From IMG/VR virus record IMGVR_UViG_2634166457_000020, positions 1 to 39,240 of that record: a stretch of DNA of 39,240 nt; one strand, 5' to 3'. Made by a program: the position numbers and the translations under genes. The DNA comes from a virus. Taxonomy: Duplodnaviria; Heunggongvirae; Uroviricota; Caudoviricetes. This document shows positions 1 through 39,240 of the stretch, in pieces. The notes beneath the pieces were generated by a model. The model was not told the origin of the DNA, made no database searches, and saw nothing but the letters and a program-made list of their open reading frames with translations. Positions within the stretch are counted from its first letter, which is position 1; the number at the start of each line of letters is the position of its first letter.

Positions 1-1251
1 GTGCTTACCGATACAAAATTAAAAAACCTCAAGCCGCAGGACAAACTATACAAAGTCTCCGATCGTGACGGGCTGTATGTAGCTGTGCTTACGTCAGGCA
101 CGGTCTCGTTTCGCTATGACTACCGTATCAACGGTCGCCGCGAAACACTGGTAATCGGGCAGTATGGGCGTGACGGTATCAGCCTAGCAGAAGCGCGAGA
201 AGAACTGATTGCTGCAAAGAAGCTGCTTAAAGCAGGCCAATCGCCGGCTGCGGCTAAACGTGACGGTATCAAAAAGATTCGTGGTGCCGAGACGTTTGCG
301 GTACATACCGACAGTTATATGAAACACGTCATCCTGGCTGACAGTACCCGCGCAATGAAGCAGGCGGTGATCGACCGTGACATACTTCCGGTTCTTGGCA
401 ACAAAATGATGGCTGAAATTACCACATCGATGGTTCGTGATTTGTGTGACCGGATTGTCGAACGCGGTGGCCGGGCAACAGCAGTACAGGCCAGGGAGAT
501 TATCAGCAGCGTATACCGTCACGCCAATGACCGTGGTCATGGTTTGTTTAATCCTGCGGCTGACATTAAACCTTCGTCTATCGCCATATTTAAACCACGA
601 GAGCGAACACTGACACCAGAAGAAATTGGCCTGTTCTTCCGCACGCTGGATGCCATTGGTGCTATGGGCACTATGAAAATGGCTTTAAAGCTGGTGCTTA
701 TCACTATGGTTCGTAAAGGCGAATTCACCAATGCAACGTGGGATGAAATAGATTTTAAAAAATGGACATGGACAATTCCTTCAGACCGCATGAAGGGAAG
801 CCGGGCGCACGTTATTTACCTTCCTAAACAGGCACAGGATATATTGGTTGGGTTGCAGATGTGCGCTGGTGGAAGTGAATATCTGGTTCCTGGTCGTTAC
901 AATTTCCGGAAGCCATTATCTAATGCCGCGCTGAACTCTCTGATCGACAGAACGGTGAAAATAATAAATGAAGATGGTGAGCATATTCAGGACTTCACCG
1001 TACACGATATGCGCCGTACAGCCAGTACGTTGTTGCATGAGGCTGGTTATCCTTCAGACTGGATTGAAAAGGCTCTGGCACATGAGCAGAAAGGTGTGCG
1101 CGCCGTATATAACAAAGCGGAATACGCCAGACAGCGCGCCTACATGTTGCAGCAGTGGGCCGATATGATTGATTCCTGGATTAACGGGGAGCATACGGAT
1201 CTGATTCCGTTCTCCCCGTCGAAGTTTGAGAAGTGGATGGCGGGGGAATAA
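1..1251 (+). CDS. int: Tyrosine-type site-specific integrase (P4-like), 416 aa, GTG start at window position 1
   Basis: Full-length ORF; N-terminal MLTDTKLKNLKP typical of P4-family integrases; C-terminal catalytic region HDMRRTASTLLHEAGY ... LAH ... VYN consistent with the R-H-R-Y tyrosine recombinase signature. Confidence 0.9.
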   Translation: MLTDTKLKNLKPQDKLYKVSDRDGLYVAVLTSGTVSFRYDYRINGRRETLVIGQYGRDGISLAEAREELIAAKKLLKAGQSPAAAKRDGIKKIRGAETFAVHTDSYMKHVILADSTRAMKQAVIDRDILPVLGNKMMAEITTSMVRDLCDRIVERGGRATAVQAREIISSVYRHANDRGHGLFNPAADIKPSSIAIFKPRERTLTPEEIGLFFRTLDAIGAMGTMKMALKLVLITMVRKGEFTNATWDEIDFKKWTWTIPSDRMKGSRAHVIYLPKQAQDILVGLQMCAGGSEYLVPGRYNFRKPLSNAALNSLIDRTVKIINEDGEHIQDFTVHDMRRTASTLLHEAGYPSDWIEKALAHEQKGVRAVYNKAEYARQRAYMLQQWADMIDSWINGEHTDLIPFSPSKFEKWMAGE

Positions 1252-1254
1252 CGT

Positions 1255-1449
1255 TTAATTATTCTGCTGATTTTCTTCCATCTCGTCTTCTGCTGCCAGT
1301 GATTCAATTTTATCTGTGAACATTGCTGACAGTGTTGCAAATTCAGCATCAGTGACAGCGGGAATTGGAACAAACCTGATCCCGCTGTGTGCAAGCATGT
1401 TTGCAGTTTCAAGGCATTTCCTTAAATCTGCTGGTGATGCCCTGTTCAT
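1255..1449 (-). CDS. Small acidic hypothetical protein (64 aa, C-terminal EDEMEENQQNN), last gene of cargo operon
   Basis: Internal Met of the 1255..1569 ORF; its ATG (1449..1447) overlaps the methyltransferase stop (1448..1446) as ATGA, indicating translational coupling; no recognisable domain. Confidence 0.4.
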   Translation of the reverse strand: MNRASPADLRKCLETANMLAHSGIRFVPIPAVTDAEFATLSAMFTDKIESLAAEDEMEENQQNN

Positions 1450-2093
1450 GCTGCACGCTCCCGCCCCTGGTTGTCTGTTGGTGACAGCGGAGCATTGCTG
1501 AATGCATTTGTTAATCTGGCAATATCCAACGCGTATCCAGGGTGTAGTTGCACTGCCGGGTCTTCGCACTGATTACCCCAAACATCGAAGCCATGAGACG
1601 ACTGGCGGGCGAACAGTTCAATGCGAGAAACATCGCCTAACAATTGCACAAGTTTTTCACGCACGACATCTGGTTTTCTTGAATGCTCAAGCCGCGGTGC
1701 GGTAAATGACTGAACGATCCCTGCATTAATGCGCGTAGGTAGTTTTCCCTTTACCGCAAACAGGCAATCTTCACTATTGGCGCGAGTCATGTGTCCCATA
1801 CCCATAACCAGTTTATCTGGTTGTCGACTACCACATTTTATCCACGTGAATCCCTTCATGGTCATCAGACGGAATCCCCAGGCTTCAACAACTTTTAGTG
1901 CTTCGAGTGGTTGTGTTGGCACCCACCACATTGCCAACAGACAGTTTTCATCGGACAAATCCCACACAGGAAGGCGGCAGATATCCAGCACACTCATAAC
2001 CGGATATTTAAAACCAGCGCCGCGATTACCATCTGCGGCTTTGTCCCGGTATACCCAGGGTGGATCTGCATAGATTAGCGTGTATTTTTTCAT
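1446..2093 (-). CDS. MT-A70 family (beta-class) N6-adenine DNA methyltransferase, 215 aa
   Basis: N-terminal catalytic motif IYADPPWVY (DPPW) characteristic of MT-A70/N6-adenine methyltransferases; start taken at MKKYTLIYADPPW (ATG 2093..2091), which overlaps the upstream gene stop (2092..2090) as ATGA. Confidence 0.8.
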   Translation of the reverse strand: MKKYTLIYADPPWVYRDKAADGNRGAGFKYPVMSVLDICRLPVWDLSDENCLLAMWWVPTQPLEALKVVEAWGFRLMTMKGFTWIKCGSRQPDKLVMGMGHMTRANSEDCLFAVKGKLPTRINAGIVQSFTAPRLEHSRKPDVVREKLVQLLGDVSRIELFARQSSHGFDVWGNQCEDPAVQLHPGYALDIARLTNAFSNAPLSPTDNQGRERAA

Positions 2094-3193
2094 TGTTCTG
2101 CTCCCAGACTTCCTTTGGTAAAAGCTTGTATCAGCCTGTTTGCTGCCGCTTTCTGTGCTGCTACATTGGCAATAACTGATAGTTTTTCCTGGCTTGCTTT
2201 CGTGCAGATCCCAACCCAATTATCCATTAGGAAAAAATTCTCTCTTTCTGCGAAGTCAGTATTTGCACATAATGTTTCAATCATTGAAATTATTTCTTTT
2301 ATTGAGTGATTAACCATCATTTGCTGAACAGCATAACCAAAAGCGTTAATCATCACTGCATGAAACTGGATATATTCTCTTTTGTATTCTGATTGCTTTG
2401 TACCATGGCGAATTGCTTCTAGTTGTGTAAGACATAACCATGATTCCCATACTGACTCGATGTTACCAATTTCTAGTTTTTTTCCATTATGAATACAAAA
2501 TTTTGATGTTGAATCACTTAATGCTTTGAAACTCACCCACATGTTTGACTTTGACGGAACAACGTTGTGCTCGAAGTCAGTGACTTCTGCAAAAGTGTCA
2601 TGTTGCGACAGGAAAGACACCATTTCTTGGGCAACATCGTTTCGTCCGTCATACGCCATATTAATTGCTGCAGATGGTTTTGAAACATTATTATTAATGT
2701 CAGAAAAGAACTGCTGACGCGCCTTCAAAGGAAGGTTATGCGTAAGTATAAGAGGAATCATAATTGTTTCACCATAATTACGGCAGAACTCAGCTAATCC
2801 TGCAGCACGATGCTGTCCATCAAATAATTTTATTTCTGCATCCATAGGAAATCTAGCTAAACCGACATTAGTATTTCCAATCTCATGGAACTCTATTTCT
2901 GAGTTACAATTTCCGACCAATGGTGGAACAATAAATGGTTCCTTTTTCTCGTAAGCGTTGACTAAATATTGATAAAACTTTTTTACCCTGGTTGGATTAA
3001 TTTCACGTTGAGAACGTTCAAGGGTACTTCCCGTATTGTCGGTTGCCAATACTCTCGATAGTGCTCTTGCTGGTACTGTCATCATAAGTATTACAGTGCT
3101 TCCCTGCGTTCCTCGTGATGCGGGAAATTCAAAGAAATAATCGCCTACCTTGCTCATGATATTACCTTTTATATTATTGTTTTGTTTATTCAT
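2090..3193 (-). CDS. DGQHR-domain protein (DndB-like / ParB-like DNA-binding), 367 aa (or 355 aa if start is ATG at 3157)
   Basis: Contains the FDGQHRAAGL motif defining the DGQHR domain family; tight coupling to the downstream methyltransferase. Confidence 0.7.
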   Translation of the reverse strand: MNKQNNNIKGNIMSKVGDYFFEFPASRGTQGSTVILMMTVPARALSRVLATDNTGSTLERSQREINPTRVKKFYQYLVNAYEKKEPFIVPPLVGNCNSEIEFHEIGNTNVGLARFPMDAEIKLFDGQHRAAGLAEFCRNYGETIMIPLILTHNLPLKARQQFFSDINNNVSKPSAAINMAYDGRNDVAQEMVSFLSQHDTFAEVTDFEHNVVPSKSNMWVSFKALSDSTSKFCIHNGKKLEIGNIESVWESWLCLTQLEAIRHGTKQSEYKREYIQFHAVMINAFGYAVQQMMVNHSIKEIISMIETLCANTDFAERENFFLMDNWVGICTKASQEKLSVIANVAAQKAAANRLIQAFTKGSLGAEQ

Positions 3194-3452
3194 AAACCAC
3201 CCCGCAACATCCTATGCCGCTATAGTCGCCACGGCGAAGGCCGTTACCTTTTGTGATACATTGGTCCCTGCGAACCGCGATCCTTGCACGCTCAACATCA
3301 CCAGAAGCAACATCCATACACTGAAGCCAAAGGTGAGCGGCAATGCGGAACTGCCCTTTTTTCTCTCTTTCAATCGCGCGTTTTTCGATCTCTATCGCCG
3401 CAGGAGTAACGGCGACAATCTTTGACGGACTGCGCATTGAAACCTTGTTCAT
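3186..3452 (-). CDS. Small hypothetical protein, first gene of cargo operon (about 83-99 aa; start uncertain: 3485, 3452 or 3437)
   Basis: ORF 3186..3485 on minus strand; its stop overlaps the start region of the DGQHR gene; no recognisable motif. Confidence 0.35.
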   Translation of the reverse strand: MNKVSMRSPSKIVAVTPAAIEIEKRAIEREKKGQFRIAAHLWLQCMDVASGDVERARIAVRRDQCITKGNGLRRGDYSGIGCCGVVYE

Positions 3453-3594
3453 GTGATATTTTTCAAGTCGGCTTAACTTTCTCACTTAATCCAACCCTCT
3501 CTGAAAATTAATGCCAGCAGATAAAGCCATGCTGAAACAGAGGCCAGAAATAAGTACCATCCTGACCATTTGCTCCAGTGCCTTAGCAGCACAC

Positions 3595-3843
3595 TCATGC
3601 AGCGTTGCTCACAGGACGATATACACGTTGCTGAACAGGAGGCTTTTTACCCTGGAACTCTGCCGGGCTTGCTGCCTGACGTTCATCAAGCCAACGCTCA
3701 ACTTCGTCACGGTTCCATGCGCAGCGTTTGTCAGTGATATACCAGCGTTTAGGAAATTCACCTGCGCGCTCCATACGGTCGATAGTGCTCCATGACAGTG
3801 GCACCACCGCCAGGAGTTCCTTCTTACCTAATGCACCTTTCAT
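3595..3843 (-). CDS. alpA: AlpA-family excisionase/transcriptional regulator (Xis-like), 82 aa
   Basis: Sequence LLAVVPLSWSTIDRMERAGEFPKRWYITDKRCAWNRDEVERWL matches the AlpA/Xis winged-helix pattern; sits near int. Confidence 0.7.
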   Translation of the reverse strand: MKGALGKKELLAVVPLSWSTIDRMERAGEFPKRWYITDKRCAWNRDEVERWLDERQAASPAEFQGKKPPVQQRVYRPVSNAA

Positions 3844-3892
3844 AAATACCTCTCTTGGTTGCAGTGCGGCGCGCGTGGCGCCGCGGTGGTGG

Positions 3893-4915
3893 TTACTCGA
3901 ATTCTGGACGCATATCGTTAAGCGTCATCATGAATTTTTGGTGATATTCATCACCGAGCTTTTCAGCCATGGTGTTAATTTCATTTTCAGCGCGCTTGAA
4001 CATCGTTTTTGCATCTTCAGCAGATGGATCCAGGCTATTAAGTATCGCGATGATATATTCTCGAGCTTCTTCTCGTTCTGAATCTGAAATTGGCGATAGG
4101 TGTTGACGCTCATCGTCAACTACGGAATATTCACCAGTGATAACAGCTGCGTTATCTTGGCTAAGTCCAGCTTCAGCGCGCTCATCCATAACAACAGCCT
4201 TCTGCATTTCAATAGAAACAGGAAGATATTTGAACAGTCGGCGAATTACTGTTTTTTTAGCCATCTCATCGAAGTGATCAACCCATGGGCCACTGCTACC
4301 GGCTTTGCTCAGTGCACGAACTTTCTCAACGTCTGCCCGGCTCATAACTTCAAATTGGACTCCGCCATCTTTCAGTCGTGCAACGGCGTAAACGTGCGTT
4401 AATTCTCCGCGGTCACCTGTTTCGCAAGGTAAATGCTCGAGCGTTTCTTCCAGGCCGTATGAGTAGCTGAATTTGTCGTTTGTATGTACGGTACGAGCCG
4501 AGATGCTCAGGATCTGCCCAGAGCGGCGGGCAAGGTCAATCATTCCGCGATAGCCGATAATCAGCTGTGCTTCTGTAGATACGGTTTCCCATCTTCCATT
4601 TACTTTCTGGCGTTTGTCGAACGGTATCAGGTAAGCGTGTCCAAGAGCTCCGCCTGGTTCAAGACCCAATTGGGCACATTGCATAATTGCCCCCAGGAAG
4701 CTGGCTTGGTCGCATGATGCAAGTTTTGGAACCTTTCGGATCTCTGTGGTTGCTATGCGCGCCAGACGGTCTGCTGTCATGTGCTTTGGAAGTGCCAAAG
4801 CCATCTGAGCTTTAATTTTTGGGTCTGCCAGAAGTCCGGCCAGAGTTGTTGGTTTCTCATTATGATGTGCAACTTGGTTACCGGTAGCCGCTGCCTTAAG
4901 TGCATTGATAGACAT
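3893..4915 (-). CDS. recT: RecT-family single-strand annealing recombinase, 340 aa
   Basis: Length and sequence character typical of RecT; immediately downstream of a YqaJ-type exonuclease in the same operon. Confidence 0.8.
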   Translation of the reverse strand: MSINALKAAATGNQVAHHNEKPTTLAGLLADPKIKAQMALALPKHMTADRLARIATTEIRKVPKLASCDQASFLGAIMQCAQLGLEPGGALGHAYLIPFDKRQKVNGRWETVSTEAQLIIGYRGMIDLARRSGQILSISARTVHTNDKFSYSYGLEETLEHLPCETGDRGELTHVYAVARLKDGGVQFEVMSRADVEKVRALSKAGSSGPWVDHFDEMAKKTVIRRLFKYLPVSIEMQKAVVMDERAEAGLSQDNAAVITGEYSVVDDERQHLSPISDSEREEAREYIIAILNSLDPSAEDAKTMFKRAENEINTMAEKLGDEYHQKFMMTLNDMRPEFE

Positions 4916-4924
4916 TTTTTCTCC

Positions 4925-5824
4925 TTACTTCATTCTGAAGACGCGTTGTGTCGTTGTTGTTTTGAATTTTTCGAATAACTCAGGGTGTACTGACTGGAAT
5001 AGCTTCTGGTCGAATCTGTTGCTGATCTGAGATTTCCATGTGCAGAGCGGCTTTCCGTCCAGGGTCAGGACTGAGTGCTCTTGCATGTACATCTTCAGCT
5101 TCTCTTCTGATATAGCTATTTCTTCTTCCAGTGATTTTCTGCGTGACTTCATGTCTCGTAGATCGTTGAATAGTGCGAGTGCCTTTCCGTCAGCCTCGAT
5201 ACTTGTCCCGGCCTCTTTCTCAAACATCAGCGATACATCGCTTACGCTGGTAGCTTCCGGCGGGTTAAGATTTTTCACTCGGTCCCAGAAAGCGATTTCT
5301 TTTTCTAAGATCGCCTGGATAGTTTCTTCATCACGCTCAACCCGATAGATTCGGAAGTCGTCGCCACCGATAAGCACACCGAAAACGCATACCTGTTTGT
5401 TTGTAACCATCAACCCGTGCATGGCCTGGGCCGTGTAATGCACAGGAATTGCATCTGTCTGGATTTCTCCCCATTCTTTGGCTTTGAACGGACTAACTGT
5501 TTTTATCTCAATGTTCTCGCCTGACGCTGCTTCTGCATCGATCTCAGCTGCAATAAAATCGTAATCACGGTGGATATAGCGGTTTCCGCGATGAACGATT
5601 TCCATCCCTGTTTCCTCAGAAAGCAGGTCTATTACGTATGGCTCCATACGCTGGCCACGCGTGAAAACTTTCTGCTTGCTTGGGTCTACTGGTTTGACAC
5701 GTGGCTGGACCTTATCCAGATAAACCTCAAGCGGGGTGCGCCATGGGCTAATTCCAAGAATCCCTGCAACATCGCTTCCTCCGATGTATTTTGTTCTATC
5801 CATGATTCCAGCGTTCCGCATCAT
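4925..5824 (-). CDS. YqaJ-like (lambda-exonuclease-like, PD-(D/E)XK) recombination exonuclease, 299 aa
   Basis: N-terminal RTKYIGGSDVAGILGISPWRTPLEVY matches the YqaJ viral recombinase exonuclease pattern; start ATG (5824..5822) overlaps the upstream gene stop (5823..5821) as ATGA. Confidence 0.75.
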   Translation of the reverse strand: MMRNAGIMDRTKYIGGSDVAGILGISPWRTPLEVYLDKVQPRVKPVDPSKQKVFTRGQRMEPYVIDLLSEETGMEIVHRGNRYIHRDYDFIAAEIDAEAASGENIEIKTVSPFKAKEWGEIQTDAIPVHYTAQAMHGLMVTNKQVCVFGVLIGGDDFRIYRVERDEETIQAILEKEIAFWDRVKNLNPPEATSVSDVSLMFEKEAGTSIEADGKALALFNDLRDMKSRRKSLEEEIAISEEKLKMYMQEHSVLTLDGKPLCTWKSQISNRFDQKLFQSVHPELFEKFKTTTTQRVFRMK

Positions 5825-6120
5825 GCCGCGTCCCTCTGCCCATCAAGCTGATCAGCCAGATCCCAGCGGGCGATAATTGCCATTGCCTCGCGCCGGTAGG
5901 CATCCATTAGTTCTTCGAACTCAGGGCTGTCTTTAGCGGCCTCCAGTACTTCCTGGCGAACGCCTTTAACTGTTACAACGTCGAAAGTTGATGCCAGTTG
6001 ATGAAGCCGGATACTCTCAATCAGTTCAACTTGTCGGTCATATAGCTGTTCTGACAGGCGGTAGTCCTTGTCGAATGCCAGCATGATTTTTTGAAGATTT
6101 TTCTGCTGATTAACGTTCAT
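5821..6120 (-). CDS. Hypothetical early protein (about 99 aa, start MNVNQQ)
   Basis: ORF in the leftward early operon; start chosen at second Met because the upstream small ORF stop lies at 6123-6125. Confidence 0.45.
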   Translation of the reverse strand: MNVNQQKNLQKIMLAFDKDYRLSEQLYDRQVELIESIRLHQLASTFDVVTVKGVRQEVLEAAKDSPEFEELMDAYRREAMAIIARWDLADQLDGQRDAA

Positions 6121-6122
6121 TA

Positions 6123-6275
6123 TCAGCCCTCCCATATCTCGTTATCGTTGGCCACATCGCGAGCTTCTTTGCTGACGAAAGCCCACTTAATGCCTTCCTG
6201 TAAGGTGCGGAACTTCCAGCTCATGAATCCGCATGCAGTAACGCAGTACCAACCGTTGATGATTTTCCACTGCAT
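6123..6275 (-). CDS. Small W/C-rich protein (50 aa, MQWKIINGWYCVTACGF...), first gene of leftward early operon; not in the supplied ORF track
   Basis: Manually translated from the minus strand; GAGG Shine-Dalgarno about 10 nt upstream; directly downstream of operator cluster 6282-6371. Confidence 0.4.
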   Translation of the reverse strand: MQWKIINGWYCVTACGFMSWKFRTLQEGIKWAFVSKEARDVANDNEIWEG

Positions 6276-6281
6276 AACTTG

Positions 6282-6371
6282 TTACCTCGGTCTGTTACCG
6301 TTGAGGTAATAATTATGCGTATCTGGTTTGGTGTCAATAGATATGAGTTAAAAAAATTACCCATTAGGTAA
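6282..6371. promoter_or_regulatory. Leftward operator/promoter cluster (OL-like): TTACC-GTTGA-GGTAA (6295-6309), TTACC-CATTA-GGTAA (6357-6371), extra TTACC half-site 6282-6286
   Basis: Perfect 15-bp inverted repeats between the repressor terminator and the first leftward gene. Confidence 0.6.
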
Positions 6372-6383
6372 TCGAATAGGCAA

Positions 6384-6406
6384 TAAAAAAGCCGCCAGAA
6401 GGCGGC
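6384..6406 (-). terminator. Rho-independent terminator downstream of repressor gene (GCCGCC-AGAA-GGCGGC plus U-tract on minus strand)
   Basis: 6-bp GC stem 6391-6406 preceded on plus strand by A-run 6384-6390. Confidence 0.6.
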
Positions 6407-6428
6407 TTACTTACTGAAAAATATGATT

Positions 6429-7013
6429 TTATTGTTTGTTTTTTTCGTTCTGGTTGATGACAAATTCAATGTAACTTTCGATCTTTGCTTTCTCGGTTTC
6501 GGGTAACAATGCGTAGCGCGAGCGATCATAGTTGATGGTCGCAGGGTCGTGCGGGTGAATCAGTAATTCATAGCCGTGACGCCCGAATGCGGATGCAACA
6601 TTCTCCAGGGTGGAAATGGAAACGCTGACCTCATTGTTTAACAGGCGGCTGATTGTCACCTGGGCGACGCCGGATGCGCGGTGAAGTTTTCCCTGAGTTG
6701 AAAGGTCGCGGCTTTCGCTCATCCAGCGTTCCAGGTTGTGAGCCGCCAGCTGACCAATGTCGCTTGGGCCGACAGGCTGAAAACCTTCCTGAGAAAGCGA
6801 GCGATCGATATCAAGCCAGTTACGGGGTTTATTGGCGGCAGCTTCAATTTTTCGCGCAACCTGGTCGCCGATAACCTTCTTGCCAAGAGCCCAGCGGTTT
6901 ACCAGATTTGCCTGAGTTCCAAGTTTTTCTGCCATCCGCGTCTGAACACCATTGAATTCACGGTCGATCAAGTCGTTGAGATTTTGCCTGCGGACGTCCT
7001 GGATACTTTTCAT
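6429..7013 (-). CDS. Phage repressor-like protein with two tandem XRE-type helix-turn-helix domains, 194 aa; no S24 peptidase domain
   Basis: HTH 1 TRMAEKLGTQANLVNRWALGKK; HTH 2 KLHRASGVAQVTISRLLNNEVSVSISTLENVASAFG; located between two operator clusters and divergent from a Cro-like gene. Confidence 0.65.
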   Translation of the reverse strand: MKSIQDVRRQNLNDLIDREFNGVQTRMAEKLGTQANLVNRWALGKKVIGDQVARKIEAAANKPRNWLDIDRSLSQEGFQPVGPSDIGQLAAHNLERWMSESRDLSTQGKLHRASGVAQVTISRLLNNEVSVSISTLENVASAFGRHGYELLIHPHDPATINYDRSRYALLPETEKAKIESYIEFVINQNEKNKQ

Positions 7014-7068
7014 TTTCTGGAAAATCGCCTCATATATGAATCAGTAGATGATTCAATTTAAAGCAATA

Positions 7069-7131
7069 TTACCCAACAGGTAAATGCACCCCATAGGTAA
7101 CTATCCTTGATTTTTGTTACCTTATGGGTGA
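7069..7131. promoter_or_regulatory. Rightward operator/promoter cluster (OR-like), three sites: TTACC-CAACA-GGTAA (7069-7083), GCACC-CCATA-GGTAA (7086-7100), TTACC-TTATG-GGTGA (7117-7131)
   Basis: Three adjacent 15-bp palindromic sites in the 154-bp divergent region between repressor start (7013) and Cro-like start (7168); candidate -35 TTGATT at 7105-7110. Confidence 0.65.
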
Positions 7132-7167
7132 ATATTTATTATCTGAAATAAATATCAGGCAATAGCT

Positions 7168-7398
7168 ATGAGCGATAACGGACATTTCGATTTCAAAAAG
7201 CACTGGCTTGCACTTACTCCGGATGAGCGTGAAGCCTTCGCACAGGAAGCCGGAACGACGAGTCACTATATCCAGACTCACTTAACAGGTAAGCGCAAAA
7301 TGCCAGGTAAGGTATTGATGAATGGGCTTTTTAAAGCCTGTAAAACAAGACAATGGCTGCGCTCAAAAGCAGAACTGGCATACTTCTTCTACTCATGA
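7168..7398 (+). CDS. Cro-like small DNA-binding regulator (YdaS-like), 76 aa
   Basis: Small protein divergent from the repressor with an HTH-like segment (EREAFAQEAGTTSHYIQTHLTGKRK). Confidence 0.55.
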   Translation: MSDNGHFDFKKHWLALTPDEREAFAQEAGTTSHYIQTHLTGKRKMPGKVLMNGLFKACKTRQWLRSKAELAYFFYS

Positions 7399-7420
7399 TA
7401 TCCAGCCACAACCCTCTGTA

Positions 7421-7442
7421 GACCGCCATCCGGCGGTCTTTT
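7421..7442 (+). terminator. Rho-independent terminator after Cro-like gene (GACCGCC-ATCC-GGCGGTC plus TTTT)
   Basis: 7-bp GC-rich stem followed by T-run. Confidence 0.6.
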
Positions 7443-7512
7443 CATATCTATTCGCACCTTAAAGGTAATAAAAAACCAAATCTGGTTGATCTTTTTTTTG
7501 TGTCAGCACAAA

Positions 7513-7749
7513 ATGACCGTAATCCCAATACTAATAACAGGGCTTACCATGGAAATCATTACACGTATTGATGCCGCAAAGCGCGGACTTAAACGCTACT
7601 ACACCGGAAAACCATGTAAGCACGGACATGACAGTGAACGCTGGGTTTACAACGGACACTGTGTTGAGTGCACCATGGAATCAAACCGTCGTATCAGGGC
7701 AGAGATTAAGCAGATCATGATTAATTCCTCCCCACAACATTCAAGCTGA
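7513..7749 (+). CDS. Small Cys/His-rich (zinc-finger-like) protein at the cII position; start uncertain (7486 TTG, 7513 ATG or 7549 ATG)
   Basis: Motif CKHGHDSERWVYNGHCVEC; preceded by a GCACC-TTAAA-GGTAA site at 7454-7468. Confidence 0.4.
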   Translation: MTVIPILITGLTMEIITRIDAAKRGLKRYYTGKPCKHGHDSERWVYNGHCVECTMESNRRIRAEIKQIMINSSPQHSS

Positions 7750-7764
7750 TAGCGGAGATTAATC

Positions 7765-8580
7765 ATGAGCAGACATGCAACAGATTGGGCCTGGGAGACA
7801 GATCCAGGTAGCTCGTCATTAAAGCTCATACTGCTCTCGATGGCTGACAGAGCCGATGAATATAACCTCTGCTACCCCAGCATAGAACGCCTCGTTAAAG
7901 ACACTTGCCTGAATAAAAAAACCGTGCAGGCCGGACTTATATCGCTCATGAAAATGGGGCTTATTTCAGATACCGGAGAGAGAAAGGGGGCGACGAAAAG
8001 AGTGCGGGTTTTCTCTCTTAATATAACCAAAAAAGGGAACATTAAAGGCAACCTGGAAGGGTGTAATGAACCCGAAAACGGTAATGTTCCCGAAAACGGG
8101 AATATACCCAAAAACGGGATGTTGAATGATCCCAAAAACGGGATGTTGAATGATCCCAAAAACGGGATCCAGAACCAGTCATATAACCAGTCATTTAACC
8201 AAGAGAGGGAGAGCAGGACAAAAAGCGGGGATTCTGTGCCTCATGACCCCGGCGCAAACAACGCCGTGATGAATAACTTTGTTCCTCCTGGTGGGCCAGG
8301 GCAATTAGGCAAATTTGTCATGCATGAACAATGGCAACCATCAGATGACTTTCTTCGGAAAAGCTCATTGCAGGGGATCTACCTGGACAGTCTGCCAACG
8401 GCACAGGAACTTGCAGAGTTCAGAATTTACTGGATGGCTGAGGGTAAGGCATACCATCAGGCACAGTGGGAGCAGAAGCTGGCAAGGAGGCTGCAGATTA
8501 GCAGACAGAAGCAATCAACATTACCTGATAACAACGTTCCGCACTGGAACAGCCCTGAAGCATGGGAGGATTTCTTGTGA
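7765..8580 (+). CDS. Replication initiator, lambda O-like, 271 aa, with repetitive NG-rich linker
   Basis: N-terminal winged-helix-like region, internal repetitive linker encoded by iterons, position immediately upstream of a lambda P homologue. Confidence 0.65.
   Translation: MSRHATDWAWETDPGSSSLKLILLSMADRADEYNLCYPSIERLVKDTCLNKKTVQAGLISLMKMGLISDTGERKGATKRVRVFSLNITKKGNIKGNLEGCNEPENGNVPENGNIPKNGMLNDPKNGMLNDPKNGIQNQSYNQSFNQERESRTKSGDSVPHDPGANNAVMNNFVPPGGPGQLGKFVMHEQWQPSDDFLRKSSLQGIYLDSLPTAQELAEFRIYWMAEGKAYHQAQWEQKLARRLQISRQKQSTLPDNNVPHWNSPEAWEDFL
8071..8196. repeat. Five direct iterons CCC(G/A)AAAACGG(G) at 8071, 8089, 8107, 8131, 8155 plus two AACCAGTCAT repeats; candidate origin of replication inside the O-like gene
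   Basis: Direct repeats at 18-24 bp spacing, including an exact 24-bp tandem duplication (8107-8130 / 8131-8154), followed by a moderately AT-rich segment. Confidence 0.55.
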
Positions 8581-9362
8581 ACAACGTTTTTACCGCGATA
8601 CAAAACCGTGACGGAGAAGCTCTTTCTCGTATGTCAGGTTATGAGCATCAGTACACCAACAATGACAACGTGGTGAACATGTCAGCAGAGAGGCTTGTTG
8701 ATGCCCTTTTCAAACAGTTGAAACAACTGTTTCCGGCGGCAGTGGTAACCAACCTGAAGACGCCAGAGCAGGAAGTTGCTGCAAAACAGCAGTGGATTGC
8801 TGCGTTTGCCGAAGGGGGGATCCGAACCCGTGAACAGGTTTCTGCTGGTATGCGCCACGCCCGCGCCAGTGAATCTCCGTTCTGGCCGTCGCCAGGGCAA
8901 TTTATCAAGTGGTGTAAAGACAGCAAGATGGTTCTTGGCGTCACCATTGACGATGTGATGGCGGAGTTTCACCGGTACAGCAAGGAAAAAAGTTTATATC
9001 CTGGTGGTCCCGAAAGATTCCCGTGGCGGCATCCGGTTATGTACTGGGTCGTATGTGATACCCGCCGTGCAATGTATCAGCGCCAGCTTAGCGAGATTGA
9101 GGTTGAGAAACACGCGCGCAGGCTGCTCGATGATTGGGCGAAAAAGGTGGCTTCCGGACAGCAGATACCCGATCCGGTGATCAGCATACAGGCAAAGCCA
9201 GAGCCCATGAGTACACCTCCGGACACAGGGATAGACGTTTACCATCCACAAGGGCGAAGTTTCGGGTGCATGCCTAACGCCGCCACCCTTAGGGGAATAA
9301 CACCGGCGCAGTGGCTGATGGAGGAATACAGGCGGGGAAAGGCGGTAGGATTTATCAAGTAA
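8562..9362 (+). CDS. Lambda P-like replication protein (helicase loader), about 262-266 aa; start uncertain (ATG 8562 or GTG 8577)
   Basis: Clear similarity to remembered lambda P core: QWIAAFAEGGIRTREQVSAGMRHARASESPFWPSPGQFIKWCKD vs lambda RRQWVLAFRENGITTMEQVNAGMRVARRQNRPFLPSPGQFVAWCRE. Confidence 0.8.
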   Translation: MGGFLVNNVFTAIQNRDGEALSRMSGYEHQYTNNDNVVNMSAERLVDALFKQLKQLFPAAVVTNLKTPEQEVAAKQQWIAAFAEGGIRTREQVSAGMRHARASESPFWPSPGQFIKWCKDSKMVLGVTIDDVMAEFHRYSKEKSLYPGGPERFPWRHPVMYWVVCDTRRAMYQRQLSEIEVEKHARRLLDDWAKKVASGQQIPDPVISIQAKPEPMSTPPDTGIDVYHPQGRSFGCMPNAATLRGITPAQWLMEEYRRGKAVGFIK

Positions 9363-9479
9363 TACCAGCGCGATAGCGCATTTTTTTACGTCTACATAAT
9401 TACCTGTTAGGTAATAAAATGTTCTAAAATCTATTGATTTCGTGTCTTATGTGGTTTTTAATTACCTCAGGGGTAAATC

Positions 9480-9824
9480 ATGAGAAAACAGATGCAGGCT
9501 CTTGGTCGACTCAAAACAGGACAGATGAACAAAACAGAATCTGCGTATTGCCAGCACCTTGAGCAGCGTAAACGTGCAGGGGAAATCGCCTGGTATCGAT
9601 TCGAGGGTATCAAGCTGCGGTTAGCTGATAACACGTTCTATACGCCCGATTTTGCTGTGATGCTCGCCACCGGCGAGATGGAACTGCACGAAGTGAAAGG
9701 TTTCTGGACCGACGACGCCAGGGTGAAAACCAAAGTCGCCGCAGATCAGTATCCGTTCCGAATCATCGGGGTAACGGTTAAACCAAAGAAAGCAGGTGGT
9801 GGCTGGAACATCGAAGAGTTCTGA
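9480..9824 (+). CDS. Hypothetical phage protein, possibly PD-(D/E)XK nuclease-like (DUF1064-like), 114 aa
   Basis: Motifs TPDF ... ELHEVKG suggest a D-(E)xK active site arrangement; low certainty. Confidence 0.45.
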   Translation: MRKQMQALGRLKTGQMNKTESAYCQHLEQRKRAGEIAWYRFEGIKLRLADNTFYTPDFAVMLATGEMELHEVKGFWTDDARVKTKVAADQYPFRIIGVTVKPKKAGGGWNIEEF

Positions 9825-9885
9825 ATCGACGATCTTTTTAGTTATCAATGTTATCAATAAGTTATGTGGATAAACGAGGGTAAAG

Positions 9886-10515
9886 ATGGAAAGTAATATC
9901 AAAGGGTTAGTTTCCGCCGGGCATGAGATGGCTTCGGAACTGAAAGCAGAATGTGGTGCCGTTGATATGCGCAGTGTGGCAAAGCTGATCAGCGATTTGG
10001 CAACGCAACTGGAAGTGCAACTGGTGCGTGCTAATGCGCTGGCCGAAGACCACCAGAGAGCGATTGAGTCAATTAAGCAGGCTGATTCGGCTGTTAAGTT
10101 GGCACACGAGAACTTTTCGGCGCTGGCGGCGGAGAATATAGCACTGAAATCTGCACACCCTCAGCAATTCGGTCAGAAAATGATGGATGCATTGGTTGCA
10201 TTGGTTGCATATGAGGAATGCCAGGACGATGTACCAGAAAGAGGAATGCTTAATGCGTTCTTCATCCTTCGTGACAGTGTTTGCATTGACACTCCTGCTA
10301 CTGGCGCTTTCCTGGCGGAAGTGCGGGCGCAGGGGGTGGATGCTGCTATAGGAGCTGCAAAAAATCTGGTGGCCCAAGAATATGAGTATAAGGATTTCAA
10401 AGCGGCGCAGAGTGATTGCTGTATGCACCCTGGTTCAGACCTGGTAGGGAAGGTTGAAATGACTGAGTGGTTAGTTGACTTTGCTGCCCAGCTTCGCAAA
10501 GGAGGCAACCAGTGA
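9886..10515 (+). CDS. Hypothetical protein, 209 aa
   Basis: ORF with coding character in the nin-like region; no recognisable motif. Confidence 0.45.
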   Translation: MESNIKGLVSAGHEMASELKAECGAVDMRSVAKLISDLATQLEVQLVRANALAEDHQRAIESIKQADSAVKLAHENFSALAAENIALKSAHPQQFGQKMMDALVALVAYEECQDDVPERGMLNAFFILRDSVCIDTPATGAFLAEVRAQGVDAAIGAAKNLVAQEYEYKDFKAAQSDCCMHPGSDLVGKVEMTEWLVDFAAQLRKGGNQ

Positions 10516-11096
10516 GCGAAATTAATTACCAGGCACTGCGTGAGGCAGCACAGAACGCGAAAGATTTAGGTGAGATTAAGAATTACAAGCGAGGTGAGCA
10601 AGCTGTTGCCGAATTTGAGTCCTTAATAACGCCACACATTGTGCTGGCGCTTCTGGATGAACGGGAAAGGAACCAGCAATACATCAAACGCCACGACCAG
10701 GAGAACGAGGATATTGCGCTTACGGTAGGGAAGCTGCTAATCGAAAACGGCCGGCTTGTTGCCGATACGCTACGCCACTTAGCTGATAACGAAATCGACT
10801 CTGATTATTTTGCTATCACCTCAACGAATGAGAACGGTACTGAAATTGATCATGAGATGGCTATTACCGATTACGCACTGCAAGCTGCCGGAACTGTAGA
10901 CGAATTGGTTGCGGCGTTGGAATCCGCAGAGAAGCGCATTGCAGAACTGGAAGCACGGGAAATACTGCTCCCGGAACGTAGCAGCATGCTTCATCGAACA
11001 GATTTTCACGATGATTACCAAACGGTAATGGCATACAAAGTTTCTGAAGTCATCGATGCAATCCGCGCTACTGGCATTCGCATCAAAGGAGAGTGA
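10512..11096 (+). CDS. Ead/Ea22-like protein, 194 aa
   Basis: N-terminal NYQALREAAQNA and C-terminal coiled segment ESAEKRIAELEARE resemble Ead/Ea22-like lambdoid early proteins. Confidence 0.5.
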   Translation: MSEINYQALREAAQNAKDLGEIKNYKRGEQAVAEFESLITPHIVLALLDERERNQQYIKRHDQENEDIALTVGKLLIENGRLVADTLRHLADNEIDSDYFAITSTNENGTEIDHEMAITDYALQAAGTVDELVAALESAEKRIAELEAREILLPERSSMLHRTDFHDDYQTVMAYKVSEVIDAIRATGIRIKGE

Positions 11097-11097
11097 T

Positions 11098-11613
11098 ATG
11101 GCGTTAACACACCGCGAACTCTGTCAGATTGCGTACAATTTTCTTAAGCGCAATGGGTTCAAGGTTTGCTTTCATGACCGCTTTGTTGCTGTAACCAGCA
11201 CTGGAGAACAGCCAGATGCTATGGGATTCAGAAATTCAGCATCATGCCTGATAGAGGCGAAGTGTTCTCGTGCTGACTTGTTGGCAGATAGAAAAAAGCG
11301 TTTCCGTAAAAATCCCTCTCTTGGCATGGGCGACTGGCGATTCTTTATTAGTGAGCCGGGAATTATTTCAGTTGAGGATTTACCTCCCGGCTGGGGATTA
11401 CTTCACGTTGTTAACGGAAGAGTACGGAAAGTACATGGATGGCCCAAGGGGAATTGCTGTTGGGGTAACCATGAAGACAAACCTTTTATTGGGAATAAGC
11501 AGGTTGAATGCGATTACATGTTATCTGCATTAAGGCGCATGGAGTTGAGAGGGCACCTTAATGAAATATATGACGGTGTAATTGTTAATAAGAAAGAAGG
11601 AAACGCGGCATGA
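11098..11613 (+). CDS. Hypothetical protein, 171 aa (start at MALTHREL with AGGAG-like SD)
   Basis: ORF 11056..11613 trimmed to the ATG preceded by aaaggagag; no confident domain. Confidence 0.45.
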   Translation: MALTHRELCQIAYNFLKRNGFKVCFHDRFVAVTSTGEQPDAMGFRNSASCLIEAKCSRADLLADRKKRFRKNPSLGMGDWRFFISEPGIISVEDLPPGWGLLHVVNGRVRKVHGWPKGNCCWGNHEDKPFIGNKQVECDYMLSALRRMELRGHLNEIYDGVIVNKKEGNAA

Positions 11614-12197
11614 TCACTATTACCAAAGAGCGACTGCTGACAATCAAGCAGTGGCGCGAAACATACGGACCGGGTAGCAACGTTGTACTGCCAGCAGAAG
11701 AAGCGGAAGAACTGGCACGGATTGCACTGGCATCGCTGGAACGCGAACAGATTCGCCACGAGCATGCCAAATGGTCTGACTCCACATTTGGCTGCGTTGG
11801 CCCCATTGGTCCGCTGAAACATCTCTCAAAAGAGGCACTGGAAGCCGCAGCCGAACCAGACGATCTTAGCGAGTGGGCTGATATGCAGTTTCTGTTGTGG
11901 GATGCACAGCGCCGTGCTGGCATCAGCGATGCTGAAATTACCGCTGCTATGGAAGATAAATTGAAGATCAACATGGAGCGCCAGTGGCCTGAGCCAAAAG
12001 ATGGTGAGCCTCGCTTGCACATTAAAGAACCCGGCAACTCTCCGGTAATTCCGGATGGTTGGGTTATGGTGCCGAAGGAACCAACTCAGGCCATGATTAA
12101 AGCGTGGCTATCAGAGATTGCTAACTTTCGCGGTCATGCTGCTGGTTACAGGGCTGCTATTGAGGCAGCACCACAACTGGAGGTTAACCGTGGCTAA
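11610..12197 (+). CDS. DUF550-like phage protein, 195 aa
   Basis: Sequence HEHAKWSDSTFG ... SEWADMQFLLWDAQRRAGI resembles the DUF550 family common in lambdoid prophages. Confidence 0.45.
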   Translation: MITITKERLLTIKQWRETYGPGSNVVLPAEEAEELARIALASLEREQIRHEHAKWSDSTFGCVGPIGPLKHLSKEALEAAAEPDDLSEWADMQFLLWDAQRRAGISDAEITAAMEDKLKINMERQWPEPKDGEPRLHIKEPGNSPVIPDGWVMVPKEPTQAMIKAWLSEIANFRGHAAGYRAAIEAAPQLEVNRG

Positions 12198-12471
12198 CCT
12201 GCAACTTGCCGTCAAAGGTGAATACTTCGATGCCATGATTCGCGGGGAGAAAACAGAAGAATATCGCCTGTGTAATGACTACTGGAATAAGCGAATTATG
12301 TTCAGGGAGTATGACCGCCTGATTATCACAAAGGGATACCCGAAGCGCGACGATTCCAGCCGCAGAATTGATATTCCGTATGGCGGATATGAAATCAAAA
12401 CAATCACACATCCGCACTTCGGCGATAAACCGGTAAAGGTGTTCGCGATAAAGGTGAATATTGATGGCTAA
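12190..12471 (+). CDS. Hypothetical small protein, about 93 aa (GTG start with GGAGG SD)
   Basis: ORF 12118..12471 trimmed to GTG at 12190 preceded by ggagg. Confidence 0.4.
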   Translation: MANLQLAVKGEYFDAMIRGEKTEEYRLCNDYWNKRIMFREYDRLIITKGYPKRDDSSRRIDIPYGGYEIKTITHPHFGDKPVKVFAIKVNIDG

Positions 12472-12802
12472 ATCAGCAGCAGAGCGCAAAGCCGCTCAGA
12501 GAGCCAGACAAGCTGAATCCGGTGTGCGTAAGCTGGAAATTATGCTTGATGCTCAGGAAATTGAAATGCTGGAGCGTAACTGTGCCACGCGTCGCCCCGG
12601 GCGTGCGCCTTACGAATTTGGTGAGTATATAGCGTTACTGATCCGCCAGGATGATGCACGCGTGCGTGGGCGTATGAAATCGATCAGCAGAAAACGTTGC
12701 GGTAAGTGCGGAGAGAGAGTTCCTGTGAATTCATGCCCGTGTAATGGTGACTCGCAATGCTGGGTGACTAAAGGCTGGCATGAAACGAAATTAATAGTGT
12801 GA
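12464..12802 (+). CDS. Putative DNA-binding regulator: ribbon-helix-helix-like N-terminus plus C-terminal zinc ribbon, 112 aa
   Basis: RKLEIMLDAQEIEMLE resembles an RHH strand-helix; C-terminal CGKCGERVPVNSCPCNG is a four-Cys zinc-ribbon pattern; stop abuts palindrome AGTGTGACATGTCAC. Confidence 0.45.
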   Translation: MAKSAAERKAAQRARQAESGVRKLEIMLDAQEIEMLERNCATRRPGRAPYEFGEYIALLIRQDDARVRGRMKSISRKRCGKCGERVPVNSCPCNGDSQCWVTKGWHETKLIV

Positions 12803-12819
12803 CATGTCACGAAGGTGTT

Positions 12820-13032
12820 ATGCCAAAAATACGCTACGACCTTGAAGATATGAGAGATAACTCAGCAAATTTTCCGAAAGAGGTTAAATTTCTTATGAAT
12901 AAGTATGGTTGCGCCAGGAGGGATATAGTTATCGACAGTCAGCACCCTTGCGGTGAGGATGTAATTTTCATTCGCGGTAAATGGGAAGGGTATCTTGACG
13001 AGAGTTTTTACGATGAATTTGATGGACTTTGA
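12820..13032 (+). CDS. Hypothetical small protein, 70 aa
   Basis: ORF between the palindrome at 12796-12810 and the terminator at 13038-13063. Confidence 0.35.
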   Translation: MPKIRYDLEDMRDNSANFPKEVKFLMNKYGCARRDIVIDSQHPCGEDVIFIRGKWEGYLDESFYDEFDGL

Positions 13033-13037
13033 ATACT

Positions 13038-13063
13038 GCCGCCAACTATGGCGGCTTTATTTT
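13038..13063 (+). terminator. Rho-independent terminator upstream of terminase genes (GCCGCC-AACTAT-GGCGGC plus TTTATTTT)
   Basis: 6-bp GC stem followed by T-rich tract. Confidence 0.6.
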
Positions 13064-13097
13064 GCATGGTACTATTACCACAACGGTAACTATTACC

Positions 13098-13703
13098 ATG
13101 GTGGTTATGATGCCTGCTGAACCTAAAACCTATAAACGCAAATCAACGCAATTTAAGCCACTAACAGCAATGCAGGAGGCTTATTGCCAGTCATACATCA
13201 AAACGCCTGAAAACCAGACTCAGGCTGCGATTAACGCAGGATTCTCCCCAAATACAGCGGCAGTTAAAGCCAGTGTCATGATGCGCGATGAACGCATTCA
13301 GAAACGGATTGCCGAGTTGATGGAGGAGCGCAACAAACGAATGCGCGTCAGTGCTGATTACGTTCTCATGCGCCTGGTGGAGATCGACCAGATGGACGTG
13401 ATCGACATCCTCAACGACGATGGGAGCCTTAAACCAATCCGTGAGTGGCCGAAAATCTGGCGCACTACGCTTAGTGGCTTTGATCTGTCGTCGACCATCA
13501 TGAACATGAACGAGGATTCGATAGAGACAATCCTCAAAAAAATTAAATGGCCTGACAAGGTGAAGAACCTTGAGCTGATTGGTAAGCATGTTGATGTCAA
13601 CGCGTTCAAAGAACGTCTGGATGTTAATGTGAATGTGACAATTGCTGATCGCATAGCAGCAGCCAGGAAGCGACTCAAAGAACGTCAGGATGGTAATCAG
13701 TGA
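13098..13703 (+). CDS. Terminase small subunit, about 201 aa; start uncertain (13098, 13107 or 13110)
   Basis: Sequence YCQSYIKTPENQTQAAINAGFSPNTAAVKASVMMRDERIQKRIAEL resembles the HTH-type terminase small subunit family; stop overlaps the large subunit start (GTGA). Confidence 0.7.
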   Translation: MVVMMPAEPKTYKRKSTQFKPLTAMQEAYCQSYIKTPENQTQAAINAGFSPNTAAVKASVMMRDERIQKRIAELMEERNKRMRVSADYVLMRLVEIDQMDVIDILNDDGSLKPIREWPKIWRTTLSGFDLSSTIMNMNEDSIETILKKIKWPDKVKNLELIGKHVDVNAFKERLDVNVNVTIADRIAAARKRLKERQDGNQ

Positions 13704-15175
13704 CAGATACAGCGTTATCTCCTGAAGAGCAGTTGATCGAGGATATTGCAGGGTTCACTCACGATCCGCTTGGCTATGCCCTCTATGCGTTCCCGTGGGG
13801 GGAAGAAGGGACTGAACTGGCACATGCTACCGGCCCACGTCAGTGGCAGGCTGATGCGTTCCGAGAGATACGTGATCACCTGCAGAATCCAGCGACGCGC
13901 TATCAGCCGCTTATGCTGGCACGCGCTTCTGGTCACGGTATTGGTAAATCCGCATTCATCTCAATGCTGATCAACTGGGGCATGTCCACTTGCGAGGATT
14001 GTAAGGTCGTGGTGACCGCCAACACCGACAACCAGCTACGAACGAAGACCTGGCCGGAAATTATCAAGTGGTCGAACCTTGCTATCACGAAAGACTGGTT
14101 TACCTGTACCGCTACCGCGATGTACAGCAATGATCCTGGGCACGACAAGCGGTGGCGAGCTGACGCAATCCCCTGGTCTGAGCACAACACTGAGGCATTC
14201 GCCGGACTACACAACGAGCGCAAACGCATCATCGTGGTATTCGATGAAGCGTCGAACATTGCGGATCTGGTGTGGGAAGTTGCTGAGGGTGCGCTTACGG
14301 ACGAAGACACTGAGATTATCTGGGTGGCGTTCGGAAACCCTACACGTAACACCGGGCGTTTCCGCGAATGTTTCCGCAAATATAAACACCGCTGGAAAAC
14401 TGCGCAGATTGACAGCCGGACGGTGGAAGGCACTAACAAACAGCAGTTGCAGAAATGGGTTGATGACTACGGGGAAGACAGCGACTTCGTTAAAATCCGT
14501 GTGCGCGGCATATTCCCGGATGCATCTGAATTGCAGTTTATCCCTACCGGACTTACTGACGAGGCAATGAAACGGGTGGTCACCGCTGCGCAGGTTGCAC
14601 ATGCTCCGGTGATAATCGGCGTTGACCCGGCATACTCAGGCGTTGATGACGCTGTGATATACCTGCGGCAGGGGCTGCACAGTAAGGTGCTGTGGACTGG
14701 CAACAAGACCACTGACGATCTGATTATGGCGAAGCGTATCGCTGACTTTGAAGACCAGTACCAGGCTGACGCAGTGTTCATCGACTTCGGTTACGGAACT
14801 GGTCTGAAGTCAATCGGTGACGGCTGGGGTCGTACATGGCAACTTGTTCCGTTCGGTGGCGCGTCTACTGACCCGCAGATGCTCAACAAGCGTGGGGAGA
14901 TGTTCAACTCATGTAAGACATGGCTGAGGCTGGGCGGCATGCTGGATGACCAGGAAACTGCAGACGACCTGTCGGCGGCAGAGTACAAAGTTCGAGTGGA
15001 CGGTAAAATCGTTATCGAACCGAAGGAAGATATCAAAGAGCGACTTGGGCGTTCGCCGGGTAAAGGCGATGCGCTGCTGCTGACGTTTGCTTTCCCGGTG
15101 TCGAAGCGCCTGCGACTTCCCGGGCAGCAGAACCAGCAAGGCAAGGCGCTTACCGAGTACGATCCATATGCTTAG
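13700..15175 (+). CDS. Terminase large subunit, 491 aa
   Basis: Walker A-like LARASGHGIGKSAF, Walker B-like IIVVFDEASNI, C-terminal nuclease-like region; typical size and position. Confidence 0.9.
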   Translation: MTDTALSPEEQLIEDIAGFTHDPLGYALYAFPWGEEGTELAHATGPRQWQADAFREIRDHLQNPATRYQPLMLARASGHGIGKSAFISMLINWGMSTCEDCKVVVTANTDNQLRTKTWPEIIKWSNLAITKDWFTCTATAMYSNDPGHDKRWRADAIPWSEHNTEAFAGLHNERKRIIVVFDEASNIADLVWEVAEGALTDEDTEIIWVAFGNPTRNTGRFRECFRKYKHRWKTAQIDSRTVEGTNKQQLQKWVDDYGEDSDFVKIRVRGIFPDASELQFIPTGLTDEAMKRVVTAAQVAHAPVIIGVDPAYSGVDDAVIYLRQGLHSKVLWTGNKTTDDLIMAKRIADFEDQYQADAVFIDFGYGTGLKSIGDGWGRTWQLVPFGGASTDPQMLNKRGEMFNSCKTWLRLGGMLDDQETADDLSAAEYKVRVDGKIVIEPKEDIKERLGRSPGKGDALLLTFAFPVSKRLRLPGQQNQQGKALTEYDPYA

Positions 15176-15768
15176 TCTTTATTTTTATCCTCGAAACCTG
15201 ATAATCCAGATAGAACACCAAAGTTATTAAAAACGTCTGGCTTACCAGATTTTAATCCGGATAAGTTGTGTTGCTCCAAAAAGTTGCTAATTGTTTGGCC
15301 GTTGCCAAGTGCAAGACTTTTTATTTGAGATTTTTCAGGGTATTTGAGTTTGTATTCGTCGAAATCATTTTGGAGGGTCTTATATGCCTCATTCATTCTT
15401 CCCAGAGTTTCCGATATCTCTTTTAATGAATGATTTAGAGCTGCTAACTGAGCACTGGCGGATCTCAATTCGTCATCTTTAGCTTTCAACTCGGCAGTCA
15501 ATTCCCCCATACTATTCTTTGATCGAATAATCTCTTCTTTCATCTCTTGGATGTCTTTTTCCGCGCCAGTCTTAACTTTGTCGTATGTAACATCTTTTTT
15601 AGCCAATAACCTCTGCAGTCTGGTTTCACGCTGGATTTTTCTTGCCTTCAGGTGATTATCGATTGAGTCATTATTATCAAGAGGCTTTGCTTGCCATACG
15701 TTAATGATATTGTTTACCCATGGTAATAGGCAGCAGATAGCAATTACAGATAAGCATGGATAAAACAT
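15172..15768 (-). CDS. Moron-encoded membrane-anchored coiled-coil protein, 198 aa
   Basis: N-terminal hydrophobic anchor LSVIAICCLLPW then long K/E-rich heptad-like region; AT-rich, antisense to the late operon; stop overlaps terminase stop (TTAG). Confidence 0.55.
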   Translation of the reverse strand: MFYPCLSVIAICCLLPWVNNIINVWQAKPLDNNDSIDNHLKARKIQRETRLQRLLAKKDVTYDKVKTGAEKDIQEMKEEIIRSKNSMGELTAELKAKDDELRSASAQLAALNHSLKEISETLGRMNEAYKTLQNDFDEYKLKYPEKSQIKSLALGNGQTISNFLEQHNLSGLKSGKPDVFNNFGVLSGLSGFEDKNKD

Positions 15769-15777
15769 AACAGTTTT

Positions 15778-15990
15778 TCATGTGCTGTTATCTGAGATAT
15801 ATGAAATTTTATCTATTATGTTTGATTTGCTAAAAAATAGATAAAGAATTGATTTCCAGTTGAAGGCGCACCAGGACATAACAAAAGCACCAAGCACAGG
15901 GTTTTTGGCTCGATTCACGGCAGTATTGGCAGTAGATAAAAACAGCTCTTTGAAGGATTCAAACATGCTAATTACCTTGAAGTTTTTCAT
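15778..15990 (-). CDS. Moron-encoded small membrane protein, about 70 aa
   Basis: Start at MKNFKV (ATG 15990..15988) with AAGG SD; hydrophobic segment PVLGAFVMSWCAFNW; 9 bp upstream of the 198-aa gene. Confidence 0.45.
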   Translation of the reverse strand: MKNFKVISMFESFKELFLSTANTAVNRAKNPVLGAFVMSWCAFNWKSILYLFFSKSNIIDKISYISDNST

Positions 15991-16025
15991 GATTATACCT
16001 TTAAGGTAATTTGCGGTCATCAAGC

Positions 16026-16049
16026 AAAAAAATGCCCGGCGAACCGGGC
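16026..16049 (-). terminator. Rho-independent terminator on minus strand (GCCCGG-CGAA-CCGGGC plus U-tract), downstream of the tRNA
   Basis: 6-bp GC stem 16034-16049 with A-run 16026-16032 on plus strand. Confidence 0.6.
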
Positions 16050-16212
16050 GAACTGGAAGCAATGAGTTATGCCTTCCGTGGCTGTACTGGTTTACAGCAT
16101 GAAGTCATCGCAATGGCGTCCTGCTGTAAAAAGGGCGGTGATAGTCCTTCAAGGGAAACCATCACCGCCAAGCCCCTGGAACTTCTGGCATCACGGTCCT
16201 TAGGCGTGATTC

Positions 16213-16289
16213 TGGCGTGGCATGCAGGATTCGAACCTGCGACCAACCGCTTAGAAGGCGGTTGCTCTGTCCAACTGAGCTAATGCCAC
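16213..16289 (-). tRNA. tRNA-Arg (anticodon UCU, reads AGA), 77 nt including encoded CCA
   Basis: Manually folded cloverleaf: acceptor GUGGCAU/AUGCCAC, D-stem GCUC/GAGC, anticodon stem ACCGC/GCGGU with loop CUUCUAA, T-stem GCAGG/CCUGC with loop UUCGAAU, discriminator G, CCA. Confidence 0.85.
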
Positions 16290-16716
16290 AACGCTGAGAG
16301 CACTTAGCCTGTTAAGGCACCACACTTTGTCGCGGCTCCATAAATGCTCTCATCGTTGTACCCTCGTCTCTTCCGAGGCGTCACACCGAATCGCCGGGAT
16401 GGTGAATCCCCGTGCGCGGAATAAAACCGCTCGACTTGCACATTCCGGCTACCTGGTTCGTTTGCCCGAGCAAGGGAGGGTGCCCCTTAAACGTATCCAG
16501 ACCGCTATCGTCGCATGTGCCATACGCCGTACTGCTCAAAATAAAAGCTCACTCCACCTGTTCAATTTAACGACAAGCCAGTCAGGTTAGTAACCGGAAT
16601 GAACCCTTTAGTTACCTGAAGGGTAATAATTCGCGCGTTAAATGTCAACTGTCTACGATAAATAAATCATATGTGGTTAAATTGGTAATGATTTAATTGC
16701 GTACGGAGTCATTGAT

Positions 16717-16923
16717 ATGTGCATGGGTAGCTCACCATCAGTGCCTGCAACACCAGAAGTTCAGGCAGCACCACAGGAGCAGGATGCCGCCGTTGTTGAT
16801 GCCCGCGACGAAGAAACTCGTCGCCGTCGCGCTGCTGCTGGTCGTAGTTCTACGCTGCTTACCGGTTCTCAGGGCGACACATCAACCGCTAATACCAGCG
16901 GTAAAACGCTGCTTGGTCAGTAA
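16717..16923 (+). CDS. Small hypothetical protein, 68 aa, first gene of structural operon
   Basis: ATG preceded by CGGAGTCATTGA, the same initiation context as the portal gene. Confidence 0.45.
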   Translation: MCMGSSPSVPATPEVQAAPQEQDAAVVDARDEETRRRRAAAGRSSTLLTGSQGDTSTANTSGKTLLGQ

Positions 16924-16937
16924 CCGGAGTCATTGAA

Positions 16938-18617
16938 ATGGCGGAAACAACTAAAGAGCGATTGAACAAACAGTTCGCACAACTTGAAAGCGAGCGTCAG
17001 TCGTTCGAGCCGCACTGGCGCGAGTTGAGTGATTACATCAACCCGCGTGGTTCCCGCTTTCTGACTTCTGAGGTCAACCGTAACGATCGACGCAATACAC
17101 GCATTATTGATTCGACCGGGACTATGGCGGCGCGCACTCTCGCCAGCGGCATGATGTCAGGCATCACAAGCCCCGCGCGTCCGTGGTTTCGCTTGGCTAC
17201 GCCAGATCCTGAAATGATGGATTATGGCCCTGTTAAGTTGTGGCTTGAGGCGGTGCAGAACCGCATGAACGATATGTTCAATAAGTCGAATCTCTACCAG
17301 TCTCTTCCGCAGTTATACGGAAGCCTCGGCACATACAGCACCGGTGCAATGGCGGTACTGGAGGATGACGAGGACATCATTCGCACAATGCCATTCCCGA
17401 TAGGCAGTTACTACCTGGCTAACTCACCTCGTGGCAGTGTGGACACCTGTTTTCGCAAGTTCTCTATGACTGTTCGTCAGCTTGTTCAGGAGTTCGGGCT
17501 AAATAACGTCAGCGAATCCGTAAAAAGCATGTGGGAAAGCGGCACCTACGAGAAGTGGATTGAAGTGATGCATTCGGTTTACCCGAACATTGACCGCGAT
17601 ACATCGAAGCTGGATAGCAAGAACAAGCCATTCAAATCGGTTTATTACGAGGTTGGTGGCGATAACGACAAGTTGTTGCGTGAGTCCGGATTCGATGAGT
17701 TTCCAATTATGGCTCCGCGCTGGGAAGTTAACGGCGAAGATGTTTATGGATCATCATGCCCGGGTATGCTGGCGCTTGGACCTGTTAAGGCATTGCAGCT
17801 TCTCCAGAAGCGCAAGTCGCAGTTGATTGATAAAGCCACCAATCCGCCGATGGTTGCTCCGACTTCCCTCAAGAATCAGCGCGCCTCCCTTCTTCCTGGC
17901 GACATCACGTATATCGATCAGATTACTGGTCAGGATGGTTTCAGGCCTGCTTATCTGGTTAACCCCAGTACAGCAGATCTGGTAGCAGACATTCAGGACA
18001 CTCGCCAAATCATTAACAGCGCCTACTTTGTCGATCTGTTCATGATGTTGCAGAACATCAATACCCGCTCGATGCCTGTTGAAGCAGTGATCGAAATGAA
18101 AGAAGAAAAGCTTCTGATGTTGGGGCCGGTTCTGGAGCGTCTGAACGACGAATGTCTTAATCCTCTCATTGACCGCGCTTTCTCGATGATGGTGCGTAAA
18201 AACATGCTGCCGCCACCGCCTGACGCGATGGAAGGCATGCCCCTGAAGGTCGAATACATTTCCGTCATGGCTCAGGCGCAGAAGTCTATCGGCCTGTCCA
18301 GTCTGGCGTCCACGGTTAACTTCATTGGTCAACTTGCGCAAGCGAAACCAGAAGCTCTCGACAAACTCAATGTTGATCAGGCGATCGATGCATTCGCTGA
18401 TATGTCCGGAGTGTCTCCAACCGTCATTGTTCCGCAGGAACAGGTTGAGCAGGCTCGCCAGCAACGGGCACAGCAGCAACAGCAGCAACAAATGATGGCG
18501 ATGGGAATGGCGGCGGCACAGGGCGCCAAGACGCTAAGCGAAGCTAAAACTTCGGATCCGAGTGTTTTGTCAGCTATGGCGAATGCAGTTAGTGGTCAGG
18601 GTGGGCAATCACAATGA
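16938..18617 (+). CDS. Portal (head-tail connector) protein, 559 aa
   Basis: Size, position after terminase, N-terminal ERQSFEPHWRELSDYINP and Q-rich C-terminal tail typical of podovirus portal proteins. Confidence 0.8.
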   Translation: MAETTKERLNKQFAQLESERQSFEPHWRELSDYINPRGSRFLTSEVNRNDRRNTRIIDSTGTMAARTLASGMMSGITSPARPWFRLATPDPEMMDYGPVKLWLEAVQNRMNDMFNKSNLYQSLPQLYGSLGTYSTGAMAVLEDDEDIIRTMPFPIGSYYLANSPRGSVDTCFRKFSMTVRQLVQEFGLNNVSESVKSMWESGTYEKWIEVMHSVYPNIDRDTSKLDSKNKPFKSVYYEVGGDNDKLLRESGFDEFPIMAPRWEVNGEDVYGSSCPGMLALGPVKALQLLQKRKSQLIDKATNPPMVAPTSLKNQRASLLPGDITYIDQITGQDGFRPAYLVNPSTADLVADIQDTRQIINSAYFVDLFMMLQNINTRSMPVEAVIEMKEEKLLMLGPVLERLNDECLNPLIDRAFSMMVRKNMLPPPPDAMEGMPLKVEYISVMAQAQKSIGLSSLASTVNFIGQLAQAKPEALDKLNVDQAIDAFADMSGVSPTVIVPQEQVEQARQQRAQQQQQQQMMAMGMAAAQGAKTLSEAKTSDPSVLSAMANAVSGQGGQSQ

Positions 18618-18910
18618 CAGATTACGAAGACGATCAACTGAAAGAAGAAAACGCCCGTAAGCAACGTGACATGGCGCAGCGTGAAATTGATGACATTCGC
18701 TTTGTCATGAGCAGTGAACAGGGGCGTCGCGTTGTCTGGTCGGTGCTGGAGAAAGGCCGTGTGTTTTCCGCTATCTCACCGATGGACGCTATGGCAATGG
18801 CATTTAATGAGGGGCAACGCAATCTGGCGCTGGAACTGTTTCAGCGCGTTATGGCGCATTGCCCTGAACAGTATTTGAAGATGGCCAAAGAGGCCAGTGA
18901 ACAGGAGTGA
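18614..18910 (+). CDS. Hypothetical head-assembly protein, 98 aa
   Basis: ATGA overlap with portal stop; position between portal and scaffold. Confidence 0.45.
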   Translation: MTDYEDDQLKEENARKQRDMAQREIDDIRFVMSSEQGRRVVWSVLEKGRVFSAISPMDAMAMAFNEGQRNLALELFQRVMAHCPEQYLKMAKEASEQE

Positions 18911-18912
18911 TC

Positions 18913-19608
18913 ATGAATTTATTTGAGCGTTTGCTGTATCGCCGTCTTTGCAATGAGCAACCAGTCGATGGTGGAGCAGCTCCGGCTGCGTCAGAACCGT
19001 CAGCGCCTGCAGGTGATAACCCTGCTCCAGTTGGTGATCCATCACAACAAGAAGGTGATAAGCCGCAACCTGTTGCTGATGGCGATAAACCTGCTGATGA
19101 CAAAAAGCCTGAAAGCGATAAGCAGGGTGAAAAAAAGGACGGCGATAAACCGGATGGTGCGCCGGAGAAGTACGAGTTTCAGGCTGCCGAAGGCGTAGAG
19201 CTGGATACAGAAGCGTTAAAGGAATTCGAGCCGGTGGCGCGAGAACTTAACCTGACCAACGAGCAAGCGCAAAAGCTGGTTGATGCTTATCCGAAGATTC
19301 TGGCAGGTGTGCAGCAGCGCCAGGCAGAAGCCTGGCAGAAAACAACCGAGCAGTGGGCTGCTGATGTAAAAGCTGACAAAGAAATCGGTGGCGACAAGTT
19401 AATTTCTAACCTCAGCGCCGCACAGCGTGCGCTTGACCAGTTCGGGACACCTGAGCTCAAAGAATATCTGAACACCACCGGACTGGGTAATCACCCTGAT
19501 CTGGTCAAAACGTTCGTGAAAATCGGAAAGGCGATGTCTGAAGATGGCATGGTCACCGGTGGTAATGAAGGCCAGCGTAGTGCGGCCGAAGTGCTCTATG
19601 GCAAATAA
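18913..19608 (+). CDS. Putative scaffolding protein, about 231 aa
   Basis: Acidic, Pro/Ala-rich N-terminal region and helical C-terminal region, located between portal and major capsid gene. Confidence 0.55.
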   Translation: MNLFERLLYRRLCNEQPVDGGAAPAASEPSAPAGDNPAPVGDPSQQEGDKPQPVADGDKPADDKKPESDKQGEKKDGDKPDGAPEKYEFQAAEGVELDTEALKEFEPVARELNLTNEQAQKLVDAYPKILAGVQQRQAEAWQKTTEQWAADVKADKEIGGDKLISNLSAAQRALDQFGTPELKEYLNTTGLGNHPDLVKTFVKIGKAMSEDGMVTGGNEGQRSAAEVLYGK

Positions 19609-19622
19609 GAGAGGAAATGACA

Positions 19623-20609
19623 ATGGCTGTTAAAGGCTTAACTGCGCTAACGCTGGCTGACTGGGGTAAGCGCGTCGATCCAAACGGGAAAGTCGATAAG
19701 ATTATCGAGCTTCTCGGTCAAACTAACCCGATCCTTCAGGATATGCCTTTTGTCGAAGGGAACCTTCCTACCGGACACCGAACCACCATTCGTTCTGGTT
19801 TACCTTCAGCTACCTGGCGTTTGCTGAACTATGGCGTACAGCCAAGCAAATCAACCACAGTGCAGGTGACCGATTCCGTTGGCATGTTGGAAACCTATGC
19901 TGAAGTCGATAAGTCACTGGCTGATCTGAACGGTAATACCGCCGAATTCCGCCTGTCTGAAGACCGTGCATTTATTGAAGCGATGAATCAGCAGATGGCG
20001 CAGACACTGTTTTATGGTGATTCCAGCGTTAACCCTCAGCAGTTTATGGGACTGTCCTCCCGCTATTCCAGCCTGTCTGCGGGTAATGCTCAGAACATCA
20101 TTGATGCTGGTGGCACGGGTACAGATAACACCTCAATCTGGTTAGTGGTGTGGGGCGAAAACACCGTGCATGGCATCTTCCCGAAAGGGCAGAAGGCTGG
20201 CATCCAGATGGAAGATAAAGGCCAGGTGACACTGGAAGATGCTAATGGCGGCAAGTACGAAGGCTACCGTACCCATTACAAATGGGACAACGGACTTGCT
20301 CTGCGTGACTGGCGTTATGTTGTTCGCATTGCAAACATCGATGTCAGCAATCTTTCAGAACCTTCCTCTGCCGCAAATATTGCGAAGTTGATGGTTAAAG
20401 CACTGCATCGCATTCCAAACCGTGGCATGGGTCGCCCGGTGTTCTACATGAACCGCACTGTAGGCCAGGCTCTTGATCTGCAATCTCTGGAGAAAACATC
20501 TCTGGCGATCAGCGTAAAAGAGACAGAAGGCGAGTGGTGGACTTCATTCCGTGGTGTACCAATCCGTGAAACTGATGCGCTTCTGGAAACAGAAGCCCGC
20601 GTGGTGTAA
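19623..20609 (+). CDS. Major capsid protein, about 328 aa
   Basis: Size and position; strong SD AAGAGAGGA with ATG at 19623; followed by a stem-loop. Confidence 0.7.
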   Translation: MAVKGLTALTLADWGKRVDPNGKVDKIIELLGQTNPILQDMPFVEGNLPTGHRTTIRSGLPSATWRLLNYGVQPSKSTTVQVTDSVGMLETYAEVDKSLADLNGNTAEFRLSEDRAFIEAMNQQMAQTLFYGDSSVNPQQFMGLSSRYSSLSAGNAQNIIDAGGTGTDNTSIWLVVWGENTVHGIFPKGQKAGIQMEDKGQVTLEDANGGKYEGYRTHYKWDNGLALRDWRYVVRIANIDVSNLSEPSSAANIAKLMVKALHRIPNRGMGRPVFYMNRTVGQALDLQSLEKTSLAISVKETEGEWWTSFRGVPIRETDALLETEARVV

Positions 20610-20660
20610 CGCCTGTTATTAACCTGTGGGCCGTAACAGACCCACTAATGGAGAAAGAAG

Positions 20661-21098
20661 ATGATCACCGACAAACTGTTGATGTTCTCCGAAGCTCAGG
20701 CGGTTACGAATACCGCGGCTTCTACTGACGTAATCGATCTCGGTCCAATTGACGGAAAACGTCGTGATATCGGCGTGGGTTACCCGCTTGAGTTTTGGGC
20801 GCTGGTTAACACAGCCGCCGCAGCAAGCGGTGATGCAACTGTAAACATCCAGTTGCAGACGAGTGAGAATAACAGCTCATGGACCACTATTTATGATAGT
20901 GGCGCATTGGCAAAGACCGCCCTGACAGCAGGTAAACGAGTTGTTTCTGCAAAGGTGCCTGCCGGTGTTCAGCGATATCTGCGTGTTAACTACTCCGTCG
21001 CAACTGGCCCACTAACGGCTGGCGAATTCACTGCGGGTATCAGTCTTGATGTTGATGCCAATACGCCGTATCCGATCCGCTCAAAAGTAACTGGTTAA
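20661..21098 (+). CDS. Hypothetical capsid-associated protein (possible decoration protein), 145 aa
   Basis: Position immediately after the capsid gene; strong SD. Confidence 0.45.
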   Translation: MITDKLLMFSEAQAVTNTAASTDVIDLGPIDGKRRDIGVGYPLEFWALVNTAAAASGDATVNIQLQTSENNSSWTTIYDSGALAKTALTAGKRVVSAKVPAGVQRYLRVNYSVATGPLTAGEFTAGISLDVDANTPYPIRSKVTG

Positions 21099-21108
21099 GG
21101 TGATATCG

Positions 21109-21444
21109 ATGTCAGGTGAGAAACCAAGATACCGCGTTCTGCGCCTCTCTCATATCCATAACACTCTGTGGCCGGAGGGGGCAGAAATCGAATACGAAGG
21201 TGAGCCTGGTAGCGCACTGGAACCTGTTAACGATGCAGCCAGACAGGCAAAAGCAAAAGTTGCAGGAAAGGTGTCAATGGCAGCAACCAGCACCAAAATC
21301 ATCAACGATGTGTCAGATGATGGTGAACTGGATAAGCTCCGTGAAGAGTACGAATTGCTCTTTAACGAGAAGCCACACCATAACGCTAAAGCCGAAACGC
21401 TCCGCGAGAAGATCGCAGATAAGCGTAAAGAACTGGGCGTGTAA
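21109..21444 (+). CDS. Hypothetical virion protein, about 111 aa
   Basis: ORF with SD TAAGG; in structural operon. Confidence 0.45.
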   Translation: MSGEKPRYRVLRLSHIHNTLWPEGAEIEYEGEPGSALEPVNDAARQAKAKVAGKVSMAATSTKIINDVSDDGELDKLREEYELLFNEKPHHNAKAETLREKIADKRKELGV

Positions 21445-21461
21445 GCCTCGCGAATCCGACA

Positions 21462-21483
21462 AGGGGCTTCGGCCCCTTTATTG
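21462..21483 (+). terminator. Stable UUCG-tetraloop hairpin (AGGGGC-UUCG-GCCCCU) plus UUUAUU; candidate partial terminator or RNA-stability element inside the structural operon
   Basis: Perfect 6-bp GC-rich stem with UUCG loop and T-rich tail between genes ending 21444 and starting 21495. Confidence 0.5.
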
Positions 21484-21494
21484 CAGGAGTGTAT

Positions 21495-21818
21495 ATGGAA
21501 CTCGTAAACCTCAAAACCGGCACTGACAGCTACCAGGATGAGAGCGGAGAAACCAGAACTCGTGATGAATACCCGTGGGGGCTGTGCATCACTCTTAATA
21601 ACGACACATTGAATAAGCTGAAGGCGCAACCTCCGGGCGTCGGAACAGAAGTGATGATAACTGCAAAGGCTGTTATTCGAGGCCTGTCTGCCAGAGAAAC
21701 TGACGATGGTGTTAATCGCAGCGCCGATCTGCAGATCACTGATATGGCGATCGCTCCTGTTTCCGGGGATGTAGAAAAATCAGCGGCTGAAACTCTGTAC
21801 GGCAATGGGGGTGAGTAA
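21495..21818 (+). CDS. Hypothetical virion protein, about 107 aa
   Basis: ATG at 21495 with AGGAG SD; stop overlaps next start (TAATG). Confidence 0.45.
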   Translation: MELVNLKTGTDSYQDESGETRTRDEYPWGLCITLNNDTLNKLKAQPPGVGTEVMITAKAVIRGLSARETDDGVNRSADLQITDMAIAPVSGDVEKSAAETLYGNGGE

Positions 21819-22423
21819 TGGCCTCTGTAGTAGAGATCTGCAATCGTGCGCTGTCCAATATTGGCAATAGCCGCAGCATTAACAGCCTGACGGAAGCCAG
21901 CAAGGAAGCGGGGGAATGTTCGCTGCACTTTGAGGCCTGCCGTGATGCTGTGCTTTCTGATTTTGACTGGAACTTTGCTACCAAACGCGTGGCGCTTGCA
22001 GATACGAGCAATCCACCGCCTGACTGGGAATATGCGTACCAGTACCCGTCCGATTGTCTGCGCATTACTGAAATTATGCTTCCTGGTGTACGCAATCCAA
22101 CAGCAGCAATGCGCGTTCAGTACGAAGTTGGTGCAGACACCAACGGAACAGGAAAGTTGATCTACACAGACCAGCCGCAGGCATGGCTCAAGTATGTCTC
22201 TCGCGTTTCAGATGTGAACATGTTTGATGCCATTTTTATGGAGGCGTTGGCCTGGCGTCTTGCGGCAGCTATTAACATGGCGCTGACTGGGAATGCAGAC
22301 CTCGGTACGTTTGCCCTCAATATGTACAATCGCGTGATTCTTAGTGCTGGCTCGCATAGCCAGAATGAATCACAGGAACCACAGCCACCGGTTGACGAGT
22401 TTACCATTGCGAGGTTGTCCTGA
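21818..22423 (+). CDS. Tail adaptor/gatekeeper protein (T7 gp11-like), 201 aa
   Basis: Size about 200 aa immediately upstream of an about 820 aa protein, matching the T7 gp11/gp12 arrangement; assignment by position and size. Confidence 0.5.
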   Translation: MASVVEICNRALSNIGNSRSINSLTEASKEAGECSLHFEACRDAVLSDFDWNFATKRVALADTSNPPPDWEYAYQYPSDCLRITEIMLPGVRNPTAAMRVQYEVGADTNGTGKLIYTDQPQAWLKYVSRVSDVNMFDAIFMEALAWRLAAAINMALTGNADLGTFALNMYNRVILSAGSHSQNESQEPQPPVDEFTIARLS

Positions 22424-24894
22424 TGGCTATCAGTTGGATCCAGCCCAGCTTTGCCGGTGGTGAGATTGGACCGTCGTTGTACGGTCGTATCGACATGGCG
22501 AAGTACCAGGTGGCATTGCGCAAGTGCGATAACTTTATCGTGCGGCAGTATGGCGGCGTTGAGAATCGACCTGGTACGCGTTTTGTCGGTGCCGCCAAAT
22601 ACCCAAATCGGAAATGCCGCCTGATCCCGTTCCAGTTCTCGACGGTTCAGACTTATGCTCTGGAGTTCGGACACCAGTACATGCGCGTTATCAAAGATGG
22701 TGCGTTGGTGCTGAACAGCAGCAATGTTATTTATGAAATTGCCACGCCATATACTGAAGCCGATCTGTTCCGAATTAAATTCACGCAAAGCGCAGACGTG
22801 CTTACGCTGGTTCACCCGGCATACCCGCCGAAAGAGTTGCGCCGCTACGCGCATGACAACTGGCAACTGGTTGATGTGGTAACGAAGAACGGGCCATTTG
22901 AAGATATCAATATTGACGAGTCAGTGACGGTTTATGCCAGCGCCAGCACCGGGACAATTACGTTAACGGCAAGCGCCTCTATTTTTGGCGCGGAGCAGGT
23001 AGGCAAATTGTTCTATCTGGAACAGCCTGCAGTGGATTCAGTGCCGGTATGGGAAACCAGTAAGAGTACGTCGATTGGCGATATTCGCCGTGCAGACAGT
23101 AATTACTATCGCGCCGTTACAGCAGGCAAAACAGGCACTTTGCGCCCTTCGCATACAGAAGGCACATCATGGGATGGCTGGGGCGGATCCGGTGATGATG
23201 ATACTGGCATTGAGTGGGAGTATCTGCACAGTGGGTTTGGCATTGCCCGTATCACTGCTGTAAACGGCACTACTGCAACTGCCGAGGTGATTTCCTATAT
23301 CCCTTCGCAGGTCGTTGGCGAGGATAATGCCAGCTATAAATGGGCTAAATATGCCTGGAACAGTGTTAATGGTTATCCTGGCACTGTTGTTTATTATCAA
23401 CAACGTCTTTACTTCGCCGCATCGACTGCGTTCCCTCAGACTATCTGGGCCAGCCGTACCGGGGATTATAAGGATTTTGGCAAAAGCAATCCTACGCAGG
23501 ATGACGACAGAATTATCTACACCTATGCCGGGCGTCAGGTTAATGAGATCCGCCACCTGATTGATGTCGGCTCGCTGGTGGCACTGACTTCCGGAGGTGA
23601 GTACGTCATCACCGGCGACCAGAACAAAGTGTTAACCCCATCATCATTTGCATTCAGCTCTCAGGGATCAAATGGCTCGAGCAATGTCCCACCAATTGCC
23701 GTGGCGAATATTGCTCTGTTCGTCCAGGATAAAGGCAGTGTTGTCCGTGATCTGGCCTACTCATTCGATGTTGACGGCTATCAGGGGAACGACCTGACCA
23801 TCCTTGCCAATCATCTTTTTCAGAAGCACAGCATTGTTGACTGGTGCTTCTCTATTGTCCCTTACTCCAGCGCCTTCTGCATTCGTGATGACGGTAAATT
23901 ACTGGTGATGACCTATTTGCGTGATCAGCAGGTTTTTGCATGGGCACCACAATCCAGTACCGGAAAATATGAAAGCACATGCAGTATCAGCGAAGGAAAT
24001 GAAGATGCGGTGTATTTCGTCATTAACCGAACCGTTAACGGGCAAACAGTGAGATACATCGAGCGACTGTCCAGCCGTTTATTTACCAGCGATGAAGATG
24101 CTTTCTTTGTTGATTCTGGCCTTAGCTATGATGGAAGAAATACGTCTGACAGAACGATGACCATCACTGGTGGTTCTGGCGAATGGGATTACCGCGCGGA
24201 ATATCCAATCAGTGTTTCTGGTGGCGCGTACTTCACCAGTAGTGATGTCGGTGCGCAACTACAGTTCCCTTATACCGGAACTGATCCTGATACTGGCGAT
24301 GAAGTGTCAAAAGAATTACGTTGCGACATTATTTCTGTAACCAGCAATACCGCAGTAGTGGTTCGTGCTAACAGGAACGTCCCGCCATCCCTCAGGAATG
24401 TGGCCACCACGAACTGGCAGATGGCGCGCCGGACATTTGGAGGCCTGTCTCATCTTGAAGGCCAGACCGTAAACATTCTCTCTGATGCGAACGTGGAACC
24501 ACAGAAAGTGGTTTCCGGAGGTGCCGTCACGCTGGAATCTCCGGGGGCTGTAGTGCACATCGGCCTGCCAATAACTGCTGAATTCGAAACACTGGATATC
24601 AACATTAACGGACAGGAAACGCTGCTGGACAAAAAACAGGTGATCCCGTCCGTTACTCTGGTTGTGAATGCCAGTCGCGGCATCTGGGCGACTACGCCCG
24701 GCGGTAAATGGTACGAATATCCACAGCGTGAATTCGAGTTCTATGATGATCCTGTTGATGACGCTACCGGAAAAGTAGAAGTGAAACTGGACAGTAACTG
24801 GGGCAAAAACGGACGTGTAAAAATCCGTCAGCTTGACCCGTTGCCGCTGTCTGTTCTTGCCGTTATTCCTCGCCTTACTGTTGGGGGATTCTGA
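22423..24894 (+). CDS. Tail nozzle/tubular protein (T7 gp12-like), 823 aa
   Basis: Large protein after the adaptor-like gene; translationally coupled. Confidence 0.5.
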   Translation: MAISWIQPSFAGGEIGPSLYGRIDMAKYQVALRKCDNFIVRQYGGVENRPGTRFVGAAKYPNRKCRLIPFQFSTVQTYALEFGHQYMRVIKDGALVLNSSNVIYEIATPYTEADLFRIKFTQSADVLTLVHPAYPPKELRRYAHDNWQLVDVVTKNGPFEDINIDESVTVYASASTGTITLTASASIFGAEQVGKLFYLEQPAVDSVPVWETSKSTSIGDIRRADSNYYRAVTAGKTGTLRPSHTEGTSWDGWGGSGDDDTGIEWEYLHSGFGIARITAVNGTTATAEVISYIPSQVVGEDNASYKWAKYAWNSVNGYPGTVVYYQQRLYFAASTAFPQTIWASRTGDYKDFGKSNPTQDDDRIIYTYAGRQVNEIRHLIDVGSLVALTSGGEYVITGDQNKVLTPSSFAFSSQGSNGSSNVPPIAVANIALFVQDKGSVVRDLAYSFDVDGYQGNDLTILANHLFQKHSIVDWCFSIVPYSSAFCIRDDGKLLVMTYLRDQQVFAWAPQSSTGKYESTCSISEGNEDAVYFVINRTVNGQTVRYIERLSSRLFTSDEDAFFVDSGLSYDGRNTSDRTMTITGGSGEWDYRAEYPISVSGGAYFTSSDVGAQLQFPYTGTDPDTGDEVSKELRCDIISVTSNTAVVVRANRNVPPSLRNVATTNWQMARRTFGGLSHLEGQTVNILSDANVEPQKVVSGGAVTLESPGAVVHIGLPITAEFETLDININGQETLLDKKQVIPSVTLVVNASRGIWATTPGGKWYEYPQREFEFYDDPVDDATGKVEVKLDSNWGKNGRVKIRQLDPLPLSVLAVIPRLTVGGF

Positions 24895-25358
24895 TGATCG
24901 ATGTTCAAATTATTCCCGCTACCGAAGAGCATCTTCAGATGATTTTGCCGGATGTTCGTCAGGCTGATATTGACGAACTGTATGCGGTATCGCTGATGAC
25001 TACCGAAGATGCGCTGCGTGTTGGTCTTCGCACTGCGACTATGGCCTGGTCAGGATTTGCGAACGGAGAACTGGTAACCATGTTTGGCGTATCTCCGGCG
25101 TCAATGATCGGTGGCAATGGTACGCCCTGGCTGGTAGGAACCAGCCGTATTGAAAAATATCAGAAGACATTTCTTCGCCACTGCCGCCCTGTATTGCAGC
25201 AGATGCTGGCAGTTTATCCGCGCCTGGAAAACTACGTCGACGAGCGAAACCATGTTGCCAAAGCATGGCTGCACTGGCTTGGATTCAGGCTTGAAGAAGC
25301 CGCGCCTTATGGTGCTCTTGGTCTTAATTTCCACAGATTTCACATGGAGAGAAAATAA
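24894..25358 (+). CDS. Hypothetical virion protein, 154 aa
   Basis: Translationally coupled ORF in structural operon. Confidence 0.45.
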   Translation: MIDVQIIPATEEHLQMILPDVRQADIDELYAVSLMTTEDALRVGLRTATMAWSGFANGELVTMFGVSPASMIGGNGTPWLVGTSRIEKYQKTFLRHCRPVLQQMLAVYPRLENYVDERNHVAKAWLHWLGFRLEEAAPYGALGLNFHRFHMERK

Positions 25359-25897
25359 TGTGTAACCCAGCCATCGCTTTGGTTGCCGTCACAGTGGCAT
25401 CCACAGCAGCGTCAATGTACAGCCAGAGCAAGCAGGCAAAATACCAGTCAGCCATAGCAGATCGGAATGCTGAAATTGCTGAAGCTCAGGCACAGGATTC
25501 AATCAATCGTGGGAATATTGAAGCGGATCAGCGTCGTCGTGAAATGCGTCAACGCTCAGGCACTGCGGCGGCTACTATGGGGGCTACCGGTGCGGAATTA
25601 AGTAGCGGAACAGCTCTTGACGTTTTTGCGGATAATGCTCAGTTCGGCACTCTTGATGCGTTAACGACAGTGAATAATGCTCAGCGTGAGGCATATGGGT
25701 ATCAGGTTCAGGGAATGAATGCTCAGGCACAGGGGGCTGCTGCTCAGTCGGCTGCTAAATCATCGATGACCAGCACTTTGTTAACGGCACCACTAAAAGC
25801 ATACGGTGCATACCAGATGGGCGGCGGAACGTGGAGCCCGTTCTCTCAGAAGGCTGCGCCGATTTCTGCTGCTGTTGGCACTCCAACCGGTCGATAA
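25358..25897 (+). CDS. Internal virion protein (small, N-terminal hydrophobic segment), 179 aa
   Basis: Ala/Gln-rich with hydrophobic N-terminus AIALVAVTVASTAAS; position before the large internal proteins. Confidence 0.45.
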   Translation: MCNPAIALVAVTVASTAASMYSQSKQAKYQSAIADRNAEIAEAQAQDSINRGNIEADQRRREMRQRSGTAAATMGATGAELSSGTALDVFADNAQFGTLDALTTVNNAQREAYGYQVQGMNAQAQGAAAQSAAKSSMTSTLLTAPLKAYGAYQMGGGTWSPFSQKAAPISAAVGTPTGR

Positions 25898-25909
25898 GGG
25901 GATAATAAG

Positions 25910-28423
25910 ATGCCAGTTGTACCAACAACATCGGGCCGTCAGGTTCAGAGCAGAGGGATTTCGACGCAGGGATTCTCATCGTTTCAGACACCAAATGTCG
26001 GTGATGTACTTGGCGATGTTGCAGAGCAATATGCAGGTATTATTGCGCAGGCAAAACAGCGTGCGAATGTTGCTATGGCTCAGGATGCTTCTCTTAGCTT
26101 AAGCCAGATAAGCAGCGATCTGCTGAATAACCCTGAAACAGGTTTGCTTAACCTGAAAGGGAAAAATGCTATTGGAAAAGGTCAGGAGTATACGCAGCAG
26201 TTTGATGCTCAGATCGAACAACTGGCTATGTCGCTGCCGGATGAACAGGCTCGTAATGCTTTCATGCAGCAGGCGCAGCAGCAGCGTATTCAGTTCACTA
26301 CGCAGGCCGGGCGGCACGAGATAGGGCAAATAAATGCCTACGAAGAAGGCCAGTTTCAGGCGACGCTGCTGAACAATGGTAAAAATGCCGCAGCATTGTA
26401 TGGCGACAACGCCGCATACGTATTGGCTAATAAGCAAACTTTCCAGCAAATTGAGGATTACGGCATTGCGCATGGCTGGAGCGACGAGCAAATACAGGCC
26501 AAGAAAATCGAGTTTAAAGAGAAGGTTGCTGATGCCGCATTGTCCCAGTGGTCGGCAAACAATGCGACCGCATTCATCCAAAGTAATGGTGAGTTAAGTG
26601 ATACTGCTGCTGGATCTCGCCGTGCTGTAGCAGATAGTGGCTATTCCGATCGTGCTCGAGGTATACGCAACAATAACCCCGGCAATCTTGAATACAGCAA
26701 AACTAATCCGTGGGTAGGCCAGACCGGTGATGATGGCCGATTTGCTAAATTTGAAACGCCTGAACACGGGATTCGTGCATTAGGGCGAAACCTGATGTCG
26801 TATCAGCGGCAGGGTATTGATACCGTCAACGAGATAATTAATCGCTGGGCACCGCCTACTGATAAAAATGACACAATGTCGTATATCAAAGCCGTGTGCG
26901 AACAACTTGGCGTTTCTGCTGATGAGCCTCTCGATGCATCTAATCCGGATACCCTGAAGGCGCTTTGTGCAGCCATTATCCATCATGAGAACGGTAGCCA
27001 GCCATACAGTGATCAGCAGTTAACTGCTGGTGTCAACGCAGCACTTGGTTTATCAACAATTCCAACCAACACCAAACGCTATACCGGTAATGCAGCATTC
27101 GATGCGGCATCTCCTGAGGCTCAGGCAAGTTTTATGCGACAGGCGGATCAACTGCGTCGGCAGCAGCAGGCCGAATATAAAACGATGATTGACAGCCAGG
27201 TTAGAGATGCGACAGCTGCGTATATGCGTGGGGTTGAATTTCCTAACCCACCTGGTGAGGCTGATTTTATTGCAGCTTATGGAGTCAGAGAAGGAAACCT
27301 GCGATATACCGAGTTCAGAAATACGCAGATCGCCGGACAGTATATAGGCTCTTTCCGCAACATGCCGACAAGCAGCATTACAGCATATGTTGAGCAATTG
27401 CGCCCGGATACTGGTGAGACAGGGGAGGGGTATGCGGCTCGCGCAGCTCTTTATGACAACGTTGTTTCGGCTGCAAATCAGGTGATAAAGCAGCGGCAGT
27501 CTGATCCTGTGCAGTTCTCTCTTGCCTCTGGACAGGCAAAGCCTATCGACATGAGCAATAAGGATAACTTTGGACAGAGCGTTGCCTTGCGTGCCGCTCA
27601 GGTCAGTGACCTTGCTAAGTCATATGGCACTCCACTGACGTTCTTTTCCAAAGACGAGGCCAATCAGATCGGTGTTTTTTTTCGTGATGCTCCAGTTTCC
27701 CAACAGGCAGCATATCTCGATACCATCAGGCAGAGCACTGGTGGTGGGCAGGTGTATATGTCAGCACTACAGCAGATCAGTGCCAACGCTCCATCTGCTG
27801 CCGTTGCCGGGATATTAATGGATAAACCTGGTGGTATTTTGGCAGAAAAAAACTGGTTTAATCCGGATGTTTCTGTGTCTCCTGAAACCGCTGCGCAGAC
27901 AATTCTTGCTGGCGCGGCGGCTCGTAAAGGTACTGATGACGCGAAAGGTATTCCGATGCCTAAAGATACTGATCTTCGCCTTGAGTTTTCTGACATGGTG
28001 AAGGATGCATTTGCTGGTGACGCTCAGGGGGCATCAATGGCATACGAGATCGCAAAGGACTATTACGCTGGTGTGATGGAGAAAAAAGGCGTGGTATCAG
28101 GCGAAATTGACAATGATGTCTGGAAACAGGCTGTTAACGTAGCTACAGGTGGCGTGCATGACTATAACGGAATGGGGAATGTCCTTTTGCCGTGGGGAAT
28201 GTCTGCAGAGCAATTCGATAAGCAGGTTAATCAGGCTTGGAATGAACAAGTTGTCGGCGCCGGGATAAAAACACCGCCTGGTCAGTATGGTTTGCAAAGT
28301 TACGGCGATAGTCAGTACCTGGTGAAACTTGGTACTGGTTATCTGCTGAAAGATGATGGTTCTCCCGTTGTTCTTGATCTGACACAGAAGCGTCAGAGAT
28401 TCTCCGGAGATATTCCGCAATGA
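25910..28423 (+). CDS. Internal virion/ejection protein, 837 aa
   Basis: Large protein in the internal-core position; contains conserved-looking segment GIRNNNPGNLEYSKTNPWVGQ ... HHENGSQPY. Confidence 0.55.
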   Translation: MPVVPTTSGRQVQSRGISTQGFSSFQTPNVGDVLGDVAEQYAGIIAQAKQRANVAMAQDASLSLSQISSDLLNNPETGLLNLKGKNAIGKGQEYTQQFDAQIEQLAMSLPDEQARNAFMQQAQQQRIQFTTQAGRHEIGQINAYEEGQFQATLLNNGKNAAALYGDNAAYVLANKQTFQQIEDYGIAHGWSDEQIQAKKIEFKEKVADAALSQWSANNATAFIQSNGELSDTAAGSRRAVADSGYSDRARGIRNNNPGNLEYSKTNPWVGQTGDDGRFAKFETPEHGIRALGRNLMSYQRQGIDTVNEIINRWAPPTDKNDTMSYIKAVCEQLGVSADEPLDASNPDTLKALCAAIIHHENGSQPYSDQQLTAGVNAALGLSTIPTNTKRYTGNAAFDAASPEAQASFMRQADQLRRQQQAEYKTMIDSQVRDATAAYMRGVEFPNPPGEADFIAAYGVREGNLRYTEFRNTQIAGQYIGSFRNMPTSSITAYVEQLRPDTGETGEGYAARAALYDNVVSAANQVIKQRQSDPVQFSLASGQAKPIDMSNKDNFGQSVALRAAQVSDLAKSYGTPLTFFSKDEANQIGVFFRDAPVSQQAAYLDTIRQSTGGGQVYMSALQQISANAPSAAVAGILMDKPGGILAEKNWFNPDVSVSPETAAQTILAGAAARKGTDDAKGIPMPKDTDLRLEFSDMVKDAFAGDAQGASMAYEIAKDYYAGVMEKKGVVSGEIDNDVWKQAVNVATGGVHDYNGMGNVLLPWGMSAEQFDKQVNQAWNEQVVGAGIKTPPGQYGLQSYGDSQYLVKLGTGYLLKDDGSPVVLDLTQKRQRFSGDIPQ

Positions 28424-30222
28424 GTTACTTTGGCCTTAATCCAGTAAACCAGAATCAGCAGATTGACGAAGCAGCATCAAATCCAGCTGGCTTTAACAGC
28501 GATGTCGGTTTTTTCGACAATGCTGTAGGAGCGGCATTGTCTGGTTTGTACTCCGGTCTGGTGGCAAAGCCAGATCAGTTGCTATGGGCAGGGATGGATA
28601 AAATCGTATCCCCGATTGCTCAGTTTGTTAACGAAAACACCTCGCTCAATGACACTTCAGTTTCATACATTGCCGAGCAGAGAAAACTAGCAGAGCAGCA
28701 GGTTAAGCGGCTGACGCCTGATGCCGCGACAACCGGCACCGCCGGGCAGGTTCTTTATGGGTTGTTCGATATGGGCGCGCAGGCTGTTGTCGGTACAATG
28801 CTCGGTGGTCCGGTCGGAGGTGCAGCGGCGGTAACTTCGCTACAGGGTTTTTCTGAGTTTGAACGGCTGACAGCACAGGGTGTTGATTTCAGGACGGCGC
28901 AGGAAGCGGGATTAGTGCAGGGTATTACTGCTGGTGCCGGAACACTGATCCCTATGAGCCTTGGGTTACGTGCTGGTGGTGCGCTGGCGGAAGGTGTGGC
29001 GGCTCAGCTTGCGCGGACGGGTGAAAGTTCAGTGCGACGCGCCGCAGCAACAGCAGTACGTGCAACGCCAGATATTGCCTATGCCGCAGGTACAAACATT
29101 GCGTTCGGTATGGCACAGCGTGGGCTTACTGCAAAAACGCTTCGTGATGGTGGCTATAGCGAAATGGCTAACCAGTATGATGTGTTGGATCGACAGGCAA
29201 TTGCTATTGATGCTGTTCTTGGGGTGGCGTTTGGTGGTGTCGGCAGATTTATTAACTCTCGCGGCGAGTCTACAAGCGCACCAAATTTTTCACCAGTTGA
29301 TATCGATGCTGCACTGGCGGCGAATGCCGCTCATCATGCTGAAATTGATATTGCTCCCGGCGTGCCGATCAACGTGCTTTCGCGTAATTCGCACATTCAG
29401 GCTCTGCTAAAAGCCATGTCTGATGTTAGCCAGGGGAGACCTGTAGACGTTGCCAGCATTGTTGAGTCTGCATCTTTCAGTGAAATTCCTGGACGCAAGA
29501 GTCTGCTGTCTCAGGCAGTTAATGAGGCTCTGTCATCTGTAGATGATGGAGTAACGGCGCGCGCTATAGAAAATCGGTTGCTTGAAGAACAGGCCGCGCA
29601 GCTTTTGCCGCGTGGCGATAGACAGGTTTACCAGTCTGAAATCGCTAATAGCCAACGAATTATTGAAAATCTCACTGAACAGCGCGCACAAATTCTTGCA
29701 GAAGATCCAGCCGGTAGCGGTAAGGCTTTATCTAGTGCTCGATCAGATAAACAGGCCAGACTTCGCGATATTGACCAACGAATCCGGCAGGCACAAGAAC
29801 GCCTGGAATTTTCTCGTAACGCGTTGGCACCGCATGAGCCTGGCGGTCAGTTTTTTGAAGCTCGAGCAGAACTGGCTCGGAGACAGCAGGCAGAAAGTGA
29901 GCTTAATGCTCAGGCTGTTTCATTCTATAAAACAGCAGAGGTCAGGACGCCAGACGAAGTAGCTCCTTTTGAGCCTGATAAAATATTGCAACAGGCAGAA
30001 CAAAAAATGATGTCAGATCAGGCAGGAGATATTGATCTGCGCATAGCTGAAGACTCGCTGCTTGAATCACCTGACATGATAATCACCGTGCTGGATGATG
30101 ATGGTAATCCACAATCGCGCAGTGCGCGTGAAGTACTGGATGAAGCGAACAGGGAAAGTGAGCAGGCAATACAGGATTCCAGCCTGTTTGATGTCGCTGT
30201 GGCGTGTTTCTTGAGAGGTTAA
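28420..30222 (+). CDS. Internal virion/ejection protein, 600 aa
   Basis: ATGA coupling to upstream gene; Gly/Ala-rich N-terminal region and coiled C-terminal region. Confidence 0.5.
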   Translation: MSYFGLNPVNQNQQIDEAASNPAGFNSDVGFFDNAVGAALSGLYSGLVAKPDQLLWAGMDKIVSPIAQFVNENTSLNDTSVSYIAEQRKLAEQQVKRLTPDAATTGTAGQVLYGLFDMGAQAVVGTMLGGPVGGAAAVTSLQGFSEFERLTAQGVDFRTAQEAGLVQGITAGAGTLIPMSLGLRAGGALAEGVAAQLARTGESSVRRAAATAVRATPDIAYAAGTNIAFGMAQRGLTAKTLRDGGYSEMANQYDVLDRQAIAIDAVLGVAFGGVGRFINSRGESTSAPNFSPVDIDAALAANAAHHAEIDIAPGVPINVLSRNSHIQALLKAMSDVSQGRPVDVASIVESASFSEIPGRKSLLSQAVNEALSSVDDGVTARAIENRLLEEQAAQLLPRGDRQVYQSEIANSQRIIENLTEQRAQILAEDPAGSGKALSSARSDKQARLRDIDQRIRQAQERLEFSRNALAPHEPGGQFFEARAELARRQQAESELNAQAVSFYKTAEVRTPDEVAPFEPDKILQQAEQKMMSDQAGDIDLRIAEDSLLESPDMIITVLDDDGNPQSRSAREVLDEANRESEQAIQDSSLFDVAVACFLRG

Positions 30223-30227
30223 ATTAA

Positions 30228-32702
30228 ATGAGACAGGAATGTATACAAGCGGTTCAGCAGGCGGCGCAGCGCATGTTAACGGCGCGAGAAATACAGAACA
30301 TTGAAGACCGCATTTATCGAAATATGCGCTCCATTGCTCGTGATGACCCGATGTCGTGGCGACAACTTTCCGAATCAGAGCGGTTGTATCGTGCAGCACA
30401 ATTGGCATCTGAAGAATTACAGCGAGAAGCGGCATTAAAGAAACGTCGTGTGACCCTCACTATAGCCGCACGTCAGAGATTGGATAAATTTATCAATAGC
30501 TATCAAGGGGCTGATGGGAAACTTGGCGCTCTTAACCGTACTATTGCTTTTAATGCAGACGGTAAATCTAATTTCCTCTCTGTTGAATCCAGAACAAAAG
30601 CCACCCGTGATTATGCATTGAGTCAATTGCAGGAGGCATTCGAAGCAGTTGATCCTCGCTTTTTTGGTCTGTTTGAAGATGAAGCGGGCGTACGTGACCT
30701 GGTATATGAAATGCGGGGGCAAAATACTGGCAATGCAAAAGCAAGAAAAGGTGCTAAGGCGTGGAGAGAAGTTACAGAGCTGCTGCGCCGCCGGTTTAAT
30801 GATGCTGGTGGGGACATTGGCTATCTCGAAAACTGGGGGATCCCTCAACATCATTCTATGGAAAAGGTTGGGGCGGTATCAAAGGATAAGTGGGTTAGCG
30901 ATGTTATAGGTAAGCTGGATCGCAAATATTATACCCGAGCCGATGGACAACTGATGAACGATGCCGAGTTGTCTGCATTTCTTGGAGAGGCTTATAACAC
31001 GATCGCTACTGGTGGGCTGAATAAGCTTACTGATACCGGAATGCGAATTTCCGGCGCACGTGCTAACCGTGGTAATGCATCACGACAGATACATTTCAAA
31101 GATGCAGATTCCTATCTCCAATATCAACAACTTTATGGCGATCGCTCTCTATGGGAAATCATGGTCGGTCACCTGGAAGGTATCAGTAAAGATATTGCTC
31201 TGGTGGAAACATATGGCCCAAACCCCGATCATGTTTTCCGCTCCCTTCTTGATCAGGTGAAGGCAGAAACGGCAACAGCTAACCCGAGTAAAACTGGTAG
31301 CGTCGAGCGCCTGGCGAACAACACAGAGAACCTGTACAACTTTATTTCCGGAAAGACACAGCCTGTAGCGAATCCGCACATCGCGAGATGGTCTGACAAT
31401 ATCCGCAACTGGCTGGTTGCCAGCCGACTAGGATCCGCGTTGCTGTCATCGTTTTCTGATCTCGGAACCATGTATCTGTCTGCGAAGGTGTTAAACCTTC
31501 CAATGAACCAGTTATTCCGCAACCAGCTTGAAGCTATGGACCCAACTAACCGTACTGAGCTTGCGCGGGCGCGCCGCGCTGGTCTGGCGATGGAGTCTCT
31601 ACTTGGCAGCGTTAACCGCTGGGCGATGGATAATATGGGGCCTTCTGTGTCTCGTTGGGCGGCAACGGCGGTAATGCGTGCCAGTGGGCTTACAGCATGG
31701 TCAGATGCGCACAAGCGCGCCTATGGCGTAACCATGATGGGAAGCTTGGGAGAAGTAGTGTCACGGACACCAGACCTTCGTAGCCTCGATGACTCTGATT
31801 TTCGTATCCTGAAAAGCAAAGGGATTACTGACATAGACTGGAGCGTATGGAAGCTGGCGCAACAGGAGGACTGGGGGAACGGTAATAATACGATGCTGAC
31901 ACCGGAAAGCATTATGCGTATCCCTGATTCAGCAGTTAAACATCTTGGTGAGCCTGAACGCGTGAAATTTGAGGCAATGCGTAAACTGCTCGGTGCCGTA
32001 ACTGAAGAAGTTGATATGGCTGTTATTACACCTGGAGCACGTGAGCAACTGATAACCGGTTCTGGTATTCAGCGTGGAACATGGAAAGGTGAATTAACGA
32101 GAAGTGTTTTCCTGTTTAAATCGTTCCCTATCTCGGTTGTTATGCGTCACTGGTCACGCGCTATGGGTATGCCGTCTGCTGGTGGGCGTGCGGCATATAT
32201 TGCGACGTTTATTGCCAGTACGACCATTCTTGGCGCTTTGTCGCAGCAACTTAACGACCTTGCGTCTGGTCGTAATCCTCGAGAGATGATAGGAGAAGAT
32301 GCCGCAAAATTCTGGCTTGGTGCTCTACTGAAAGGTGGTGGTCTTGGCCTTTACGGTGACTTTTTATTGTCAGATCACACTAGGTACGGAAGCGGTGCGC
32401 TGGCATCAATGCTTGGTCCGGTAGCCGGTCTGGTTGATGACGTAGTGAAGATAGCTCAGGGCATACCACTAAATGCTGTGGAAGGGAAAAACGAGCAGAC
32501 TGGTGGTGATCTGGTGAAACTTGGGAAAGGGCTGATGCCAGGTGCGAATCTCTGGTACTTGAAGGCAGCTCTTGATCACATGATCTTTAACCAGATGCAG
32601 GAGTATTTTTCACCAGGCTATTTGCGAAAAATGGAACAACGTTCGAAGAAAGAGTTTAACCAGACATACTGGTGGCGACCACAGGATGTCACTCCGCAAT
32701 AA
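30228..32702 (+). CDS. Internal virion/ejection protein, 824 aa
   Basis: Last large gene of the internal-core block before the tailspike. Confidence 0.5.
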   Translation: MRQECIQAVQQAAQRMLTAREIQNIEDRIYRNMRSIARDDPMSWRQLSESERLYRAAQLASEELQREAALKKRRVTLTIAARQRLDKFINSYQGADGKLGALNRTIAFNADGKSNFLSVESRTKATRDYALSQLQEAFEAVDPRFFGLFEDEAGVRDLVYEMRGQNTGNAKARKGAKAWREVTELLRRRFNDAGGDIGYLENWGIPQHHSMEKVGAVSKDKWVSDVIGKLDRKYYTRADGQLMNDAELSAFLGEAYNTIATGGLNKLTDTGMRISGARANRGNASRQIHFKDADSYLQYQQLYGDRSLWEIMVGHLEGISKDIALVETYGPNPDHVFRSLLDQVKAETATANPSKTGSVERLANNTENLYNFISGKTQPVANPHIARWSDNIRNWLVASRLGSALLSSFSDLGTMYLSAKVLNLPMNQLFRNQLEAMDPTNRTELARARRAGLAMESLLGSVNRWAMDNMGPSVSRWAATAVMRASGLTAWSDAHKRAYGVTMMGSLGEVVSRTPDLRSLDDSDFRILKSKGITDIDWSVWKLAQQEDWGNGNNTMLTPESIMRIPDSAVKHLGEPERVKFEAMRKLLGAVTEEVDMAVITPGAREQLITGSGIQRGTWKGELTRSVFLFKSFPISVVMRHWSRAMGMPSAGGRAAYIATFIASTTILGALSQQLNDLASGRNPREMIGEDAAKFWLGALLKGGGLGLYGDFLLSDHTRYGSGALASMLGPVAGLVDDVVKIAQGIPLNAVEGKNEQTGGDLVKLGKGLMPGANLWYLKAALDHMIFNQMQEYFSPGYLRKMEQRSKKEFNQTYWWRPQDVTPQ

Positions 32703-32711
32703 GGATGAGAA

Positions 32712-32852
32712 ATGCTTACTTTTATTCTTGTTGTATTTGCGCTTGTTGCCCTTGGCGTTATGAACCGTAAATGTATCATTGAAGACGGTGAATTTGCTGT
32801 CGCAGTTGTTTTTATATTATCTGGTTTAGCGGGGTACATAGGTTTGTCATAG
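32712..32852 (+). CDS. Small hydrophobic peptide, 46 aa; not in ORF track
   Basis: ATG at 32712 preceded by AAGGATGAG SD; single predicted transmembrane helix; followed by palindrome and terminator. Confidence 0.3.
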   Translation: MLTFILVVFALVALGVMNRKCIIEDGEFAVAVVFILSGLAGYIGLS

Positions 32853-32872
32853 CTTGAGTGTGACATGTCACA

Positions 32873-32897
32873 GGCCGCTTTCGCGGCCTTTAATTTT
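32873..32897 (+). terminator. Rho-independent terminator ending the late structural operon (GGCCGC-TTTC-GCGGCC plus TTTAATTTT)
   Basis: 6-bp GC stem followed by T-rich tract; lies between convergent genes. Confidence 0.65.
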
Positions 32898-33153
32898 ACC
32901 GGATTTGTTTTCGTAATTGTTCGGCACAATAGTCGAGATGCGTTTGCAGATCCCGCATAGACATCTGTGAGTTGGTTACGTAGTTGATCAGTGCAGTCAG
33001 TTCGGCAAGTGGGCCATCGACATTGAATCCATCTTTATCGAGATCCCGGAGTAATTTCATCAAGTGCGATCCCTCCACTAGTGATCTGACGCCTCCAGGT
33101 GTGTGAATCCTTTCGGTAAATCCGTCTTCCAGTGGATAGTGATACTGCTGCAT
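32896..33153 (-). CDS. Hypothetical antisense small protein, about 85 aa (start MQQYHYPLEDGF)
   Basis: Internal Met of ORF 32896..33387 chosen because the upstream part overlaps the tailspike promoter region and the ATG at 33153 has a GGAGAAG SD. Confidence 0.35.
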   Translation of the reverse strand: MQQYHYPLEDGFTERIHTPGGVRSLVEGSHLMKLLRDLDKDGFNVDGPLAELTALINYVTNSQMSMRDLQTHLDYCAEQLRKQIR

Positions 33154-33349
33154 CTTATCTTCTCCATGCAATAACTGTATGAATATACAGTACCAAATAA
33201 TTTGTTTGCTATCCAGCACGTTTTGTAAATCACCTGAAAGGTAATATCTGTTCGTATCGATGATGTTTCTATCCCATATATGGTTTTTAAGGTAATAAAA
33301 TGGCCGGATATGCGGCGCAACGGGTGCTGCGACTATCTGGAGATTTAAC

Positions 33350-36106
33350 ATGACGGTCTCAACCGAAGTTGACCACAACGAATACATTGGTAACGGTGTT
33401 ACAACGACATTCCCTTATACATTCAGGATTTTCCAGAGATCAGATCTGGTAGTACATGTGGTTGACCTTGATGAAAATATCGCTGTGCTGGCGCTTGATA
33501 CTGATTACACAGTTACCGGGGCTGGTGGATACAACGGTGGTAATGTGATATTGACTACGGCACTGGCCAGCGGATACCAGATTTCCATATCGCGAGAACT
33601 CCCGGTTACGCAGGAAACTGATCTGCGCAATCAAGGGAAGTTCTTTGCTGAGGTGCATGAGGATGCATTTGATAAGCTAACGATGTTGATTCAGCAGGTT
33701 AGAAGTTGGTTTAGCCTAGCGCTGCGCAAACCGTCATTCGTGGCAAGCTATTACGATGCTTTAAATAATTACATCAGAAATTTGCGTGATCCACTACATC
33801 CACAGGATGCAGCCACTAAAAACTATGCTGACTCATTAAATGCTGAAAATACATCACATACAGATTTGTTATTTAGTAGAACTTTGCGTACAGCAGAAGG
33901 TATTCCACAATTACCATCTGCAGAGTTCCGCAAAAATAAAATTGTTGGTATGGATAATGACGGTAACCCGATCATGTTGTTACCGGAATCTGGTTCTGCC
34001 TCTGATGTTCTGCTGGAGTTGGCAAAACCAACTGGTGCCAGTTATATCGGTACGAAGTATGGTAGTCTTGATGAGTACATAGACAATACTCCAAGCCTGT
34101 TAGCCACAAAGTATATGGATGAAATTGAGATGGCAGCACTGGAGTCAGGTGACTTGTCAGTAAACCATCAGCCAAAGGTCCAGCAGGTAATGGATGAAGC
34201 CCATAACAGGAAATGCTCAGTGTATTTCCCGCCAGGTACATACTGCTTTGATACCGCTGTTAACGTCTGGTCTTACGTCCGTTCTGTTTGGGGTGACGGT
34301 AGTGCAATTATTACTCGTCGGTATCGCACGTTTTTTGTTGATGGCTCAACGACAGATATTGATCCGGCGCGTGATACACGTAAATTATTCCGATTGTTAA
34401 ATGGGGCATTGGGGTATATATCAGTGCATGGTATTACGTTTGATGGTAATGCCAGATCTATCGAGGTGTCGGAATCCGGTACGAGCGGTACGACAGGAAT
34501 TCCAGACCAAACATATTATCAGGACCTGGAGCCTGGTGGCACCTCTCCTTATGTCCATGGGCCTGATGGTAACATCCCTGTTCATGGGGAAAGCTATTAC
34601 AACCACGCAAAGAAACTGTCTGGAACAGATGTGTATGATTGTGTGTTTCGTGATGCTCCAGGCGGATGTATTGTTGGTAACTTCAGAAATCTTAGGGTCT
34701 CCTCAAACTCATTTTTGGGTTGGTATGATCACGCAATTTACGCAGCAGGAAGTGCTTTCGCTGATCAGGGTAATGGAATTTTGGTTGGTGATATTACGGT
34801 CACTGGGAATACCTTCAGGAACAGAATAAACACTCGTGGTAATGGGGCTGTTAAAGGAAGGTTTGGTTTTGACCGTTATACAGTTACTGGCAATACATTT
34901 GATGTTGTTGATTATTGTATGGCGTTTGATACTGGTCACGGGATGGTCGGAAGTGTTTACGCCATGCAGCCATGGGGGCAGATCACTGTAACTGGTAATA
35001 CATGCACCTGTGATAGTTATTGGATGATGATAGGTAACAACAGAGGTGTTAAGTGGTTTGATAACGGATGGATGTCTGCTATCAATATTTCTAACAACAC
35101 AGTCCAATCTAAGGATAGGATCCTGTTACTTGGAGTTAGCGGCAGTAATGATTATTTGATGGATGCATATCAAGTAAATATATCCAATAACACTTTTTCT
35201 GCACCTAACTTCTTATCGCTTTACACTCATTTAACTAACTGCGATTGGCGCATAGAAAGTAACAACATAACAATTACTAACACAGGGATGATTATAGGTG
35301 TAGACCAGGCTGAGGTTTCAAACTCAGTTCTTAGGCTTACAAATAATATAATGGGACGTGTATTAACGACCTCTACTGGCAATCTTCATCTCAGCAATTT
35401 CGAGCGCGTTATCATGAAAGGTAATGAGATTCGAAATCTGTCTATGAGTTTTGGTAGCTACGTTACTGACCTAACTATTGAAGGAAATGAATTCAGGTAC
35501 TCTTCTGCACTTCCTTCAAAACCATTTGGCTTTATGTACTCATCTGCTGGCAATGGATTCAACAGAATTAAATTATGTAAAAATAAAATCGTGGGTAGTC
35601 CAATAAGATTTTCCGTGAAATGCTCATCTGATTGTGTTCTTGACATGAGTGATAATAGCATTTACGGAATTACTGATTACTTCCTTGAGTTGAATGCAAC
35701 TGGTTACACTCCTAAAACCATGAGGGTTAACAACAATCTGGTGATAGGTGGTGCGCTAATAGCTGATCTTCCTGCTGGAGTATCTCTTGGTAGCACCTCA
35801 AGTTATATGGAGTTGATGAACAACACCTTACGATCAACTTCTCCAGGGACACAGCAGTCATGTACCATTCTGCGTGATGGAGGCGCTCAATCTTGGCTTA
35901 GCCATTATCAAACTATTCGGTGTGTAAAAAACACATTCCGCGATGTCACTAACATATTGAAAATAGATGGCTCTGCTTCTTCTGGGGTTTCTACAACTAA
36001 TAAGTTCTGGTTCGGCGAGAATCAGACATACAATTCAACGTTGACATGTAACTATCCTTCAATAAACAAGTCAAACACAGATGTCACACAGACTTTAAGT
36101 GTATAG
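33350..36106 (+). CDS. Tailspike/tail fiber protein with conserved N-terminal virion-attachment domain and beta-helix-like repeats, 918 aa
   Basis: N-terminal region EYIGNGVTTTFPYTFRIF typical of tail fiber/tailspike anchor domains; repetitive TVTGNTF-type segments suggest a right-handed beta-helix. Confidence 0.8.
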   Translation: MTVSTEVDHNEYIGNGVTTTFPYTFRIFQRSDLVVHVVDLDENIAVLALDTDYTVTGAGGYNGGNVILTTALASGYQISISRELPVTQETDLRNQGKFFAEVHEDAFDKLTMLIQQVRSWFSLALRKPSFVASYYDALNNYIRNLRDPLHPQDAATKNYADSLNAENTSHTDLLFSRTLRTAEGIPQLPSAEFRKNKIVGMDNDGNPIMLLPESGSASDVLLELAKPTGASYIGTKYGSLDEYIDNTPSLLATKYMDEIEMAALESGDLSVNHQPKVQQVMDEAHNRKCSVYFPPGTYCFDTAVNVWSYVRSVWGDGSAIITRRYRTFFVDGSTTDIDPARDTRKLFRLLNGALGYISVHGITFDGNARSIEVSESGTSGTTGIPDQTYYQDLEPGGTSPYVHGPDGNIPVHGESYYNHAKKLSGTDVYDCVFRDAPGGCIVGNFRNLRVSSNSFLGWYDHAIYAAGSAFADQGNGILVGDITVTGNTFRNRINTRGNGAVKGRFGFDRYTVTGNTFDVVDYCMAFDTGHGMVGSVYAMQPWGQITVTGNTCTCDSYWMMIGNNRGVKWFDNGWMSAINISNNTVQSKDRILLLGVSGSNDYLMDAYQVNISNNTFSAPNFLSLYTHLTNCDWRIESNNITITNTGMIIGVDQAEVSNSVLRLTNNIMGRVLTTSTGNLHLSNFERVIMKGNEIRNLSMSFGSYVTDLTIEGNEFRYSSALPSKPFGFMYSSAGNGFNRIKLCKNKIVGSPIRFSVKCSSDCVLDMSDNSIYGITDYFLELNATGYTPKTMRVNNNLVIGGALIADLPAGVSLGSTSSYMELMNNTLRSTSPGTQQSCTILRDGGAQSWLSHYQTIRCVKNTFRDVTNILKIDGSASSGVSTTNKFWFGENQTYNSTLTCNYPSINKSNTDVTQTLSV

Positions 36107-36107
36107 T

Positions 36108-36136
36108 AAAAAGGCGGCAATGCCGCCTTTGTTTTA
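36108..36136. terminator. Bidirectional rho-independent terminator between tailspike (+) and acyltransferase (-): GGCGGC-AAT-GCCGCC flanked by A-run and T-run
   Basis: 6-bp stem 36113-36127 with AAAAA upstream and TTTGTTTTATTTT downstream. Confidence 0.65.
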
Positions 36137-37252
36137 TTTTATCTTGTATCTTTTTTCAATTTTATTATACAGGATGGCGGAAAGTATAATTGCTAATGTT
36201 ATCGCCCCAAACTGCATCAATATAAAATATCTGGCTGATGTTTGCTCTAGGTTGATAAATTTGCTGTAAGAATTGAATGTAATGTTAAGCGATAACTGAT
36301 GTACTAAATACAAACTGTAACTTATAATACCAATATTCGATATGCTTCTTTTAGAAAAAATAGACGGTCTGGATGCGATAAATGCCATGAAAAATACTGA
36401 TGTCGCGCAGAACATTTCGAATTCATATACTTTAAAATCACCAAAAATCGAATATATAAAGAGCAATGGCATTACGATCCACAAAGCATGTTTCAAATAA
36501 TTATTTGCAGGTTGCTTTATGTACGAAGCAATAAATCCTGTCAGGAAGTATGTCCACATTATTTGTTCGTTCTGATATCCAAGATATATGATTATCAGAG
36601 CTAAAGGTATTAAAGATATTCTTAACGGTTTAATAGCAAATGCACAGGCAAGAAATGGAACTGCTGCATAATATTTCCATTCGTAAGGTAACGTCCATGT
36701 AACAATATTAAGACTCCAGTCCCATATTGATCCGACCCTGATCCCACCCCCCCAGAAACCAAACCCATAAACACTACGAATGACTGTCATTACCTCATCA
36801 ATAGTTTTTATTTGCCCGTATCTCTGGAACATGAAAATTGCAAAAACTATTGTGGAAACAACAACGTATGCAGGAAGTAATCTATAAATCCTTTTCTGGA
36901 AAAAAGAGATATCGAAAATTCCCTTTTTTATAGTAGATGAAAATAAAAAACCTGTTAAGCAAAAGAATATGGATACTCCAAACGCACCCATTTTTTCAAA
37001 TGCGTACGCTGGCTGAATATTCATGTATGGTGATTTTAATCCTATAGCGGCAATTACAGTGTATGAGTGGTTAACGAAAACTAATAGACACGCAACTCCA
37101 CGCAAGCCCTCAAGGCTAAGGTCGTTATGGCTGCCAATTGGCGATATGTCTACAAACTTGTTTAGAACATAGCAAACACATACAGCAAATGTTACAAAAG
37201 AAAATGCATATACTGAATTATGTATACTAAGTAAGGGGAGTAAATTATCCAT
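36134..37252 (-). CDS. Acyltransferase family 3 integral membrane protein (probable O-antigen/surface polysaccharide O-acetyltransferase), 372 aa
   Basis: Motif LEGLRGVACLLVFVNH and many transmembrane segments typical of acyltransferase-3 proteins; AT-rich; adjacent to the tailspike. Confidence 0.75.
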   Translation of the reverse strand: MDNLLPLLSIHNSVYAFSFVTFAVCVCYVLNKFVDISPIGSHNDLSLEGLRGVACLLVFVNHSYTVIAAIGLKSPYMNIQPAYAFEKMGAFGVSIFFCLTGFLFSSTIKKGIFDISFFQKRIYRLLPAYVVVSTIVFAIFMFQRYGQIKTIDEVMTVIRSVYGFGFWGGGIRVGSIWDWSLNIVTWTLPYEWKYYAAVPFLACAFAIKPLRISLIPLALIIIYLGYQNEQIMWTYFLTGFIASYIKQPANNYLKHALWIVMPLLFIYSIFGDFKVYEFEMFCATSVFFMAFIASRPSIFSKRSISNIGIISYSLYLVHQLSLNITFNSYSKFINLEQTSARYFILMQFGAITLAIILSAILYNKIEKRYKIK

Positions 37253-37436
37253 TTAATCCTTGGCTCATTATCTTTAGTTTAATAAACAAAATTTTATTGA
37301 TGAATTTCGCAAGTGTATCACCCAAAAGGTAATTTTGGTAGGAGTTATTCTGGGTAATTCAAATCATATGTGGTTTATTGTGTATGATATGATCACCAAC
37401 TAAGGGGGTCTTTATGCACGGTAACAGGTGGTTTTT

Positions 37437-37841
37437 ATGTCAGTTCAGCTAACCAGTGAGTCTTTAAATCAGTGGCTTAGCGTGAGTTCTCTTGCTGCAG
37501 TGATAGCAGGTGTCCCTCCAGAGGTGGCTTTGGGAGCTTTGGCGGGGGCGGTAATTTTTGTTACCTCCGCCATCGAATACCCCATTCATCGCCGTGTTCT
37601 CCTGTCGATGCTCAGTTTCCTCTGCGGCCTTCTATTTTACAAACCAACAGCATCCATCCTTATCGGTATCGCTAGCCTGATACCTACCATCACGCAGGAC
37701 TCTTTCGAGAAAGGGATCGTCTTCTCTGCTGGCGCATTTGTGTCGGCAATTGTCGCTGTGCGAATTGGCATCTGGCTCTATCACCGTTCCGATAATCCAC
37801 GCGAGTTAATTCCGGGGAGAAAAGACGATGGTAACTCATGA
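37437..37841 (+). CDS. Putative holin (multi-pass membrane protein), about 134 aa
   Basis: 3-4 predicted transmembrane segments; first gene of cluster ending in endolysin and spanins; ATG 37437 with AGGTGG SD. Confidence 0.5.
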   Translation: MSVQLTSESLNQWLSVSSLAAVIAGVPPEVALGALAGAVIFVTSAIEYPIHRRVLLSMLSFLCGLLFYKPTASILIGIASLIPTITQDSFEKGIVFSAGAFVSAIVAVRIGIWLYHRSDNPRELIPGRKDDGNS

Positions 37842-38136
37842 TTTTTTTTTGCTTATCACCAATGCAGCTATCTGTACTGGCATAGCAGTTCGCGTTGTCA
37901 CTTTCCAGCGTAACGGATCTCAACACCGAAGATGGGGGGGCTGGCTGGCTTATTTCCTGATTGTTGCTACGGCCAGTATTCCTGTTCGTGTCGTCTATGC
38001 AATCTGGTTACGCACGCCAATAGCTGTGGATTTATCTGAGGTCATTATCAATGCTGTCATGCTTGCTGCGGTTATTAAAACTCGCGGTAACGTCGTACAG
38101 ATTTTCAAAATAACGAGGTCTAAACATGGAGATTAA
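37828..38136 (+). CDS. Second small membrane protein of lysis cassette (holin or antiholin candidate), 102 aa
   Basis: 2-3 predicted transmembrane segments; overlaps neighbours on both sides. Confidence 0.45.
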
Positions 38137-38755
38137 ACAATTCCAGCGAGCTGCTGGTGTTAGCGAGGCGCTGGCCGCACGCTGGTTCTCGCATATAACT
38201 TCTGCGATGAAAGAGTTTGGTATCAGCAAACCCGAAGATCAGGCAATGTTTATTGCTCAGGTCGGGCATGAGTCTGGGGGCTTCACCCGGTTGCAGGAGA
38301 ATTTTAACTACAGCGTCACCGGACTGGCTAACTTTGTTCGGACAGGACGTCTCACTCAGGGACAAGCCAACGCATTGGGGCGTCGCGCAGGTGAACCACC
38401 ATTGCCACTTGAGCGACAGCGCGCAATCGCCAATTTGGTGTACAGCAAACGTATGGGGAACAATGCTCCTTGTGATGGCTGGAATTACCGTGGGCGCGGA
38501 CTTATCCAGATTACCGGTTTGAATAACTATCGTGACTGCGGAAACGGCATGAAAGTTGATCTGCTGGAGAATCCTGAACTGTTGGCGCAGGACGAATATG
38601 CGGCTCGTAGCGCGGCGTGGTTCTTCTCCAGCAAAGGCTGCATGAAGTATACCGGAGATATTGCACGTGTAACTCTGATTATCAATGGTGGCAGGAATGG
38701 CATCGACGACCGGCGTGCGCGGTACGTCACTGCCAGTAAGGTGCTGGCGGTATGA
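38126..38755 (+). CDS. Endolysin, glycoside hydrolase family 19 (chitinase-like lysozyme), 209 aa
   Basis: Motifs [12 protein letters not shown] and [16 protein letters not shown] typical of GH19-type phage endolysins. Confidence 0.8.
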
Positions 38756-39240
38756 TCCTGGCATTCGTAAAAGCATACCGGAAACAGTTGTTTATCGTGG
38801 CGATGCTTGTTGTTCTGGTCATATCCTTAGTTGTTGCCTGGAATGTACATGGCGGTCGTCAGTACGACGCTGGGTATGCGCAGGCGAAGGAAGATCAGAA
38901 ACAGGCTGATGATAAGTTAAGGTCACAGCGTGAGCAGGAGAAAACACAAATTGAACGTGAAGCACAATTCCGTATCGATGCGGCGCGTGCTGATGCTGAG
39001 TATGCTAATACCGCTGCTGACAGCATGCGCGCCGAGCTTGACAAAACCAAGCGACTCGCCGAACACTATACCGGATCTTTCCCCCCAGGCACGCCAGCCA
39101 GCAAGGTCATCGGTGTGCTCGCCGACATGCTTGAAGAAAGCAACCGAGTTTACAATGCAACAGCAGTTGAGGCTGAAAAGTATCGTATTGCAGGGGAAAT
39201 CTGCGAGCAGCAATACGACTCATTGAAGAAGCAAAAATAG
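38752..39240 (+). CDS. Rz-like inner-membrane spanin (i-spanin), 162 aa
   Basis: N-terminal transmembrane helix [18 protein letters not shown] followed by coiled-coil region; ATGA overlap with endolysin stop; contains an embedded +1 frame lipoprotein ORF. Confidence 0.7.
38978..39226 (+). CDS. Rz1-like outer-membrane lipoprotein spanin (o-spanin) embedded in Rz, about 82 aa
   Basis: Signal peptide with lipobox LLTAC followed by proline-rich mature region; entirely inside the Rz gene in +1 frame. Confidence 0.55.
   Translation: MRRVLMLSMLIPLLTACAPSLTKPSDSPNTIPDLSPQARQPARSSVCSPTCLKKATEFTMQQQLRLKSIVLQGKSASSNTTH

What the first reader, a model, noticed from the sequence alone, without database searches (positions are those of the whole stretch)
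6282..7131. Repressor gene flanked by two operator clusters built from a 15-bp palindrome TTACC-N5-GGTAA
Seen in sequence: perfect or near-perfect palindromes at 6295-6309 and 6357-6371 (between the repressor terminator and the leftward early operon) and at 7069-7083, 7086-7100 and 7117-7131 (three sites in the divergent repressor/Cro-like region). The arrangement mirrors lambda OL/OR in number, spacing and position, but the half-site (TTACC/GGTAA) and 5-bp spacer are different from lambda operators. This defines the immunity specificity of the phage.
Basis: seen in the sequence. Interest (0 to 1): 0.65.

Follow-up and report, generated by a model that had tools for sequence, protein, structure and literature searches.

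The report
Repressor operators of a phiV10-like prophage
The palindromes are real and are almost certainly the binding sites of the prophage's repressor, but the same motif sits in front of nearly every operon of the phage and in all its relatives, where it is already annotated, so this is an ordinary member of a known switch.

Summary
TTACC-N5-GGTAA occurs 7 times perfectly in the window, against 0.03 expected.

The finding is incomplete, and its lambda analogy is only partly right.
- **Identity of the window.** It is a phiV10-like Uetakevirus prophage of the epsilon15 family.
- **Nine more sites outside 6282-7131.** They lie at 7454, 9400, 9462, 13075, 13093, 15995, 16612, 33230 and 37318. 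All are intergenic and sit at operon starts.
- **Conservation.** The half-sites, their positions and their spacings (62 bp at OL, 17+31 bp at OR) are kept in epsilon15, SPC32H, Tyrion, BUCT711 and six enterobacterial prophages. The repressors of these relatives are only 41-78% identical, but their recognition helix LVNRW is invariant.
- **Prior annotation.** The epsilon15 RefSeq record already marks seven such sites as repressor binding sites.
- **The regulators.** The repressor is a full-length homologue of SPC32H Rep (PDB 5D50). That protein is a tetramer that does not cleave itself and is inactivated by the LexA-controlled antirepressor Ant. The Ant gene and its LexA box are present at 32896-33190.

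The motif is genus-wide, so it cannot on its own define this phage's immunity specificity. Verdict: a new member of a known kind, of low interest.

The parts
6295..6309 (.). OL proximal operator (perfect TTACC-N5-GGTAA). It abuts or overlaps the -10 of PL and covers the predicted +1.
   Evidence: conserved in 5 phages
6309..6337 (-). Predicted leftward early promoter PL: TTGACA-17-AATTAT. The block CTATTGAC around the -35 is invariant in relatives.
   Evidence: 10/12 match
6357..6371 (.). OL distal operator (perfect), 62 bp centre-to-centre from the proximal one, just downstream of the rep terminator.
   Evidence: spacing of 62-63 bp kept in eps15, SPC32H, Tyrion and BUCT711
6389..6408 (-). 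Rho-independent terminator of the repressor gene.
   Evidence: the same feature is annotated in phiV10
6429..7013 (-). Repressor (Rep), 194 aa: N-terminal HTH DNA-binding domain, an HTH_3-like middle domain, a C-terminal tetramerisation region and no S24 peptidase.
   Evidence: (5D50_A, E 4e-42, residues 1-190)
7069..7083 (.). OR site nearest rep (perfect).
7086..7100 (.). OR middle site (GCACC...GGTAA, 2 mismatches), 17 bp from the previous site.
   Evidence: position conserved; perfect in eps15, SPC32H and BUCT711
7117..7131 (.). OR site inside the PR core promoter (1 mismatch), 31 bp from the middle site.
7108..7142 (+). Predicted rightward early promoter PR. The scan gives TTGTTA-17-TATTAT at 7114-7142. 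The invariant TTGATTTTT at 7108-7116 is an alternative -35.
7168..7398 (+). Cro-like 76-aa HTH protein (phrog_35, 'transcriptional repressor'). Its HTH AGTTSHYIQ is invariant in relatives.
7454..7468 (.). Operator-like site (GCACC...GGTAA) after the terminator of the cro-like gene (7420-7439) and upstream of the replication-gene block.
   Evidence: the same position (-455 from the rep ATG) in SPC32H, Tyrion and BUCT711, and perfect in L080
9400..9414 (.). Distal operator of the promoter of the DUF1064 operon (perfect).
9434..9462 (+). Predicted promoter TTGATT-17-TTTAAT, with the same geometry as PL.
   Evidence: read (cTATTGA and the -10 conserved); not in the scan list
9462..9476 (.). Proximal operator (perfect), 62 bp from 9400. 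It covers the +1 and the ribosome-binding site of the gene starting at 9480.
13075..13089 (.). Operator (perfect) between terminator 13038-13055 and the small terminase gene.
   Evidence: eps15 12-27 is annotated as a repressor site
13093..13107 (.). Second operator (1 mismatch), 18 bp from the first, overlapping the terS ribosome-binding site and start codon.
   Evidence: the same 18-bp pair in eps15 and Tyrion
15995..16009 (.). Operator-like site (1 mismatch) inside a minus-strand promoter (ATGACC-17-TATAAT) of a split accessory gene.
   Evidence: conservation in distant relatives not checked
16612..16626 (.). Operator (perfect) upstream of the structural-gene operon. A conserved GGTAA half-site lies 62 bp downstream, at 16684-16688.
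   Evidence: eps15 2931-2947 is annotated as a repressor site
32896..33153 (-). Antirepressor Ant, 85 aa.
   Evidence: 5D50_E, E 1.6e-45
33175..33190 (.). LexA box CTGTATGAATATACAG in the ant promoter region.
   Evidence: conserved in eps15 and Tyrion
33230..33244 (.). Operator (1 mismatch) between ant and the tailspike gene (ATG 33350).
   Evidence: eps15 19895-19911 is annotated as a repressor site
37318..37332 (.). Operator (1 mismatch) upstream of the lysis cassette.
   Evidence: syntenic sites at eps15 24704 and Tyrion 26408

Best explanation
The 15-17-bp palindromes (consensus aTTACCt-N3-aGGTAAt) are the operators of the prophage repressor Rep (6429-7013, minus strand). Rep is a member of the SPC32H/epsilon15 Rep family.

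In the lysogen, Rep is inferred to bind them through its N-terminal HTH. By homology it does so as a tetramer carrying two pairs of DNA-binding domains.
- **PL and the promoter at 9434-9462.** A proximal operator covers the -10/+1 region and a distal operator lies 62 bp upstream. One tetramer could hold both and close the promoter.
- **PR.** One operator lies between the -35 and the -10, and two more lie upstream, next to the rep gene. There they probably also set rep's own expression.
- **Other operons.** Single or paired operators stand in front of the replication, terminase, structural, tailspike and lysis operons. Rep therefore appears to silence each transcription unit directly, not only the two early promoters.

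Induction is not by repressor self-cleavage. DNA damage removes LexA from the box at 33175-33190, Ant (32896-33153) is made, and Ant strips Rep from the DNA.

What is shown here: the motif, its significance, its positions, its conservation, and the homologies. What is inferred: actual binding, the promoter start points, looping, and direct repression of the late operons.
For: **Motif statistics.** There are 7 perfect matches against 0.03 expected, and 12 with at most 1 mismatch against 0.71 expected. All 14 accepted sites are intergenic. ACC is invariant in 28 of 28 half-sites.

**Promoter overlap.** The proximal OL site overlaps PL and the 7117 site overlaps PR. The promoter at 9434-9462 has the same geometry as PL.

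**Phylogenetic footprints.** In five phages the half-sites are invariant while the centres and flanks vary, and the spacings are kept.

**Co-occurrence with the Rep family.** All 10 full-length Rep homologues examined keep the helix LVNRW at 41-78% identity and carry the motif at the same offsets. Six loci whose repressors share only a diverged N-terminal domain, with other recognition helices, have no perfect match.

**Prior annotation.** The epsilon15 RefSeq record annotates 'protein_bind: repressor' on seven of these sites, including late-region ones.

**Homology to solved structures.** Rep matches PDB 5D50 chain A over its full length (E 4e-42) and Ant matches chain E (E 1.6e-45). SPC32H Rep is described as binding palindromic DNA sites as a tetramer and being released by Ant (PMC9638917, PMC9986798).

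**Experiment on an identical repressor.** In phage ZX5, overexpression of the identical repressor abolished free phage and reduced holin and endolysin transcripts by 99.97% and 99.99%.

**LexA box.** The box next to ant is perfect and is conserved in eps15 and Tyrion.
Against: There are no binding data for this phage.

The two primary SPC32H papers (PMC3807360, PMC4983836) and the epsilon15 genome paper (PMC2698709) are not held in the library. I could therefore not confirm that the experimentally used operator is this exact sequence.

The Cro-like gene co-occurs with rep in all five phage genomes where I checked it, and its HTH is equally conserved. Comparative data alone cannot say which of the two proteins, or both, binds the sites.

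Promoters are consensus matches only, and such matches are no more frequent here than in shuffles.

At the structural, tailspike and lysis operons the operator lies about 47-59 bp upstream of the candidate -10. That is not a classical occluding position, so direct repression there needs a partner site or looping that has not been demonstrated.
Confidence: 0.8

Rival explanations
1. The palindromes are primarily the binding sites of the Cro-like 76-aa HTH protein (7168-7398), or of another phage regulator, and Rep recognises a different sequence.
For: The Cro-like protein has a strictly conserved HTH (AGTTSHYIQ.HLT) in all five phages. It matches phrog_35, 'transcriptional repressor'. Its gene co-occurs with the motif exactly as rep does. 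In lambda, Cro and CI share operators.
Against: The epsilon15 curators assigned the sites to the repressor. SPC32H Rep is reported to bind palindromic sites as a tetramer, and paired sites suit a protein with two pairs of DNA-binding domains. No other repeated palindrome was noticed in the immunity region that could serve Rep; this was not searched for systematically. Shared use by both proteins is compatible with the main explanation.
Confidence: 0.1
2. Only the immunity-region sites (6295-7131) are functional operators, as the first reader proposed in a lambda-like OL/OR scheme. The sites elsewhere in the genome are non-functional or serve some other purpose, and late genes are controlled indirectly through a cascade.
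For: The late-region sites are upstream of the putative promoters rather than over them. A second conserved element (CATATGTGGTTwwwT) at the late operons suggests a separate late-promoter logic. The phage encodes other putative regulators: PerC-like and AlpA-like proteins and an N15 gp46-like protein are annotated in its relatives.
Against: The out-of-region sites are conserved in sequence and position across phages whose surrounding DNA has diverged. The pair at 9400/9462 reproduces the PL geometry exactly, including the 62-bp spacing. All sites are intergenic. Several are annotated as repressor sites in epsilon15.
Confidence: 0.08
3. The palindromes are chance or compositional features with no function.
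For: Two-mismatch matches are also in excess inside genes (24 against about 11 expected). This probably reflects codon bias and shows that weak matches are unreliable.
Against: There are 7 perfect matches against 0.03 expected and no shuffle reaches that count. All accepted sites are intergenic, and position and spacing are conserved across genera.
Confidence: 0.01

Closest known systems
Rep/Ant lytic switch of Salmonella phage SPC32H (Uetakevirus; PDB 5D4Z and 5D50; Kim & Ryu 2013, Kim et al. 2016)
   Same: Rep is a full-length homologue (E 4e-42, about 42% identity) and Ant is a close homologue (E 1.6e-45). The gene order is the same. The TTACC-N5-GGTAA sites sit at the same offsets from rep. 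There is a LexA box beside ant. There is no S24 domain.
   Different: The host differs (E. coli). Rep is diverged outside the DNA-binding domain. OL has two sites here and three in SPC32H and eps15. Nothing has been tested experimentally for this phage's operators.
Repressor binding sites annotated in Salmonella phage epsilon15 (NC_004775.2)
   Same: The 17-bp motif ATTACC-N5-GGTAAT is the same. The positions are syntenic: before terS, before the structural operon, before the tailspike gene, at OL, and before the gene after the replication block.
   Different: The epsilon15 record does not mark the three OR sites, the pre-lysis site or the proximal partner sites, although the motif is present there. 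The window has an extra site at 15995 in an accessory region that epsilon15 lacks.
Lambda OL/OR with CI and Cro
   Same: The repressor and Cro-like genes are divergent, with three sites between them. A second operator cluster controls the leftward early operon. The operators overlap the core promoters.
   Different: The repressor fold and oligomeric state differ (tetramer, no RecA-stimulated self-cleavage). Induction is by an antirepressor. The half-site is different. OL is a 62-bp-spaced pair bracketing the promoter. Operators also lie at operons outside the immunity region.
Antirepressor-controlled prophages (P22 Ant; Gifsy/Fels-2 LexA-controlled antirepressors; 186 Tum)
   Same: The SOS signal is relayed through a LexA-repressed small antirepressor rather than through repressor cleavage (own knowledge; one search lists antirepressors for Fels-2 and the Gifsy prophages).
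   Different: The proteins are unrelated. SPC32H-type Ant binds the C-terminal domain of Rep rather than competing for the DNA-binding surface (own knowledge of Kim et al. 2016; not verifiable here).
Tetrameric looping repressor Rco of plasmid pLS20
   Same: It has an N-terminal HTH and a C-terminal tetramerisation domain of the same fold as SPC32H Rep, is controlled by an antirepressor, and binds separated sites cooperatively.
   Different: It is a plasmid conjugation regulator. It has no middle dimerisation domain, and its operators and loop size are different.

Membership tests
SPC32H-type Rep/Ant switch (Uetakevirus) | Rep homologue with an N-terminal HTH, a middle dimerisation domain and a C-terminal tetramerisation/Ant-binding domain | tested here: met
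   phmmer to 5D50_A, E 4e-42, residues 1-190 of 194 aligned. The domain description is in PMC9986798.
SPC32H-type Rep/Ant switch (Uetakevirus) | The repressor lacks a LexA/CI-type S24 self-cleavage domain | tested here: met
   Pfam finds only HTH families and no Peptidase_S24.
SPC32H-type Rep/Ant switch (Uetakevirus) | Small Ant antirepressor homologue encoded next to the tailspike gene | tested here: met
   32896-33153(-), 85 aa; 5D50_E E 1.6e-45.
SPC32H-type Rep/Ant switch (Uetakevirus) | LexA box at the ant promoter | tested here: met
   CTGTATGAATATACAG at 33175-33190, 22 bp upstream of the ant start codon, conserved in eps15 and Tyrion. LexA binding itself was not tested.
SPC32H-type Rep/Ant switch (Uetakevirus) | Rep binds palindromic operators as a tetramer and is released by Ant | not testable with these tools
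   Reported for SPC32H (summarised). It needs EMSA or footprinting for this phage.
epsilon15-type repressor operator set | The ATTACC-N5-GGTAAT motif, significantly over-represented | tested here: met
   eps15 and Tyrion each have 15 matches with at most 1 mismatch, against about 0.6 expected.
epsilon15-type repressor operator set | Sites at syntenic intergenic positions (OL, pre-terS, pre-structural, pre-tailspike, after the replication genes) | tested here: met
   The annotated eps15 features coincide with the motif hits and align with the window sites.
Lambda-type immunity region (CI/Cro, tripartite OL and OR) | Three adjacent operators at both OL and OR, about 20-24 bp centre-to-centre | tested here: not met
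   OR has three sites at 17 and 31 bp. OL has two sites 62 bp apart. The lambda spacing is from own knowledge.
Lambda-type immunity region (CI/Cro, tripartite OL and OR) | CI-type repressor with an S24 domain, cleaved on RecA activation | tested here: not met
Lambda-type immunity region (CI/Cro, tripartite OL and OR) | Operators confined to the immunity region | tested here: not met
   Nine further conserved sites lie between 7454 and 37332.

The most novel reading that the evidence does not exclude
One tetrameric repressor directly gates every transcription unit of the phage: 14 sites in nine intergenic regions. A fixed 62-bp operator pair wraps or micro-loops the promoters it shuts.

Because so many sites would have to co-evolve, the operator specificity has been frozen. 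Uetakeviruses of E. coli, Salmonella, Klebsiella, Enterobacter and Citrobacter share the half-site and the recognition helix despite about 41% repressor identity. They would then be mutually immune across host genera. That is the opposite of the diversifying immunity seen in lambdoid phages.
Probability: 0.3. Interest if true: 0.45.

Novelty: new member of a known kind. Interest (0 to 1): 0.2.

Why it matters
This immunity module is common. It is present at 95% identity or more in 537 of 5,426 complete E. coli genomes, and an identical repressor is found in at least 80 IMG/VR viral contigs.

A correct operator map tells which prophage genes are silent in lysogens, including the O-antigen-modifying and accessory genes. 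It explains SOS induction through Ant rather than through repressor cleavage. It also predicts that related phages of different hosts may exclude one another. Beyond that, the finding extends to phiV10-like phages what is already annotated for epsilon15 and studied structurally for SPC32H.

Tried and rejected
1. **Primary literature.** I tried to read Kim & Ryu 2013 (PMC3807360), Kim et al. 2016 (PMC4983836 and its DOI) and Kropinski et al. 2007 (PMC2698709). None is held. The experimentally used operator sequence could therefore not be checked, and only secondary descriptions were available.
2. **Literature searches.** Searches for operators of phiV10 and Uetakevirus phages gave only the ZX5 paper, which defines no operator.
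3. **Covariation test.** I looked for relatives with a changed recognition helix and a changed palindrome at the same positions. The IMG/VR scan returned only identical repressors. The species-level genome scan gave six full-length homologues, all with the same helix and motif. It also gave five that are similar only in the N-terminal domain, from unrelated elements, with no comparable palindromes. The Pseudomonas phage PseuP_224 repressor was likewise uninformative. The result is conservation and co-occurrence, not true covariation.
4. **The rep promoter.** I could not find a convincing sigma70 promoter for rep between 7014 and 7068. Only weak candidates exist, so I make no claim about one.
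5. **Two-mismatch matches inside genes.** I considered them as extra operators and rejected them. They are not positionally conserved and probably reflect codon bias.
6. **Script analysis of whole genomes.** The eps15 and Tyrion genome loci did not appear in the script sandbox. Comparisons were made with the search and alignment tools instead.
Full report
**1. What the window is**

The region 5800-7800 is 98-99% identical to Escherichia phages PAS61, phiV10, phiv142-3, ZX5 and O157 typing phages 9 and 10. The first 25 kb matches the same phages. These are Uetakeviruses, the epsilon15 family of temperate podophages.

The window starts at the integrase start codon and ends at the stop codon of the Rz-like spanin gene. 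It therefore looks like a prophage cut without its attachment region.

**2. The observation**

- 6295, 6357 and 7069 are perfect TTACC-N5-GGTAA.
- 7117 has one mismatch (GGTGA).
- 7086 has two mismatches (GCACC).

The motif is hugely over-represented. There are 7 perfect copies against 0.03 expected, and 12 with at most one mismatch against 0.71 expected.

The flanking features also check out:
- a 194-aa repressor ORF at 6429-7013 on the minus strand;
- its terminator at 6408-6389;
- a divergent 76-aa gene at 7168-7398.

**3.

The same motif occurs well outside 6282-7131.

| Site(s) | Quality | Context |
|---|---|---|
| 7454-7468 | 2 mismatches, the same GCACC variant as 7086 | after the terminator of the cro-like gene |
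| 9400 and 9462 | both perfect, 62 bp apart | before the DUF1064 operon |
| 13075 and 13093 | perfect and 1 mismatch, 18 bp apart | between a terminator and the small terminase gene |
| 15995 | 1 mismatch | inside a minus-strand promoter with a perfect TATAAT |
| 16612 | perfect | before the structural operon |
| 33230 | 1 mismatch | between ant and the tailspike gene |
| 37318 | 1 mismatch | before the lysis cassette |

All 14 sites lie in the roughly 5.5% of the window that I count as intergenic. Symmetrising the 28 half-sites gives a-T-T-A-C-C-t, with ACC invariant. The full element is thus the 17-bp ATTACC-N5-GGTAAT.

**4. Geometry at the promoters**

- **PL.** The promoter scan finds PL on the minus strand as TTGACA-17-AATTAT at 6337-6309. 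The proximal operator begins at the last base of the -10 and is centred on the predicted +1. The distal operator is centred 62 bp upstream.
- **The promoter at 9434-9462.** The same arrangement, base for base, recurs at TTGATT-17-TTTAAT with operators at 9462 and 9400. There the proximal operator even contains the ribosome-binding site of the gene starting at 9480.
- **PR.** This is TTGTTA-17-TATTAT at 7114-7142, or uses the invariant TTGATT at 7108. The 7117 operator lies between the -35 and the -10, and two more sites lie 31 and 48 bp further upstream, towards rep.
- **The rep promoter.** I could not identify a convincing one in 7014-7068.
- **Structural, tailspike and lysis operons.** The operator sits 47-59 bp upstream of a conserved element CATATGTGGTTwwwT, which reads as an extended -10 (TGn + TTwwwT). 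How a site in that position would repress is not shown. At 16612 a conserved GGTAA half-site lies exactly 62 bp downstream, which hints at the same two-point contact.

These promoter assignments are consensus matches only. Such matches are not enriched over shuffles.

**5. Comparative evidence**

Epsilon15 and Enterobacter phage Tyrion each carry 15 matches with at most one mismatch, against about 0.6 expected, at the same relative positions. Those positions are:
- a pair 18 bp apart before terS;
- one site before the structural operon;
- one site before the tailspike gene;
- one site before the lysis genes;
- one site before int, which falls outside this window;
- a 62-bp pair at OL;
- three sites at OR (17 + 30/31 bp);
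- one site after the cro-like terminator in Tyrion only (in eps15 no match with at most one mismatch was found there);
- a 62-bp pair after the replication genes.

SPC32H and Klebsiella phage BUCT711 show the same sites around rep. Alignments of six intergenic regions show classical footprints: the half-sites are invariant while the central five bases and the flanks change.

Ten full-length repressor homologues are 41-78% identical to the window's protein. All keep the helix LVNRW, and all have the motif at about -70 and about +640 to +720 from the rep start codon. They include prophages of Superficieibacter, Erwinia, Klebsiella, Citrobacter and Scandinavium.

Six loci have repressors that resemble only the N-terminal domain and carry other recognition helices. 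None of them has a perfect copy of the motif. This is co-occurrence, not covariation, and the Cro-like protein is conserved in parallel. Sequence comparison alone cannot decide which regulator binds.

**6. Link to known work**

The epsilon15 RefSeq record already carries seven 'protein_bind: repressor' features. They coincide with motif hits at 12, 2931, 19895, 32479, 32554, 32616 and 35906. So the motif and its spread into the late regions were recognised by that genome's curators. The phiV10 record marks only terminators here, and the ZX5 paper defines no operator.

The window's repressor aligns over its full length with SPC32H Rep (PDB 5D50 chain A, E 4e-42). The 85-aa ORF at 32896-33153 aligns with SPC32H Ant (5D50 chain E, E 1.6e-45).

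Secondary sources describe SPC32H Rep as follows:
- it has an N-terminal DNA-binding domain, a middle dimerisation domain and a C-terminal tetramerisation domain;
- it binds palindromic sites as a tetramer whose DNA-binding pairs come from different dimers;
- it is released by tetrameric Ant.

From my own knowledge of Kim & Ryu 2013, ant is repressed by LexA. Consistent with that, a perfect LexA box (CTGTATGAATATACAG, 33175-33190) lies just upstream of ant and is conserved in epsilon15 and Tyrion.

Pfam finds no S24 peptidase domain in the repressor.

In phage ZX5, whose repressor is 100% identical, overexpression of the repressor removed all free phage and cut holin and endolysin mRNA by 99.97% and 99.99%. 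That result fits repression reaching the lysis operon. It does not prove that the repression is direct.

**7. Most likely mechanism**

Rep occupies the palindromes in the lysogen. Pairs of sites suit a tetramer with two DNA-binding units. These pairs are 62 bp apart around PL and the 9434 promoter, 18 bp apart at terS, and 17 and 31 bp apart at OR. The fixed 62-bp spacing, about six helical turns, suggests that one tetramer bridges both sites and traps the promoter.

On DNA damage LexA leaves the ant promoter, Ant accumulates and removes Rep, and all Rep-gated operons open.

I give this 0.8. The weakest steps are direct repression at the late operons and the looping geometry.

**8.

The assignment as repressor operators is well supported. 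The lambda comparison holds only loosely: divergent regulator genes and three OR sites. It fails on OL number and spacing, on repressor type and induction route, and on confinement to the immunity region.

The statement that the motif defines this phage's immunity specificity is not supported, because the half-site and the recognition helix are shared across the genus. Whether the variable centre or the flanks add specificity is untested.

**9. Novelty and interest**

This is a new member of a known kind. It has the same regulators, the same motif and the same layout as epsilon15 and SPC32H, in a closely related and very common E. coli prophage (537 of 5,426 complete genomes).

Two points are mildly interesting. 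The operator set is genome-wide, and its specificity appears frozen across host genera, which predicts cross-immunity. Interest: 0.2.

Noticed in passing
window 9447-9456, 16669-16678, 33276-33285, 37366-37375: A second conserved element, (c)ATATGTGGTTwwwT, lies downstream of the Rep sites in front of the DUF1064, structural, tailspike and lysis operons. It is nearly invariant in epsilon15 and Tyrion. It reads as an extended -10 (TGn + TTwwwT) without a clear -35. It may be a middle/late promoter class or the target of a phage activator.
   Followed up: partly
window 16674-16688: TGGTTAAATTGGTAA carries only the right half-site GGTAA. It lies exactly 62 bp downstream of the perfect operator at 16612 and is conserved without indels in epsilon15 and Tyrion. 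It may be a weak partner site that reproduces the 62-bp geometry of PL.
   Followed up: partly
window 15172-15768 and 15778-15966 (minus strand): Two adjacent ORFs match consecutive parts of one PHROG family (phrog_4780, profile positions 1-62 and 67-267 of 275). This accessory gene of unknown function appears to be split by a stop codon, or is a pseudogene. Its promoter (ATGACC-17-TATAAT) contains the operator-like site at 15995.
   Followed up: partly
window 16213-16289 (minus strand) and 16290-16600: There is a tRNA-Arg(TCT) gene. The roughly 300 bp next to it have no convincing ORF and no Rfam match, and lie between the accessory gene and the structural operon.
   Followed up: partly
window 1 and 39240: The window begins exactly at the integrase start codon and ends at the stop codon of the Rz-like spanin gene. 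The attP/attL-attR region is therefore absent. So is the operator-like site that precedes int in epsilon15 (26882) and Tyrion (28568).
   Followed up: no
loci L014, L027, L032, L037, L059, L063 (IMG/VR relatives), OL region: Among 80 viral contigs with an identical repressor, a few have the OL sites shifted by 1 bp. In L014, L032 and L063 this changes the OL spacing to 63, 61 and 63 bp. Two contigs (L011, L053) lack a perfect proximal site. The shifts may come from length variation in the A-run next to the distal site, but this was not checked.
   Followed up: no
window 7765-8580, especially 8115-8160: The replication-initiation (DnaT-like) gene contains tandem peptide repeats (PKNGMLND x2 and related units). 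These show up as duplicated terminator-like hits on the minus strand.
   Followed up: no
window, coding regions genome-wide: Matches to the motif with exactly two mismatches are about twice as frequent as in dinucleotide shuffles (24 against about 11). Most lie inside genes and are not positionally conserved. The excess is probably codon-usage bias (GGT-AAn, nTT-ACC) rather than weak operators.
   Followed up: no

Follow-up and report, generated by a model that had tools for sequence, protein, structure and literature searches.

Whether a single repressor chain can read both halves of its own operator, and by what route such a repressor is removed upon induction, are the questions raised by the gene at positions 6429-7013 (minus strand) of the window, the stretch of 39,240 nucleotides of viral DNA analysed here. 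The gene, rep, encodes a lysogeny repressor of 194 residues, and the open reading frame is flanked by OL and OR sites, which agrees with an original prediction that placed the protein between two operator clusters.

Over positions 5800-7800 the DNA is 98-98.7% identical to the Escherichia phages vB_EcoP_PAS61 and phiV10 and their relatives (Uetakevirus), with immunity-region DNA 98% identical to phiV10, vB_EcoP_ZX5 and PAS61. The genes run in the order integrase, leftward recombination genes (RecT, exonuclease), immunity region, replication genes, terminase, structural genes, tailspike and lysis cassette, and the same order is found in the PAS61 and epsilon15 records. Judged by its sequence, the window is a temperate podophage of the phiV10/epsilon15 type, genus Uetakevirus. 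An intrinsic terminator (6389-6408, minus strand), consisting of an 8-pair stem and then a T-run, lies 3' of rep, and the rightward operon opens with a cro-like gene (7168-7398, plus strand) that matches PHROG 35, 'transcriptional repressor', with E=5.6e-13.

Relatives and modules of the repressor

A phmmer search matched residues 1-190 of Rep, the full length, to PDB entry 5d50_A ('Repressor') with E=4e-42 and 42% identity, and residues 89-190 to the 5d4z construct with E=4e-20. Foldseek likewise matched the full Rep model to 5d50_A and 5d4z_H. By their titles, these entries contain Rep of Salmonella phage SPC32H, alone and complexed with an antirepressor. The repressors annotated in phiV10, ZX5, PAS61 and others came up in tblastn as 100% identical to Rep, and the rep products of SPC32H and epsilon15 as 42% identical; the epsilon15 record itself carries the remark 'HHpred: 5d50_A Repressor'. 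PHROG 8 matched Rep with E=4.5e-27, and the PHROG repressor families cover both halves of the protein, including residues 1-76; NCBIfam holds no specific model for Rep or for the antirepressor Ant described below. The protein encoded at 6429-7013 is thus an ordinary repressor of lysogeny, that of an E. coli phage of the phiV10/epsilon15 type, and belongs to the SPC32H Rep family.

The two helix-turn-helix (HTH) segments that had been predicted are both present. Pfam HTH_3 matched residues 106-147 (E=1.2e-9), and residues 20-61 gave weaker Cro-like HTH matches (YdaS/DUF739) under the Pfam cut-off. The full-length AF2 model (pLDDT 71) consists of two helical bundles with a disordered linker between them, the first formed by helices 4-19, 24-31, 35-43 and 50-59, the second by helices 85-100, 107-114, 118-125, 133-142 and 147-151; the HTH helices are 24-31/35-43 and 107-114/118-125. 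The predicted lack of an autocleavage domain was also borne out, as the Pfam scan found no Peptidase_S24 in Rep even at E<=1, and the sequence lacks the dipeptides Ala-Gly and Cys-Gly and has no cysteine at all. After the second HTH the chain continues for only some 40 residues.

The N-terminal domain (residues 1-62; 6828-7013, minus strand) is a lambda-cI/Cro-like HTH domain and, by its AF2 model, its conservation and its net charge of +4, the probable operator reader. Modelled by itself it reached a pLDDT of 93.6 and superimposed on the N-domain of 5d50_A with a TM-score of 0.96 and 0.7 A. The next structural matches include the lambda cI-operator complex (1lmb), 434 Cro (2cro) and the SinR DNA-binding domain. 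It is followed by a flexible linker (residues 63-84; 6762-6827, minus strand), which is the least conserved segment of Rep (mean column identity 0.57) and in which residues 73-83 have a pLDDT below 50.

The second HTH-fold module (residues 85-153; 6555-6761, minus strand), with a net charge of -1, matched the 5d4z structure, a construct of Rep residues 92-198, with a TMt of 0.76, and both this alignment and the Pfam HTH_3 match point to it as the counterpart of the middle dimerization domain (MDD) of SPC32H Rep. By homology, the second HTH of the original prediction is the MDD of an SPC32H-type Rep. The C-terminal tail (residues 154-194; 6432-6554, minus strand) aligns with the C-terminus of 5d50_A and 5d4z_A and would correspond to the CAD/TetDloop domain for tetramerization and Ant binding. 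The AF2 model renders the tail as a stretch of low confidence with a short helix and one long helix (172-193), which fits the SPC32H domain because a strand, a short helix and a helix are described for it in PMC9986798. The modules of SPC32H Rep are given in that source as an N-terminal DNA-binding domain (DBD), the MDD and a C-terminal CAD with a p53-like TetDloop, of which the CAD tetramerizes and binds Ant.

Between Rep and SPC32H Rep conservation is highest in the N-domain, with 55% identity against 32% for the MDD. Residues Q24, R26, E29, N36, R40 and W41 of the N-domain are invariant in 34 Rep homologues, and the NLVNRW stretch of its helix 3 is invariant across the phages compared as well as in these 34 database homologues. 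The equivalent MDD helix varies between phages (AQVTISRLL, PATVNRIM, QATVNRIL), and the HTH_3 signature residues Q107, Q118 and R123 of the MDD are conserved in the 34 homologues.

Operators in the immunity region and along the genome

The Rep operators are 15-bp exact two-fold palindromes of the form TTACC-N5-GGTAA, of which the window contains seven exact copies against 0.03 expected. A motif scan placed three sites to the right of rep. An exact OR3-like operator, TTACCCAACAGGTAA (7069-7083), is closest to the rep start, an OR2-like site with two mismatches lies at 7086-7100, and an OR1-like site with one mismatch (7117-7131) overlaps the -35 element and spacer of a rightward promoter-like site, TTGTTA-17-TATTAT (7114-7142, plus strand), found in a consensus promoter scan. 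This three-site layout, with spacings of 17 and 30/31 bp, also occurs in SPC32H, Tyrion and BUCT711. The exact site at 7069-7083 probably overlaps a putative rep maintenance promoter, which drew no match in the promoter scan. At OL, one exact operator (6295-6309) abuts the -10 element of a leftward promoter-like site, TTGACA-17-AATTAT (6337-6309, minus strand; same scan), and a second exact operator (6357-6371) lies upstream of its -35 element, 62 bp from the first. The OL spacing of 62-63 bp is kept in SPC32H, Tyrion, BUCT711 and epsilon15, and the TTACC/GGTAA half-site is identical in these four phages despite Rep identities of 42-45%.

Outside the immunity region, two exact operators 62 bp apart (9400 and 9462; 9400-9476) flank the promoter-like sequence TTGATT-17-TTTAAT upstream of the gene at 9480, and are syntenic with a pair at 35907/35969 in epsilon15. 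The spacing of 62-63 bp between promoter-flanking operators is common to all five phages, and the 62-bp pairs enclose about 47 bp of promoter DNA. Two adjacent operators (13075 and 13093; 13075-13107), one exact and one with a single mismatch, stand 18 bp apart directly upstream of the small terminase gene and are syntenic with epsilon15 sites at 12 and 30. A further exact operator (16612-16626) precedes the portal gene cluster and is syntenic with the epsilon15 site at 2932, which is annotated there. An operator with one mismatch (33230-33244) lies between ant and the tailspike gene, which diverge from each other; it is kept at the same position in four relatives and is marked in the epsilon15 record AY150271.2 as a 'repressor' protein_bind feature. 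Finally, an exact or near-exact operator was found at 37318, upstream of the lysis cassette. Overall, epsilon15 carries the same motif at syntenic positions, and seven of its sites are already annotated in GenBank as 'repressor' binding sites.

The ant gene and its upstream region

The original prediction expected induction to proceed through an antirepressor or another route and not through autocleavage, and it reported no obvious antirepressor gene in the window. The expectation is supported, and the report is corrected, by an open reading frame at 32896-33153 (minus strand) whose 85-residue product matches PDB 5d50_E, 'Anti-repressor protein', over residues 2-83 with E=1.6e-45. The product, Ant, has 85% identity with the ant product annotated in SPC32H. 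Its gene starts at the ATG at 33153 (minus strand), which is preceded by GGAG at a distance of 9 nt, and has the last tail gene on one side and the divergent tailspike gene on the other, an arrangement also found in SPC32H and epsilon15. No second Ant-like gene was found in the window by tblastn with Ant, and no Bro-N/KilAC antirepressor was found by Pfam in the open reading frames near ant and the other frames tested.

A search for a LexA box upstream of a small open reading frame, which had been named as a check, proved productive. The predicted box, CTGTATGAATATACAG (33175-33190), is an exact CTGT-N8-ACAG with an A/T-rich interior and lies 21 nt upstream of the ant ATG. The box and its distance from the ATG are kept in SPC32H, epsilon15 and Tyrion, and BUCT711 has a variant with one mismatch. 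The Rep operator lies about 40 nt further upstream and is likewise conserved in relatives, so that the layout of operator, LexA box and ant is common to five phages. Matches resembling CTGT-N8-ACAG are not enriched in the window (17 against 14 expected at one mismatch), and the prediction of the box draws on its position and conservation, not on statistics. The consensus promoter scan gave no sigma-70 match for ant. The putative position of its promoter is taken solely from a TGGATA...TACTGT block, which is conserved and overlaps with the LexA box.

Operator recognition and the lysogeny switch

A non-cleavable tetrameric Rep that is controlled by a LexA-regulated Ant very probably forms the switch of this phiV10/epsilon15-type podophage. 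The two-HTH, non-cleavable repressor and LexA-controlled antirepressor of SPC32H were reportedly defined by the genetics of Kim and Ryu in 2013 and the structure of Kim and co-workers in 2016. The SOS-linked lysis-lysogeny switch found here is thus an already known system.

The features of an SPC32H-type Rep that can be examined in sequence were all found, namely homology, an architecture lacking S24, a cognate Ant, a LexA box element and shared operators. The two phages have in common the three-module Rep architecture, the operator motif, the place of ant between tail genes and tailspike, and a LexA box at equal distance from the ATG. They differ in the repressor itself (42% identical overall and 32% in the middle domain), in the host, which is Salmonella for SPC32H and E. 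coli here, and in OL, which has three sites in SPC32H and two in the window. According to PMC9638917, SPC32H Rep binds DNA as a tetramer and only weakly as a dimer, the two DBDs on one palindrome come from different dimers, and a tetrameric Ant binds two Rep dimers and thereby breaks the Rep tetramer. By homology, binding as a tetramer, pairing of N-domains in trans, disassembly by Ant and the lack of cleavage would apply to the Rep of the window as well; its oligomeric state and its contacts with Ant are extrapolated from a homologue of 42% identity (32% in the MDD).

In such a mechanism, the N-terminal HTH of Rep would read the half-sites as pairs of identical domains, and the second HTH-fold module would have lost DNA reading and serve as the dimer interface. 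The C-terminal tail would join dimers into a tetramer, and because the tail assembles dimers in this way, one tetramer would offer two DNA-reading pairs and could occupy two operators at once. Candidates for such double occupancy are the neighbouring OR sites, or else the operators that stand 62 bp apart on either side of the promoter at OL and of the one upstream of 9480. LexA on the box over the ant promoter would keep ant off. DNA damage would remove LexA and allow Ant to be made, an indirect wiring to the SOS response, and Ant would bind the C-terminal part of Rep, break the tetramer and free Rep from the DNA without proteolysis. In phage ZX5, overexpression of the identical repressor abolished free phage and lowered transcripts of the lysis genes (endolysin, holin) by more than 99.9% (PMC9782041). 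A prophage of the phiV10 species increased 21-fold after exposure to microcin Mcc1229 (bioRxiv 10.64898/2026.05.26.727859), which the title of that work classes among the DNA-damaging bacteriocins. In keeping with such a switch, the rep and ant regions are found in almost equal numbers of complete E. coli genomes.

The original prediction had instead proposed that one polypeptide contacts both half-sites, the N-terminal and the second HTH of a single Rep each reading one half of TTACC-N5-GGTAA. One Rep chain does hold two genuine HTH folds, its flexible linker of about 25 residues could span 10 bp, Pfam matches the second HTH more strongly than the first, and the ZX5 authors likewise assigned DNA binding to it. 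However, the seven perfect two-fold palindromes call for two identical reading heads, whereas the recognition helices are unlike (ANLVNRWAL and AQVTISRLL) and the middle module is not basic (-1), as the N-domain is (+4). BLASTP of the N-terminal against the C-terminal half of Rep detected no similarity, and hhalign aligned the HTH motifs only (residues 23-47 with 106-130) at 20% probability, so that an internal duplication is possible but gains no support; with exact palindromes as operators and HTH units of no detectable BLASTP similarity, Rep would fall outside the single-chain two-HTH DNA readers. The middle module of the solved homologue is described as dimerizing, with the tetramer binding DNA through its N-domains and the dimer doing so weakly, and among phages with the same half-site helix 3 of the MDD is variable, whereas helix 3 of the N-domain is invariant. 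In an attempt to detect covariation of Rep domains with operators, every relative fetched was found to use the same half-site; since all relatives share one operator, the argument for the N-domain as the reader is one of conservation and not a proof by covariation. Given the homology to SPC32H Rep over the full length, the palindromic operators and the dissimilar HTHs, reading of both half-sites by one chain is highly improbable.

A second HTH module that dimerizes and in addition makes accessory or non-specific DNA contacts, for example with the DNA between the 62-bp operator pairs, would be in keeping with its XRE fold, in which Q107, Q118 and R123 are conserved in 34 homologues, and with the about 47 bp of promoter DNA that the conserved pairs leave free. 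On the other hand, the module has no net positive charge, the DNA between the operators showed no second conserved motif, and the secondary literature (PMC9986798) gives the module no function but dimerization. Such contacts are therefore very improbable, and the small probability that they keep is owed to the retention of Q107, Q118 and R123 in the MDD. A cryptic RecA-stimulated self-cleavage of Rep, as in lambda CI and LexA, would make the small open reading frame irrelevant, yet it has only the general precedent of lambdoid repressors behind it and nothing was found in its favour. With no S24 match at E<=1, no Ala-Gly or Cys-Gly dipeptide, some 40 residues after the MDD that align with the tetramerization tail of 5d50, and an Ant homologue with a LexA box, this route is given next to no probability.

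Compared with lambda CI and LexA, the tetrameric Rep favoured here shares the N-terminal HTH fold of lambda CI (1lmb, TMq 0.70), a likeness of fold that is confined to the N-domain, and its phage shares three-site OR and multi-site OL clusters and a predicted dependence of induction on the SOS response. In contrast to CI and LexA, Rep has no S24 domain or cleavage site and so stands outside the S24 class, and its SOS input would run through LexA control of ant and not through RecA-stimulated self-cleavage. The logic of Rep/Ant, as compared here by description, is shared by the Gifsy-1/-3 repressors GfoR/GfhR, described by Lemire et al. (2011) as non-cleavable and inactivated by the small antirepressors GfoA/GfhA, whose genes are controlled directly by LexA and lie away from the immunity region. 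The Gifsy proteins are reported in the same work to interact most likely as dimers, not as a two-HTH tetramer. Rco/Rap of the Bacillus plasmid pLS20, as described in PMC9986798, resembles Rep/Ant in its N-terminal HTH DBD, p53-like tetramerization tail and protein antirepressor, but in that description Rco is without the HTH-fold module for dimerization in the middle, and quorum signalling, not LexA, controls its inducer.

A further step, which we regard as possible but somewhat unlikely, is that one Rep tetramer clamps two exact operators 62-63 bp apart around the -35 and -10 elements, in a micro-loop or wrap, and that Rep is also a direct genome-wide repressor that guards its own antirepressor. 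The proposed sites are PL and a third early/middle promoter, upstream of 9480. A spacing of 62-63 bp would suit one tetramer bridging both operators. If true, the micro-loop would explain the trans pairing of N-domains across dimers, and with its further sites in front of the terminase, portal and lysis genes and beside ant, Rep would directly repress genes along the whole genome, including that of its own antirepressor.

The scientific value of identifying the switch in this phage is small, and its practical value lies in an annotation gap that concerns both proteins. The phages phiV10, PAS61 and ZX5, whose repressors are identical to the one in the window, have Ant labelled as a 'hypothetical protein' in their records, as does RefSeq, and Rep is named as a generic HTH protein. 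The ZX5 paper (PMC9782041) put DNA binding on the C-terminal HTH, which is the wrong one, and does not cite the SPC32H work; the 'anti-repressor' that it tested is a different, Bro-N-type protein that is absent from the window. Correct Rep and Ant labels matter for the engineering of phiV10-type reporter and therapeutic phages and for the prediction of SOS-responsive prophages. Of 5426 complete E. coli genomes, 537 contain the rep region and 531 the ant region, which puts the Rep/Ant module in about 10% of them.

Operator pairs and their spacing

The lysogeny repressor Rep has a palindromic operator, and two pairs of exact copies of this site, at 6295-6371 and 9400-9476, each flank sigma-70-like -35 and -10 elements. 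The centre-to-centre distance is exactly 62 bp in both pairs. A spacing of 62-63 bp is also found in SPC32H, Tyrion, BUCT711 and epsilon15. The arrangement suggests that a single Rep tetramer bridges both operators of a pair from the same face of the DNA.

Rep operators at the late gene clusters and beside ant

Rep-operator palindromes were also located directly 5' of the gene clusters for terminase, portal and lysis functions (13075-13107, 16612-16626, 15995-16009 and 37318-37332). These palindromes are syntenic with sites in epsilon15, whose GenBank record carries a "repressor" binding-site annotation covering the terminase and portal sites. Rep may repress late promoters directly. No gene for a Q-like antiterminator was noticed.

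A further operator, with one mismatch, lies at 33230-33244 in the intergenic region shared by the antirepressor gene ant and the divergent tailspike gene. The LexA box of ant follows approximately 40 nt downstream, and the operator is kept in four relatives. Its target may be ant, which would then be doubly locked, or the tailspike gene; it may also act on both. Two more exact CTGT-N8-ACAG matches, at 16082-16097 and 20624-20639, have G/C-rich interiors and are probably due to chance. The former is intergenic and close to a tRNA-Arg gene with anticodon TCT (16213-16289, minus strand), which is situated within a long non-coding stretch that separates the ORF at 15172-15768 from the portal cluster.

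Conservation of the antirepressor

The phiV10, PAS61 and ZX5 records and the RefSeq E. coli genomes give the Ant homologue (32896-33153, minus strand) no annotation beyond "hypothetical protein". Between the E. coli and Salmonella phages Ant is 85% conserved, whereas Rep reaches only 42%, a sequence difference hinting that Ant could cross-react between phages.

Accessory genes

At the cII position, a small ORF (7486-7749, plus strand; PHROG 1081, function unknown) is kept in the immunity regions of relatives, and its product contains a Cys/His-rich segment, CKHGH...HCVEC, which looks like a zinc ribbon. In the interval between the tailspike gene and lysis cassette lies a gene for an Acyl_transf_3 protein (36134-37252, minus strand; E=5e-24), probably a serotype-converting O-antigen acetylase; PAS61 has an annotated O-antigen acetylase at the corresponding place, but on the opposite strand. 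At its distal end, the leftward operon may have a variable cassette for anti-defence or modification (1446-3193, minus strand). Encoded there are a DndB-like protein (2090-3193, minus strand; Pfam DndB, E=2e-46) as well as an MT-A70 methyltransferase (1446-2219, minus strand), whereas PAS61 has a NinI phosphatase and an adenine methylase at that place.

Follow-up and report, generated by a model that had tools for sequence, protein, structure and literature searches.

The window, the whole 39,240-nt stretch of DNA analysed here, is a Uetakevirus prophage of E. coli (phiV10/epsilon15-like) with about 97% identity to phiV10-type phages. The gene for its immunity repressor, Rep, lies on the minus strand (6429..7013) and encodes a 194-aa protein with an N-terminal HTH DNA-binding domain, a middle HTH_3-like domain and a C-terminal tetramerisation/Ant-binding region, sharing 100% identity with its phiV10 and ZX5 counterparts. 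Beside it on the plus strand (7168..7398) is the gene for a 76-aa Cro-like small regulator, a homologue of epsilon15 gp39 (about 75% identical by eye) that matches phrog_35 'transcriptional repressor' (E 5.6e-13). Far from both, and adjoining the tailspike gene, the minus-strand gene ant (32896..33153) encodes an 85-aa small antirepressor homologue, which translations placed side by side reveal, by eye, to be clearly homologous along its length to Ant of Salmonella phage SPC32H and to epsilon15 gp19, and which gives profile matches to phrog_450 as well as weak anti-repressor matches. A perfect LexA box, CTGTATGAATATACAG, lies upstream of ant (33175..33190), suggesting that ant is under LexA control. 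Other candidate regulators are a phrog_536 protein (12461-12802), a PerC-like activator and AlpA. The window proteins scanned included none recognisable as a Q-type antiterminator.

A 15-bp palindrome, TTACC-N5-GGTAA (consensus aTTACC-N5-GGTAAt, 17 bp with the flanking a/t), recurs throughout this genome. The original prediction had proposed such a recurrence, confined to intergenic DNA, from a list of copies whose sequences are all present where it placed them, and systematic scans bore this out and extended it. Scanning the whole window exhaustively for YYACC-N5-GGTRA returned 10 palindromic sites, or 20 strand matches against 0.34 expected, a count equalled in none of 100 shuffles; allowing up to one mismatch to TTACC-N5-GGTAA gave 12 sites against 0.71 expected. 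The same sequence was by far the most over-represented in a de novo search for 5-N(0-12)-5 palindromes, with seven exact copies against three for the runner-up. All 12 sites with no more than one mismatch fall in non-coding DNA, which in the curated gene model makes up just 2149 bases, 5.5% of the window (binomial P 7e-16), and in which 0.07 sites would be expected from its own composition. The copies are far from equally frequent inside genes: the window scan found none with up to one mismatch in coding DNA, where about 1.1 would be expected. Seven of the 12 lie outside the immunity region, so that the operators are not confined to OL and OR, and almost every promoter region of the prophage is marked by a site; the sites are symmetric and mostly promoter-proximal. 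At two mismatches, coding DNA shows a mild excess, with 22 sites compared with 13.5 +/- 3.6 under codon shuffling (P about 0.01).

Five sites surround rep, two to its left and three toward the cro-like gene, and they overlap the predicted PL, PR and rep promoters, these and later promoter assignments being consensus matches of a kind that shows no overall enrichment. On the left, the proximal OL operator TTACCGTTGAGGTAA (6295..6309) overlaps the predicted start of the leftward PL (TTGACA-17-AATTAT, 6337->6309), and the distal OL operator TTACCCATTAGGTAA (6357..6371) stands 62 bp from it. On the right, the OR operator nearest rep, TTACCCAACAGGTAA (7069..7083), overlaps the -35 of the predicted leftward rep promoter, while the one nearest the cro-like gene, TTACCTTATGGGTGA (7117..7131), lies inside the spacer of the predicted PR (TTGTTA-17-TATTAT, 7114-7142). 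Between them is a weaker middle operator with two mismatches, GCACCCCATAGGTAA (7086..7100), whose spacings of 17 and 31 bp to its neighbours are also found in epsilon15, BUCT711, L009 and L010.

Sites continue through the middle and packaging genes. Past a terminator (7420-7439) and ahead of the zinc-finger-like gp40 homologue is a weak operator, GCACCTTAAAGGTAA (7454..7468). Despite two mismatches it retains the invariant ACC...GGT core, and weak sites hold the syntenic position in phiV10 (33112), Tyrion (35365) and BUCT711. The promoter region of the DUF1064/'nin-like' operon carries a distal operator (9400..9414), located after a conserved terminator annotated in phiV10, and, 62 bp downstream, a proximal operator (9462..9476) that in a five-phage alignment shares bases with the RBS of gene 9480 and with the -10/start region of a conserved promoter, TTGATT-17-TTTAAT. 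Two further copies before terS had been overlooked. The first, a perfect one (13075..13089), has its first base on the final T of an extended -10, TGgTACTAT; the second, TTACCATGGTGGTTA (13093..13107, one mismatch), lies 18 bp away and overlaps the terS RBS/start, and the two are bounded by a terminator (13038-13055) on one side and by the true terS start, about 13107-13110, on the other.

Divergent junctions hold three further operators. An operator at 16612..16626 separates a leftward tRNA/accessory unit from the rightward structural operon (gp3, portal and beyond), in a region where a conserved leftward TTGACA stands 17 bp from the half-site TACCCT. By coordinate arithmetic, 62 bp from this operator, a half-site TGGTAAT (16674..16688) sits at the predicted gp3 promoter start and is conserved in an alignment of five phages. 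The divergent ant/tailspike region holds a full operator, TCACCTGAAAGGTAA (33230..33244), and, 51 bp away, a sequence (33281..33295) originally called a weaker copy, of which the right half-site alone, GGTAAT, is present, although that half-site is kept in relatives. Between the leftward O-antigen acyltransferase gene (oac) and the rightward lysis cassette lies another operator (37318..37332). An operator-like site, ATACCTTTAAGGTAA (15995..16009), precedes by 4 nt the ATG of an ORF on the minus strand (15990->15778). The 'moron' gene and promoter once assigned to this site were a mis-call: the proposed ORF (16011-16283) overlaps a minus-strand tRNA-Arg(TCT) gene (16213-16289) and is not credible.

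Comparison with relatives places these sites in a wider family. The GenBank record of Salmonella phage epsilon15 (AY150271.2), a member of the same genus whose repressor is gp38, labels seven ATTACC-N5-GGTAAT sites (17 bp) 'protein_bind: repressor', an annotation that may be experimental or predicted, and its sites occupy the same positions as those of the window: left of rep, between rep and cro, and before the DUF1064/RuvC block, terS, gp3 and the tailspike gene. Syntenic counterparts are epsilon15 12-27 for 13075, 2931-2947 for 16612, 19895-19911 for 33230 and 35906-35922 for 9400, all four at positions labelled as repressor-binding. Since the record already annotates such sites, the dispersed-operator layout is real but not new, and direct control beyond PL/PR is not the anomaly it had first seemed. 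The annotation differs in extent, however: epsilon15 also has, without labels, copies in the lysis region (a perfect one at 24704), at OR and, as a second one, in the nin region, and phiV10-type E. coli records leave their sites without annotation. The window itself departs from epsilon15 in having TCACC in place of TTACC in its tailspike and lysis copies, and its site at 15995, before a split accessory gene, has no epsilon15 equivalent. The same palindrome came top of the de novo search in PAS61, epsilon15, SPC32H, Klebsiella BUCT711, a food-metagenome contig and a Serratia prophage, and direct pattern scans found 14 sites in phiV10 and 15 in Enterobacter phage Tyrion, against about 0.6 expected. 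No site was found in zth2-2, a structural relative that lacks a Rep homologue.

Across these relatives the sites are syntenic, site pairs repeatedly stand 62, 17-18 or 30-31 bp apart, and divergence falls on the N5 spacer and flanks, leaving the half-sites conserved. This pattern bears on whether the palindrome acts without a protein, as an RNA hairpin masking ribosome-binding sites or as a module-boundary sequence kept by recombination among mosaic phages. Three copies (9462, 13093 and 15995) do overlap an RBS, the sites do lie at module junctions, and the double terS site folds moderately (-11.3 kcal/mol, z -2.0). A lone palindrome, however, makes only a weak fold (-4.2 kcal/mol, z -0.19), the position of many copies is either ahead of every plausible transcription start or between divergently oriented genes, and recombination would preserve the flanks too. 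Moreover, because the half-sites alone are conserved and the spacer is free, the signature is that of a dimeric DNA-binding protein. A role without a protein has very little credibility.

The best candidate for that protein is Rep. A phmmer search against the PDB aligned residues 1-190 of its 194 with SPC32H Rep (5D50_A, E 4e-42), a full-length homology, and a Pfam scan returned HTH families only (HTH_3), with no Peptidase_S24 domain in the 194-aa protein. SPC32H Rep is described in a secondary source as a tetramer that binds palindromic DNA sites (PMC9638917), with paired middle dimerisation domains about 100 A apart (PMC9986798). The Rep-Ant arrangement of epsilon15 and SPC32H (PDB 5D50, 5D4Z) recurs in the window, where Rep is homologous over its full length (42% identity overall, 54% in the DNA-binding domain), a clearly homologous Ant gene sits beside the tailspike gene with its putatively controlling LexA box, sites flank rep on both sides, and copies stand at the positions annotated in epsilon15. 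When the ZX5 repressor, an identical protein, was over-expressed, holin and endolysin transcripts fell by more than 99.9% (PMC9782041), a qPCR drop that could be indirect. Taken together, we consider it probable, at roughly 0.8, that the palindrome is the operator of the prophage's own tetrameric, non-cleavable Rep, and that this one repressor directly silences every lytic unit. The original prediction had offered the repressor or Cro, or else another phage or host factor; control of many operons beyond PL/PR by the immunity repressor is the best supported of these.

Within the Rep family, the N-terminal 70 residues are 54-56% identical to Klebsiella and Salmonella proteins compared with 36-37% for the rest, the helix NLVNRW is invariant in five aligned Reps, and its only variants among the 120 homologues listed are NLVSRW, NLINRW and NLISRW. 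Out-groups carry the comparison further. The cI of Pseudomonas phage PseuP_224 shares with Rep the N-terminal domain only (39% over 71 aa), its CTD resembling, by eye only, a LexA/CI-type cleavage domain, and this phage has four TTACC-N4-GGTAA-type sites within about 900 bp of cI and none elsewhere in its genome. Similarly, TWACC-N4-GGTWA sites adjoin the Rep-type homologue of Pseudomonas phage JBD68, whereas TTAGT-N5-ACTAA flanks an Acinetobacter homologue whose helix differs (AYLSQI). In sequence, the half-site tracks the Rep N-terminal domain and changes when the recognition helix changes, a covariation that rests on only three out-groups, helix and motif both being nearly invariant within the Rep family.

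These out-groups also weigh on the proposal that the Cro-like protein is the main reader, alone or with Rep, the dispersed copies then serving to turn genes down in the lytic phase, not to silence the prophage. In lambda-type switches the same operators serve repressor and Cro, and the Cro-like protein matches a 'transcriptional repressor' PHROG and is, its putative HTH included, highly conserved relative to epsilon15, so that conservation alone has no power to separate it from Rep within the genus. Yet the TTACC half-site recurs in Pseudomonas phages whose repressors share only the Rep N-terminal domain, the Cro-like ORF neighbouring PseuP_224 cI has no detectable similarity to that of the window, and the half-site changes along with the Rep-type recognition helix. 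A lytic-phase repressor as sole reader of late, tailspike and lysis promoters would also make little biological sense, and we regard this proposal as unlikely, though the Cro-like protein may bind in addition to Rep.

With Rep as the reader, the genome would be cut into terminator-insulated transcription units, instead of being governed by PL/PR control alone and an antitermination cascade, each unit restarting at its own promoter, with one or two Rep operators per promoter region. The operator-bearing regions would be those of early-left, early-right, gp40, the DUF1064/nin-like block, terS-terL, the leftward tRNA/accessory unit, the structural operon, ant/tailspike and oac/lysis. Given operators at the promoter region of every unit, Rep would silence every lytic unit directly in the lysogen. 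Where two full sites are paired, one lies on the -10/start and its partner at one of three distances, 62 bp upstream (some six turns of the helix), 17-18 bp or 30-31 bp, a geometry that would fit a single tetramer whose two pairs of DNA-binding domains occupy two sites, with bending or looping of the DNA; the gp3 and tailspike regions would present it with one full site and a conserved half-site at the core promoter. On SOS induction, LexA would be expected to leave the box upstream of ant, and Ant would then disassemble Rep from all sites at once.

The weak points of Rep silencing lie at the gp3, tailspike and lysis regions, where the full site, instead of covering the likely rightward core promoter, stands about 50-70 bp upstream of it. 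Repression at gp3 and tailspike would need bridging to the half-site, and the lysis region has no half-site partner; these three sites may instead mainly serve the divergent leftward promoters of the tRNA unit, ant and oac. The same placement, in which the full-site centre precedes the likely start by about 60-70 bp and no good -35 is seen at the three regions, is one that activators also use, and candidates such as phrog_536, the PerC-like protein and AlpA are present. The dispersed copies might then activate late promoters through a host transcription factor or a phage late-gene activator, the other phage or host factor raised at the outset. Against this, the copies that are densest and best lie on either side of rep, as in a classical OL/OR arrangement, several overlap a -10, a start site or an RBS, all of them repressing positions, and the motif accompanies Rep-type N-terminal domains, its half-site changing with the recognition helix, into phages of other hosts and morphotypes (Pseudomonas, Acinetobacter). 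PseuP_224, which encodes a Q antiterminator, lacks dispersed copies, and Rep-less zth2-2 has no site. To our knowledge no Enterobacterales factor has a TTACC-N5-GGTAA consensus, and we judge a different factor highly improbable.

Under Rep control, the circuit resembles that of lambda, whose switch has tripartite OL and OR operators and a long-range CI octamer loop, in having three operators between divergent repressor and cro-like genes and more at the leftward early promoter, and cooperative multi-site binding is likely. It is not, however, the lambdoid CI/Cro circuit first supposed: the repressor lacks an S24 autocleavage domain and is homologous to the tetrameric SPC32H Rep, induction is expected to be antirepressor-based, and operators also mark middle, packaging, structural, tailspike and lysis units. 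Dispersed immunity-repressor operators are known for P1 C1, mycobacteriophage L5 gp71 ('stoperators') and Streptomyces phiC31 c (conserved inverted repeats), systems alike in that one repressor directly silences many lytic units from many genome-wide sites; no sequence relationship to them is expected. P1 and L5 sites are asymmetric, and L5 stoperators work in a single orientation within transcribed DNA, whereas the window sites are symmetric, lie close to promoters and frequently form pairs 62 bp apart, so that the resemblance to L5 is functional only. The RcopLS20/p53-type 'TetDloop' regulators likewise combine an N-terminal DNA-binding and a C-terminal tetramerisation domain, are relieved by a partner protein and work through operator pairs separated by tens of bp (PMC9986798); the separation is 75 bp in pLS20 and 62 bp in the window. 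Rco, however, reads multiple direct repeats, while each window operator is a single palindrome, and looping by Rep is putative.

A second conserved box (ATATGTGGTTT) occurs on the plus strand in four of the regions: as TTATGTGGTTT at 9447..9457, just upstream of the -10 region, as ATATGTGGTTA at 16669..16679 before gp3, as ATATATGGTTT at 33276..33286 before the tailspike gene, and as ATATGTGGTTT itself at 37366..37376 before the lysis cassette.

A systematic scan of the window shows that the palindrome aTTACC-N5-GGTAAt, whose copies we number by their first base, recurs far more often than chance would allow. The pattern YYACC-N5-GGTRA gave 10 palindromic sites, or 20 strand hits where 0.34 were expected, TTACC-N5-GGTAA with at most one mismatch gave 12 sites against 0.71, and among all 5-N(0-12)-5 palindromes of the window, counted without preselection, it ranked first, with 7 exact copies versus 3 for the runner-up. 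Under a gene model that combines the ORF list with the annotation available for relatives, all 12 of these sites lie inside the 2149 non-coding bases that make up 5.5% of the window (binomial P = 7e-16; 0.07 sites expected in non-coding DNA of equal composition), and coding DNA holds none with up to one mismatch versus ~1.1 expected. The observation at the heart of the original prediction, a recurrent and intergenic palindrome, is real and highly significant, and every copy it listed (7454, 9400, 9462, 15995, 16612, 33230 and 37318 among them) was found as written. It was slightly under-counted, since sites at 13075-13089 and 13093-13107 had been overlooked, and the supposed weaker copy at 33281-33295 has a right half-site only. 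The symmetrised logo has invariant ACC and GGT and an AT-rich N5 spacer that carries no information. Two-mismatch palindromes in coding DNA (for example 7278, 13933 and 31169) are in mild excess, 22 versus 13.5 +/- 3.6 under codon shuffling. A reading of the motif as an RNA hairpin was set aside, as the folding of a single site is no better than that of shuffles.

Two annotation issues bear on individual sites. The sites at 13075 and 13093 appear to be coding only if terS begins at the TTG chosen in the phiV10 and PAS61 records (position 13029 of the window), from which the reading frame crosses a rho-independent terminator (13038-13055) and both operators; comparison with the epsilon15 terS protein, which begins MPAEPK, at about 13107-13110 in the window, would place the true terS start there. 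Public phiV10-type records leave the operators unmarked, and some misplace the terS start across terminator and operator in this way. The 'moron' that had been placed after the 15995 site does not survive inspection: its ORF (16011-16283) overlaps a minus-strand tRNA-Arg (anticodon TCT, 16213-16289) between terL and the structural operon, the sole match of an Rfam scan, and its translation is a typical through-a-tRNA peptide. Site 15995 instead lies 4 nt ahead of the ATG of a minus-strand ORF running from 15990 to 15778. This 70-aa ORF (15778-15990) adjoins a 198-aa ORF on the same strand (15172-15768), and the two match residues 1-62 and 68-267, respectively, of the 275-residue profile phrog_4780; they are a single accessory gene broken by a frameshift or stop.

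By megablast the window belongs to the phiV10/epsilon15-like temperate podophages (genus Uetakevirus), with ~97-98% identity to phiv142-3, PAS61, TL-2011b and phiV10 over most of the 11 kb tested. The integrase start codon and the end of the Rz gene delimit it, so it has the appearance of an integrated prophage lacking its att ends. Just past its left end, ~40-60 nt upstream of int, relatives carry a near-operator (TTACCTTAAAGGTAT in phiV10, at 26870-26884; at 26882-26896 in epsilon15), which is kept in phiV10, epsilon15, SPC32H, PAS61, Tyrion and BUCT711, with a single-base difference in the spacer in some relatives; given this conservation, the immunity repressor (Rep, 6429-7013, minus strand) may also affect int expression.

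The GenBank record of epsilon15 (AY150271.2) contains seven 'protein_bind: repressor' features, each (A)TTACC-N5-GGTAAT, located before terS, gp3 (the structural operon), the tailspike and the RuvC block, with three to the left of the repressor gene. The genome-wide layout is therefore already on record for this sister phage. A literature text search for the motif returned no relevant match. Our scan adds unannotated epsilon15 copies before the lysis cassette, in the repressor/cro interval and, as a second site, before RuvC. De novo ranking puts the same palindrome first in PAS61, epsilon15, SPC32H, Klebsiella phage BUCT711, a 39.9-kb food-metagenome contig and a Serratia prophage, and direct pattern scans found 14 sites in phiV10 and 15 in Enterobacter phage Tyrion versus ~0.6 expected. 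When four regulatory regions were aligned across five phages, the half-sites were kept and the N5 spacer and most flanks were divergent. Rep itself is 42-45% identical overall across these lineages and 54-56% over its first 70 residues. All five aligned proteins have NLVNRW as their putative recognition helix, and among the 120 homologues listed the only variants are NLVSRW, NLINRW and NLISRW; two variant-helix prophages (NLVSRW and NLISRW) retain TTACC-N5-GGTAA. The near-invariance of this helix explains why the operator is unchanged within the Rep family, and it also makes a within-family covariation test uninformative, so we turned to out-groups.

Phage repressors sharing only Rep's N-terminal domain were retrieved by tblastn; when the Pseudomonas N-terminal domain served as query in a word-indexed search, there was a single match. 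The cI of Pseudomonas phage PseuP_224, a lambda-like siphovirus carrying a Q gene, is 39% identical to this domain over 71 aa (pairwise E 1e-12), and its C-terminal half resembles, by eye, a LexA/CI-type cleavage domain. This genome carries TTACC-N4-GGTAA-type sites only near cI: there are four, none of them more than ~900 bp from the gene. In Pseudomonas phage JBD68, TAACC-N4-GGTAA and TTACC-N4-GGTTC lie upstream of its homologue, with a third copy 1.3 kb away. The homologue on the contig of Acinetobacter phage MD-2021a has the helix AYLSQI instead of NLVNRW and is flanked on both sides (2917-2990 and 4103-4180) by at least four TTAGT-N5-ACTAA palindromes, which keep the 5-N5-5 geometry of the window with a different half-site; this protein is a natural specificity variant of Rep's DNA-binding fold. 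The structural relative zth2-2, whose portal is 45% identical and which has no Rep homologue, shows neither a site nor a dominant palindrome. Across hosts and virion types, then, the motif tracks the Rep N-terminal domain and shifts with its helix (n = 3 out-groups).

This pattern opposes the proposals that the protein defining the motif is a host factor, a late activator or the window's Cro-like protein (7168-7398, plus strand); in PseuP_224, similarity between the Cro-like ORF beside cI and that protein was not detected. Direct control of many operons by the immunity repressor is the best-supported reading, to which we give a probability of about 0.8. That half of the original prediction is favoured; the lambdoid circuit in which it was framed does not hold, as the switch is of another kind.

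Residues 1-190 of Rep align with the SPC32H repressor (PDB 5D50; E 4e-42), and the protein has HTH domains and no S24 protease domain. An 85-aa ORF (32896-33153, minus strand) is a clear homologue of the SPC32H antirepressor Ant, and a perfect LexA box, CTGTATGAATATACAG (33175-33190), lies 22 nt upstream of it, which implies that SOS induction would proceed via Ant and not via repressor cleavage. The window switch is therefore of the Rep/Ant type rather than a CI-autocleavage one. All features examined agree with the epsilon15/SPC32H Rep-Ant system, within which we infer operator binding by Rep. A lambda-type CI switch differs both in the S24 domain that Rep lacks and in operators confined to the immunity region, since those of the window extend beyond OL (6295 and 6357) and OR (7069, 7086 and 7117). 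Repressors with dispersed operators are known from P1 (C1), L5 (gp71, with its stoperators) and phiC31; they are functionally alike, but the window's sites differ in being symmetric, promoter-proximal and often paired. The ZX5 repressor is 100% identical to Rep, and its over-expression lowered holin transcripts by 99.97% and endolysin transcripts by 99.99% (PMC9782041), a result that fits direct repression of the lysis unit but is no proof of it. According to secondary sources, SPC32H Rep binds palindromic DNA sites as a tetramer in which the paired DNA-binding domains (DBDs) come from different dimers (PMC9638917). A 2023 paper describes the protein as having its DBD at the N terminus, a dimerisation domain in the middle and a tetramerisation domain at the C terminus, with paired middle domains ~100 Å apart, and states that its gene-repression mechanism 'has not been extensively characterized' (PMC9986798).

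Several units of the window show the order terminator, operator, promoter (7420-7439 then 7454; a conserved terminator then 9400; 13038-13055 then 13075). The predicted leftward PL (TTGACA-17-AATTAT, 6337 to 6309) has 6295 over its start region and 6357 62 bp upstream; 7117 sits in the spacer of the predicted rightward PR (TTGTTA-17-TATTAT, 7114-7142), and 7069 overlaps the -35 of a predicted leftward rep promoter. At the DUF1064 block, the -10 of the predicted TTGATT-17-TTTAAT promoter (kept as TTGAAA/TTAAAT and TTGATA/ATAAAT in relatives) ends at the first T of 9462, which also covers the RBS, and 9400 lies 62 bp upstream. The predicted extended -10 of terS (TGgTACTAT) likewise ends at the first T of 13075, with 13093 over the RBS. 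A sigma-70 consensus scan found no overall enrichment of promoter-like matches in the window, only an extended -10-like element in the gp3 region and no convincing -35/-10 in the tailspike region.

The gp3 and tailspike regions each combine one full site with a conserved half-site, GGTAAT, which is 62 or 51 bp distant and falls at the likely core promoter; the lysis region has a single full site and nothing further. These full sites also stand in divergent intervals. Within 16612 is TACCCT, spaced 17 bp from a leftward TTGACA that is conserved, and the two would form a leftward promoter toward the tRNA unit; 33230 precedes the predicted ant start by ~62 bp, and 37318 abuts the -35 of the predicted promoter of oac, the O-antigen acyltransferase gene. 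Past the tailspike half-site, beginning 7 nt beyond GGTAAT, is a 17-codon upstream ORF (33301-33352) whose terminal ATGA overlaps the tailspike start codon; epsilon15 has a similar one, and the PAS61 version has no start codon.

Across five lineages, the preferred centre-to-centre distances between sites are 62 bp (7 pairs, 6 of them between strong sites), 17-18 bp (9) and 30-31 bp (6), where 62 bp corresponds to roughly six helical turns and 31 bp to about 105 Å. We read these recurrent spacings as one tetramer across two operators: its two DBD pairs would each engage one site, and the DNA of the 62-bp pairs would be bent or looped.

A second box, ATATGTGGTTT, occurs in four copies with at most one mismatch versus ~0.6 expected in the window, all on the plus strand (starts 9447, 16669, 33276 and 37366), 47-58 nt past a palindrome start and immediately upstream of -10-like sequences. 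It is kept in epsilon15, SPC32H, PAS61 and BUCT711. Its strand specificity and its conservation as one block led us to drop the idea that it is a degenerate operator half; an unusual core promoter may include it, or a late regulator may act on it. The final gene ahead of terS (12461-12802) is a phrog_536 'transcriptional regulator'. We put forward, as a rather doubtful proposal, that the DUF1064, structural, tailspike and lysis regions share an undescribed cassette of Rep operator plus ATATGTGGTTT activator box. A late activator, for example the phrog_536 product, would recognise ATATGTGGTTT; at gp3 and the tailspike a Rep half-site comes after the box, at the putative start point, and a single Rep tetramer bridging full site and half-site (62 or 51 bp) would veto the activator. 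If so, one operator language would hold genus-wide (Salmonella, Escherichia, Klebsiella, Enterobacter, Serratia), and immunity specificity would be set by the C-terminal domain of Rep together with its partner Ant, not by the DNA sites.

Because the epsilon15 sites were already annotated, current understanding is unchanged; what remains of interest is the conserved 62-bp pairs, the arrangement of half-sites and the ATATGTGGTTT box, with the pairing and the box offering modest new leads on how an SPC32H-type tetramer engages DNA. E. coli, O157 included, commonly carries prophages of the phiV10 type, which also serve as reporter-phage chassis. In their layout, one antirepressor-sensitive repressor appears to shut each lytic unit directly, which would account for tight lysogeny and all-at-once induction, and superinfecting relatives with the same operator are predicted to be silenced at all promoters.

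Two further elements were noticed. Six iteron-like repeats of ~24 nt (core CCCnAAAACGGGA, 8019-8171) within the DnaT-like replication gene (7765-8580) are probably the replication origin, by analogy with lambda O. An identical 12-bp perfect palindrome, GTGACATGTCAC, lies at the end of the early-right operon (12799-12810) and at the end of the structural operon beside a terminator (32860-32871); for a given 12-mer ~0.005 copies are expected per genome, its RNA folding is weak, and epsilon15, PAS61, SPC32H and BUCT711 have three copies each at operon ends.

Follow-up and report, generated by a model that had tools for sequence, protein, structure and literature searches.

We found that positions 8026-8231 of the analysed window most probably constitute the phage replication origin, which lies within the linker-coding part of the initiator gene. 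The window is the whole stretch of 39,240 nucleotides, and it represents a phiV10-like podovirus (genus Uetakevirus) whose initiator gene is 96-99% identical to those of PAS61, phiv142-3, and phiV10. The original prediction had proposed a probable origin at iterons inside this gene, and our comparative analysis of sequences strongly supports this reading: the repeats are constrained at the DNA level, they are co-inherited with the N-domain of the initiator, they resemble the iterons of lambda, and a P-type helicase loader gene is adjacent. Across a wide family of loci, such arrays are found at a fixed place after the N-domain and co-vary with it. Our literature search returned no experimental report of iteron binding or origin activity for this phage or its relatives. 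It also returned no prior description of this origin, which the ZX5 paper does not mention, although an earlier in-silico mention is possible. Literature matches to the motif strings themselves were unrelated PCR primers.

The initiator gene (7765-8580, + strand) encodes a protein of 271 amino acids composed of a winged-helix N-domain, a linker encoded by the repeats, and a DnaT-like C-domain. The protein matches the Pfam families HTH_36 at residues 18-67 (E = 1.8e-10) and DnaT at residues 184-252 (E = 1.2e-15), and the DnaT chains of the PDB align to residues 180-265 (E about 1e-20) through DnaT residues 85-170. The N-domain (residues 3-85; positions 7771-8019, + strand) is the presumed reader of the iterons. 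Its AlphaFold2 model (alignment A3; pLDDT 81) predicts a winged-helix topology with helices at residues 3-11, 17-29, 40-47, and 51-64, a beta hairpin at residues 67-85, and disorder from residue 90. The Foldseek neighbours of this domain were weak (best E = 4e-3) and correspond to generic winged-helix DNA binders, not to Rep proteins specifically. A full-length, single-sequence AlphaFold2 model of the initiator reached a pLDDT of only 37 and was discarded.

In GenBank, the initiators of the relatives are labelled “primosomal protein”, “replication initiation protein”, or “primosomal protein I / DnaT”, and none of these records carries an annotated ori feature. We rejected the identification of the initiator as DnaT: residues 180-265 match the ssDNA-binding C-domain of E. 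coli DnaT (primosomal protein I), but the match is limited to these residues, the N-half belongs to HTH_36, and the full-length architecture is absent. The label “primosomal protein I / DnaT” is misleading because the N-half of DnaT itself is replaced by a winged-helix domain and an iteron-encoded linker. Directly downstream, and overlapping the end of the initiator gene, lies a helicase loader gene of the lambda P family (8562-9362, + strand; Pfam Phage_lambda_P, PF06992, E = 1.5e-56). Upstream are a divergent repressor-like gene (6429-7013, - strand) and a cro-like gene (7168-7398, + strand). Between these two genes, a candidate early rightward promoter (7114-7142, + strand) scored 9/12 in a consensus scan, which is not above the count expected by chance, and the promoter and terminator scan as a whole yielded nothing exceeding chance. 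With low confidence, a transcript from this candidate would cross the origin. Two minus-strand “terminators” called within the array were dismissed as by-products of the dyads.

The five direct repeats of CCC(G/A)AAAACGG(G) at 18-24 bp spacing that were originally described are all present. Searching the 39,240-base window for CCCRAAAACGG with at most one mismatch gave five matches, at 8071, 8089, 8107, 8131, and 8155, all on the + strand; this number was reached in none of 100 dinucleotide-preserving shuffles. Tandem Repeats Finder identified an 18-bp unit in 3.1 copies (8063-8117), a 24-bp unit in 2.6 copies (8107-8168), and a 12-bp unit AACCAGTCATAT in 2.4 copies (8173-8201), and no further tandem arrays in the whole window. 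The 24-bp copies are 100% identical, which bears out the exact tandem duplication noted earlier. With the looser dyad CCCNWWWWNGG, 12 matches were found in the window, of which 10 fall within 8027-8166 and two are singletons outside the initiator array.

On the + strand, the iterons are arranged as iteron 1 (8071-8082; CCCGAAAACGGT), iteron 2 (8087-8102; TTCCCGAAAACGGGAA), iteron 3 (8105-8120; TACCCAAAAACGGGAT), and iterons 4 and 5 (8129-8144 and 8153-8168; both GATCCCAAAAACGGGAT). Iteron 2 is a perfect dyad whose 6-bp arms flank AAAA and matches both strands, iteron 4 presents the dyad ATCCC-N6-GGGAT, and iteron 5 is the copy closest to the 12-mers. The iteron units thus described consist of TTCCCGAAAACGGGAA and three copies of ATCCCAAAAACGGGAT, recurring every 18-24 bp, and the perfect 24-bp tandem array (8107-8168, + strand) spans a conserved spacer, GATGTTGAATGAT. 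Two degenerate copies lie on either side: an outlying iteron at 8026-8039 (+ strand; ACCAAAAAAGGGAA, with the phiV10 counterpart ACCAAAAACGGGAA) and an iteron-like copy at 8218-8231 (+ strand; ACAAAAAGCGGGGA, with the phiV10 counterpart ACAAAAAACGGGGA). Both are nearer to the consensus in phiV10. The repeats are in frame within the open reading frame 7765-8580 and encode the linker ...EPENGNVPENGNIPKNGMLNDPKNGMLNDPKNGIQNQSYNQSFNQ..., in agreement with the prediction that they encode the linker of an O-like protein.

We further analyzed the repeats in a scan with one genome per species, which gathered 80 loci with 41-87% N-domain identity from Enterobacterales, Vibrio, Pseudoalteromonas, Marinomonas, Acinetobacter, Desulfovibrionaceae, Sphingomonadales, and Polaromonas. 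Among the 78 loci analyzed for dyad density, the dyad CCC-N6(A/T-rich)-GG was found at 6.2 per kb in the 300 bp following the N-domain and at 0.36 per kb elsewhere, a 17-fold difference. Codon usage in the same genes was strongly biased within the P-x-x-G motifs of the linkers, where proline is encoded by CCC in 140 of 163 cases (86%) against 176 of 1008 (17%) elsewhere (P about 1e-66; Fisher test) and glycine by GGG in 42% against 21% (P about 2e-8), and also within the spacer TTGAAY, where leucine is encoded by TTG in 30 of 37 cases against a background of 17% (P = 3e-17); these P values overstate independence because the codon counts, like the frame counts below, include related and tandemly duplicated copies. 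The two middle residues of P-x-x-G are highly variable, with more than 35 different dipeptides across linkers. The dyad motif itself was found in reading frames 0, 1, and 2 in 69, 23, and 5 cases, respectively, and in 16 of 35 loci a single gene contains the motif in two or more frames (e.g., T-Q-K-R-D beside P-K-N-G). Inverted copies of the dyad (CCGTTTTT...) occur as well. Frame changes and inversions are unaffected by the caveat on independence.

The same pattern is visible in phage homologues with N-domains that are 45-52% identical, namely GF-2, Her, and AP22, all of which have arrays in the corresponding place. Edwardsiella phage GF-2 possesses AATGATCCCAAAATTGGGATTTTG (24 bp, 2.8 copies), Vibrio phage Her possesses CCGAAAACGGTACTTTGAATAGGC (24 bp, 4.6 copies) followed by 2.5 copies of AGAACCAGTCATT, and Acinetobacter phage AP22 presents the copies CCCAAAAACGGA, CCCATATACGGG, and CCCAAATTTGGG. 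The linker peptides vary (PKNG, PKIG, PIYG, and PKFG) while the dyad CCC-(A/T)6-GGG persists. These comparisons indicate that the repeats are constrained as DNA rather than as peptide.

The type of iteron follows the N-domain. In GF-2, this N-domain and its dyads are fused to a C-domain that is 62% identical to residues 156-299 of lambda O (E = 2e-67), and the C-parts of Her and AP22 are of other kinds. Conversely, the epsilon15-like Salmonella phage SPN1S has the same DnaT-type C-domain with a different N-domain, and its linker is equally long but lacks the dyad cluster. SPN1S instead presents eight GTCCGC/GCGGAC sites, all of them within the initiator gene, and none of 200 shuffles reached eight. 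Within the family, the largest clade of N-domains, which includes Acinetobacter prophage loci, carries repeats of the form GTCCCAAC(A/G)WT, and the clade of the window and the PPompW clade carry the repeat CCCAAAAACGG. As judged from these sequences, the iteron type is inherited with the N-domain and independently of the C-domain, which is the classical lambdoid pattern, and the module is found combined with at least three kinds of C-domain.

We then compared the number of repeats in a population sample of about 85 close relatives; the alignment scan of viral contigs matched only near-identical phiV10-like loci. When the N-domain served as query in a word-indexed protein search, most matches were fragments from close relatives and contributed little. 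Among the relatives, the distance separating the fixed anchors ranges from 157 to 253 bp, and the differences are always multiples of 6 bp. The 24-bp unit is present in one copy in about 10 loci, in two copies in about 65, and in three to five copies in a few; the 18-bp unit reaches up to four copies and the 12-bp unit varies from one to three. For example, phage BP9 has one 24-bp unit fewer and phiV10 one extra copy of the 12-mer. The array is therefore dynamic, since copy numbers differ among close relatives. The exact duplication had been read as a sign of recent expansion, for which a comparison of repeat number among related phages had been suggested; the two-copy state is in fact the commonest and is shared by phiV10, with the 24-bp unit varying from 1 to 5 copies, so that there is no private recent expansion in this genome. 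The 24-bp copies are also perfectly identical in GF-2 and Her, which suggests either that the copies are still being homogenised or that selection acts on the unit as a whole.

Immediately after the last iteron, three 12-bp tandem repeats at 8171-8206 (+ strand; AGAACCAGTCAT, ATAACCAGTCAT, and TTAACCAAGAGA) form a candidate element for DNA unwinding and helicase loading. The original prediction had listed the AACCAGTCAT repeats as following the array; they are indeed present, but they are more than a trailing oddity and belong to a conserved 12/13-bp element. At least two RGAAYC motifs within 45 bp were found at the corresponding position in 66 of 83 loci, with spacings almost only of 12 bp (47 cases) or 13 bp (43 cases), and the density of RGAAYC is 6.8 per kb at the position of the element against 0.79 per kb elsewhere. 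Loci of Superficieibacter, Phaseolibacter, Vibrio, and Pseudoalteromonas, together with phage Her, also contain ACCAGTCA, with a period of 13 bp in three of them, and successive copies at this period consequently fall in different reading frames. In many loci, the RGAAYC repeats are followed by TAAAAATAAAAA or AAAGATCTAAA.

The composition of this region is moderate. Positions 8160-8220 contain 55-60% A+T and rank at about the 15th percentile for low duplex stability, and we found no strongly AT-rich tract adjoining the iterons; for comparison, the tract of lambda reaches 67-68% A+T in 60-bp windows. As in lambda, purines are enriched on the top strand (0.65; about the 4th percentile). Short tandem repeats beside initiator sites are a hallmark of the unwinding elements of oriC, RK2, F, and lambda; winged-helix Rep proteins recognise such repeats as ssDNA, binding one of the strands (PMC4081077). 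Because short tandem repeats adjoining initiator sites typify unwinding elements, positions 8171-8206 are, by analogy, the probable site of unwinding and helicase loading. A more specific proposal, which we consider possible but rather doubtful, is that the RGAAYCNNYCA repeats (AGAACCAGTCAT in three copies here) represent an unwinding element that is defined by its sequence, without being AT-rich, and that would be read as ssDNA by the initiator.

Other explanations of the array were considered. One is that the repeats are a by-product of a low-complexity, slippage-prone linker (P-[KE]-N-G) and have no function as DNA, as could be proposed from their being in frame, from the population length variants that are all multiples of 6 bp, and from the predicted disorder of the encoded segment, which is rich in N, G, and P. 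This is difficult to reconcile with the preference for CCC as the proline codon of the motifs (86% against a 17% background) alongside wide variation at the two middle positions, or with the finding that, in 16 of 35 loci, one gene translates the same DNA motif both as P-K-N-G and as Q-K-R, and that inverted copies exist. Furthermore, the repeats with a 13-bp period shift frame between copies, and repeats are missing with the other type of N-domain though the linker is equally long. Frame and codon data thus largely refute a linker by-product, which we regard as hardly plausible. It is very unlikely, too, that the dyads are sites for a protein other than the initiator, such as a host factor, the phage repressor, or Cro. 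Several dimeric regulators could in principle recognise a short dyad of this A-tract type, but the dyad co-varies with the N-domain type of the initiator across phages of the same or closely related hosts. Moreover, the hosts of dyad-bearing loci span Enterobacterales to Acinetobacter, Sphingomonadales, and Polaromonas, and this very wide range disfavours a host-specific factor. An operator role for the repressor or Cro was rejected, as the region between the repressor-like and cro-like genes contains no copy of the dyad.

The repeats might also act as RNA, for instance as hairpins of the early transcript that affect translation or stability. The RNA of positions 8020-8240 folds better than shuffles (z = -3.25), but any array of dyad repeats yields a comparable z-score, and a scan of positions 7000-9600 against Rfam gave no match. 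The predicted pairings join different copies of the repeats, whose number varies, the inverted copies would place U-tracts where A-tracts are found, and co-variation with a DNA-binding domain is unexpected for an RNA element; the probability of an RNA role is nearly negligible. Finally, the repeats may bind the initiator and yet be mainly regulatory, through autoregulation, titration, handcuffing, or exclusion of related phages, with replication starting elsewhere. Plasmid iterons serve in copy control as well, cloned lambda ori regions are reported to inhibit related phages (PMC3349717), the range of one to five copies in the population would be tolerable for a tuning element, and no AT-rich tract adjoins the array. 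Against this, the 39-kb window holds no other repeat array that could act as an origin, the conserved 12/13-bp repeats right after the last iteron resemble an unwinding element, and the position and modular structure match those of the lambda ori exactly. A mainly regulatory role is accordingly unlikely, and a replication origin remains our preferred reading of the array.

The lambda ori lies in the central part of gene O and comprises four iterons and an AT-rich tract; it is served by the O and P proteins (PMC7466680). The annotated lambda iterons (J02459, 39034-39118) are ATCCCTCAAAACGAGGGA, ATCCCCTAAAACGAGGGA, ATCCCTCAAATTGGGGGA, and ATCCCTCAAAACAGGGGG, with starts 20, 24, and 23 bp apart. 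As in lambda, the iterons of the window lie inside the initiator gene at the junction of the N-half and the C-half, a P-family loader gene follows directly downstream, and the N-half travels together with its iterons as a single module that is combined with different C-halves (PMC7466680). The repeats also share TCCC..AAAAC..GGGA dyads (ATCCCTCAAAACGAGGGA in lambda; ATCCCAAAAACGGGAT and TTCCCGAAAACGGGAA in the window), but the dyad arms lie about 4 bp nearer to each other in the window, at 6 bp apart compared with about 9-10 bp in lambda. In addition, the C-domain of the window's initiator is DnaT-like, and the place of the AT-rich tract of lambda is taken by 12-bp tandem repeats with a moderate A+T content. 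The DNA-binding domains are also different: lambda O matches Phage_rep_O (PF04492; E = 5.7e-36) and not HTH_36, whereas the N-domain of the window matches HTH_36 only, and aligning its profile to lambda O with hhalign gave a probability of 7.9%, that is, no detectable homology. For this reason, the analogy with lambda is functional only. The description of the protein as O-like therefore stands in the sense that it would, by analogy, work like lambda O, but not in the sense of its DNA-binding half being a detectable homologue.

Variation in iteron number has a parallel among lambdoid phages, with four iterons in lambda and six in Stx phages (PMC7466680). In the Stx phages 933W and P27, as among the relatives of the window with their one to five 24-bp units, iteron number differs between relatives, and the extra iterons matter for replication in the Stx phages (PMC7466680); these phages differ in having true initiators of the lambda O family and iterons of the lambda type. 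Iteron plasmids offer another comparison (RK2 oriV with TrfA and F oriS with RepE), as they combine a winged-helix initiator, direct repeats, which the initiator of the window would likewise bind, and an adjoining unwinding element of short tandem repeats, which are 13-mers bound by the initiator as a single strand in plasmids (PMC4081077). However, the plasmid origins have intergenic iterons, an AT-rich unwinding element, and DnaA boxes, whereas the candidate origin of the window lies wholly in coding sequence that is not AT-rich, with no DnaA box close by. Indeed, between positions 7700 and 8600 we detected a single DnaA-box site, with one mismatch (8576-8584), and the total for the window is below chance expectation. 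With DnaA boxes absent nearby, a host-assisted origin is unsupported.

Taken as an origin, the region could operate as follows. The iterons would be the CCC-(A/T-rich N6)-GG(G) dyads, of which five are good and two degenerate, and the initiator's own winged-helix N-domain would bind them, probably as dimers, into an assembly similar to the O-some of lambda. This complex would strain the adjoining 12-bp repeats at 8171-8206, which would serve as the site of unwinding and loading. Judging from lambda O and P, the DnaT-like C-domain would then recruit the P-type loader and host DnaB, and it may also hold the single strand, as suggested by the ssDNA-binding domain of DnaT.

A lambda-style origin located inside the initiator gene is in principle already textbook knowledge. 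What these results add is a different family of initiator domain, a defined consensus for the iterons, a companion element of conserved 12/13-bp repeats, and clear evidence, in a wide prophage family, of DNA signals laid over coding sequence. For phiV10/epsilon15-like (Uetakevirus) phages, which include reporter phages for E. coli O157, they propose a concrete origin that can be tested, and they correct the label “primosomal protein DnaT”. The array also offers a clean natural case of DNA signals overlaid on a coding sequence, in which codon choice, frame shifts, and inversions reveal constraint at the level of DNA. More broadly, the winged-helix initiator domain and its CCC-N6-GG iterons form a mobile module that is widespread in the prophages of Proteobacteria. 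If the RGAAYCNNYCA repeats do act as a sequence-defined unwinding element, the entire origin would be a dual-coding stretch of an open reading frame in which the DNA signals persist despite drift of the peptide frame, and this design would be common to prophages from Enterobacterales to Acinetobacter and Alphaproteobacteria.

The TTGAAY element that separates neighbouring iterons is retained across lineages. It is found in the inter-iteron spacers of the window (8119-8130 and 8143-8154) and in the homologous spacers of Edwardsiella phage GF-2 (L006) and of loci L007 and L091-L122. Of the 37 leucine codons at this spacer position, 30 are TTG, compared with a background of 17%. The conservation of this spacer and its codon bias suggest that the functional unit may be the entire 24-bp repeat rather than the 12-bp dyad alone.

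Two terminator-like matches were predicted on the minus strand inside the iteron array (8115-8158). We rejected these candidates as by-products of the dyads: half-sites of neighbouring iterons pair with each other (GGGAT...ATCCC), and the T-run of the A-tract comes next. A GATC (Dam) site is located at the junction between the last iteron and the 12-mers (8164-8170, GGGATCCAG), and AAAGATCTAAA lies directly 3' of the 12/13-mers in many relatives (e.g., L009, L134 and L143). A link between the junction site and methylation or SeqA is possible. Upstream, a 66-aa ORF (7549-7749, plus strand), preceded by a predicted hairpin terminator (7420-7439), separates the cro-like gene from the initiator. 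Its product presents the pattern C-x-H-G-H ... C-x2-C and had no Pfam match, and phiV10 and PAS61 both have it as a conserved hypothetical protein.

The phiV10-like early region, including the predicted origin, was also found in two large records: the 138-kb Vequintavirus record of phage BP9 (PP488543, at 132-138 kb) and the unannotated 115-kb record of PH444 (PP350014). Each of these records appears to come from a chimeric assembly or a mixed lysate. In YDC107_2 (CP025713, 2736-2996), the initiator ORF is annotated in pieces because of one-base indels in the A-runs of the iterons, which are probably homopolymer sequencing errors. In five bacterial loci (L105, L121, L127, L146 and L166), the initiator frame ends shortly after the iteron array, at 111-147 aa. 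These short frames may reflect prophage decay or frameshifts within the repeat array or, in the case of L105, a locus sequence that was cut short.

In Salmonella phage SPN1S (JN391180), GTCCGC/GCGGAC occurs at eight sites, all within the initiator gene, a number reached in 0 of 200 shuffles. The sites form two clusters (1402-1453 and 1681-1721), each with two direct and two inverted copies. They probably represent the iterons that belong to the epsilon15-type N-domain, a domain distinct from that of the window. The initiator of GF-2 (AP014629, 1501-2343) is a natural hybrid, combining the N-domain and iterons of the window family with a lambda-O C-domain (62% identity). Directly after the GF-2 repeats, GAGAATTCTGACGAATCCTCAGAC closely resembles the palindrome to the right of the AT-rich tract of lambda.

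Follow-up and report, generated by a model that had tools for sequence, protein, structure and literature searches.

An RHH protein with a zinc knuckle and a palindrome at its own stop codon: a candidate regulator and operator in Uetakeviruses and other temperate phages

The early-late junction of a Uetakevirus prophage

The stretch of DNA analysed here in full, 39,240 bp in length and referred to below as the window, is a complete Uetakevirus (epsilon15/phiV10-type) prophage of E. coli. It shares 97% to 98% identity over most of its length with phiv142-3, PAS61, TL-2011b, and ZX5, and phiV10 is also similar to it 3' of position 13,012. The segment from 12464 to 13110 is 100% identical to a prophage in E. 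coli strains HL15 and SF10, in whose assemblies this segment also lies inside a separate 41-kb record, one per assembly, and such phages are common as prophages, the region being present in 637 of 5426 complete E. coli genomes. The gene order in the window is integrase, early-left genes, repressor, cro-like gene, replication genes, accessory genes, the gene for a 112-aa protein that is the subject of this study, terS, and terL, followed by the portal gene through the injection protein genes, the tailspike gene, and the lysis genes. The original prediction had treated the placement of the lysis genes at the far end as unusual; they are indeed located there, but judged by gene order this is the standard Uetakevirus layout and no anomaly, and in the circular phage the lysis genes are the final late genes. 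An Rfam scan of the window returned a single match, a tRNA.

The features at the junction between the early and the late genes are listed in Table 1. The elements predicted for this region, namely the 112-aa ORF, the palindrome, a 70-aa ORF, the terminator at 13038-13063, and terS, were all confirmed in the sequence. The 112-aa ORF begins with an ATG at 12464, with an 8-nt overlap with the stop of the upstream ASCH-like ORF. The 70-aa ORF, which has the Shine-Dalgarno sequence GAAGG and lies as an insert between palindrome and terminator, is present as predicted but is not a fixed part of the junction, being found in 23 and absent from 47 of 70 close relatives, defined as loci with terS downstream. 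PAS61 retains just an 8-codon remnant of it, and in Klebsiella phage ST512-KPC3phi13.3 the slot is taken by another small gene, which has a perfect LexA box. Because the 70-aa ORF is optional and is replaced in the Klebsiella relative, the gap between palindrome and terminator is an insertion site for cargo genes. The terminator that follows (-16.2 kcal/mol, z = -3.75) is kept in epsilon15, PAT1, PAS61, and the Klebsiella relative. Palindrome and terS promoter region are ~90 nt, ~110 nt, or, with the insert, ~290 nt apart.

Table 1. Features of the window that bear on the 112-aa protein and its candidate sites
Feature	Position	Strand	Remarks
Repressor gene	6429-7013	minus	
112-aa RHH and zinc-knuckle protein gene	12464..12802	+	PHROG 536; last conserved gene of early-right operon
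Palindrome GTGACATGTCAC, site 1, candidate operator	12799..12810	.	Overlaps stop of 112-aa ORF
70-aa ORF, optional cargo gene	12820..13032	+	PHROG 1541, E 6e-39
Intrinsic terminator of early-right operon	13038..13063	+	GCCGCCA-ACTA-TGGCGGC then TTTATTTT
Two immunity-type operator-like sites, TTACCACAACGGTAA and TTACCATGGTGGTTA	13075..13107	+	Immediately 5' of terS
terS, small terminase subunit, first late gene	13110..13703	+	Pfam Terminase_2, E 1e-29; start approximate
Second exact palindrome copy, site 3 of the genus	32860..32871	.	After last injection-protein operon; abuts terminator
Intrinsic terminator	32873..32897	+	GGCCGC-TTTC-GCGGCC and T-tract; directly after second palindrome; faces 3' end of antirepressor gene
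Antirepressor Ant homologue (SPC32H), ORF	32896-33153	minus	E 1.5e-45; LexA box ~33173-33192
Lysis genes	37428-39240		By comparison with annotated phage PAS61

A second kind of site marks the transcription units of this prophage. The window has 12 occurrences of the motif TTACC-N5-GGTAA, where chance would give 0.71. Pairs are found in the PL and PR regions, at 9400/9462, and at 13075/13093 before terS; the portal operon is preceded by sites at 15995 and 16612, the tailspike gene by one at 33230, and the lysis genes by one at 37318. Among PAS61, epsilon15, PAT1, and the Klebsiella relative, the TTACC and GGTAA half-sites are kept and the spacers vary. The equivalent sites are annotated as repressor-binding sites in the epsilon15 GenBank record, and the repressor of the window is homologous to the solved SPC32H Rep protein (E 2e-41). 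To judge from these sites, the late units each appear to have a separate promoter region under Rep control as well as a separate terminator, and in relatives the ends of the late units usually also bear a copy of the palindrome described below. Since the late units possess operator-bearing promoter regions of their own, the architecture does not require a dedicated late activator. The -35 elements of the late promoter regions are poor, which hints that an activator may be needed at these promoters, and comparison of four late leaders showed no shared RNA structure.

The absence of a Q gene ahead of the terminase genes, on which the original prediction was built, is borne out by searches of the window with Pfam and PHROGs, in which Q was not detected, and the early-left and early-right ORFs gave no match to families of the Q, Ogr/Delta, Mor/C, or RinA type in these two collections. 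Two other ORFs were considered as late regulators and set aside, the PerC-like ORF at 3186-3482, which belongs to a host-virulence-type activator family, and the 66-aa zinc-finger ORF at 7549-7749 (PHROG 1081), neither of which could be linked to the late genes.

The 112-aa protein and its family

The 112-aa protein matched the PHROG 536 profile with an E value of 1.1e-53 over residues 1-111, i.e., it is a full-length member of the family. PHROG 536 carries the label "transcriptional regulator", for which no evidence is given, and other annotations read "hypothetical protein". The protein corresponds to epsilon15 gp49 and phiV10 p55, whose records describe hypothetical proteins similar to N15 gp46, and its homologues include N15 gp46 itself, phiKO2 gp45, and ZF40 gp22. 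Its identity is 75% to epsilon15 gp49, 65% to the ZF40 homologue, and 34% to phiKO2 gp45. The family is modest, with 148 clusters at 50% identity among 1.8 billion representatives. Pfam and NCBIfam hold no family for it, sequence searches of the PDB gave no solved relative, and sequence and profile searches of Pfam, NCBIfam, and the PDB for known regulators returned nothing significant. A fold search of BFVD gave a fragment from this same family and nothing else, the fusion proteins within the family (P0269, P0290, and others) contained no informative domains, and a literature search found no paper, experimental studies included, on the PHROG 536 protein.

The structure prediction that had been proposed as a check was carried out with AlphaFold on 58 diverse family members, and the resulting model has a pLDDT of 91 and matches proteins of the ribbon-helix-helix (RHH; Arc/MetJ/CopG) superfamily. 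It consists of a basic helix (residues 5-19), an extended segment (21-28), a helix (30-42), a long helix (52-75), a cysteine-rich knuckle (79-99), and a final helix (100-108), in which the strand at ~21-28, the helix at 30-42, and the helix starting at 52 form the strand-helix-helix core of the RHH fold. Conservation across the family is concentrated in R8, K9, Q12, and R13 of the basic helix, in an E-Y-I-x-x-L-I-R helix, and in the cysteines C79, C82, C91 (or C93), and C99, with the spacing CxxC-x8-C(xC)-x5-C. The original description as an RHH protein with a four-cysteine zinc ribbon thus holds in substance, except that there are no two CxxC pairs. Sub-threshold matches to the RHH_5, RHH_1, and RepB-RCR_reg models came from just 2 to 3 of the 58 family members, and the NCBIfam LexA-regulated protein model PRK11675, which we take to be YbfE, matched the 112-aa protein weakly (E 0.059). 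As modelled, the protein is an RHH domain preceded by a basic N-terminal helix and followed by a putative Cys4-type zinc knuckle. Because it accompanies a 12-bp palindrome through many unrelated phages (see below), we take it to be, almost certainly, a DNA-binding regulator that acts at operon junctions.

With the RHH repressors of phages and plasmids (P22 Arc, Mnt, CopG, omega, and the ParD/MazE-type antitoxins) the 112-aa protein has in common the fold, the small size, a short palindromic candidate operator, and, in several lineages, repressor-type positions of this candidate site, but it differs from them in the added basic N-terminal helix, in a helix B that extends into the zinc knuckle, in the final helix, in lacking an above-threshold Pfam RHH match, and in a candidate operator that in many phages lies at its own stop codon and not at its promoter. 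Like P2 Ogr and P4 Delta it is a small cysteine-containing phage regulator, but it gave no Ogr_Delta Pfam match, its cysteine spacing of CxxC-x8-C(xC)-x5-C differs from the CX2C-X22-CX4C of Ogr_Delta, it has an RHH domain, which Ogr does not have, and its homologues in P2-like phages do not occupy the ogr position. Residues 48-109 matched the TraR/DksA-type proteins TraR and YbiI weakly, sharing a long helix, CxxCG..(I/L/V)P, and G...C, but the second CxxC pair of DksA/TraR (CxxC-N17-CxxC) is missing and there was no zf-dskA_traR Pfam match. The protein is thus a candidate RHH regulator with an unusual basic helix and zinc knuckle and with a candidate operator in its own stop codon, and its family is spread over many types of temperate phage.

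Association of the palindrome with the gene

The 12-bp palindrome GTGACATGTCAC at the end of the gene is exact and includes the TGA stop codon of the 112-aa ORF. It is no chance match, since the motif is conserved in phages both related and unrelated and the 15-mer AGTGTGACATGTCAC at this site recurs identically at 32857-32871. The counterpart of this second site in PAS61 lies at 32674. A third copy follows terL in 52 of the 70 related loci, where the terminator comes first and the palindrome second; this copy has been lost in the window, in which other minus-strand ORFs follow terL. Uetakevirus genomes contain two or three sites each, and the sites flank the terS-terL pair.

The results showed that the association between gene and palindrome extends well beyond this genus. 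GTGAC-N2-GTCAC was found within ~6 kb in 212 of 221 homologue loci in comparison to 10 of 1105 shuffled loci (~1%), and the linkage was seen in at least eight phage lineages. In the converse search, 32 of 120 viral contig pieces, chosen solely for the presence of TGTGACATGTCACA, encoded a homologue in the same piece. The GTGAC half-sites are invariant and the central 2 bp differ between lineages. That the palindrome accompanies the gene across unrelated phages is, to judge from these searches, new here, and a literature search for the motif strings found no paper. The percentage of palindrome sites within 75 nt of an intrinsic terminator was 41% in comparison to 7% for random positions; this excess is driven by the Uetakevirus clade, and terminator adjacency was not retained as a general rule.

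The placement of the sites differs among the lineages. On the stop codon of the homologue lie GTGACATGTCAC in Vibrio prophage L351, the palindromes of epsilon15, PAT1, and the Klebsiella phage, and CGTGACTGGTCACG in 51 of 51 N15-like loci, nearly all of which have a second copy upstream (0 to ~6 kb off, ~5.7 kb apart); in phiKO2 the second copy is ~5.9 kb upstream, inside repA. The Pectobacterium myovirus ZF40 has TGTGACATGTCACA just after the stop codon of its homologue. Vibrio phages have two sites ~2.7 kb apart, and in Vibrio phage K303 GTGACACGTCAC is found ~230 nt past the gene and 8 nt ahead of the terS ribosome-binding site. Phages L349/L350, whose protein shows 34% identity, have two copies of TGTGACGCGTCAC in tandem between two convergent genes. 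P2-like Yersinia and Serratia phages, in which the homologue comes after gene A and borders a variable cargo region, have two to three clustered sites 0.5-4.6 kb 3' of the gene, past that region and near a putative cos site; these sites surround and overlap a promoter-like TTGTGA-16-TATAAA, recognised by eye, before an AT-rich cargo gene. Two Aeromonas phages carry a variant with a broken dyad, GTGACCGGACAC, in two to three copies per locus, with a site 13-16 nt 3' of a good sigma-70-type -10 and the promoter-like sequence (e.g., TTGCAC-17-TATGAT or TTGCGC-17-TACTAT, consensus by eye with unmapped starts) heading the operon that contains the gene itself, a placement that has the predicted geometry of an autorepressor.

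Owing to this co-occurrence of gene and motif across lineages, we infer that the palindrome (T)GTGAC-N2-GTCAC(A) is very probably the operator of the 112-aa protein, which would bind it as an RHH dimer. A different possibility is that the palindrome forms an RNA hairpin near the next ribosome-binding site and that the protein regulates translation, as might be expected from the position of the site 2-12 nt ahead of the next Shine-Dalgarno sequence, with no space for a promoter, in four lineages (the window, phiKO2, the Aeromonas phages, and Vibrio K303). However, the predicted fold is weak (-2.9 kcal/mol, z = 0.19) and no better than that of shuffled sequences, the stem is invariant across lineages and shows no covariation, several copies are found in operon ends that are not translated or on the antisense strand of repA, and RHH proteins bind DNA. 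Recognition of DNA and not of an RNA hairpin is indicated because the half-sites are invariant, the spacer varies, and the Aeromonas variant breaks the dyad and with it the pairing, so that the hairpin reading is very improbable. A promoter inside the palindrome, with GTGACA as the -35 element, was also considered and rejected, as by eye the -10-like sequence differs between the E. coli, Salmonella, and Klebsiella forms and the window.

Possible roles at operon boundaries

On the sequence evidence, we tentatively favor a role of the 112-aa protein as a repressor or roadblock at operon boundaries, a reading that is likelier than a Q-like switch though it falls somewhat short of an even chance. 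Made last in the early-right operon, the protein would be present during lytic growth only, and it would occupy the site at 12799, at its own stop codon and the early/late junction, and the site at 32860, at the end of the structural operon and beside the antirepressor gene. The bound protein would block RNA polymerase from crossing operon boundaries or from entering a downstream cargo gene, would thereby back up the adjoining terminators, and would insulate the late units with their Rep-type operators. The absence of Q would then be ascribed to direct control of every late unit by Rep and not to the 112-aa protein. RHH proteins usually act negatively, and for this reason we infer that negative action is the most likely sign of regulation. 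An insulating role would also be preferred to a read-through role because the late units have their own promoters and terminators and usually palindromes at their ends. The Aeromonas and P2-like sites are in repressor-type positions, and those sites that lie within repA or just before the next ribosome-binding site could act solely as an obstacle. On the other hand, the Uetakevirus sites are at the 3' ends of transcription units and not at promoters, to which classical repression does not apply, and a roadblock beside a strong terminator seems redundant. The fixed position of the gene before terS in every Uetakevirus, its position before the holin/terS block in the Q-less Vibrio phages and L349/L350, and the poor -35 elements of the late promoter regions would rather be expected of a late switch.

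Such a switch was the proposal of the original prediction, which had the protein acting as a late-gene activator or antiterminator at the palindrome; comparative evidence strongly supports the palindrome as the site of action, but a role as late activator or antiterminator was not supported by the comparisons made here and is, on balance, less likely than one as repressor or roadblock, and homologues coexist with Q in other phages. In its present form, the protein at the palindrome would admit transcription into terS and the later units, either by suppressing the adjoining terminators or by activating weak downstream promoters, and would thus be a functional but non-homologous analogue of Q, RinA, or Ogr. 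The lambda order of Q, qut, and tR' is mirrored by the gene, its own site, the terminator, and the late genes, and no other late regulator was detected here, including any protein of the Q, Ogr, Mor, or RinA type in the window. In Uetakeviruses the early genes always end with this gene ahead of terS, as they do ahead of the holin/terS block in Vibrio phages and L349/L350, in which no Q was seen. Consistent with a switch are also the proximity of palindrome and terminator (41% vs. 7% within 75 nt, driven by the Uetakeviruses), the lack of good -35 elements in the late promoter regions, and the weak match of the C-terminal half to the RNA-polymerase-binding TraR/YbiI in a PDB profile search (E 0.02). 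However, searches of Pfam, PHROGs, NCBIfam, and the PDB gave no hit of the Q type, the modelled fold is RHH and unlike Q, and further copies of the site lie at other operon ends. As at a lambda-type late promoter, a terminator follows the site; a conserved promoter or pause element was not found there, no -10/-35 pair being conserved with the palindrome by eye in relatives and none found by consensus scan. Moreover, a Q-like gene lies downstream of the ZF40 homologue, which shows 65% identity and has an identical site, and the homologues of the N15-like phages and phiKO2 are located between Q and the annotated late promoter. The distance from palindrome to terS promoter varies, the palindrome comes after the terminator at the site 3' of terL, the operator-bearing promoter of each late unit makes read-through unnecessary, and sites in repA and in transcribed leaders are unlike activator sites. 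In general, this makes the switch possible but rather unlikely.

The half-sites of the palindrome are also those of the host matS site GTGACRNYGTCAC, bound by MatP, itself an RHH protein, and the 112-aa protein might accordingly bridge or mark sites on the phage chromosome (through loops, replication, packaging, or SMC exclusion) without direct control of promoters. The sites are few and dispersed in the Uetakeviruses, N15-like phages, and Vibrio phages, one is within repA, those of Uetakeviruses flank terS-terL, and those of P2-like phages are near the putative cos site in loci where the gene borders the cargo region. The phage site, however, has 12 bp and a 2-bp spacer in comparison to 13 bp and a 3-bp spacer for matS, and the phage-encoded protein, expected in the lytic phase, has neither the four-helix bundle nor the coiled coil of MatP. 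The Aeromonas and P2-like sites, moreover, resemble ordinary operators. A profile comparison with MatP by hhalign gave a probability below 1%, which is not significant, and homology to MatP was rejected, leaving a resemblance in fold and half-sites only. An architectural role is in our estimate quite improbable. A broader proposal, which we consider unlikely, is that the family constitutes a widespread phage module, comprising a regulator gene and an operator in its own stop codon, that would control the passage of polymerase at boundaries and would be a true early-to-late switch in the Q-less Uetakeviruses by a DNA-tethered, non-Q mechanism, or else a phage analogue of MatP that marks DNA with matS-like sites.

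The timing of late genes in epsilon15/phiV10-type phages is a matter for which no explanation was found in the literature, and phiV10 has served in the construction of reporter-phage assays for the detection of E. coli O157:H7. Whether insulator or switch, the protein and its site would define a new operator-regulator module, and, given the matS-like half-sites, it is of interest how GTGAC is recognised by RHH proteins. One small protein and a 12-bp site, conserved in Uetakeviruses and in N15-like, P2-like, ZF40-type, Vibrio, and Aeromonas phages, make up a testable pair.

Probable repressor control and operator-like sites

Prophage induction is probably controlled by an SOS-regulated antirepressor, since the window encodes homologues of both Ant and Rep of phage SPC32H, and an almost perfect LexA box lies ahead of the 85-aa ORF homologous to Ant. 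The operator-like palindrome TTACC-N5-GGTAA was found in 12 copies in the window, in comparison to 0.71 expected by chance, and it marks the start of each transcription unit, including the late units. Equivalent sites are labelled as repressor sites in the epsilon15 record. Together this suggests that Rep, the repressor of the window, controls the late operons directly.

Four of these operators have another conserved motif, (c)ATATGTGGTTT, 46-57 nt to their 3' side. In most cases a GGTAA half-site comes next, and phage PAS61 retains the motif too. A tiny ORF would start with the motif at each copy (MWF.., MWL.., MVF..). The motif was not matched to a -10 or -35 element, and a search for RNA structure common to its copies found none.

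Positions of the features (window coordinates unless another phage or locus is named)
Feature	Position	Strand	Remarks
DndB-like protein	2090-3190	-	PF14072, E 2e-46
PerC-family transcriptional activator homologue	3186-3482	-	Pfam PF06069, E 6e-7; PHROG 868
First genes of PL (early-left promoter region)	5821-6135 and 6123-6275	-	
Rep homologue	6429-7013	-	PDB 5D50_A, E 2e-41
Strong terminator	7420-7439	+	-15 kcal/mol
66-aa ORF	7549-7749	+	PHROG 1081 (epsilon15 gp40); Cys/His-rich motif GKPCKHGH...CVEC
Cargo slot	12811-13037		70-aa ORF
Cargo slot, PAS61	L002 12355-12395		8-codon remnant
Cargo slot, Klebsiella phage ST512-KPC3phi13.3	L346 3790-4230		different 85-aa ORF, own LexA-box promoter
tRNA gene	16216-16289	-	Rfam, 73 bits
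Ant homologue	32896-33153	-	PDB 5D50_E, E 1.5e-45
LexA box	33173-33192		
TTACC-N5-GGTAA	6295, 6357, 7069, 7117, 9400, 9462, 13075, 13093, 15995, 16612, 33230, 37318		
(c)ATATGTGGTTT	9447, 16669, 33276, 37366		weaker copy at 13097
P2-like regions	L159 6575-6600 and 6800-6990; L005 8640-8710		Yersinia/Serratia loci

Early transcription units

Early transcription must read through terminators, because a strong one is located within the early-right operon, directly 3' of the cro-like gene, and more internal terminators are annotated in phiV10; no N-like protein was recognised in the window. The 66-aa ORF at the head of the replication genes, with its Cys/His-rich motif, encodes another small putative zinc protein, which could have a regulatory role. 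In the early-left operon, the PerC-family homologue and the DndB-like gene adjoin each other. In pathogenic E. coli, relatives of PerC are encoded by prophages and activate the LEE virulence locus.

Cargo genes and the palindrome in other phages

The gap between the palindrome (GTGAC-N2-GTCAC) and the terminator is a slot for cargo genes, and its content differs among the three phages listed in the table. A tRNA gene was also observed in the cargo region that separates terL from the portal operon.

In the P2-like Yersinia/Serratia prophages, the homologue of the 112-aa RHH and zinc-knuckle protein is situated 3' of gene A, at the edge of a cargo region that varies and spans 0.5-4.6 kb; an SMC-like ATPase is among its contents in one phage. 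The palindrome cluster is found past a G/C-rich cos-like sequence and ahead of an AT-rich membrane-protein gene adjoining the portal gene. In the N15-like phage phiKO2, a second exact CGTGACTGGTCACG was located within the repA coding region, about 620 bp from the repA start (L348 4164, corresponding to phiKO2 37663), and a second copy upstream was retained in nearly all of the 51 N15-like plasmid prophage loci examined.

What the first reader, a model, noticed from the sequence alone, without database searches (positions are those of the whole stretch)
15172..15990. AT-rich antisense moron inside the late operon: two membrane proteins of unknown function
Seen in sequence: between the terminase large subunit and the structural genes sit two minus-strand genes that are visibly more AT-rich than their surroundings, with stop codons overlapping the terminase stop (TTAG at 15172-15175). 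One encodes a 198-aa protein with an N-terminal membrane anchor and a long K/E-rich coiled coil, the other an about 70-aa single-pass membrane protein. A minus-strand terminator (16026-16049) and a tRNA lie just upstream. Inference: this is the signature of a horizontally acquired moron expressed independently of late transcription. A two-protein membrane module in this position is a good candidate for superinfection exclusion or abortive-infection defence, or a host-fitness factor; neither protein shows a motif I recognise.
Basis: partly seen in the sequence, partly recalled or inferred. Interest (0 to 1): 0.75.

Follow-up and report, generated by a model that had tools for sequence, protein, structure and literature searches.

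The report
One broken phage membrane gene
The "two membrane genes" are the halves of one prophage accessory gene cut by a single stop-codon mutation; the intact gene belongs to a widespread, unstudied phage family whose layout and locations suggest, but do not prove, a role in blocking rival phages.

Summary
The sequence features are real. An AT-rich (GC 0.37 vs 0.48) minus-strand coding region at 15172-15990 lies between TerL and the portal operon. Its stop overlaps the TerL stop, and a terminator and tRNA-Arg lie upstream.

It is one gene, not two. Both ORFs are in the same frame and match consecutive parts of PHROG 4780. Relatives carry one CDS at exactly these coordinates. The window differs from the closest one by a single base, TGG>TGA at 15778 (W71*).

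The intact protein has an amphipathic helix, a two-helix membrane hairpin and one long, probably cytoplasmic, coiled coil. Residues 9-167 are conserved (74-81% identity, dN/dS about 0.05-0.12). Residues 168-272 are a swappable cassette (17%).

Family members sit as single genes in this slot in 60 of 68 viral contigs. They also occur in lambdoid phages, ParA-bearing phage elements and the P2 gpA-gpQ defence hotspot.

No Pfam, NCBIfam, PADLOC, PDB or fold match exists. An exclusion or abortive-infection role is plausible but untested.

The promoter carries a palindrome shared with the phage's immunity-region and lytic promoters. Expression in lysogens is therefore not assured.

The parts
15172..15990 (-). 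One accessory (moron) gene. Relatives annotate it as a 272-codon CDS. Here it is interrupted in frame.
   Evidence: Both ORFs share one frame. Both hit PHROG 4780, at positions 1-62 and 67-267. A single 819-nt CDS is annotated at the same place in L003-L006. The closest relative differs by one nucleotide.
15778..15780 (-). In-frame TGA: Trp71>stop (TGG>TGA, G>A at 15778 as read on the gene strand).
   Evidence: All four E. coli relatives have TGG. W71 is at least 90% conserved in the family. The same TGA occurs in 5 other assemblies.
15964..15966 (-). Probable true start codon (M9 of the annotated 272-aa form, giving 264 aa when intact).
   Evidence: Nearly all homologues start here (MLES/MFES). 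The upstream ATG at 15990 is absent in most relatives and lies 2 nt after the -10 hexamer.
15781..15966 (-). N-terminal fragment left by the mutation: amphipathic helix, first hydrophobic helix (residues 31-53) and a short loop helix.
   Evidence: Translation. AF2 helices 5-27, 31-43, 45-53 and 58-68. Kyte-Doolittle maximum 1.23 for residues 35-53.
15172..15768 (-). 198-aa downstream ORF: the second membrane helix running straight into the long coiled coil and a disordered K/D/N tail. Its ATG lies 9 nt after the TGA with no obvious Shine-Dalgarno.
   Evidence: Kyte-Doolittle 2.15 for residues 74-92. A single helix spans residues 71-216 at pLDDT above 90. 71% of a/d heptad positions are hydrophobic against 35% overall.
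15484..15966 (-). Constant module (residues 9-about 169): membrane hairpin plus the basic helix next to the membrane.
   Evidence: Mean pairwise identity is 74-81%. dN/dS is 0.05-0.12 where measurable. DNA is 94.5% identical to L038 down to 15483.
15100..15483 (-). Replaceable cassette: the variable C-terminal module of the protein (15172-15483) plus the last ~25 codons of TerL.
   Evidence: Mean pairwise identity is 17% for residues 168-272. There is no DNA similarity to L038 between 15483 and 15099, with 94-96% on both sides.
15992..16020 (-). Sigma-70-like promoter of the gene: -35 ATGACC (16020-16015), 17-nt spacer, -10 TATAAT (15997-15992).
   Evidence: The consensus scan gave 10 of 12 matches. 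The TGAC[CT]-N-TACC..GGTA-TAnAAT layout is conserved upstream of divergent family members.
15996..16008 (.). 13-bp palindrome TACCTTAAAGGTA between -35 and -10, overlapping the -10. Candidate operator.
   Evidence: TACC-N5-GGTA occurs 8 times in the window against 0.56 expected. Copies cluster in the repressor/Cro-like intergenic region and upstream of the TerS and portal genes, with a near-copy upstream of the holin gene. Positions upstream of portal and at the TerS start are conserved in related loci.
16026..16049 (-). Backbone terminator (GCCCGGTTCGCCGGGC plus T-run) ending the tRNA unit. It marks the right edge of the variable slot.
   Evidence: Similarity to prophages with other or no cargo resumes at 16026.
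16134..16169 (-). Second terminator-like hairpin (14-bp stem) just downstream of the tRNA.
16213..16289 (-). tRNA-Arg (anticodon TCT). It belongs to the phage backbone, not to the moron.
   Evidence: It is present in prophages with every kind of cargo and with a nearly empty slot.
13700..15175 (+). Terminase large subunit, convergent with the gene. The stop codons overlap.
   Evidence: PHROG 2 and 5902. Sequence.
15178..16025 (.). The variable cargo slot of this phage lineage.
   Evidence: Breakpoints lie at 15177 and 16026 against L001, L012, L013 and L016. About 499 of 5426 E. coli genomes carry both flanks, with spans from 1370 to 2208 bp.
16613..16625 (+). Copy of the palindrome (TACCTGAAGGGTA followed by ATAAT) upstream of the portal operon. 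Its layout matches the moron promoter.
   Evidence: The position is conserved in related loci.

Best explanation
Shown here:
- The locus is one gene. It is a single-gene accessory cassette in the TerL/portal slot of an epsilon15/phiV10-like (Uetakevirus) prophage.
- When intact it encodes a protein of about 264 aa: an amphipathic helix, a two-helix membrane hairpin, then one continuous helix of about 145 residues that leaves the membrane as a coiled coil, then a disordered K/D/N-rich tail.
- In this window the gene carries a TGG>TGA nonsense mutation at codon 71.

Inferred for this allele:
- At most a 62-70-aa N-terminal fragment is made, perhaps together with a 198-aa re-initiation product or a trace of read-through full-length protein.
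- This copy is therefore most likely a null or a strong hypomorph.

Inferred for the family:
- It is a phage-borne factor directed against competing phages.
- The conserved membrane hairpin and the helix next to the membrane form the working part. They could disturb the membrane or block a step at its inner face.
- The hypervariable cytoplasmic end decides which phage component is recognised.
- Because the variable part is predicted to be cytoplasmic, I favour an abortive-infection-like sensor/effector over a block to DNA entry in the periplasm.

The confidence of 0.4 applies to the anti-phage function. The one-gene/nonsense reading is near certain.
For: One gene with a nonsense lesion:
- Same frame; one PHROG profile hit by both halves.
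- A single CDS in relatives and a single-base difference.
- 66 of 68 viral loci encode what look like full-length proteins of 233-274 aa.

Architecture:
- AF2 with a diverse alignment gave pLDDT 84.5, with helix 71-216 above 90.
- Hydropathy and heptad periodicity agree.
- There are 9 K/R in the 38 residues after the second membrane helix. By the positive-inside rule this puts the coiled coil in the cytoplasm.

Selection and mosaic structure:
- dN/dS is 0.05-0.12 in the constant module.
- Identity falls from 74-81% to 17% at about residue 168.
- DNA breakpoints lie at 15483 and 15099.

Accessory, exchangeable and phage-borne:
- The slot boundaries are sharp.
- In E. coli the slot holds at least five family variants (272, 274, 246, 233 and 201 aa), two unrelated cargos, or almost nothing.
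- The family member lies in the same slot in 60 of 68 IMG/VR loci.
- Single-gene family members also occur in lambdoid phages and ParA-bearing phage elements.
- One lies between gpA and the portal gene of a P2/186-like prophage. That locus is an experimentally validated anti-phage hotspot (PMC9122126).
Against: - No functional evidence of any kind exists for this family.
- There is no hit to any PADLOC defence model beyond coiled-coil noise.
- There is no Pfam or NCBIfam family.
- There is no PDB or fold relative.
- Hotspot location is guilt by association.
- The variable C-terminus could reflect weak constraint on a spacer rather than an arms race.
- The first hydrophobic helix is only weakly hydrophobic (Kyte-Doolittle 1.23), so the topology is not secure.
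- The promoter carries the phage's own palindrome. The gene may therefore be silent in lysogens and act during lytic growth.
- Independent loss-of-function alleles recur. This could mean the gene is dispensable or costly.
Confidence: 0.4

Rival explanations
1. A lytic-cycle phage gene rather than a lysogeny-expressed moron. A phage regulator binding TACC-N5-GGTA holds the promoter off in the lysogen, and the protein is made on infection or induction. It could then shut out secondary phages during lytic growth (in the manner of T4 Imm/Sp), manipulate the host membrane, or anchor a cytoplasmic phage process.
For: - The palindrome sits between -35 and -10 of the gene's promoter.
- The same palindrome occurs three times between the HTH repressor-like ORF (6429-7013) and a Cro-like ORF, flanks a leftward promoter at 6296/6358, and precedes the TerS and portal genes, with a near-copy before the holin gene.
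- The portal-upstream promoter has the same layout.
- The sites upstream of portal and at the TerS start are conserved across the lineage.
- Distant family members in other phage backbones lack the palindrome. The wiring is therefore specific to this phage lineage.
Against: - The binding protein and the sign of regulation are unknown.
- A single isolated site may bind only weakly.
- The gene converges head-on with TerL, which is awkward if both are transcribed at the same time.
- The slot is almost empty or holds unrelated cargo in many viable relatives, so the gene is not needed for lytic growth.
- The palindrome is kept in a Klebsiella phage (L011) that has no other copy in the 12.7 kb fetched, including its repressor/Cro-like genes.
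Confidence: 0.25
2. A lysogenic-conversion or host-fitness factor unrelated to phage competition, for example a membrane protein that alters envelope physiology, stress tolerance or colonisation.
For: It is a single membrane protein on a prophage with its own promoter and foreign composition. Such morons often serve the host.
Against: - The sharp constant/variable mosaic with cassette swapping is more typical of a molecular arms race.
- The family is found only on phage backbones in every context examined.
- One paper reports that lysogeny by a related phage had no effect on growth, biofilm, stress response or virulence (PMC9782041). That phage matched only the tRNA side of my query (H15), so whether it carries this gene is unknown.
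Confidence: 0.1
3. One reading: two separate membrane proteins that work together as a two-component module.
For: - Two ORFs are called in this allele, and NCBI annotates both in one genome (KNA41322/KNA41323).
- The ATG of the second ORF lies only 9 nt after the TGA, so termination and re-initiation could yield both polypeptides (inference).
- The W71* allele is seen in six independent assemblies.
Against: - Every other family member examined is a single ORF.
- The split is caused by one base change at a conserved Trp.
- Different lesions (W40*, a frameshift, C-terminal truncations) hit the same gene in other strains. That is the pattern of inactivation, not of a designed split.
- No Shine-Dalgarno precedes the second ATG.
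Confidence: 0.03
4. A gene with no cellular function that persists by hitch-hiking in a recombination-prone slot.
For: Loss-of-function alleles recur. Many relatives do without it.
Against: Strong purifying selection acts on the constant module while synonymous sites are saturated. 66 of 68 viral copies look full length. The promoter is conserved.
Confidence: 0.05

Closest known systems
PHROG 4780, with PHROGs 13369, 35327, 22645 and 8191 sharing the N-terminal module
   Same: This is direct sequence membership. The two halves hit positions 1-62 (E 2.8e-35) and 67-267 (E 7.2e-92) of the 275-position profile.
   Different: The PHROG has no known function, so membership names the family but explains nothing. 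The window copy is nonsense-interrupted.
P22 SieA (prophage inner-membrane superinfection-exclusion protein; Leavitt et al. 2024, PMC10883804)
   Same: Both are small single-gene prophage accessory proteins set among virion genes. SieA is shown to be in the inner membrane; this protein is predicted to be. SieA also occurs as several very divergent sequence types.
   Different: SieA is 162-164 aa with three predicted membrane helices and no coiled coil. It carries the motif FxRYPxEAxxFNK, which is absent here. No sequence relationship was detected. The variable part here is predicted to be cytoplasmic.
Accessory cargo of the P2 gpA-gpQ anti-phage hotspot (old, tin and others; Rousset et al. 2022, PMC9122126)
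   Same: A 514-aa family member (P0223) lies exactly between gpA and the portal gene of a P2/186-like prophage. The window locus is likewise a cargo slot next to the packaging genes, with many alternative inserts.
   Different: Nothing I read in the paper's main text resembles this family. Its supplementary tables were not searched. Location is the only link.
Membrane-effector abortive-infection proteins (lambda RexB; the transmembrane effectors of CBASS, retron and similar systems)
   Same: Both have a small membrane module that could act on the membrane. Rousset et al. note that membrane proteins in defence systems are generally thought to be suicide effectors.
   Different: Those effectors work with a separate sensor protein or a signalling nucleotide. 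Here a single polypeptide would have to sense and act. There was no Pfam hit to any 2TM effector family.
Two-component spanin inner-membrane subunit (Rz-like)
   Same: Both have a membrane anchor followed by a long coiled coil.
   Different: The phage has its own Rz-like gene (DUF2514, 38752-39240) in the lysis cassette next to the holin and endolysin. The gene studied here is far from that cassette, has no lipoprotein partner, is dispensable, and is predicted to face the cytoplasm.

Membership tests
PHROG 4780 | Significant full-length match to the family profile | tested here: met
   E 7.2e-92 (profile positions 67-267) and 2.8e-35 (positions 1-62) for the two halves.
Moron (independent accessory transcription unit in a phage genome) | Present or absent, or replaced, between otherwise collinear relatives | tested here: met
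   The slot 15178-16025 is replaced by other cargo or nearly empty in L001, L012, L013 and L016.
Moron (independent accessory transcription unit in a phage genome) | Base composition different from the flanking phage genes | tested here: met
   GC 0.366 against 0.48. Across 68 loci the gene is 0.33-0.46 against flanks of mostly 0.5-0.6.
Moron (independent accessory transcription unit in a phage genome) | Own promoter | tested here: inconclusive
   A conserved sigma-70-like promoter is predicted. No transcript data are available.
Moron (independent accessory transcription unit in a phage genome) | Own terminator downstream of the gene | tested here: not met
   The stop codon overlaps the TerL stop. 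The only hairpin is a weak 5-bp one inside the coding region at 15249-15236.
P22 SieA superinfection-exclusion family | About 160-200 aa, three or four membrane helices, cytoplasmic motif FxRYPxEAxxFNK | tested here: not met
   264-272 aa, two hydrophobic helices plus a 145-residue helix. The motif is absent from the sequence. The SieA features are taken from PMC10883804.
Known anti-phage defence systems (PADLOC-DB 2.0) | Significant match of the protein to a defence-system model outside low-complexity or coiled-coil regions | tested here: not met
   The best hits (DndD 3.1e-5, PbeC, LmuB, JetC) all align only to the coiled coil, residues about 92-258.
Two-component spanin, inner-membrane subunit | Located in the lysis cassette with an adjacent or embedded outer-membrane lipoprotein gene | tested here: not met
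   The lysis cassette is at 37428-39240: holin PF16931, a GH19 endolysin and Rz-like DUF2514. This gene lies 21 kb away and is a singleton.
Pfam 2TM effector or holin families | Pfam match at or above the gathering threshold | tested here: not met
   No family reached threshold for the query or for 54 diverse members.
   Only coiled-coil-level hits to tape-measure or head PHROGs (E>0.003). The gene is absent from viable relatives such as phiV10.

The most novel reading that the evidence does not exclude
The family is a previously unrecognised class of single-polypeptide, phage-borne anti-phage proteins. A conserved inner-membrane hairpin acts as effector. It is rigidly coupled, through one continuous helix, to a hypervariable cytoplasmic coiled-coil tip that recognises a component of competing phages. 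Cassette swapping at the tip retargets it. In Uetakeviruses the gene has additionally been wired into the phage's own TACC-N5-GGTA regulon.
Probability: 0.3. Interest if true: 0.65.

Novelty: new variant of a known kind. Interest (0 to 1): 0.45.

Why it matters
For this window, the result corrects the annotation. The locus holds one gene, mutated, not a two-protein module. Any experiment should use the intact TGG allele.

For the family, about 9% of complete E. coli genomes (499 of 5426) carry this phage's TerL/tRNA slot. A completely uncharacterised membrane/coiled-coil family is a frequent occupant of that slot. The family has a very sharp constant/variable boundary and also turns up in a validated P2 defence hotspot.

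If it proves to be an exclusion or abortive-infection factor, it would add a one-protein sensor-effector design to the prophage defence repertoire. Its natural set of swappable specificity cassettes would be ready for testing.

The scattered palindrome suggests that this phage lineage controls many promoters, including this cargo gene, through one regulator. That bears on when prophage cargo genes are actually expressed.

Tried and rejected
- Pfam, NCBIfam and PADLOC scans of the intact protein gave only coiled-coil noise.
- A Pfam scan of 54 diverse family members found no shared domain.
- A profile search of PDB sequences found nothing below E 0.028, all of it coiled coil.
- The first AF2 model, built from close homologues, was poor (pLDDT 66). 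A diverse alignment raised it to 84.5.
- A literature search for the protein accessions and the PHROG id returned nothing. Searches for Uetakevirus exclusion, terminase/portal hotspots and prophage coiled-coil defence found nothing on this family.
- The neaT paper, found through 'phiV10 moron', concerns the acyltransferase, not this gene.
- Searching with the C-terminal cassette alone returned only three fragments. It did not even recover known full-length relatives, so it says nothing about cassette sharing.
- Spanin, SieA and structural-protein readings were considered and rejected (see the membership tests).
- I considered that the palindrome might be an MqsA-type site (ACCT-N3-AGGT, from memory). 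Only some copies fit that pattern, so I did not pursue it.
Full report
**1. What is in the sequence**

The window is a complete epsilon15/phiV10-like (Uetakevirus) prophage. It runs from an integrase (1-1251) to an Rz-like gene (38752-39240).

Around the finding the order is:
- TerS, 13029-13703 (+)
- TerL, 13700-15175 (+)
- two minus-strand ORFs, 15172-15768 (198 aa) and 15778-16062 (70 aa from the ATG at 15990)
- two minus-strand terminator-like hairpins, 16049-16034 and 16169-16134
- tRNA-Arg(TCT), 16213-16289 (-)
- a 68-aa ORF
- the portal gene, 16938-18617

- GC is 0.366 against 0.480 for the window, in the lowest 2.9% of 819-bp windows.
- The minus-strand TAA (15174-15172) overlaps the TerL TAG (15173-15175).

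**2. One gene, not two**

- Translating 16062-15172 in one frame gives ...YISDNST*KTVMFYPC... The two ORFs share a frame and are separated by one TGA and three sense codons.
- Against PHROGs, the 70-aa ORF matches positions 1-62 of phrog_4780 and the 198-aa ORF matches positions 67-267 of the same profile (E 2.8e-35 and 7.2e-92).
- In four E. coli prophages, RefSeq annotates a single 819-nt CDS that corresponds exactly to window 15172-15990.
- The closest of these differs from the window within the gene by one base, G>A at gene nt 213 (window 15778). This changes TGG (Trp71) to TGA. All four relatives have TGG.
- Trp71 is at least 90% conserved across the family.
- All 19 close copies in IMG/VR are intact, and 66 of 68 viral loci encode what look like full-length proteins.

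The 'two membrane proteins' are therefore the two halves of one protein.

The allele is real rather than a sequencing error. The same TGA occurs in five other independent assemblies.

The same gene is also hit by other lesions elsewhere:
- W40* in L093
- a frameshift in L092 and L095
- C-terminally truncated products of 110-181 aa

That is the signature of recurrent inactivation.

What remains of function in this copy is unknown. The ATG of the 198-aa ORF lies 9 nt after the TGA and has no obvious Shine-Dalgarno, so re-initiation is possible but unproven. From general knowledge, not tested here: UGA is the leakiest stop codon in E. coli, and misreading by tRNA-Trp would restore the wild-type residue.

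**3. The start codon and the promoter**

Nearly all homologues begin at the residue equivalent to M9 (MLES/MFES).

The consensus scan finds -35 ATGACC (16020-16015), a 17-nt spacer and -10 TATAAT (15997-15992). The annotated ATG at 15990 lies only 2 nt after that -10 and is absent from most relatives. The real start is therefore probably the ATG at 15966, giving 264 aa when intact.

The promoter layout TGAC[CT]-N6-TACC-N5-GGTA-TAnAAT is conserved upstream of divergent family members.

**4. The protein**

- With a diverse alignment, AlphaFold2 gives mean pLDDT 84.5, above 90 for residues 31-210.
- The model has a helix at 5-27, helices at 31-53, a short helix at 58-68, then one unbroken helix from 71 to 216, and a disordered tail.
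- Residues 74-92 are strongly hydrophobic (Kyte-Doolittle 2.15). Residues 35-53 are only moderately so (1.23).
- The 38 residues after the second hydrophobic helix contain 9 K/R. By the positive-inside rule this places the long helix in the cytoplasm and implies an N-in/C-in hairpin. This is an inference.
- In residues 108-216, 71% of a/d heptad positions are hydrophobic in the best register, against 35% overall. That fits a coiled coil.
- No Pfam, NCBIfam or PADLOC family matches beyond coiled-coil noise.
- No PDB sequence relative or fold relative was found.

**5. The family and its evolution**

- 177 homologues were found in the 5.8-billion-sequence set.
- 321 clusters at 50% identity scored E<=1e-10 in the exhaustive profile search. 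Nearly all are 200-350 aa with the same layout.
- Across 53 members, mean pairwise identity is 74% for residues 9-100 and 81% for residues 101-167. It is 17% for residues 168-272, with the step falling between residues 161-170 and 171-180.
- At the DNA level the window is 94.5% identical to L038 from 16700 down to 15483. There is then no similarity until 15099, after which identity returns to 96%. The C-terminal third, together with the last ~25 codons of TerL, is a replaceable cassette.
- Against L053 the whole unit is replaced, between 16026 and 15171.
- In the constant module, dN/dS is 0.05-0.12 where measurable. Synonymous sites are saturated in most comparisons.

This is an old gene under strong selection, not a recent arrival.

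**6. Where family members sit**

- In 60 of 68 IMG/VR loci, the gene lies in this same slot and converges on TerL. This holds in phages whose portal proteins are as little as about 60% identical to the window's.
- The gene is AT-rich in all of them, 0.33-0.46 against flanks of mostly 0.5-0.6.
- About 499 of 5426 complete E. coli genomes carry both flanks of the slot.
- The slot contents seen in E. coli are:
  - family variants of 272, 274, 246, 233 and 201 aa
  - an unrelated Phage_gp49_66-family gene, as in phiV10
  - an unrelated 139-aa gene
  - almost nothing
- Single-gene family members also occur in lambdoid phages (L011, L090) and next to ParA in other phage elements (L086, L089).
- One 514-aa member (L087) lies between gpA and the portal gene of a P2/186-like prophage. 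Rousset et al. showed experimentally that this P2 locus is a hotspot of anti-phage systems (PMC9122126).

**7. How it most likely works**

The points above are shown. The following is inferred:
- The gene is a phage accessory factor.
- Its constant membrane module does the work.
- Its variable cytoplasmic tip sets specificity.
- It probably acts against competing phages.
- Because the variable end is predicted to be cytoplasmic, recognition of a cytoplasmic phage component followed by an effect on the membrane (abortive-infection-like) fits slightly better than a periplasmic block to DNA entry of the SieA type.

I put about 0.4 on an anti-phage role and near certainty on the one-gene/nonsense reading.

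**8. An important caveat: regulation**

The 13-bp palindrome TACCTTAAAGGTA (15996-16008) lies between the -35 and -10 of the gene's promoter.

TACC-N5-GGTA occurs 8 times in the window against 0.56 expected, with a maximum of 3 in 200 shuffles.

The copies and near-copies are placed as follows:
- Three lie in the 7014-7167 gap between an HTH repressor-like ORF (6429-7013; HTH_3) and a Cro-like ORF (7168-7398).
- Two flank a leftward promoter at 6296 and 6358.
- Others precede the 9480 ORF, TerS (13076), the portal operon (16613), and, as near-copies, the tailspike region (33231) and the holin gene (37319).

The sites upstream of portal and at the TerS start are conserved in related phages. Distant family members in other backbones lack the palindrome.

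This looks like the operator of a phage regulator that touches most promoters, including this one. If the regulator is the prophage repressor, the gene would be off in lysogens and on during infection or induction. Nothing here can settle that.

**9. Comparison with known systems**

- It is a member of PHROG 4780, whose function is unknown.
- It is not a SieA. SieA has 162-164 aa, three membrane helices and the FxRYPxEAxxFNK motif, and those features were not found here (PMC10883804).
- It is not a spanin. The phage has its own DUF2514 gene in the lysis cassette.
- It is not a structural protein, and it matches no model in PADLOC.
- It resembles prophage single-gene exclusion or abortive-infection proteins only in being small, membrane-bound, accessory and located in hotspots.

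**10. Verdict**

The locus is one nonsense-mutated copy of a widespread, uncharacterised phage membrane/coiled-coil gene.

The copy in this window is of limited interest in itself. The family, with its conserved membrane module, swappable tip, hotspot locations and wiring into the phage's palindrome network, deserves an experiment with the intact allele.

Noticed in passing
window 6296, 6358, 7070, 9401, 9463, 13076, 15996, 16613 (exact); 7088, 7119, 7455, 33231, 37319 (near-copies): The palindrome TACC-N5-GGTA, usually followed by an ATAAT-like -10, occurs 8 times against 0.56 expected. Copies cluster in the repressor/Cro-like gap and lie in front of most transcription units. It looks like a genome-wide operator set for one phage regulator. 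I found no published operator for this phage group.
   Followed up: partly
window 15964-15990: The 272-aa annotation used by RefSeq for relatives probably starts 8 codons too early. Homologues start at M9, and the upstream ATG sits 2 nt after the predicted -10.
   Followed up: yes
L092, L093, L095 and proteins P0027, P0136, P0138, P0144, P0145: The same allele has been inactivated independently several times in E. coli: W71*, W40*, a frameshift near codon 54, and several C-terminal truncations. TerL and portal next door are annotated at full length where the locus includes them (portal runs off the locus end). The gene may be costly, or simply dispensable.
   Followed up: partly
L012, L013, L016 (window slot 15178-16025): The unrelated cargos in the slot are a Phage_gp49_66-family gene and a 139-aa gene. 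Both lack the palindrome promoter and start right after the tRNA terminator behind an AAGGTGAG ribosome-binding site. The 'empty' slot keeps what looks like the remnant of the same start region.
   Followed up: partly
window 15099-15175: The last ~25 codons of TerL diverge together with the C-terminal cassette of the moron in the comparison with L038. This is probably hitch-hiking on the recombination end-point, but co-variation was not tested.
   Followed up: no
window 1446-3193 (-): A second AT-rich island (GC minimum 0.36) next to the integrase. It encodes an MT-A70 methyltransferase-like protein and a DndB-like protein (PF14072). This could be a DNA-modification or counter-defence pair.
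   Followed up: no
window 36134-37252 (-): A third AT-rich island (GC minimum 0.33) with an Acyl_transf_3 gene between the tailspike and the lysis genes. phiV10 also carries an acyltransferase of this family (the neaT-homologue table in PMC3573123). From memory, the phiV10 enzyme modifies the O157 antigen.
   Followed up: no
window 16213-16289 and 15172-15966: The backbone tRNA-Arg reads AGA. Half of the moron's Arg codons are AGA (4 of 8), against about 10% (33 of 324) in the late genes.
   Followed up: partly
L087 6001-7545: A 514-aa family member in the P2 gpA/portal hotspot carries, after the coiled coil, a long Ala/Ser-rich repeat (SAMSAAWAAATK...) that shorter members lack.
   Followed up: no

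Follow-up and report, generated by a model that had tools for sequence, protein, structure and literature searches.

A conserved structured RNA beside a tRNA-Arg(UCU) gene recurs across enterobacterial temperate phages and may act as an early-leader antiterminator

Introduction

What does a phage keep in some 430 bp of DNA that adjoin a tRNA gene and seem to encode no protein? The window analysed here, 39,240 nt of a phiV10/epsilon15-like Uetakevirus (IMG/VR record IMGVR_UViG_2634166457_000020), raises this question at positions 16213-16716. A first-pass annotation, made from the sequence alone, had read there a minus-strand tRNA-Arg(UCU) gene with its own downstream terminator and an interval, 16290-16716, which could hold the tRNA promoter, a late promoter and possibly a small RNA; it had also suggested that the tRNA supports translation of AT-rich cargo genes. 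We found that a conserved gene or element for a structured RNA takes up about 245 nt of the "empty" interval (16286-16529), and below we describe its fold, its distribution and the role that its genomic position suggests.

Results

The tRNA is an argU-like gene in a phage enriched in AGA codons

ARAGORN, run on the whole window, reported a single tRNA, a tRNA-Arg with anticodon tct (position 35) at 16213..16289 on the minus strand, and the Rfam tRNA model RF00005 scored it at 73.3 bits (gathering score 29; E 2e-14), so that the cloverleaf proposed earlier was upheld by both tools and the UCU anticodon by ARAGORN. The gene encodes its CCA end and is argU-like: in an alignment with E. coli K-12 argU the D loop has GG-A20, A20 being an identity element for ArgRS, and the differences lie mainly in the acceptor and anticodon stems, where the changes are compensated; compensated stem changes are also seen in an alignment with Salmonella and Klebsiella phage copies. 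The anticodon and A20 are likewise shared with argN/argO of Stx phages, the D and T arms are near-identical, and Stx2 phages carry tRNA-Arg genes matched by BLAST; the tRNA is a rare-codon decoder for phage genes rich in AGA. What sets the window tRNA apart is its compensated stems, relative to argU, and its place between a structured RNA and a terminator instead of in a cluster upstream of stx, relative to argN/argO. As phage cargo it is ordinary and of a kind already familiar, and neither ARAGORN nor a permissive Rfam search found a second or degenerate tRNA in 16290-16716.

The codon count per gene that had been proposed as a check did find AGA enrichment. Over the window's ORFs AGA occurs at 7.3 per 1000 codons, compared with about 2 per 1000 in codon-usage tables of E. 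coli K-12, an enrichment of about threefold over the host. It peaks in the AT-rich cargo genes: AGA accounts for 4 of the 7 Arg codons of the moron ORF at 15172-15768 and for 7 of the 11 of the Acyl_transf_3 gene at 36134-37252 (GC 0.34), and the head genes (16938-21098) contain no AGA codon at all.

The interval is non-coding and folds into a covarying, pseudoknotted RNA

Only short ORFs, with TTG or GTG as their start codons, occur in 16290-16716, and we found no reading frame kept among the homologues. For the copy in Stx2c phages a single 83-aa ORF can be drawn, which in the window corresponds to two different frames (16327-16590 and 16412-16570), and this difference rules out a protein-coding reading. 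The variable segments of the homologues differ by indels, and because of these and the broken frames we regard the interval as non-coding, in agreement with the first reading that it holds no convincing ORF.

The RNA extends over about 175-245 nt of the minus strand, made up of a core (16356-16529) and a 3' hairpin reaching to 16286, and folds into five helices and a pseudoknot, with helix P6 as an extra at the 3' end. Pairing is kept in 97.4% of the cells of the alignment (29-53% in slid controls); double-sided changes occur at 11 pairs among 31 sequences and at 12 pairs among 75 distinct sequences, and none of 500 shuffled controls matched this covariation. Since the paired columns contain 235 G-U cells and 9 A-C cells, the RNA lies on the strand of the tRNA; this asymmetry, together with a paired share of 97.4% for the minus strand and 85.6% for the plus strand, ruled out a plus-strand RNA. 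A covariance model of the core (R1), which comprises helices P1, P2, P4 and P5, the pseudoknot and a variable P3 region (16356..16529), scored 140.4 bits (E 6.6e-42) on the window, where the copy is the only one.

From its 5' end, the RNA opens with helix P1, the hairpin CGGCGUAUG-GCA-CAUGCGACG (16509..16529), of which the five base pairs of the lower part covary (at pair 5-17, 49 sequences have GC and 25 have AU) and the UGGCACAUG part is near-invariant. The 17-mer GUAGCCGGAAUGUGCAA at 16436..16452 was identical in all seven phage copies found by similarity, independently of the 17-mer itself; it was then used as a search pattern, and the copies that it retrieved were confirmed with the whole covariance model. 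Helix P4 (16396-16411, loop UUCACCA) shows double-sided changes in all four of its pairs, and its loop CACC pairs with a GGUG strand at 16384-16387 to form the pseudoknot (P4 and GGUG strand together, 16384..16411), of which pair 142-162 is CG in 59 sequences and AU in 16. Helix P5, CCUCG-GAAGAGA-CGAGG (16362..16378), has compensatory changes in 4 of 5 pairs. The long 3' hairpin P6, CAACGAUGAGAGCA...UGCUCUCAGCGUUG with the conserved tail GUUGUGG (16286..16358), is found in lambdoid and Uetakevirus types and is absent from phage P1; its compensatory changes run through 35 distinct stem variants (for example GAGAGCA/UGCUCUC, AAGAGCA/UGCUCUU and GAGAGUA/UACUCUC), and the final GUGG of its tail is nucleotides 1-4 of the tRNA-Arg. 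RNAalifold also drew a long-range pairing, GCACAU/AUGUGC, which would displace P1 in its upper half; as neither segment varies, covariation speaks neither for nor against it.

The interval is more than a tRNA leader that might hold a small RNA: its main content is a large structured RNA independent of the tRNA. We found no existing annotation of it. Rfam 15, searched at gathering and permissive thresholds over the window and the P1, Stx2c, UTI89 and HK022 loci, gave no hit to the element, with E up to 10 allowed in the window and up to 1 in the P1, Stx2c and UTI89 copies, and matched only tRNAs, C4, isrK and STnc100 elsewhere in these loci; HK022 putL had no match either, and put itself is therefore apparently absent from Rfam. 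In public records hypothetical ORFs are drawn over the element (mEp460 gp37, PhiV10p04). Our literature searches found no paper containing its core sequences, nor anything on the element in work on put-like or RNA-mediated antitermination. In the paper on phage ZX5 the repressor is verified and the RNA element is not mentioned (PMC9782041). Pas sRNAs, located in the late region, were ruled out as relatives.

A predicted promoter with an operator-like site precedes the RNA, and terminators follow the tRNA

The promoter expected in the long upstream region was borne out at the level of prediction: read from the sequence, a leftward sigma-70-like promoter lies at 16620..16648 on the minus strand, with -35 TTGACA (16648-16643), a 17-nt spacer and -10 TACCCT (16625-16620). 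Its TTGAC is invariant in five phages; a promoter scan tool chose an offset variant instead, TAGACA-18-AATTAT. Overlapping the -10 is the operator-like palindrome TTACCTGAAGGGTAA (TTACC-N5-GGTAA; 16612..16626, strandless). Twelve such sites occur in the window, against 0.71 expected and with none of 100 shuffles reaching 12, and four of them flank the HTH repressor ORF at 6429-7013; moreover, the homologous palindrome site is annotated 'repressor' in the epsilon15 record. Transcription would start at about 16613, leaving a leader of 16530..16613 (minus strand) up to helix P1, which is partly conserved among Uetakevirus-type copies. As the promoter overlaps a site annotated as repressor in epsilon15, the tRNA is probably an early lytic product and not a helper of lysogenic-conversion genes in the lysogen. 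Of the proposed aid to cargo translation, what stands is that AGA is most frequent in the moron and acyltransferase genes; the probable early lytic timing speaks against such aid in the lysogen.

The terminator that had been assigned to the tRNA was confirmed by a terminator scan. T1 (16124..16169, minus strand) is GGCGGUGAUGG...CUAUCACCGCC followed by CUUUUUACA, a hairpin of 14 pairs and then CTTTTTAC, 43 nt past the tRNA 3' end. T1-type terminators, GGCGGU..ACCGCC-CUUUUUACA with a covarying stem, recur downstream of the element in lambdoid loci. Two conserved hairpins and a strong terminator T2 (16049-16026) follow at 16026..16123 on the minus strand, according to alignment and terminator scan, a region conserved even in epsilon15, which is without the tRNA. 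Beyond T1 and T2 lie two AT-rich moron ORFs of 70 aa and 198 aa (15172..15990, minus strand; no significant Pfam family), with a promoter-like site carrying a 1-mismatch operator immediately upstream of them at 16020-15992.

On the plus strand, an AT-rich block directly upstream of the gp3 start codon (16655..16716) has about 50 nt that do not differ between phages of E. coli, Salmonella and Klebsiella and may be a late-promoter or activator site; the promoter scan gave no clean plus-strand match to sigma-70 there. The product of gp3 (68 aa, with an Arg-rich run) was considered as an N-like protein and set aside: gp3 stands where lambda has W, between terminase and portal, and is absent from the lambdoid and P1 contexts.

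The element recurs in three unrelated phage settings

Copies with 70-83% identity and sharp borders were found in lambdoid phages (cdtI, mEp460, Stx2c phages), in P1/P7 and in Uetakevirus-like phages of E. coli, Salmonella, Klebsiella and Enterobacter. By BLAST the element is present in 1,840 of 5,426 complete E. coli genomes (~34%), both on chromosomes and on P1-like plasmids, and the covariance model confirmed it in 20 species representatives of the Enterobacterales. It is confined to enterobacterial temperate phages: matches to the 17-mer outside the Enterobacterales (Bacteroidales, Chloroflexota, other MAGs) were discarded as chance, with model E values of 0.002 or worse. One copy was found in each phage, save for one tandem pair; epsilon15 has a truncated copy only, and K-12 CPS-53, which shares yfdP, yfdQ and yfdR with lambdoid hosts of the element, is yet without a copy. 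Among 119 distinct copies, 77 have no tRNA neighbour, 27 have a tRNA-Arg downstream and 15 a tRNA(CAT) upstream.

The three settings are lambdoid prophages, in many of which the element follows the CI repressor gene and pL, phage P1, and epsilon15-like phages. In lambdoid loci the order is a CI-type repressor gene, a terminator, a strong promoter, the element, a non-coding stretch with one or more terminators, and co-oriented early-left genes; no N-like ORF was found between the element and the terminator or early-left genes. About half of the nearest upstream co-oriented ORFs (43 distinct) are HTH or Peptidase_S24 repressors, the median distance from the stop codon of the upstream ORF to helix P1 is 140 nt (66 distinct ORFs), and at 29 loci a strict sigma-70 match lies upstream of the element and stops 5-55 nt short of P1. 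In some loci P1 begins at about +2, like HK022 putL. In phage P1 the element lies within the C1-controlled ban operon, in the order trnI-element-ban. At all loci inspected it is co-oriented with the flanking operon and has co-oriented genes downstream, and for 85% of copies at least one sense-strand intrinsic terminator occurs within 1.2 kb downstream, followed by such genes; sense terminator density is 1.19 per kb downstream, barely above the 1.02 per kb upstream. No neighbouring gene is common to copies across the three groups of unrelated phages, which suggests that the partner of the element may be host machinery.

Likeness to put, nut and EAR

Three known systems invite comparison. HK022 put RNAs, known from the work of King, Weisberg and colleagues, consist of stem I with a triplex, then stem II, and their factor-independent antitermination requires the zinc-binding domain of beta'. 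Like put, the element lies in cis at the head of early operons, in temperate enterobacterial phages with no N gene at this position, and it sits just downstream of pL and upstream of terminators (lambdoid loci L007, L130, L115, L035 and others). Compared with HK022 putL and the HK639 putL-like RNA, the lower stem of P1 with its 3' flank reads CGGCG-N7-CAUGCGUCG, where put stem I reads CGGCG-N11-CAUGCGUCG, a common motif that has 14 specified nucleotides only and was noticed after the fact. Within the put motif lies CAUG, of which U28 contacts the beta' zinc-binding domain in a cryo-EM structure (PMC9378689). On the other hand, put has two stems in about 70 nt, and the element has a pseudoknot and five or six helices in about 175-245 nt; it is usually present once per phage, whereas HK022 has both putL and putR; and its carriers include phages that are not lambdoid, namely P1 and the epsilon15-like ones. 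Model R1 rose nowhere above noise at HK022 putL or the HK639 putL-like RNA, and homology to put was rejected for want of a match. The element thus has the position of put, and neither its two-stem architecture nor a profile similarity to it. A GGAAGAG loop was dropped as a second similarity, HK639 having the register GCUC-AGGAA-GAGC and the element CCUCG-GAAGAGA-CGAGG.

With lambda N/nut, where boxA/boxB RNA works together with N and Nus factors, the element shares an identical genomic slot, from pL to the first early-left terminator. Measured against the boxA consensus (PMC3177189), the 3' strand of P6 has a boxA-like UGCUCU(U/C), followed by a G/U-rich tail. Unlike in nut, this run is base-paired in the covarying P6 stem, no N-like ORF precedes the terminator, and no boxB-type hairpin was recognised. 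As to the Bacillus EAR (eps-associated RNA), which Irnov and Winkler reportedly described in 2010 as a large structured RNA of processive antitermination, the likeness is that of a cis-acting structured RNA of >100 nt with a pseudoknot that can sit inside an operon, as the element does in the ban operon of P1; EAR belongs to another phylum and has no sequence or Rfam relation to the element.

Discussion

We hypothesise that the element is an early-leader RNA which, acting in cis, helps RNA polymerase past terminators in the manner of HK022 put, a reading that we favour while holding it somewhat short of probable. The window locus would then be one leftward early transcription unit, starting near 16613 with its -10 inside a palindrome resembling a repressor operator, and its transcript would carry in order an 84-nt leader, the 175-nt pseudoknotted core (16529-16356), P6, tRNA-Arg(UCU), T1 and T2. 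RNase P would excise the tRNA, and if T1 and T2 were read through, the two AT-rich moron genes would be transcribed. The structured RNA would be the older and portable part, an autonomous cis-acting module heading, or lying within, repressor-controlled early operons. Its target would be the RNA polymerase that is transcribing it, host Nus factors taking part or not, so that polymerases having transcribed it would pass downstream terminators, as with HK022 put RNAs. In favour of this reading we count the covarying minus-strand fold, the spread over unrelated phages, the place after a promoter and ahead of terminators and co-oriented genes, often next to a repressor gene, the lack of a common neighbouring gene and the motif of P1 that is also found in put stem I. 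Several observations stand against read-through: T1, right after the tRNA, fits an ordinary end of a tRNA transcript, epsilon15 is viable with a truncated element, phage P1 has no terminator between the element and ban, and terminators are barely denser downstream than upstream. The moron ORFs do not need read-through either, because they have a promoter-like site of their own. Against a put-like view in particular stand the different architecture, the blindness of R1 to put, the post hoc motif and the mostly single copies.

The element could alternatively be a discrete early non-coding RNA acting in trans, as a decoy, a sponge or a regulator of a host factor or of defence, which would end at a T1-type terminator and, in the window, contain an embedded tRNA that is processed out. 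The covarying T1-type terminator is its partner in many loci, with a UCCUU-type motif in the loop that is also found inside helix P2; long near-invariant single-stranded segments (the 17-mer, UGGCACAUG) fit the binding of a partner; the module is portable between unrelated phages; and first place in early transcripts is typical of counter-defence functions. We nonetheless consider a trans RNA unlikely: co-oriented genes lie downstream at every locus inspected, the first terminator is 186 nt to over 1 kb away, in several types (P1, L068, L100) none was detected ahead of the next gene, and in phage P1 the ban start codon comes within about 90 nt of the element. Conserved junction nucleotides in a multi-helix junction with a pseudoknot also resemble aptamer domains, and the 5' leader position with a terminator downstream would suit a conditional leader, a riboswitch-like or factor-sensing attenuator of ligand, protein or tRNA that takes a local decision on transcription or translation into the early-left genes. 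In the lambdoid and P1 subtypes, the UGCAAC that follows P5 could also pair with a GUUGUA farther upstream, in competition with the base of P6, so that a switch may exist, and rare-codon tRNA genes of two kinds adjoin 42 of 119 copies. The terminator is, however, 150 to over 800 nt from the core and a tRNA gene or antisense moron genes may intervene, which rules out a simple overlapping expression platform; there is no Rfam riboswitch match, and confinement to enterobacterial temperate phages would be unusual for a metabolite sensor. Such a leader seems to us quite improbable.

Much the same holds for a processing or stability module with no effect on polymerase, its compact 5' fold guarding the tRNA precursor or an mRNA from 5'-end-dependent decay, or guiding RNase P, RNase E or RNase III, which we likewise think has little chance of being right. 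The window element does abut the tRNA, whose nucleotide G1 takes part in the pair that closes P6, an RNase III site is annotated beside the truncated copy in the epsilon15 record, and in phage P1 the element directly follows trnI and would thus be the 5' end of ban mRNA after RNase P/RNase E processing; but 77 of the 119 copies have no tRNA nearby, and protective 5' hairpins need neither 17 invariant single-stranded nucleotides nor a covarying pseudoknot. That the interval has no function beyond tRNA promoter and leader, its conservation being owed to a gene in decay, to recent spread or to a site at the DNA level, would fit the close relatedness of many copies and the hypothetical ORFs annotated over the region; it is hardly credible in view of the compensatory changes in five helices and P6, the strong G-U/A-C asymmetry, the frames broken between homologues and the constant co-orientation with the flanking operon.

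Returning to the read-through leader, we consider it possible, if somewhat doubtful, that the element defines a new class of autonomous polymerase-acting antiterminator RNA, with a pseudoknotted fold of ~175 nt whose architecture is unrelated to that of put, sharing with put the motif of its first stem only and possibly conditional, which would move as a cassette among lambdoid, P1-like and epsilon15-like phages and govern early-left transcription. To our knowledge, RNA-only processive antitermination comes from essentially one small family, HK022 put and a few relatives. If true, a second, larger and far more widespread RNA would occupy the genomic slot of put, polymerase-modifying RNAs would be a general phage strategy, and structural biologists would have a new polymerase-RNA complex to look at. 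The element would then govern early-left transcription (recombination, excision and moron genes) in prophages of about one third of E. coli strains, the strains and phages concerned including Stx2c phages and UTI89.

Whatever its mechanism, the element is a strongly covarying and unannotated RNA that phage P1, Stx2c-converting phages and about 34% of complete E. coli genomes carry, and genome annotation currently places spurious ORFs over it. Since the early promoters that it follows would be controlled by repressors, the element may bear on prophage induction and on the biology of Shiga-toxin phages.

A conserved folded RNA in the non-coding stretch

The interval 16290-16716, which the first-pass annotation had called non-coding, contains only short ORFs with TTG or GTG starts, whose frames are not preserved among the homologues compared, and that reading was borne out. 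It is nearly certain that this interval specifies an RNA that exists and folds on the minus strand. A covariance model of this element, R1, places the core in the window at 16529-16356 (minus strand; 140 bits, E 7e-42) and found no second copy there; one IMG/VR contig (L025) carries two tandem copies, 3994-4152 and 4801-4957, about 800 nt apart on either side of an antisense ORF. Read on the minus strand, the fold begins with helix P1 (CGGCRUAUG-GCA-CAUGYGYCG; not to be confused with phage P1), followed by P2 (UCYG/CRGG), which closes a variable insert usually containing UCCYUUG. After P2 come a 17-mer, GUAGCCGGAAUGUGCAA, a variable region, a 4-bp hairpin P4 with loop UUCACCA, whose CACC pairs with a downstream GGUG as a pseudoknot, P5 (CCUCG-GAAGAGA-CGAGG), and a long hairpin P6 (16358-16289, tail to 16286) ending in a conserved GUUGUGG.

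Covariation was scored in 31 diverse sequences and in 101 model hits, 75 of them distinct. Both the 31 sequences and the 101 hits have 97.4% of cells paired, double-sided changes occur at 11 of 26 pairs in the 31 sequences and 12 of 26 in the 75 distinct hits, and none of 500 shuffles reached the observed covariation in either set; with partners slid by 1-3 columns, 29-53% (31 sequences) and 30-53% (101 hits) of cells were paired. The pseudoknot changes from CACC/GGUG to AACC/GGUU, and P6 covaries across 35 distinct variants. Because G-U cells far outnumber A-C cells (235 vs 9) and an RNA from the plus strand, rejected here, would have only 85.6% of cells paired, the element is assigned to the strand of the tRNA, and in every context inspected its strand is that of the surrounding operon.

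Distribution of the element

With 16290-16625 as query, BLAST found the stretch in Uetakevirus relatives. It also occurs, sharply bordered and 70-83% identical, in phages unrelated to these: lambdoid phages (cdtI, mEp460, Ayreon, 2H10, Stx2c and some Stx2a phages), phages P1 and P7, Klebsiella and Enterobacter phages and one listed as a Stenotrophomonas phage. The 17-mer is identical in seven phage copies detected by similarity search without its use. Exact searches with this 17-mer, which pattern-retrieved copies contain by construction, returned at least 119 IMG/VR contigs and 54 stretches in species-representative genomes; R1 confirms 25 of the 54 (20 Enterobacterales species and one short MAG contig) and rejects the others, which are chance occurrences. 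A BLAST match is present in 1,840 of 5,426 complete E. coli genomes, on chromosomes and P1-like plasmids, and in 1,472 of these the match spans 80% or more of the 246-nt query. Almost none of the matching phage records carries an annotation at the element, and no listed E. coli match coincides with an annotated feature. In mEp460 a hypothetical protein, gp37 (L006 2930-3298), is called over the structured RNA. None of the GenBank phage records and RefSeq E. coli genomes examined annotates a structured RNA there, no Rfam family matches the element, and its core sequences appear in no paper of the literature searched, King et al. 2011 and the P1 genome paper lying outside that search.

The window locus and its tRNA

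Around the locus, phiV10, TL-2011b, ZX5 and further Uetakevirus genomes match the window at about 98%, epsilon15 and SPN1S more distantly. The large terminase (13700-15175, plus strand) is followed by two AT-rich moron ORFs (15172-15990, minus strand), the terminators T2 and T1, the tRNA, the 'non-coding' stretch, gp3 (16717-16923, plus) and the portal gene (16938-18617, plus). The long upstream region had been proposed to hold a tRNA promoter, the late promoter and possibly a small RNA; a promoter-like site and the conserved RNA are indeed there. The minus-strand site, in which a 17-nt spacer separates a conserved TTGACA (16648-16643) from TACCCT (16625-16620), is likely the promoter of the tRNA. 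An AT-rich block directly upstream of the gp3 start codon (16655-16716) is more strongly conserved than the flanking genes, with about 50 nt at 100% identity among the E. coli, Salmonella and Klebsiella phages. It is no clean match to a sigma-70 promoter and may act as a late promoter or as a site for an activator.

The TACCCT lies inside a palindrome (16612-16626) of the form TTACC-N5-GGTAA, of which the window has 12, against 0.7 expected (6295, 6357, 7069, 7117, 9400, 9462, 13075, 13093, 15995, 16612, 33230 and 37318). Four flank an HTH repressor ORF (6429-7013) and the remainder stand ahead of several operons, a layout suggesting that the prophage repressor has operators scattered over the genome in the manner of phage P1. 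The epsilon15 record annotates the equivalent of 16612-16626 as a repressor site, and the tRNA promoter would be under repressor control. T1 (16169-16124, tRNA strand; a 14-pair hairpin, then CUUUUUAC) lies 43 nt beyond the tRNA, in agreement with the terminator claimed for it, and a second strong terminator, T2 (16049-16026), lies downstream. Between them on the minus strand (16026-16123) are two conserved hairpins ending in a strong U7 terminator, kept even in the tRNA-less epsilon15; the segment is sRNA-like in appearance, and its sole Rfam resemblance is a weak RyhB-type one (E=2.3).

ARAGORN, one of the checks proposed for the predicted tRNA-Arg(UCU), and Rfam both confirm it: ARAGORN finds a single tRNA in the 39,240-nt window, tRNA-Arg with anticodon tct at 16213-16289 (minus strand), and the Rfam tRNA model scores 73.3 bits against a gathering score of 29. 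The gene has an encoded CCA and A20 and resembles E. coli K-12 argU apart from compensated changes in the acceptor and anticodon stems, features shared by its Salmonella and Klebsiella phage homologues. The phiV10 RefSeq record lacks the tRNA, and a hypothetical protein, PhiV10p04 (L001 2061-2312), is called antisense to it. AGA makes up 91 of 740 Arg codons, or 7.3 per 1000 codons, across the window ORFs, while E. coli K-12 uses about 2 per 1000. Gene by gene, as had been suggested, it accounts for 4 of 7 Arg codons in the moron 15172-15768, 7 of 11 in the Acyl_transf_3 gene (36134-37252), 5 of 15 in a DndB-like gene (2090-3193) and none in the portal-to-capsid genes, and the tailspike (33350-36106) has 10 AGA and 9 AGG among 43; these counts therefore give the proposed codon argument numerical support. 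The DndB-like gene (minus strand, GC 0.38; PF14072, E 2e-46) is probably a defence- or DNA-modification-related moron. If the operator reading is right, the tRNA would be made on derepression, to the benefit of the downstream moron and of lytic genes, early and late, more than of lysogenic-conversion genes in the uninduced lysogen.

A tRNA-Arg(UCU) is already familiar phage cargo. It lies downstream of 27 of 119 distinct element copies; 15 have a tRNA(CAT) upstream, as in phage P1, and 77 have no nearby tRNA. Since most copies are tRNA-free and others have a different tRNA, the tRNA here is cargo that one lineage gained by insertion between P6 and T1. The Uetakevirus Tyrion has the structured RNA and no tRNA. 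The last GUGG of the element's 3' tail GUUGUGG (16286-16292) forms tRNA nucleotides 1-4, and tRNA-less copies have the tail GUUGUGGU; insertion may have occurred by recombination at this GUGG microhomology.

Genomic contexts and recurrent terminators

In lambdoid prophages the order is a divergent cro-like gene, a CI-type repressor, a terminator, a promoter with operators and the element; a non-coding interval of 150-600 nt, containing one or two terminators, then separates it from co-oriented early-left genes; the lambdoid loci inspected have no N-like ORF ahead of the terminator. UTI89 has a repressor, the element, the terminator GGCGGUACCAG...CUGGUACCGCU-CUUUUUAC and then yfdP, yfdQ and yfdR, and in the C1-controlled ban operon of phage P1 the order is trnI, element, ban. 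Of the 43 distinct co-oriented ORFs lying nearest upstream, about half encode HTH or Peptidase_S24 domains, and the median gap from stop codon to helix P1 is 140 nt over all 66 distinct upstream ORFs. In the Stx2c phage (L007) a TTGACA-16-CATAAT promoter (11/12 matches) ends about 50 nt before helix P1; in several loci a good promoter ends about 5 nt before it, so that helix P1 would start at about +2. The rightward operon of element-bearing lambdoid prophages also has a P1/P7-type immI module (L130 4707-4895; L007 5277-5465), in which the Rfam C4 antisense RNA and isrK precede a Rha/antirepressor gene.

A sense-strand intrinsic terminator lies within 1.2 kb downstream of 85% of copies, at a density (1.19 per kb) only modestly above the antisense (0.58) and upstream (1.02) controls. 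One type, GGCGGU...ACCGCC-CUUUUUACA, recurs behind the element across heteroimmune phages (L130 7387-7431, L083, L100 and L012 are lambdoid examples); its stem covaries, its loop is of the UCCUU type and GCUGUGUGUAGUC often precedes it. T1 is one instance, and this terminator seems to be a partner of the element, not a generic one. In epsilon15 (L003 1692-1793) only helix P1 and half of P2 remain, fused into the T1 loop via UUCCCUUGAUGCU, a repeat present within P2 and in that loop, which looks like a deletion between the two copies with loss of the tRNA and the rest of the element.

Possible function and relation to put

What we say of function, from transcription start and repressor control to co-transcription and read-through, we infer from sequence context. 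The element is self-contained, moving among unrelated phage types without a shared neighbouring gene, and always lies in cis, co-oriented with genes. We tentatively favour processive antitermination: the nascent RNA, perhaps together with host Nus factors, would act on its own transcribing polymerase and make it resist downstream terminators. Such action is the simplest mechanism fitting all contexts; compared with lambda the element occupies the slot of nutL and N, and compared with HK022 that of putL, and terminators separate it from the first genes. Against antitermination, the element differs from put in architecture and put goes undetected by R1, the element is normally present once per phage, T1 is a sensible end of the tRNA transcript in the window, where the morons have their own promoter-like site, epsilon15 is viable with a truncated copy, and in phage P1 no terminator precedes ban.

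The conserved terminator and the invariant single strands would also suit a discrete early RNA that ends at T1 and acts in trans, an account we think unlikely; it fits poorly with phage P1 and with loci lacking a nearby terminator. Less probable still is a conditional, riboswitch-like leader, for which the aptamer-like junction speaks, whereas tRNA or antisense genes between core and terminator sit badly with it; a processing or stability module we rate just as low. That nothing functions here beyond a promoter and its leader is contradicted by the covariation and highly improbable.

A single sequence motif ties the element to put: the lower stem of helix P1 with its 3' flank reads CGGCG-N7-CAUGCGUCG, and in both HK022 putL and the HK639 putL-like RNA stem I reads CGGCG-N11-CAUGCGUCG. 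Elsewhere in the HK022 and HK639 sequences examined, CAUGCGUCG, the 3' half of this motif, is absent. The U of its CAUG (U28 in putL) is essential and, in the cryo-EM structure of putL, occupies a pocket close to the beta' zinc-binding domain (PMC9378689). Across the element family UGGCACAUG is almost invariant, and the pairs beneath it covary. The architecture of the element nevertheless differs from that of put, and R1 does not detect put in HK022 or HK639; because these two defining tests, architecture and profile similarity, failed, we rejected filing the element as put. We class it instead as a putative cis-acting early-leader or antiterminator RNA of temperate phages, which would be new within that kind.
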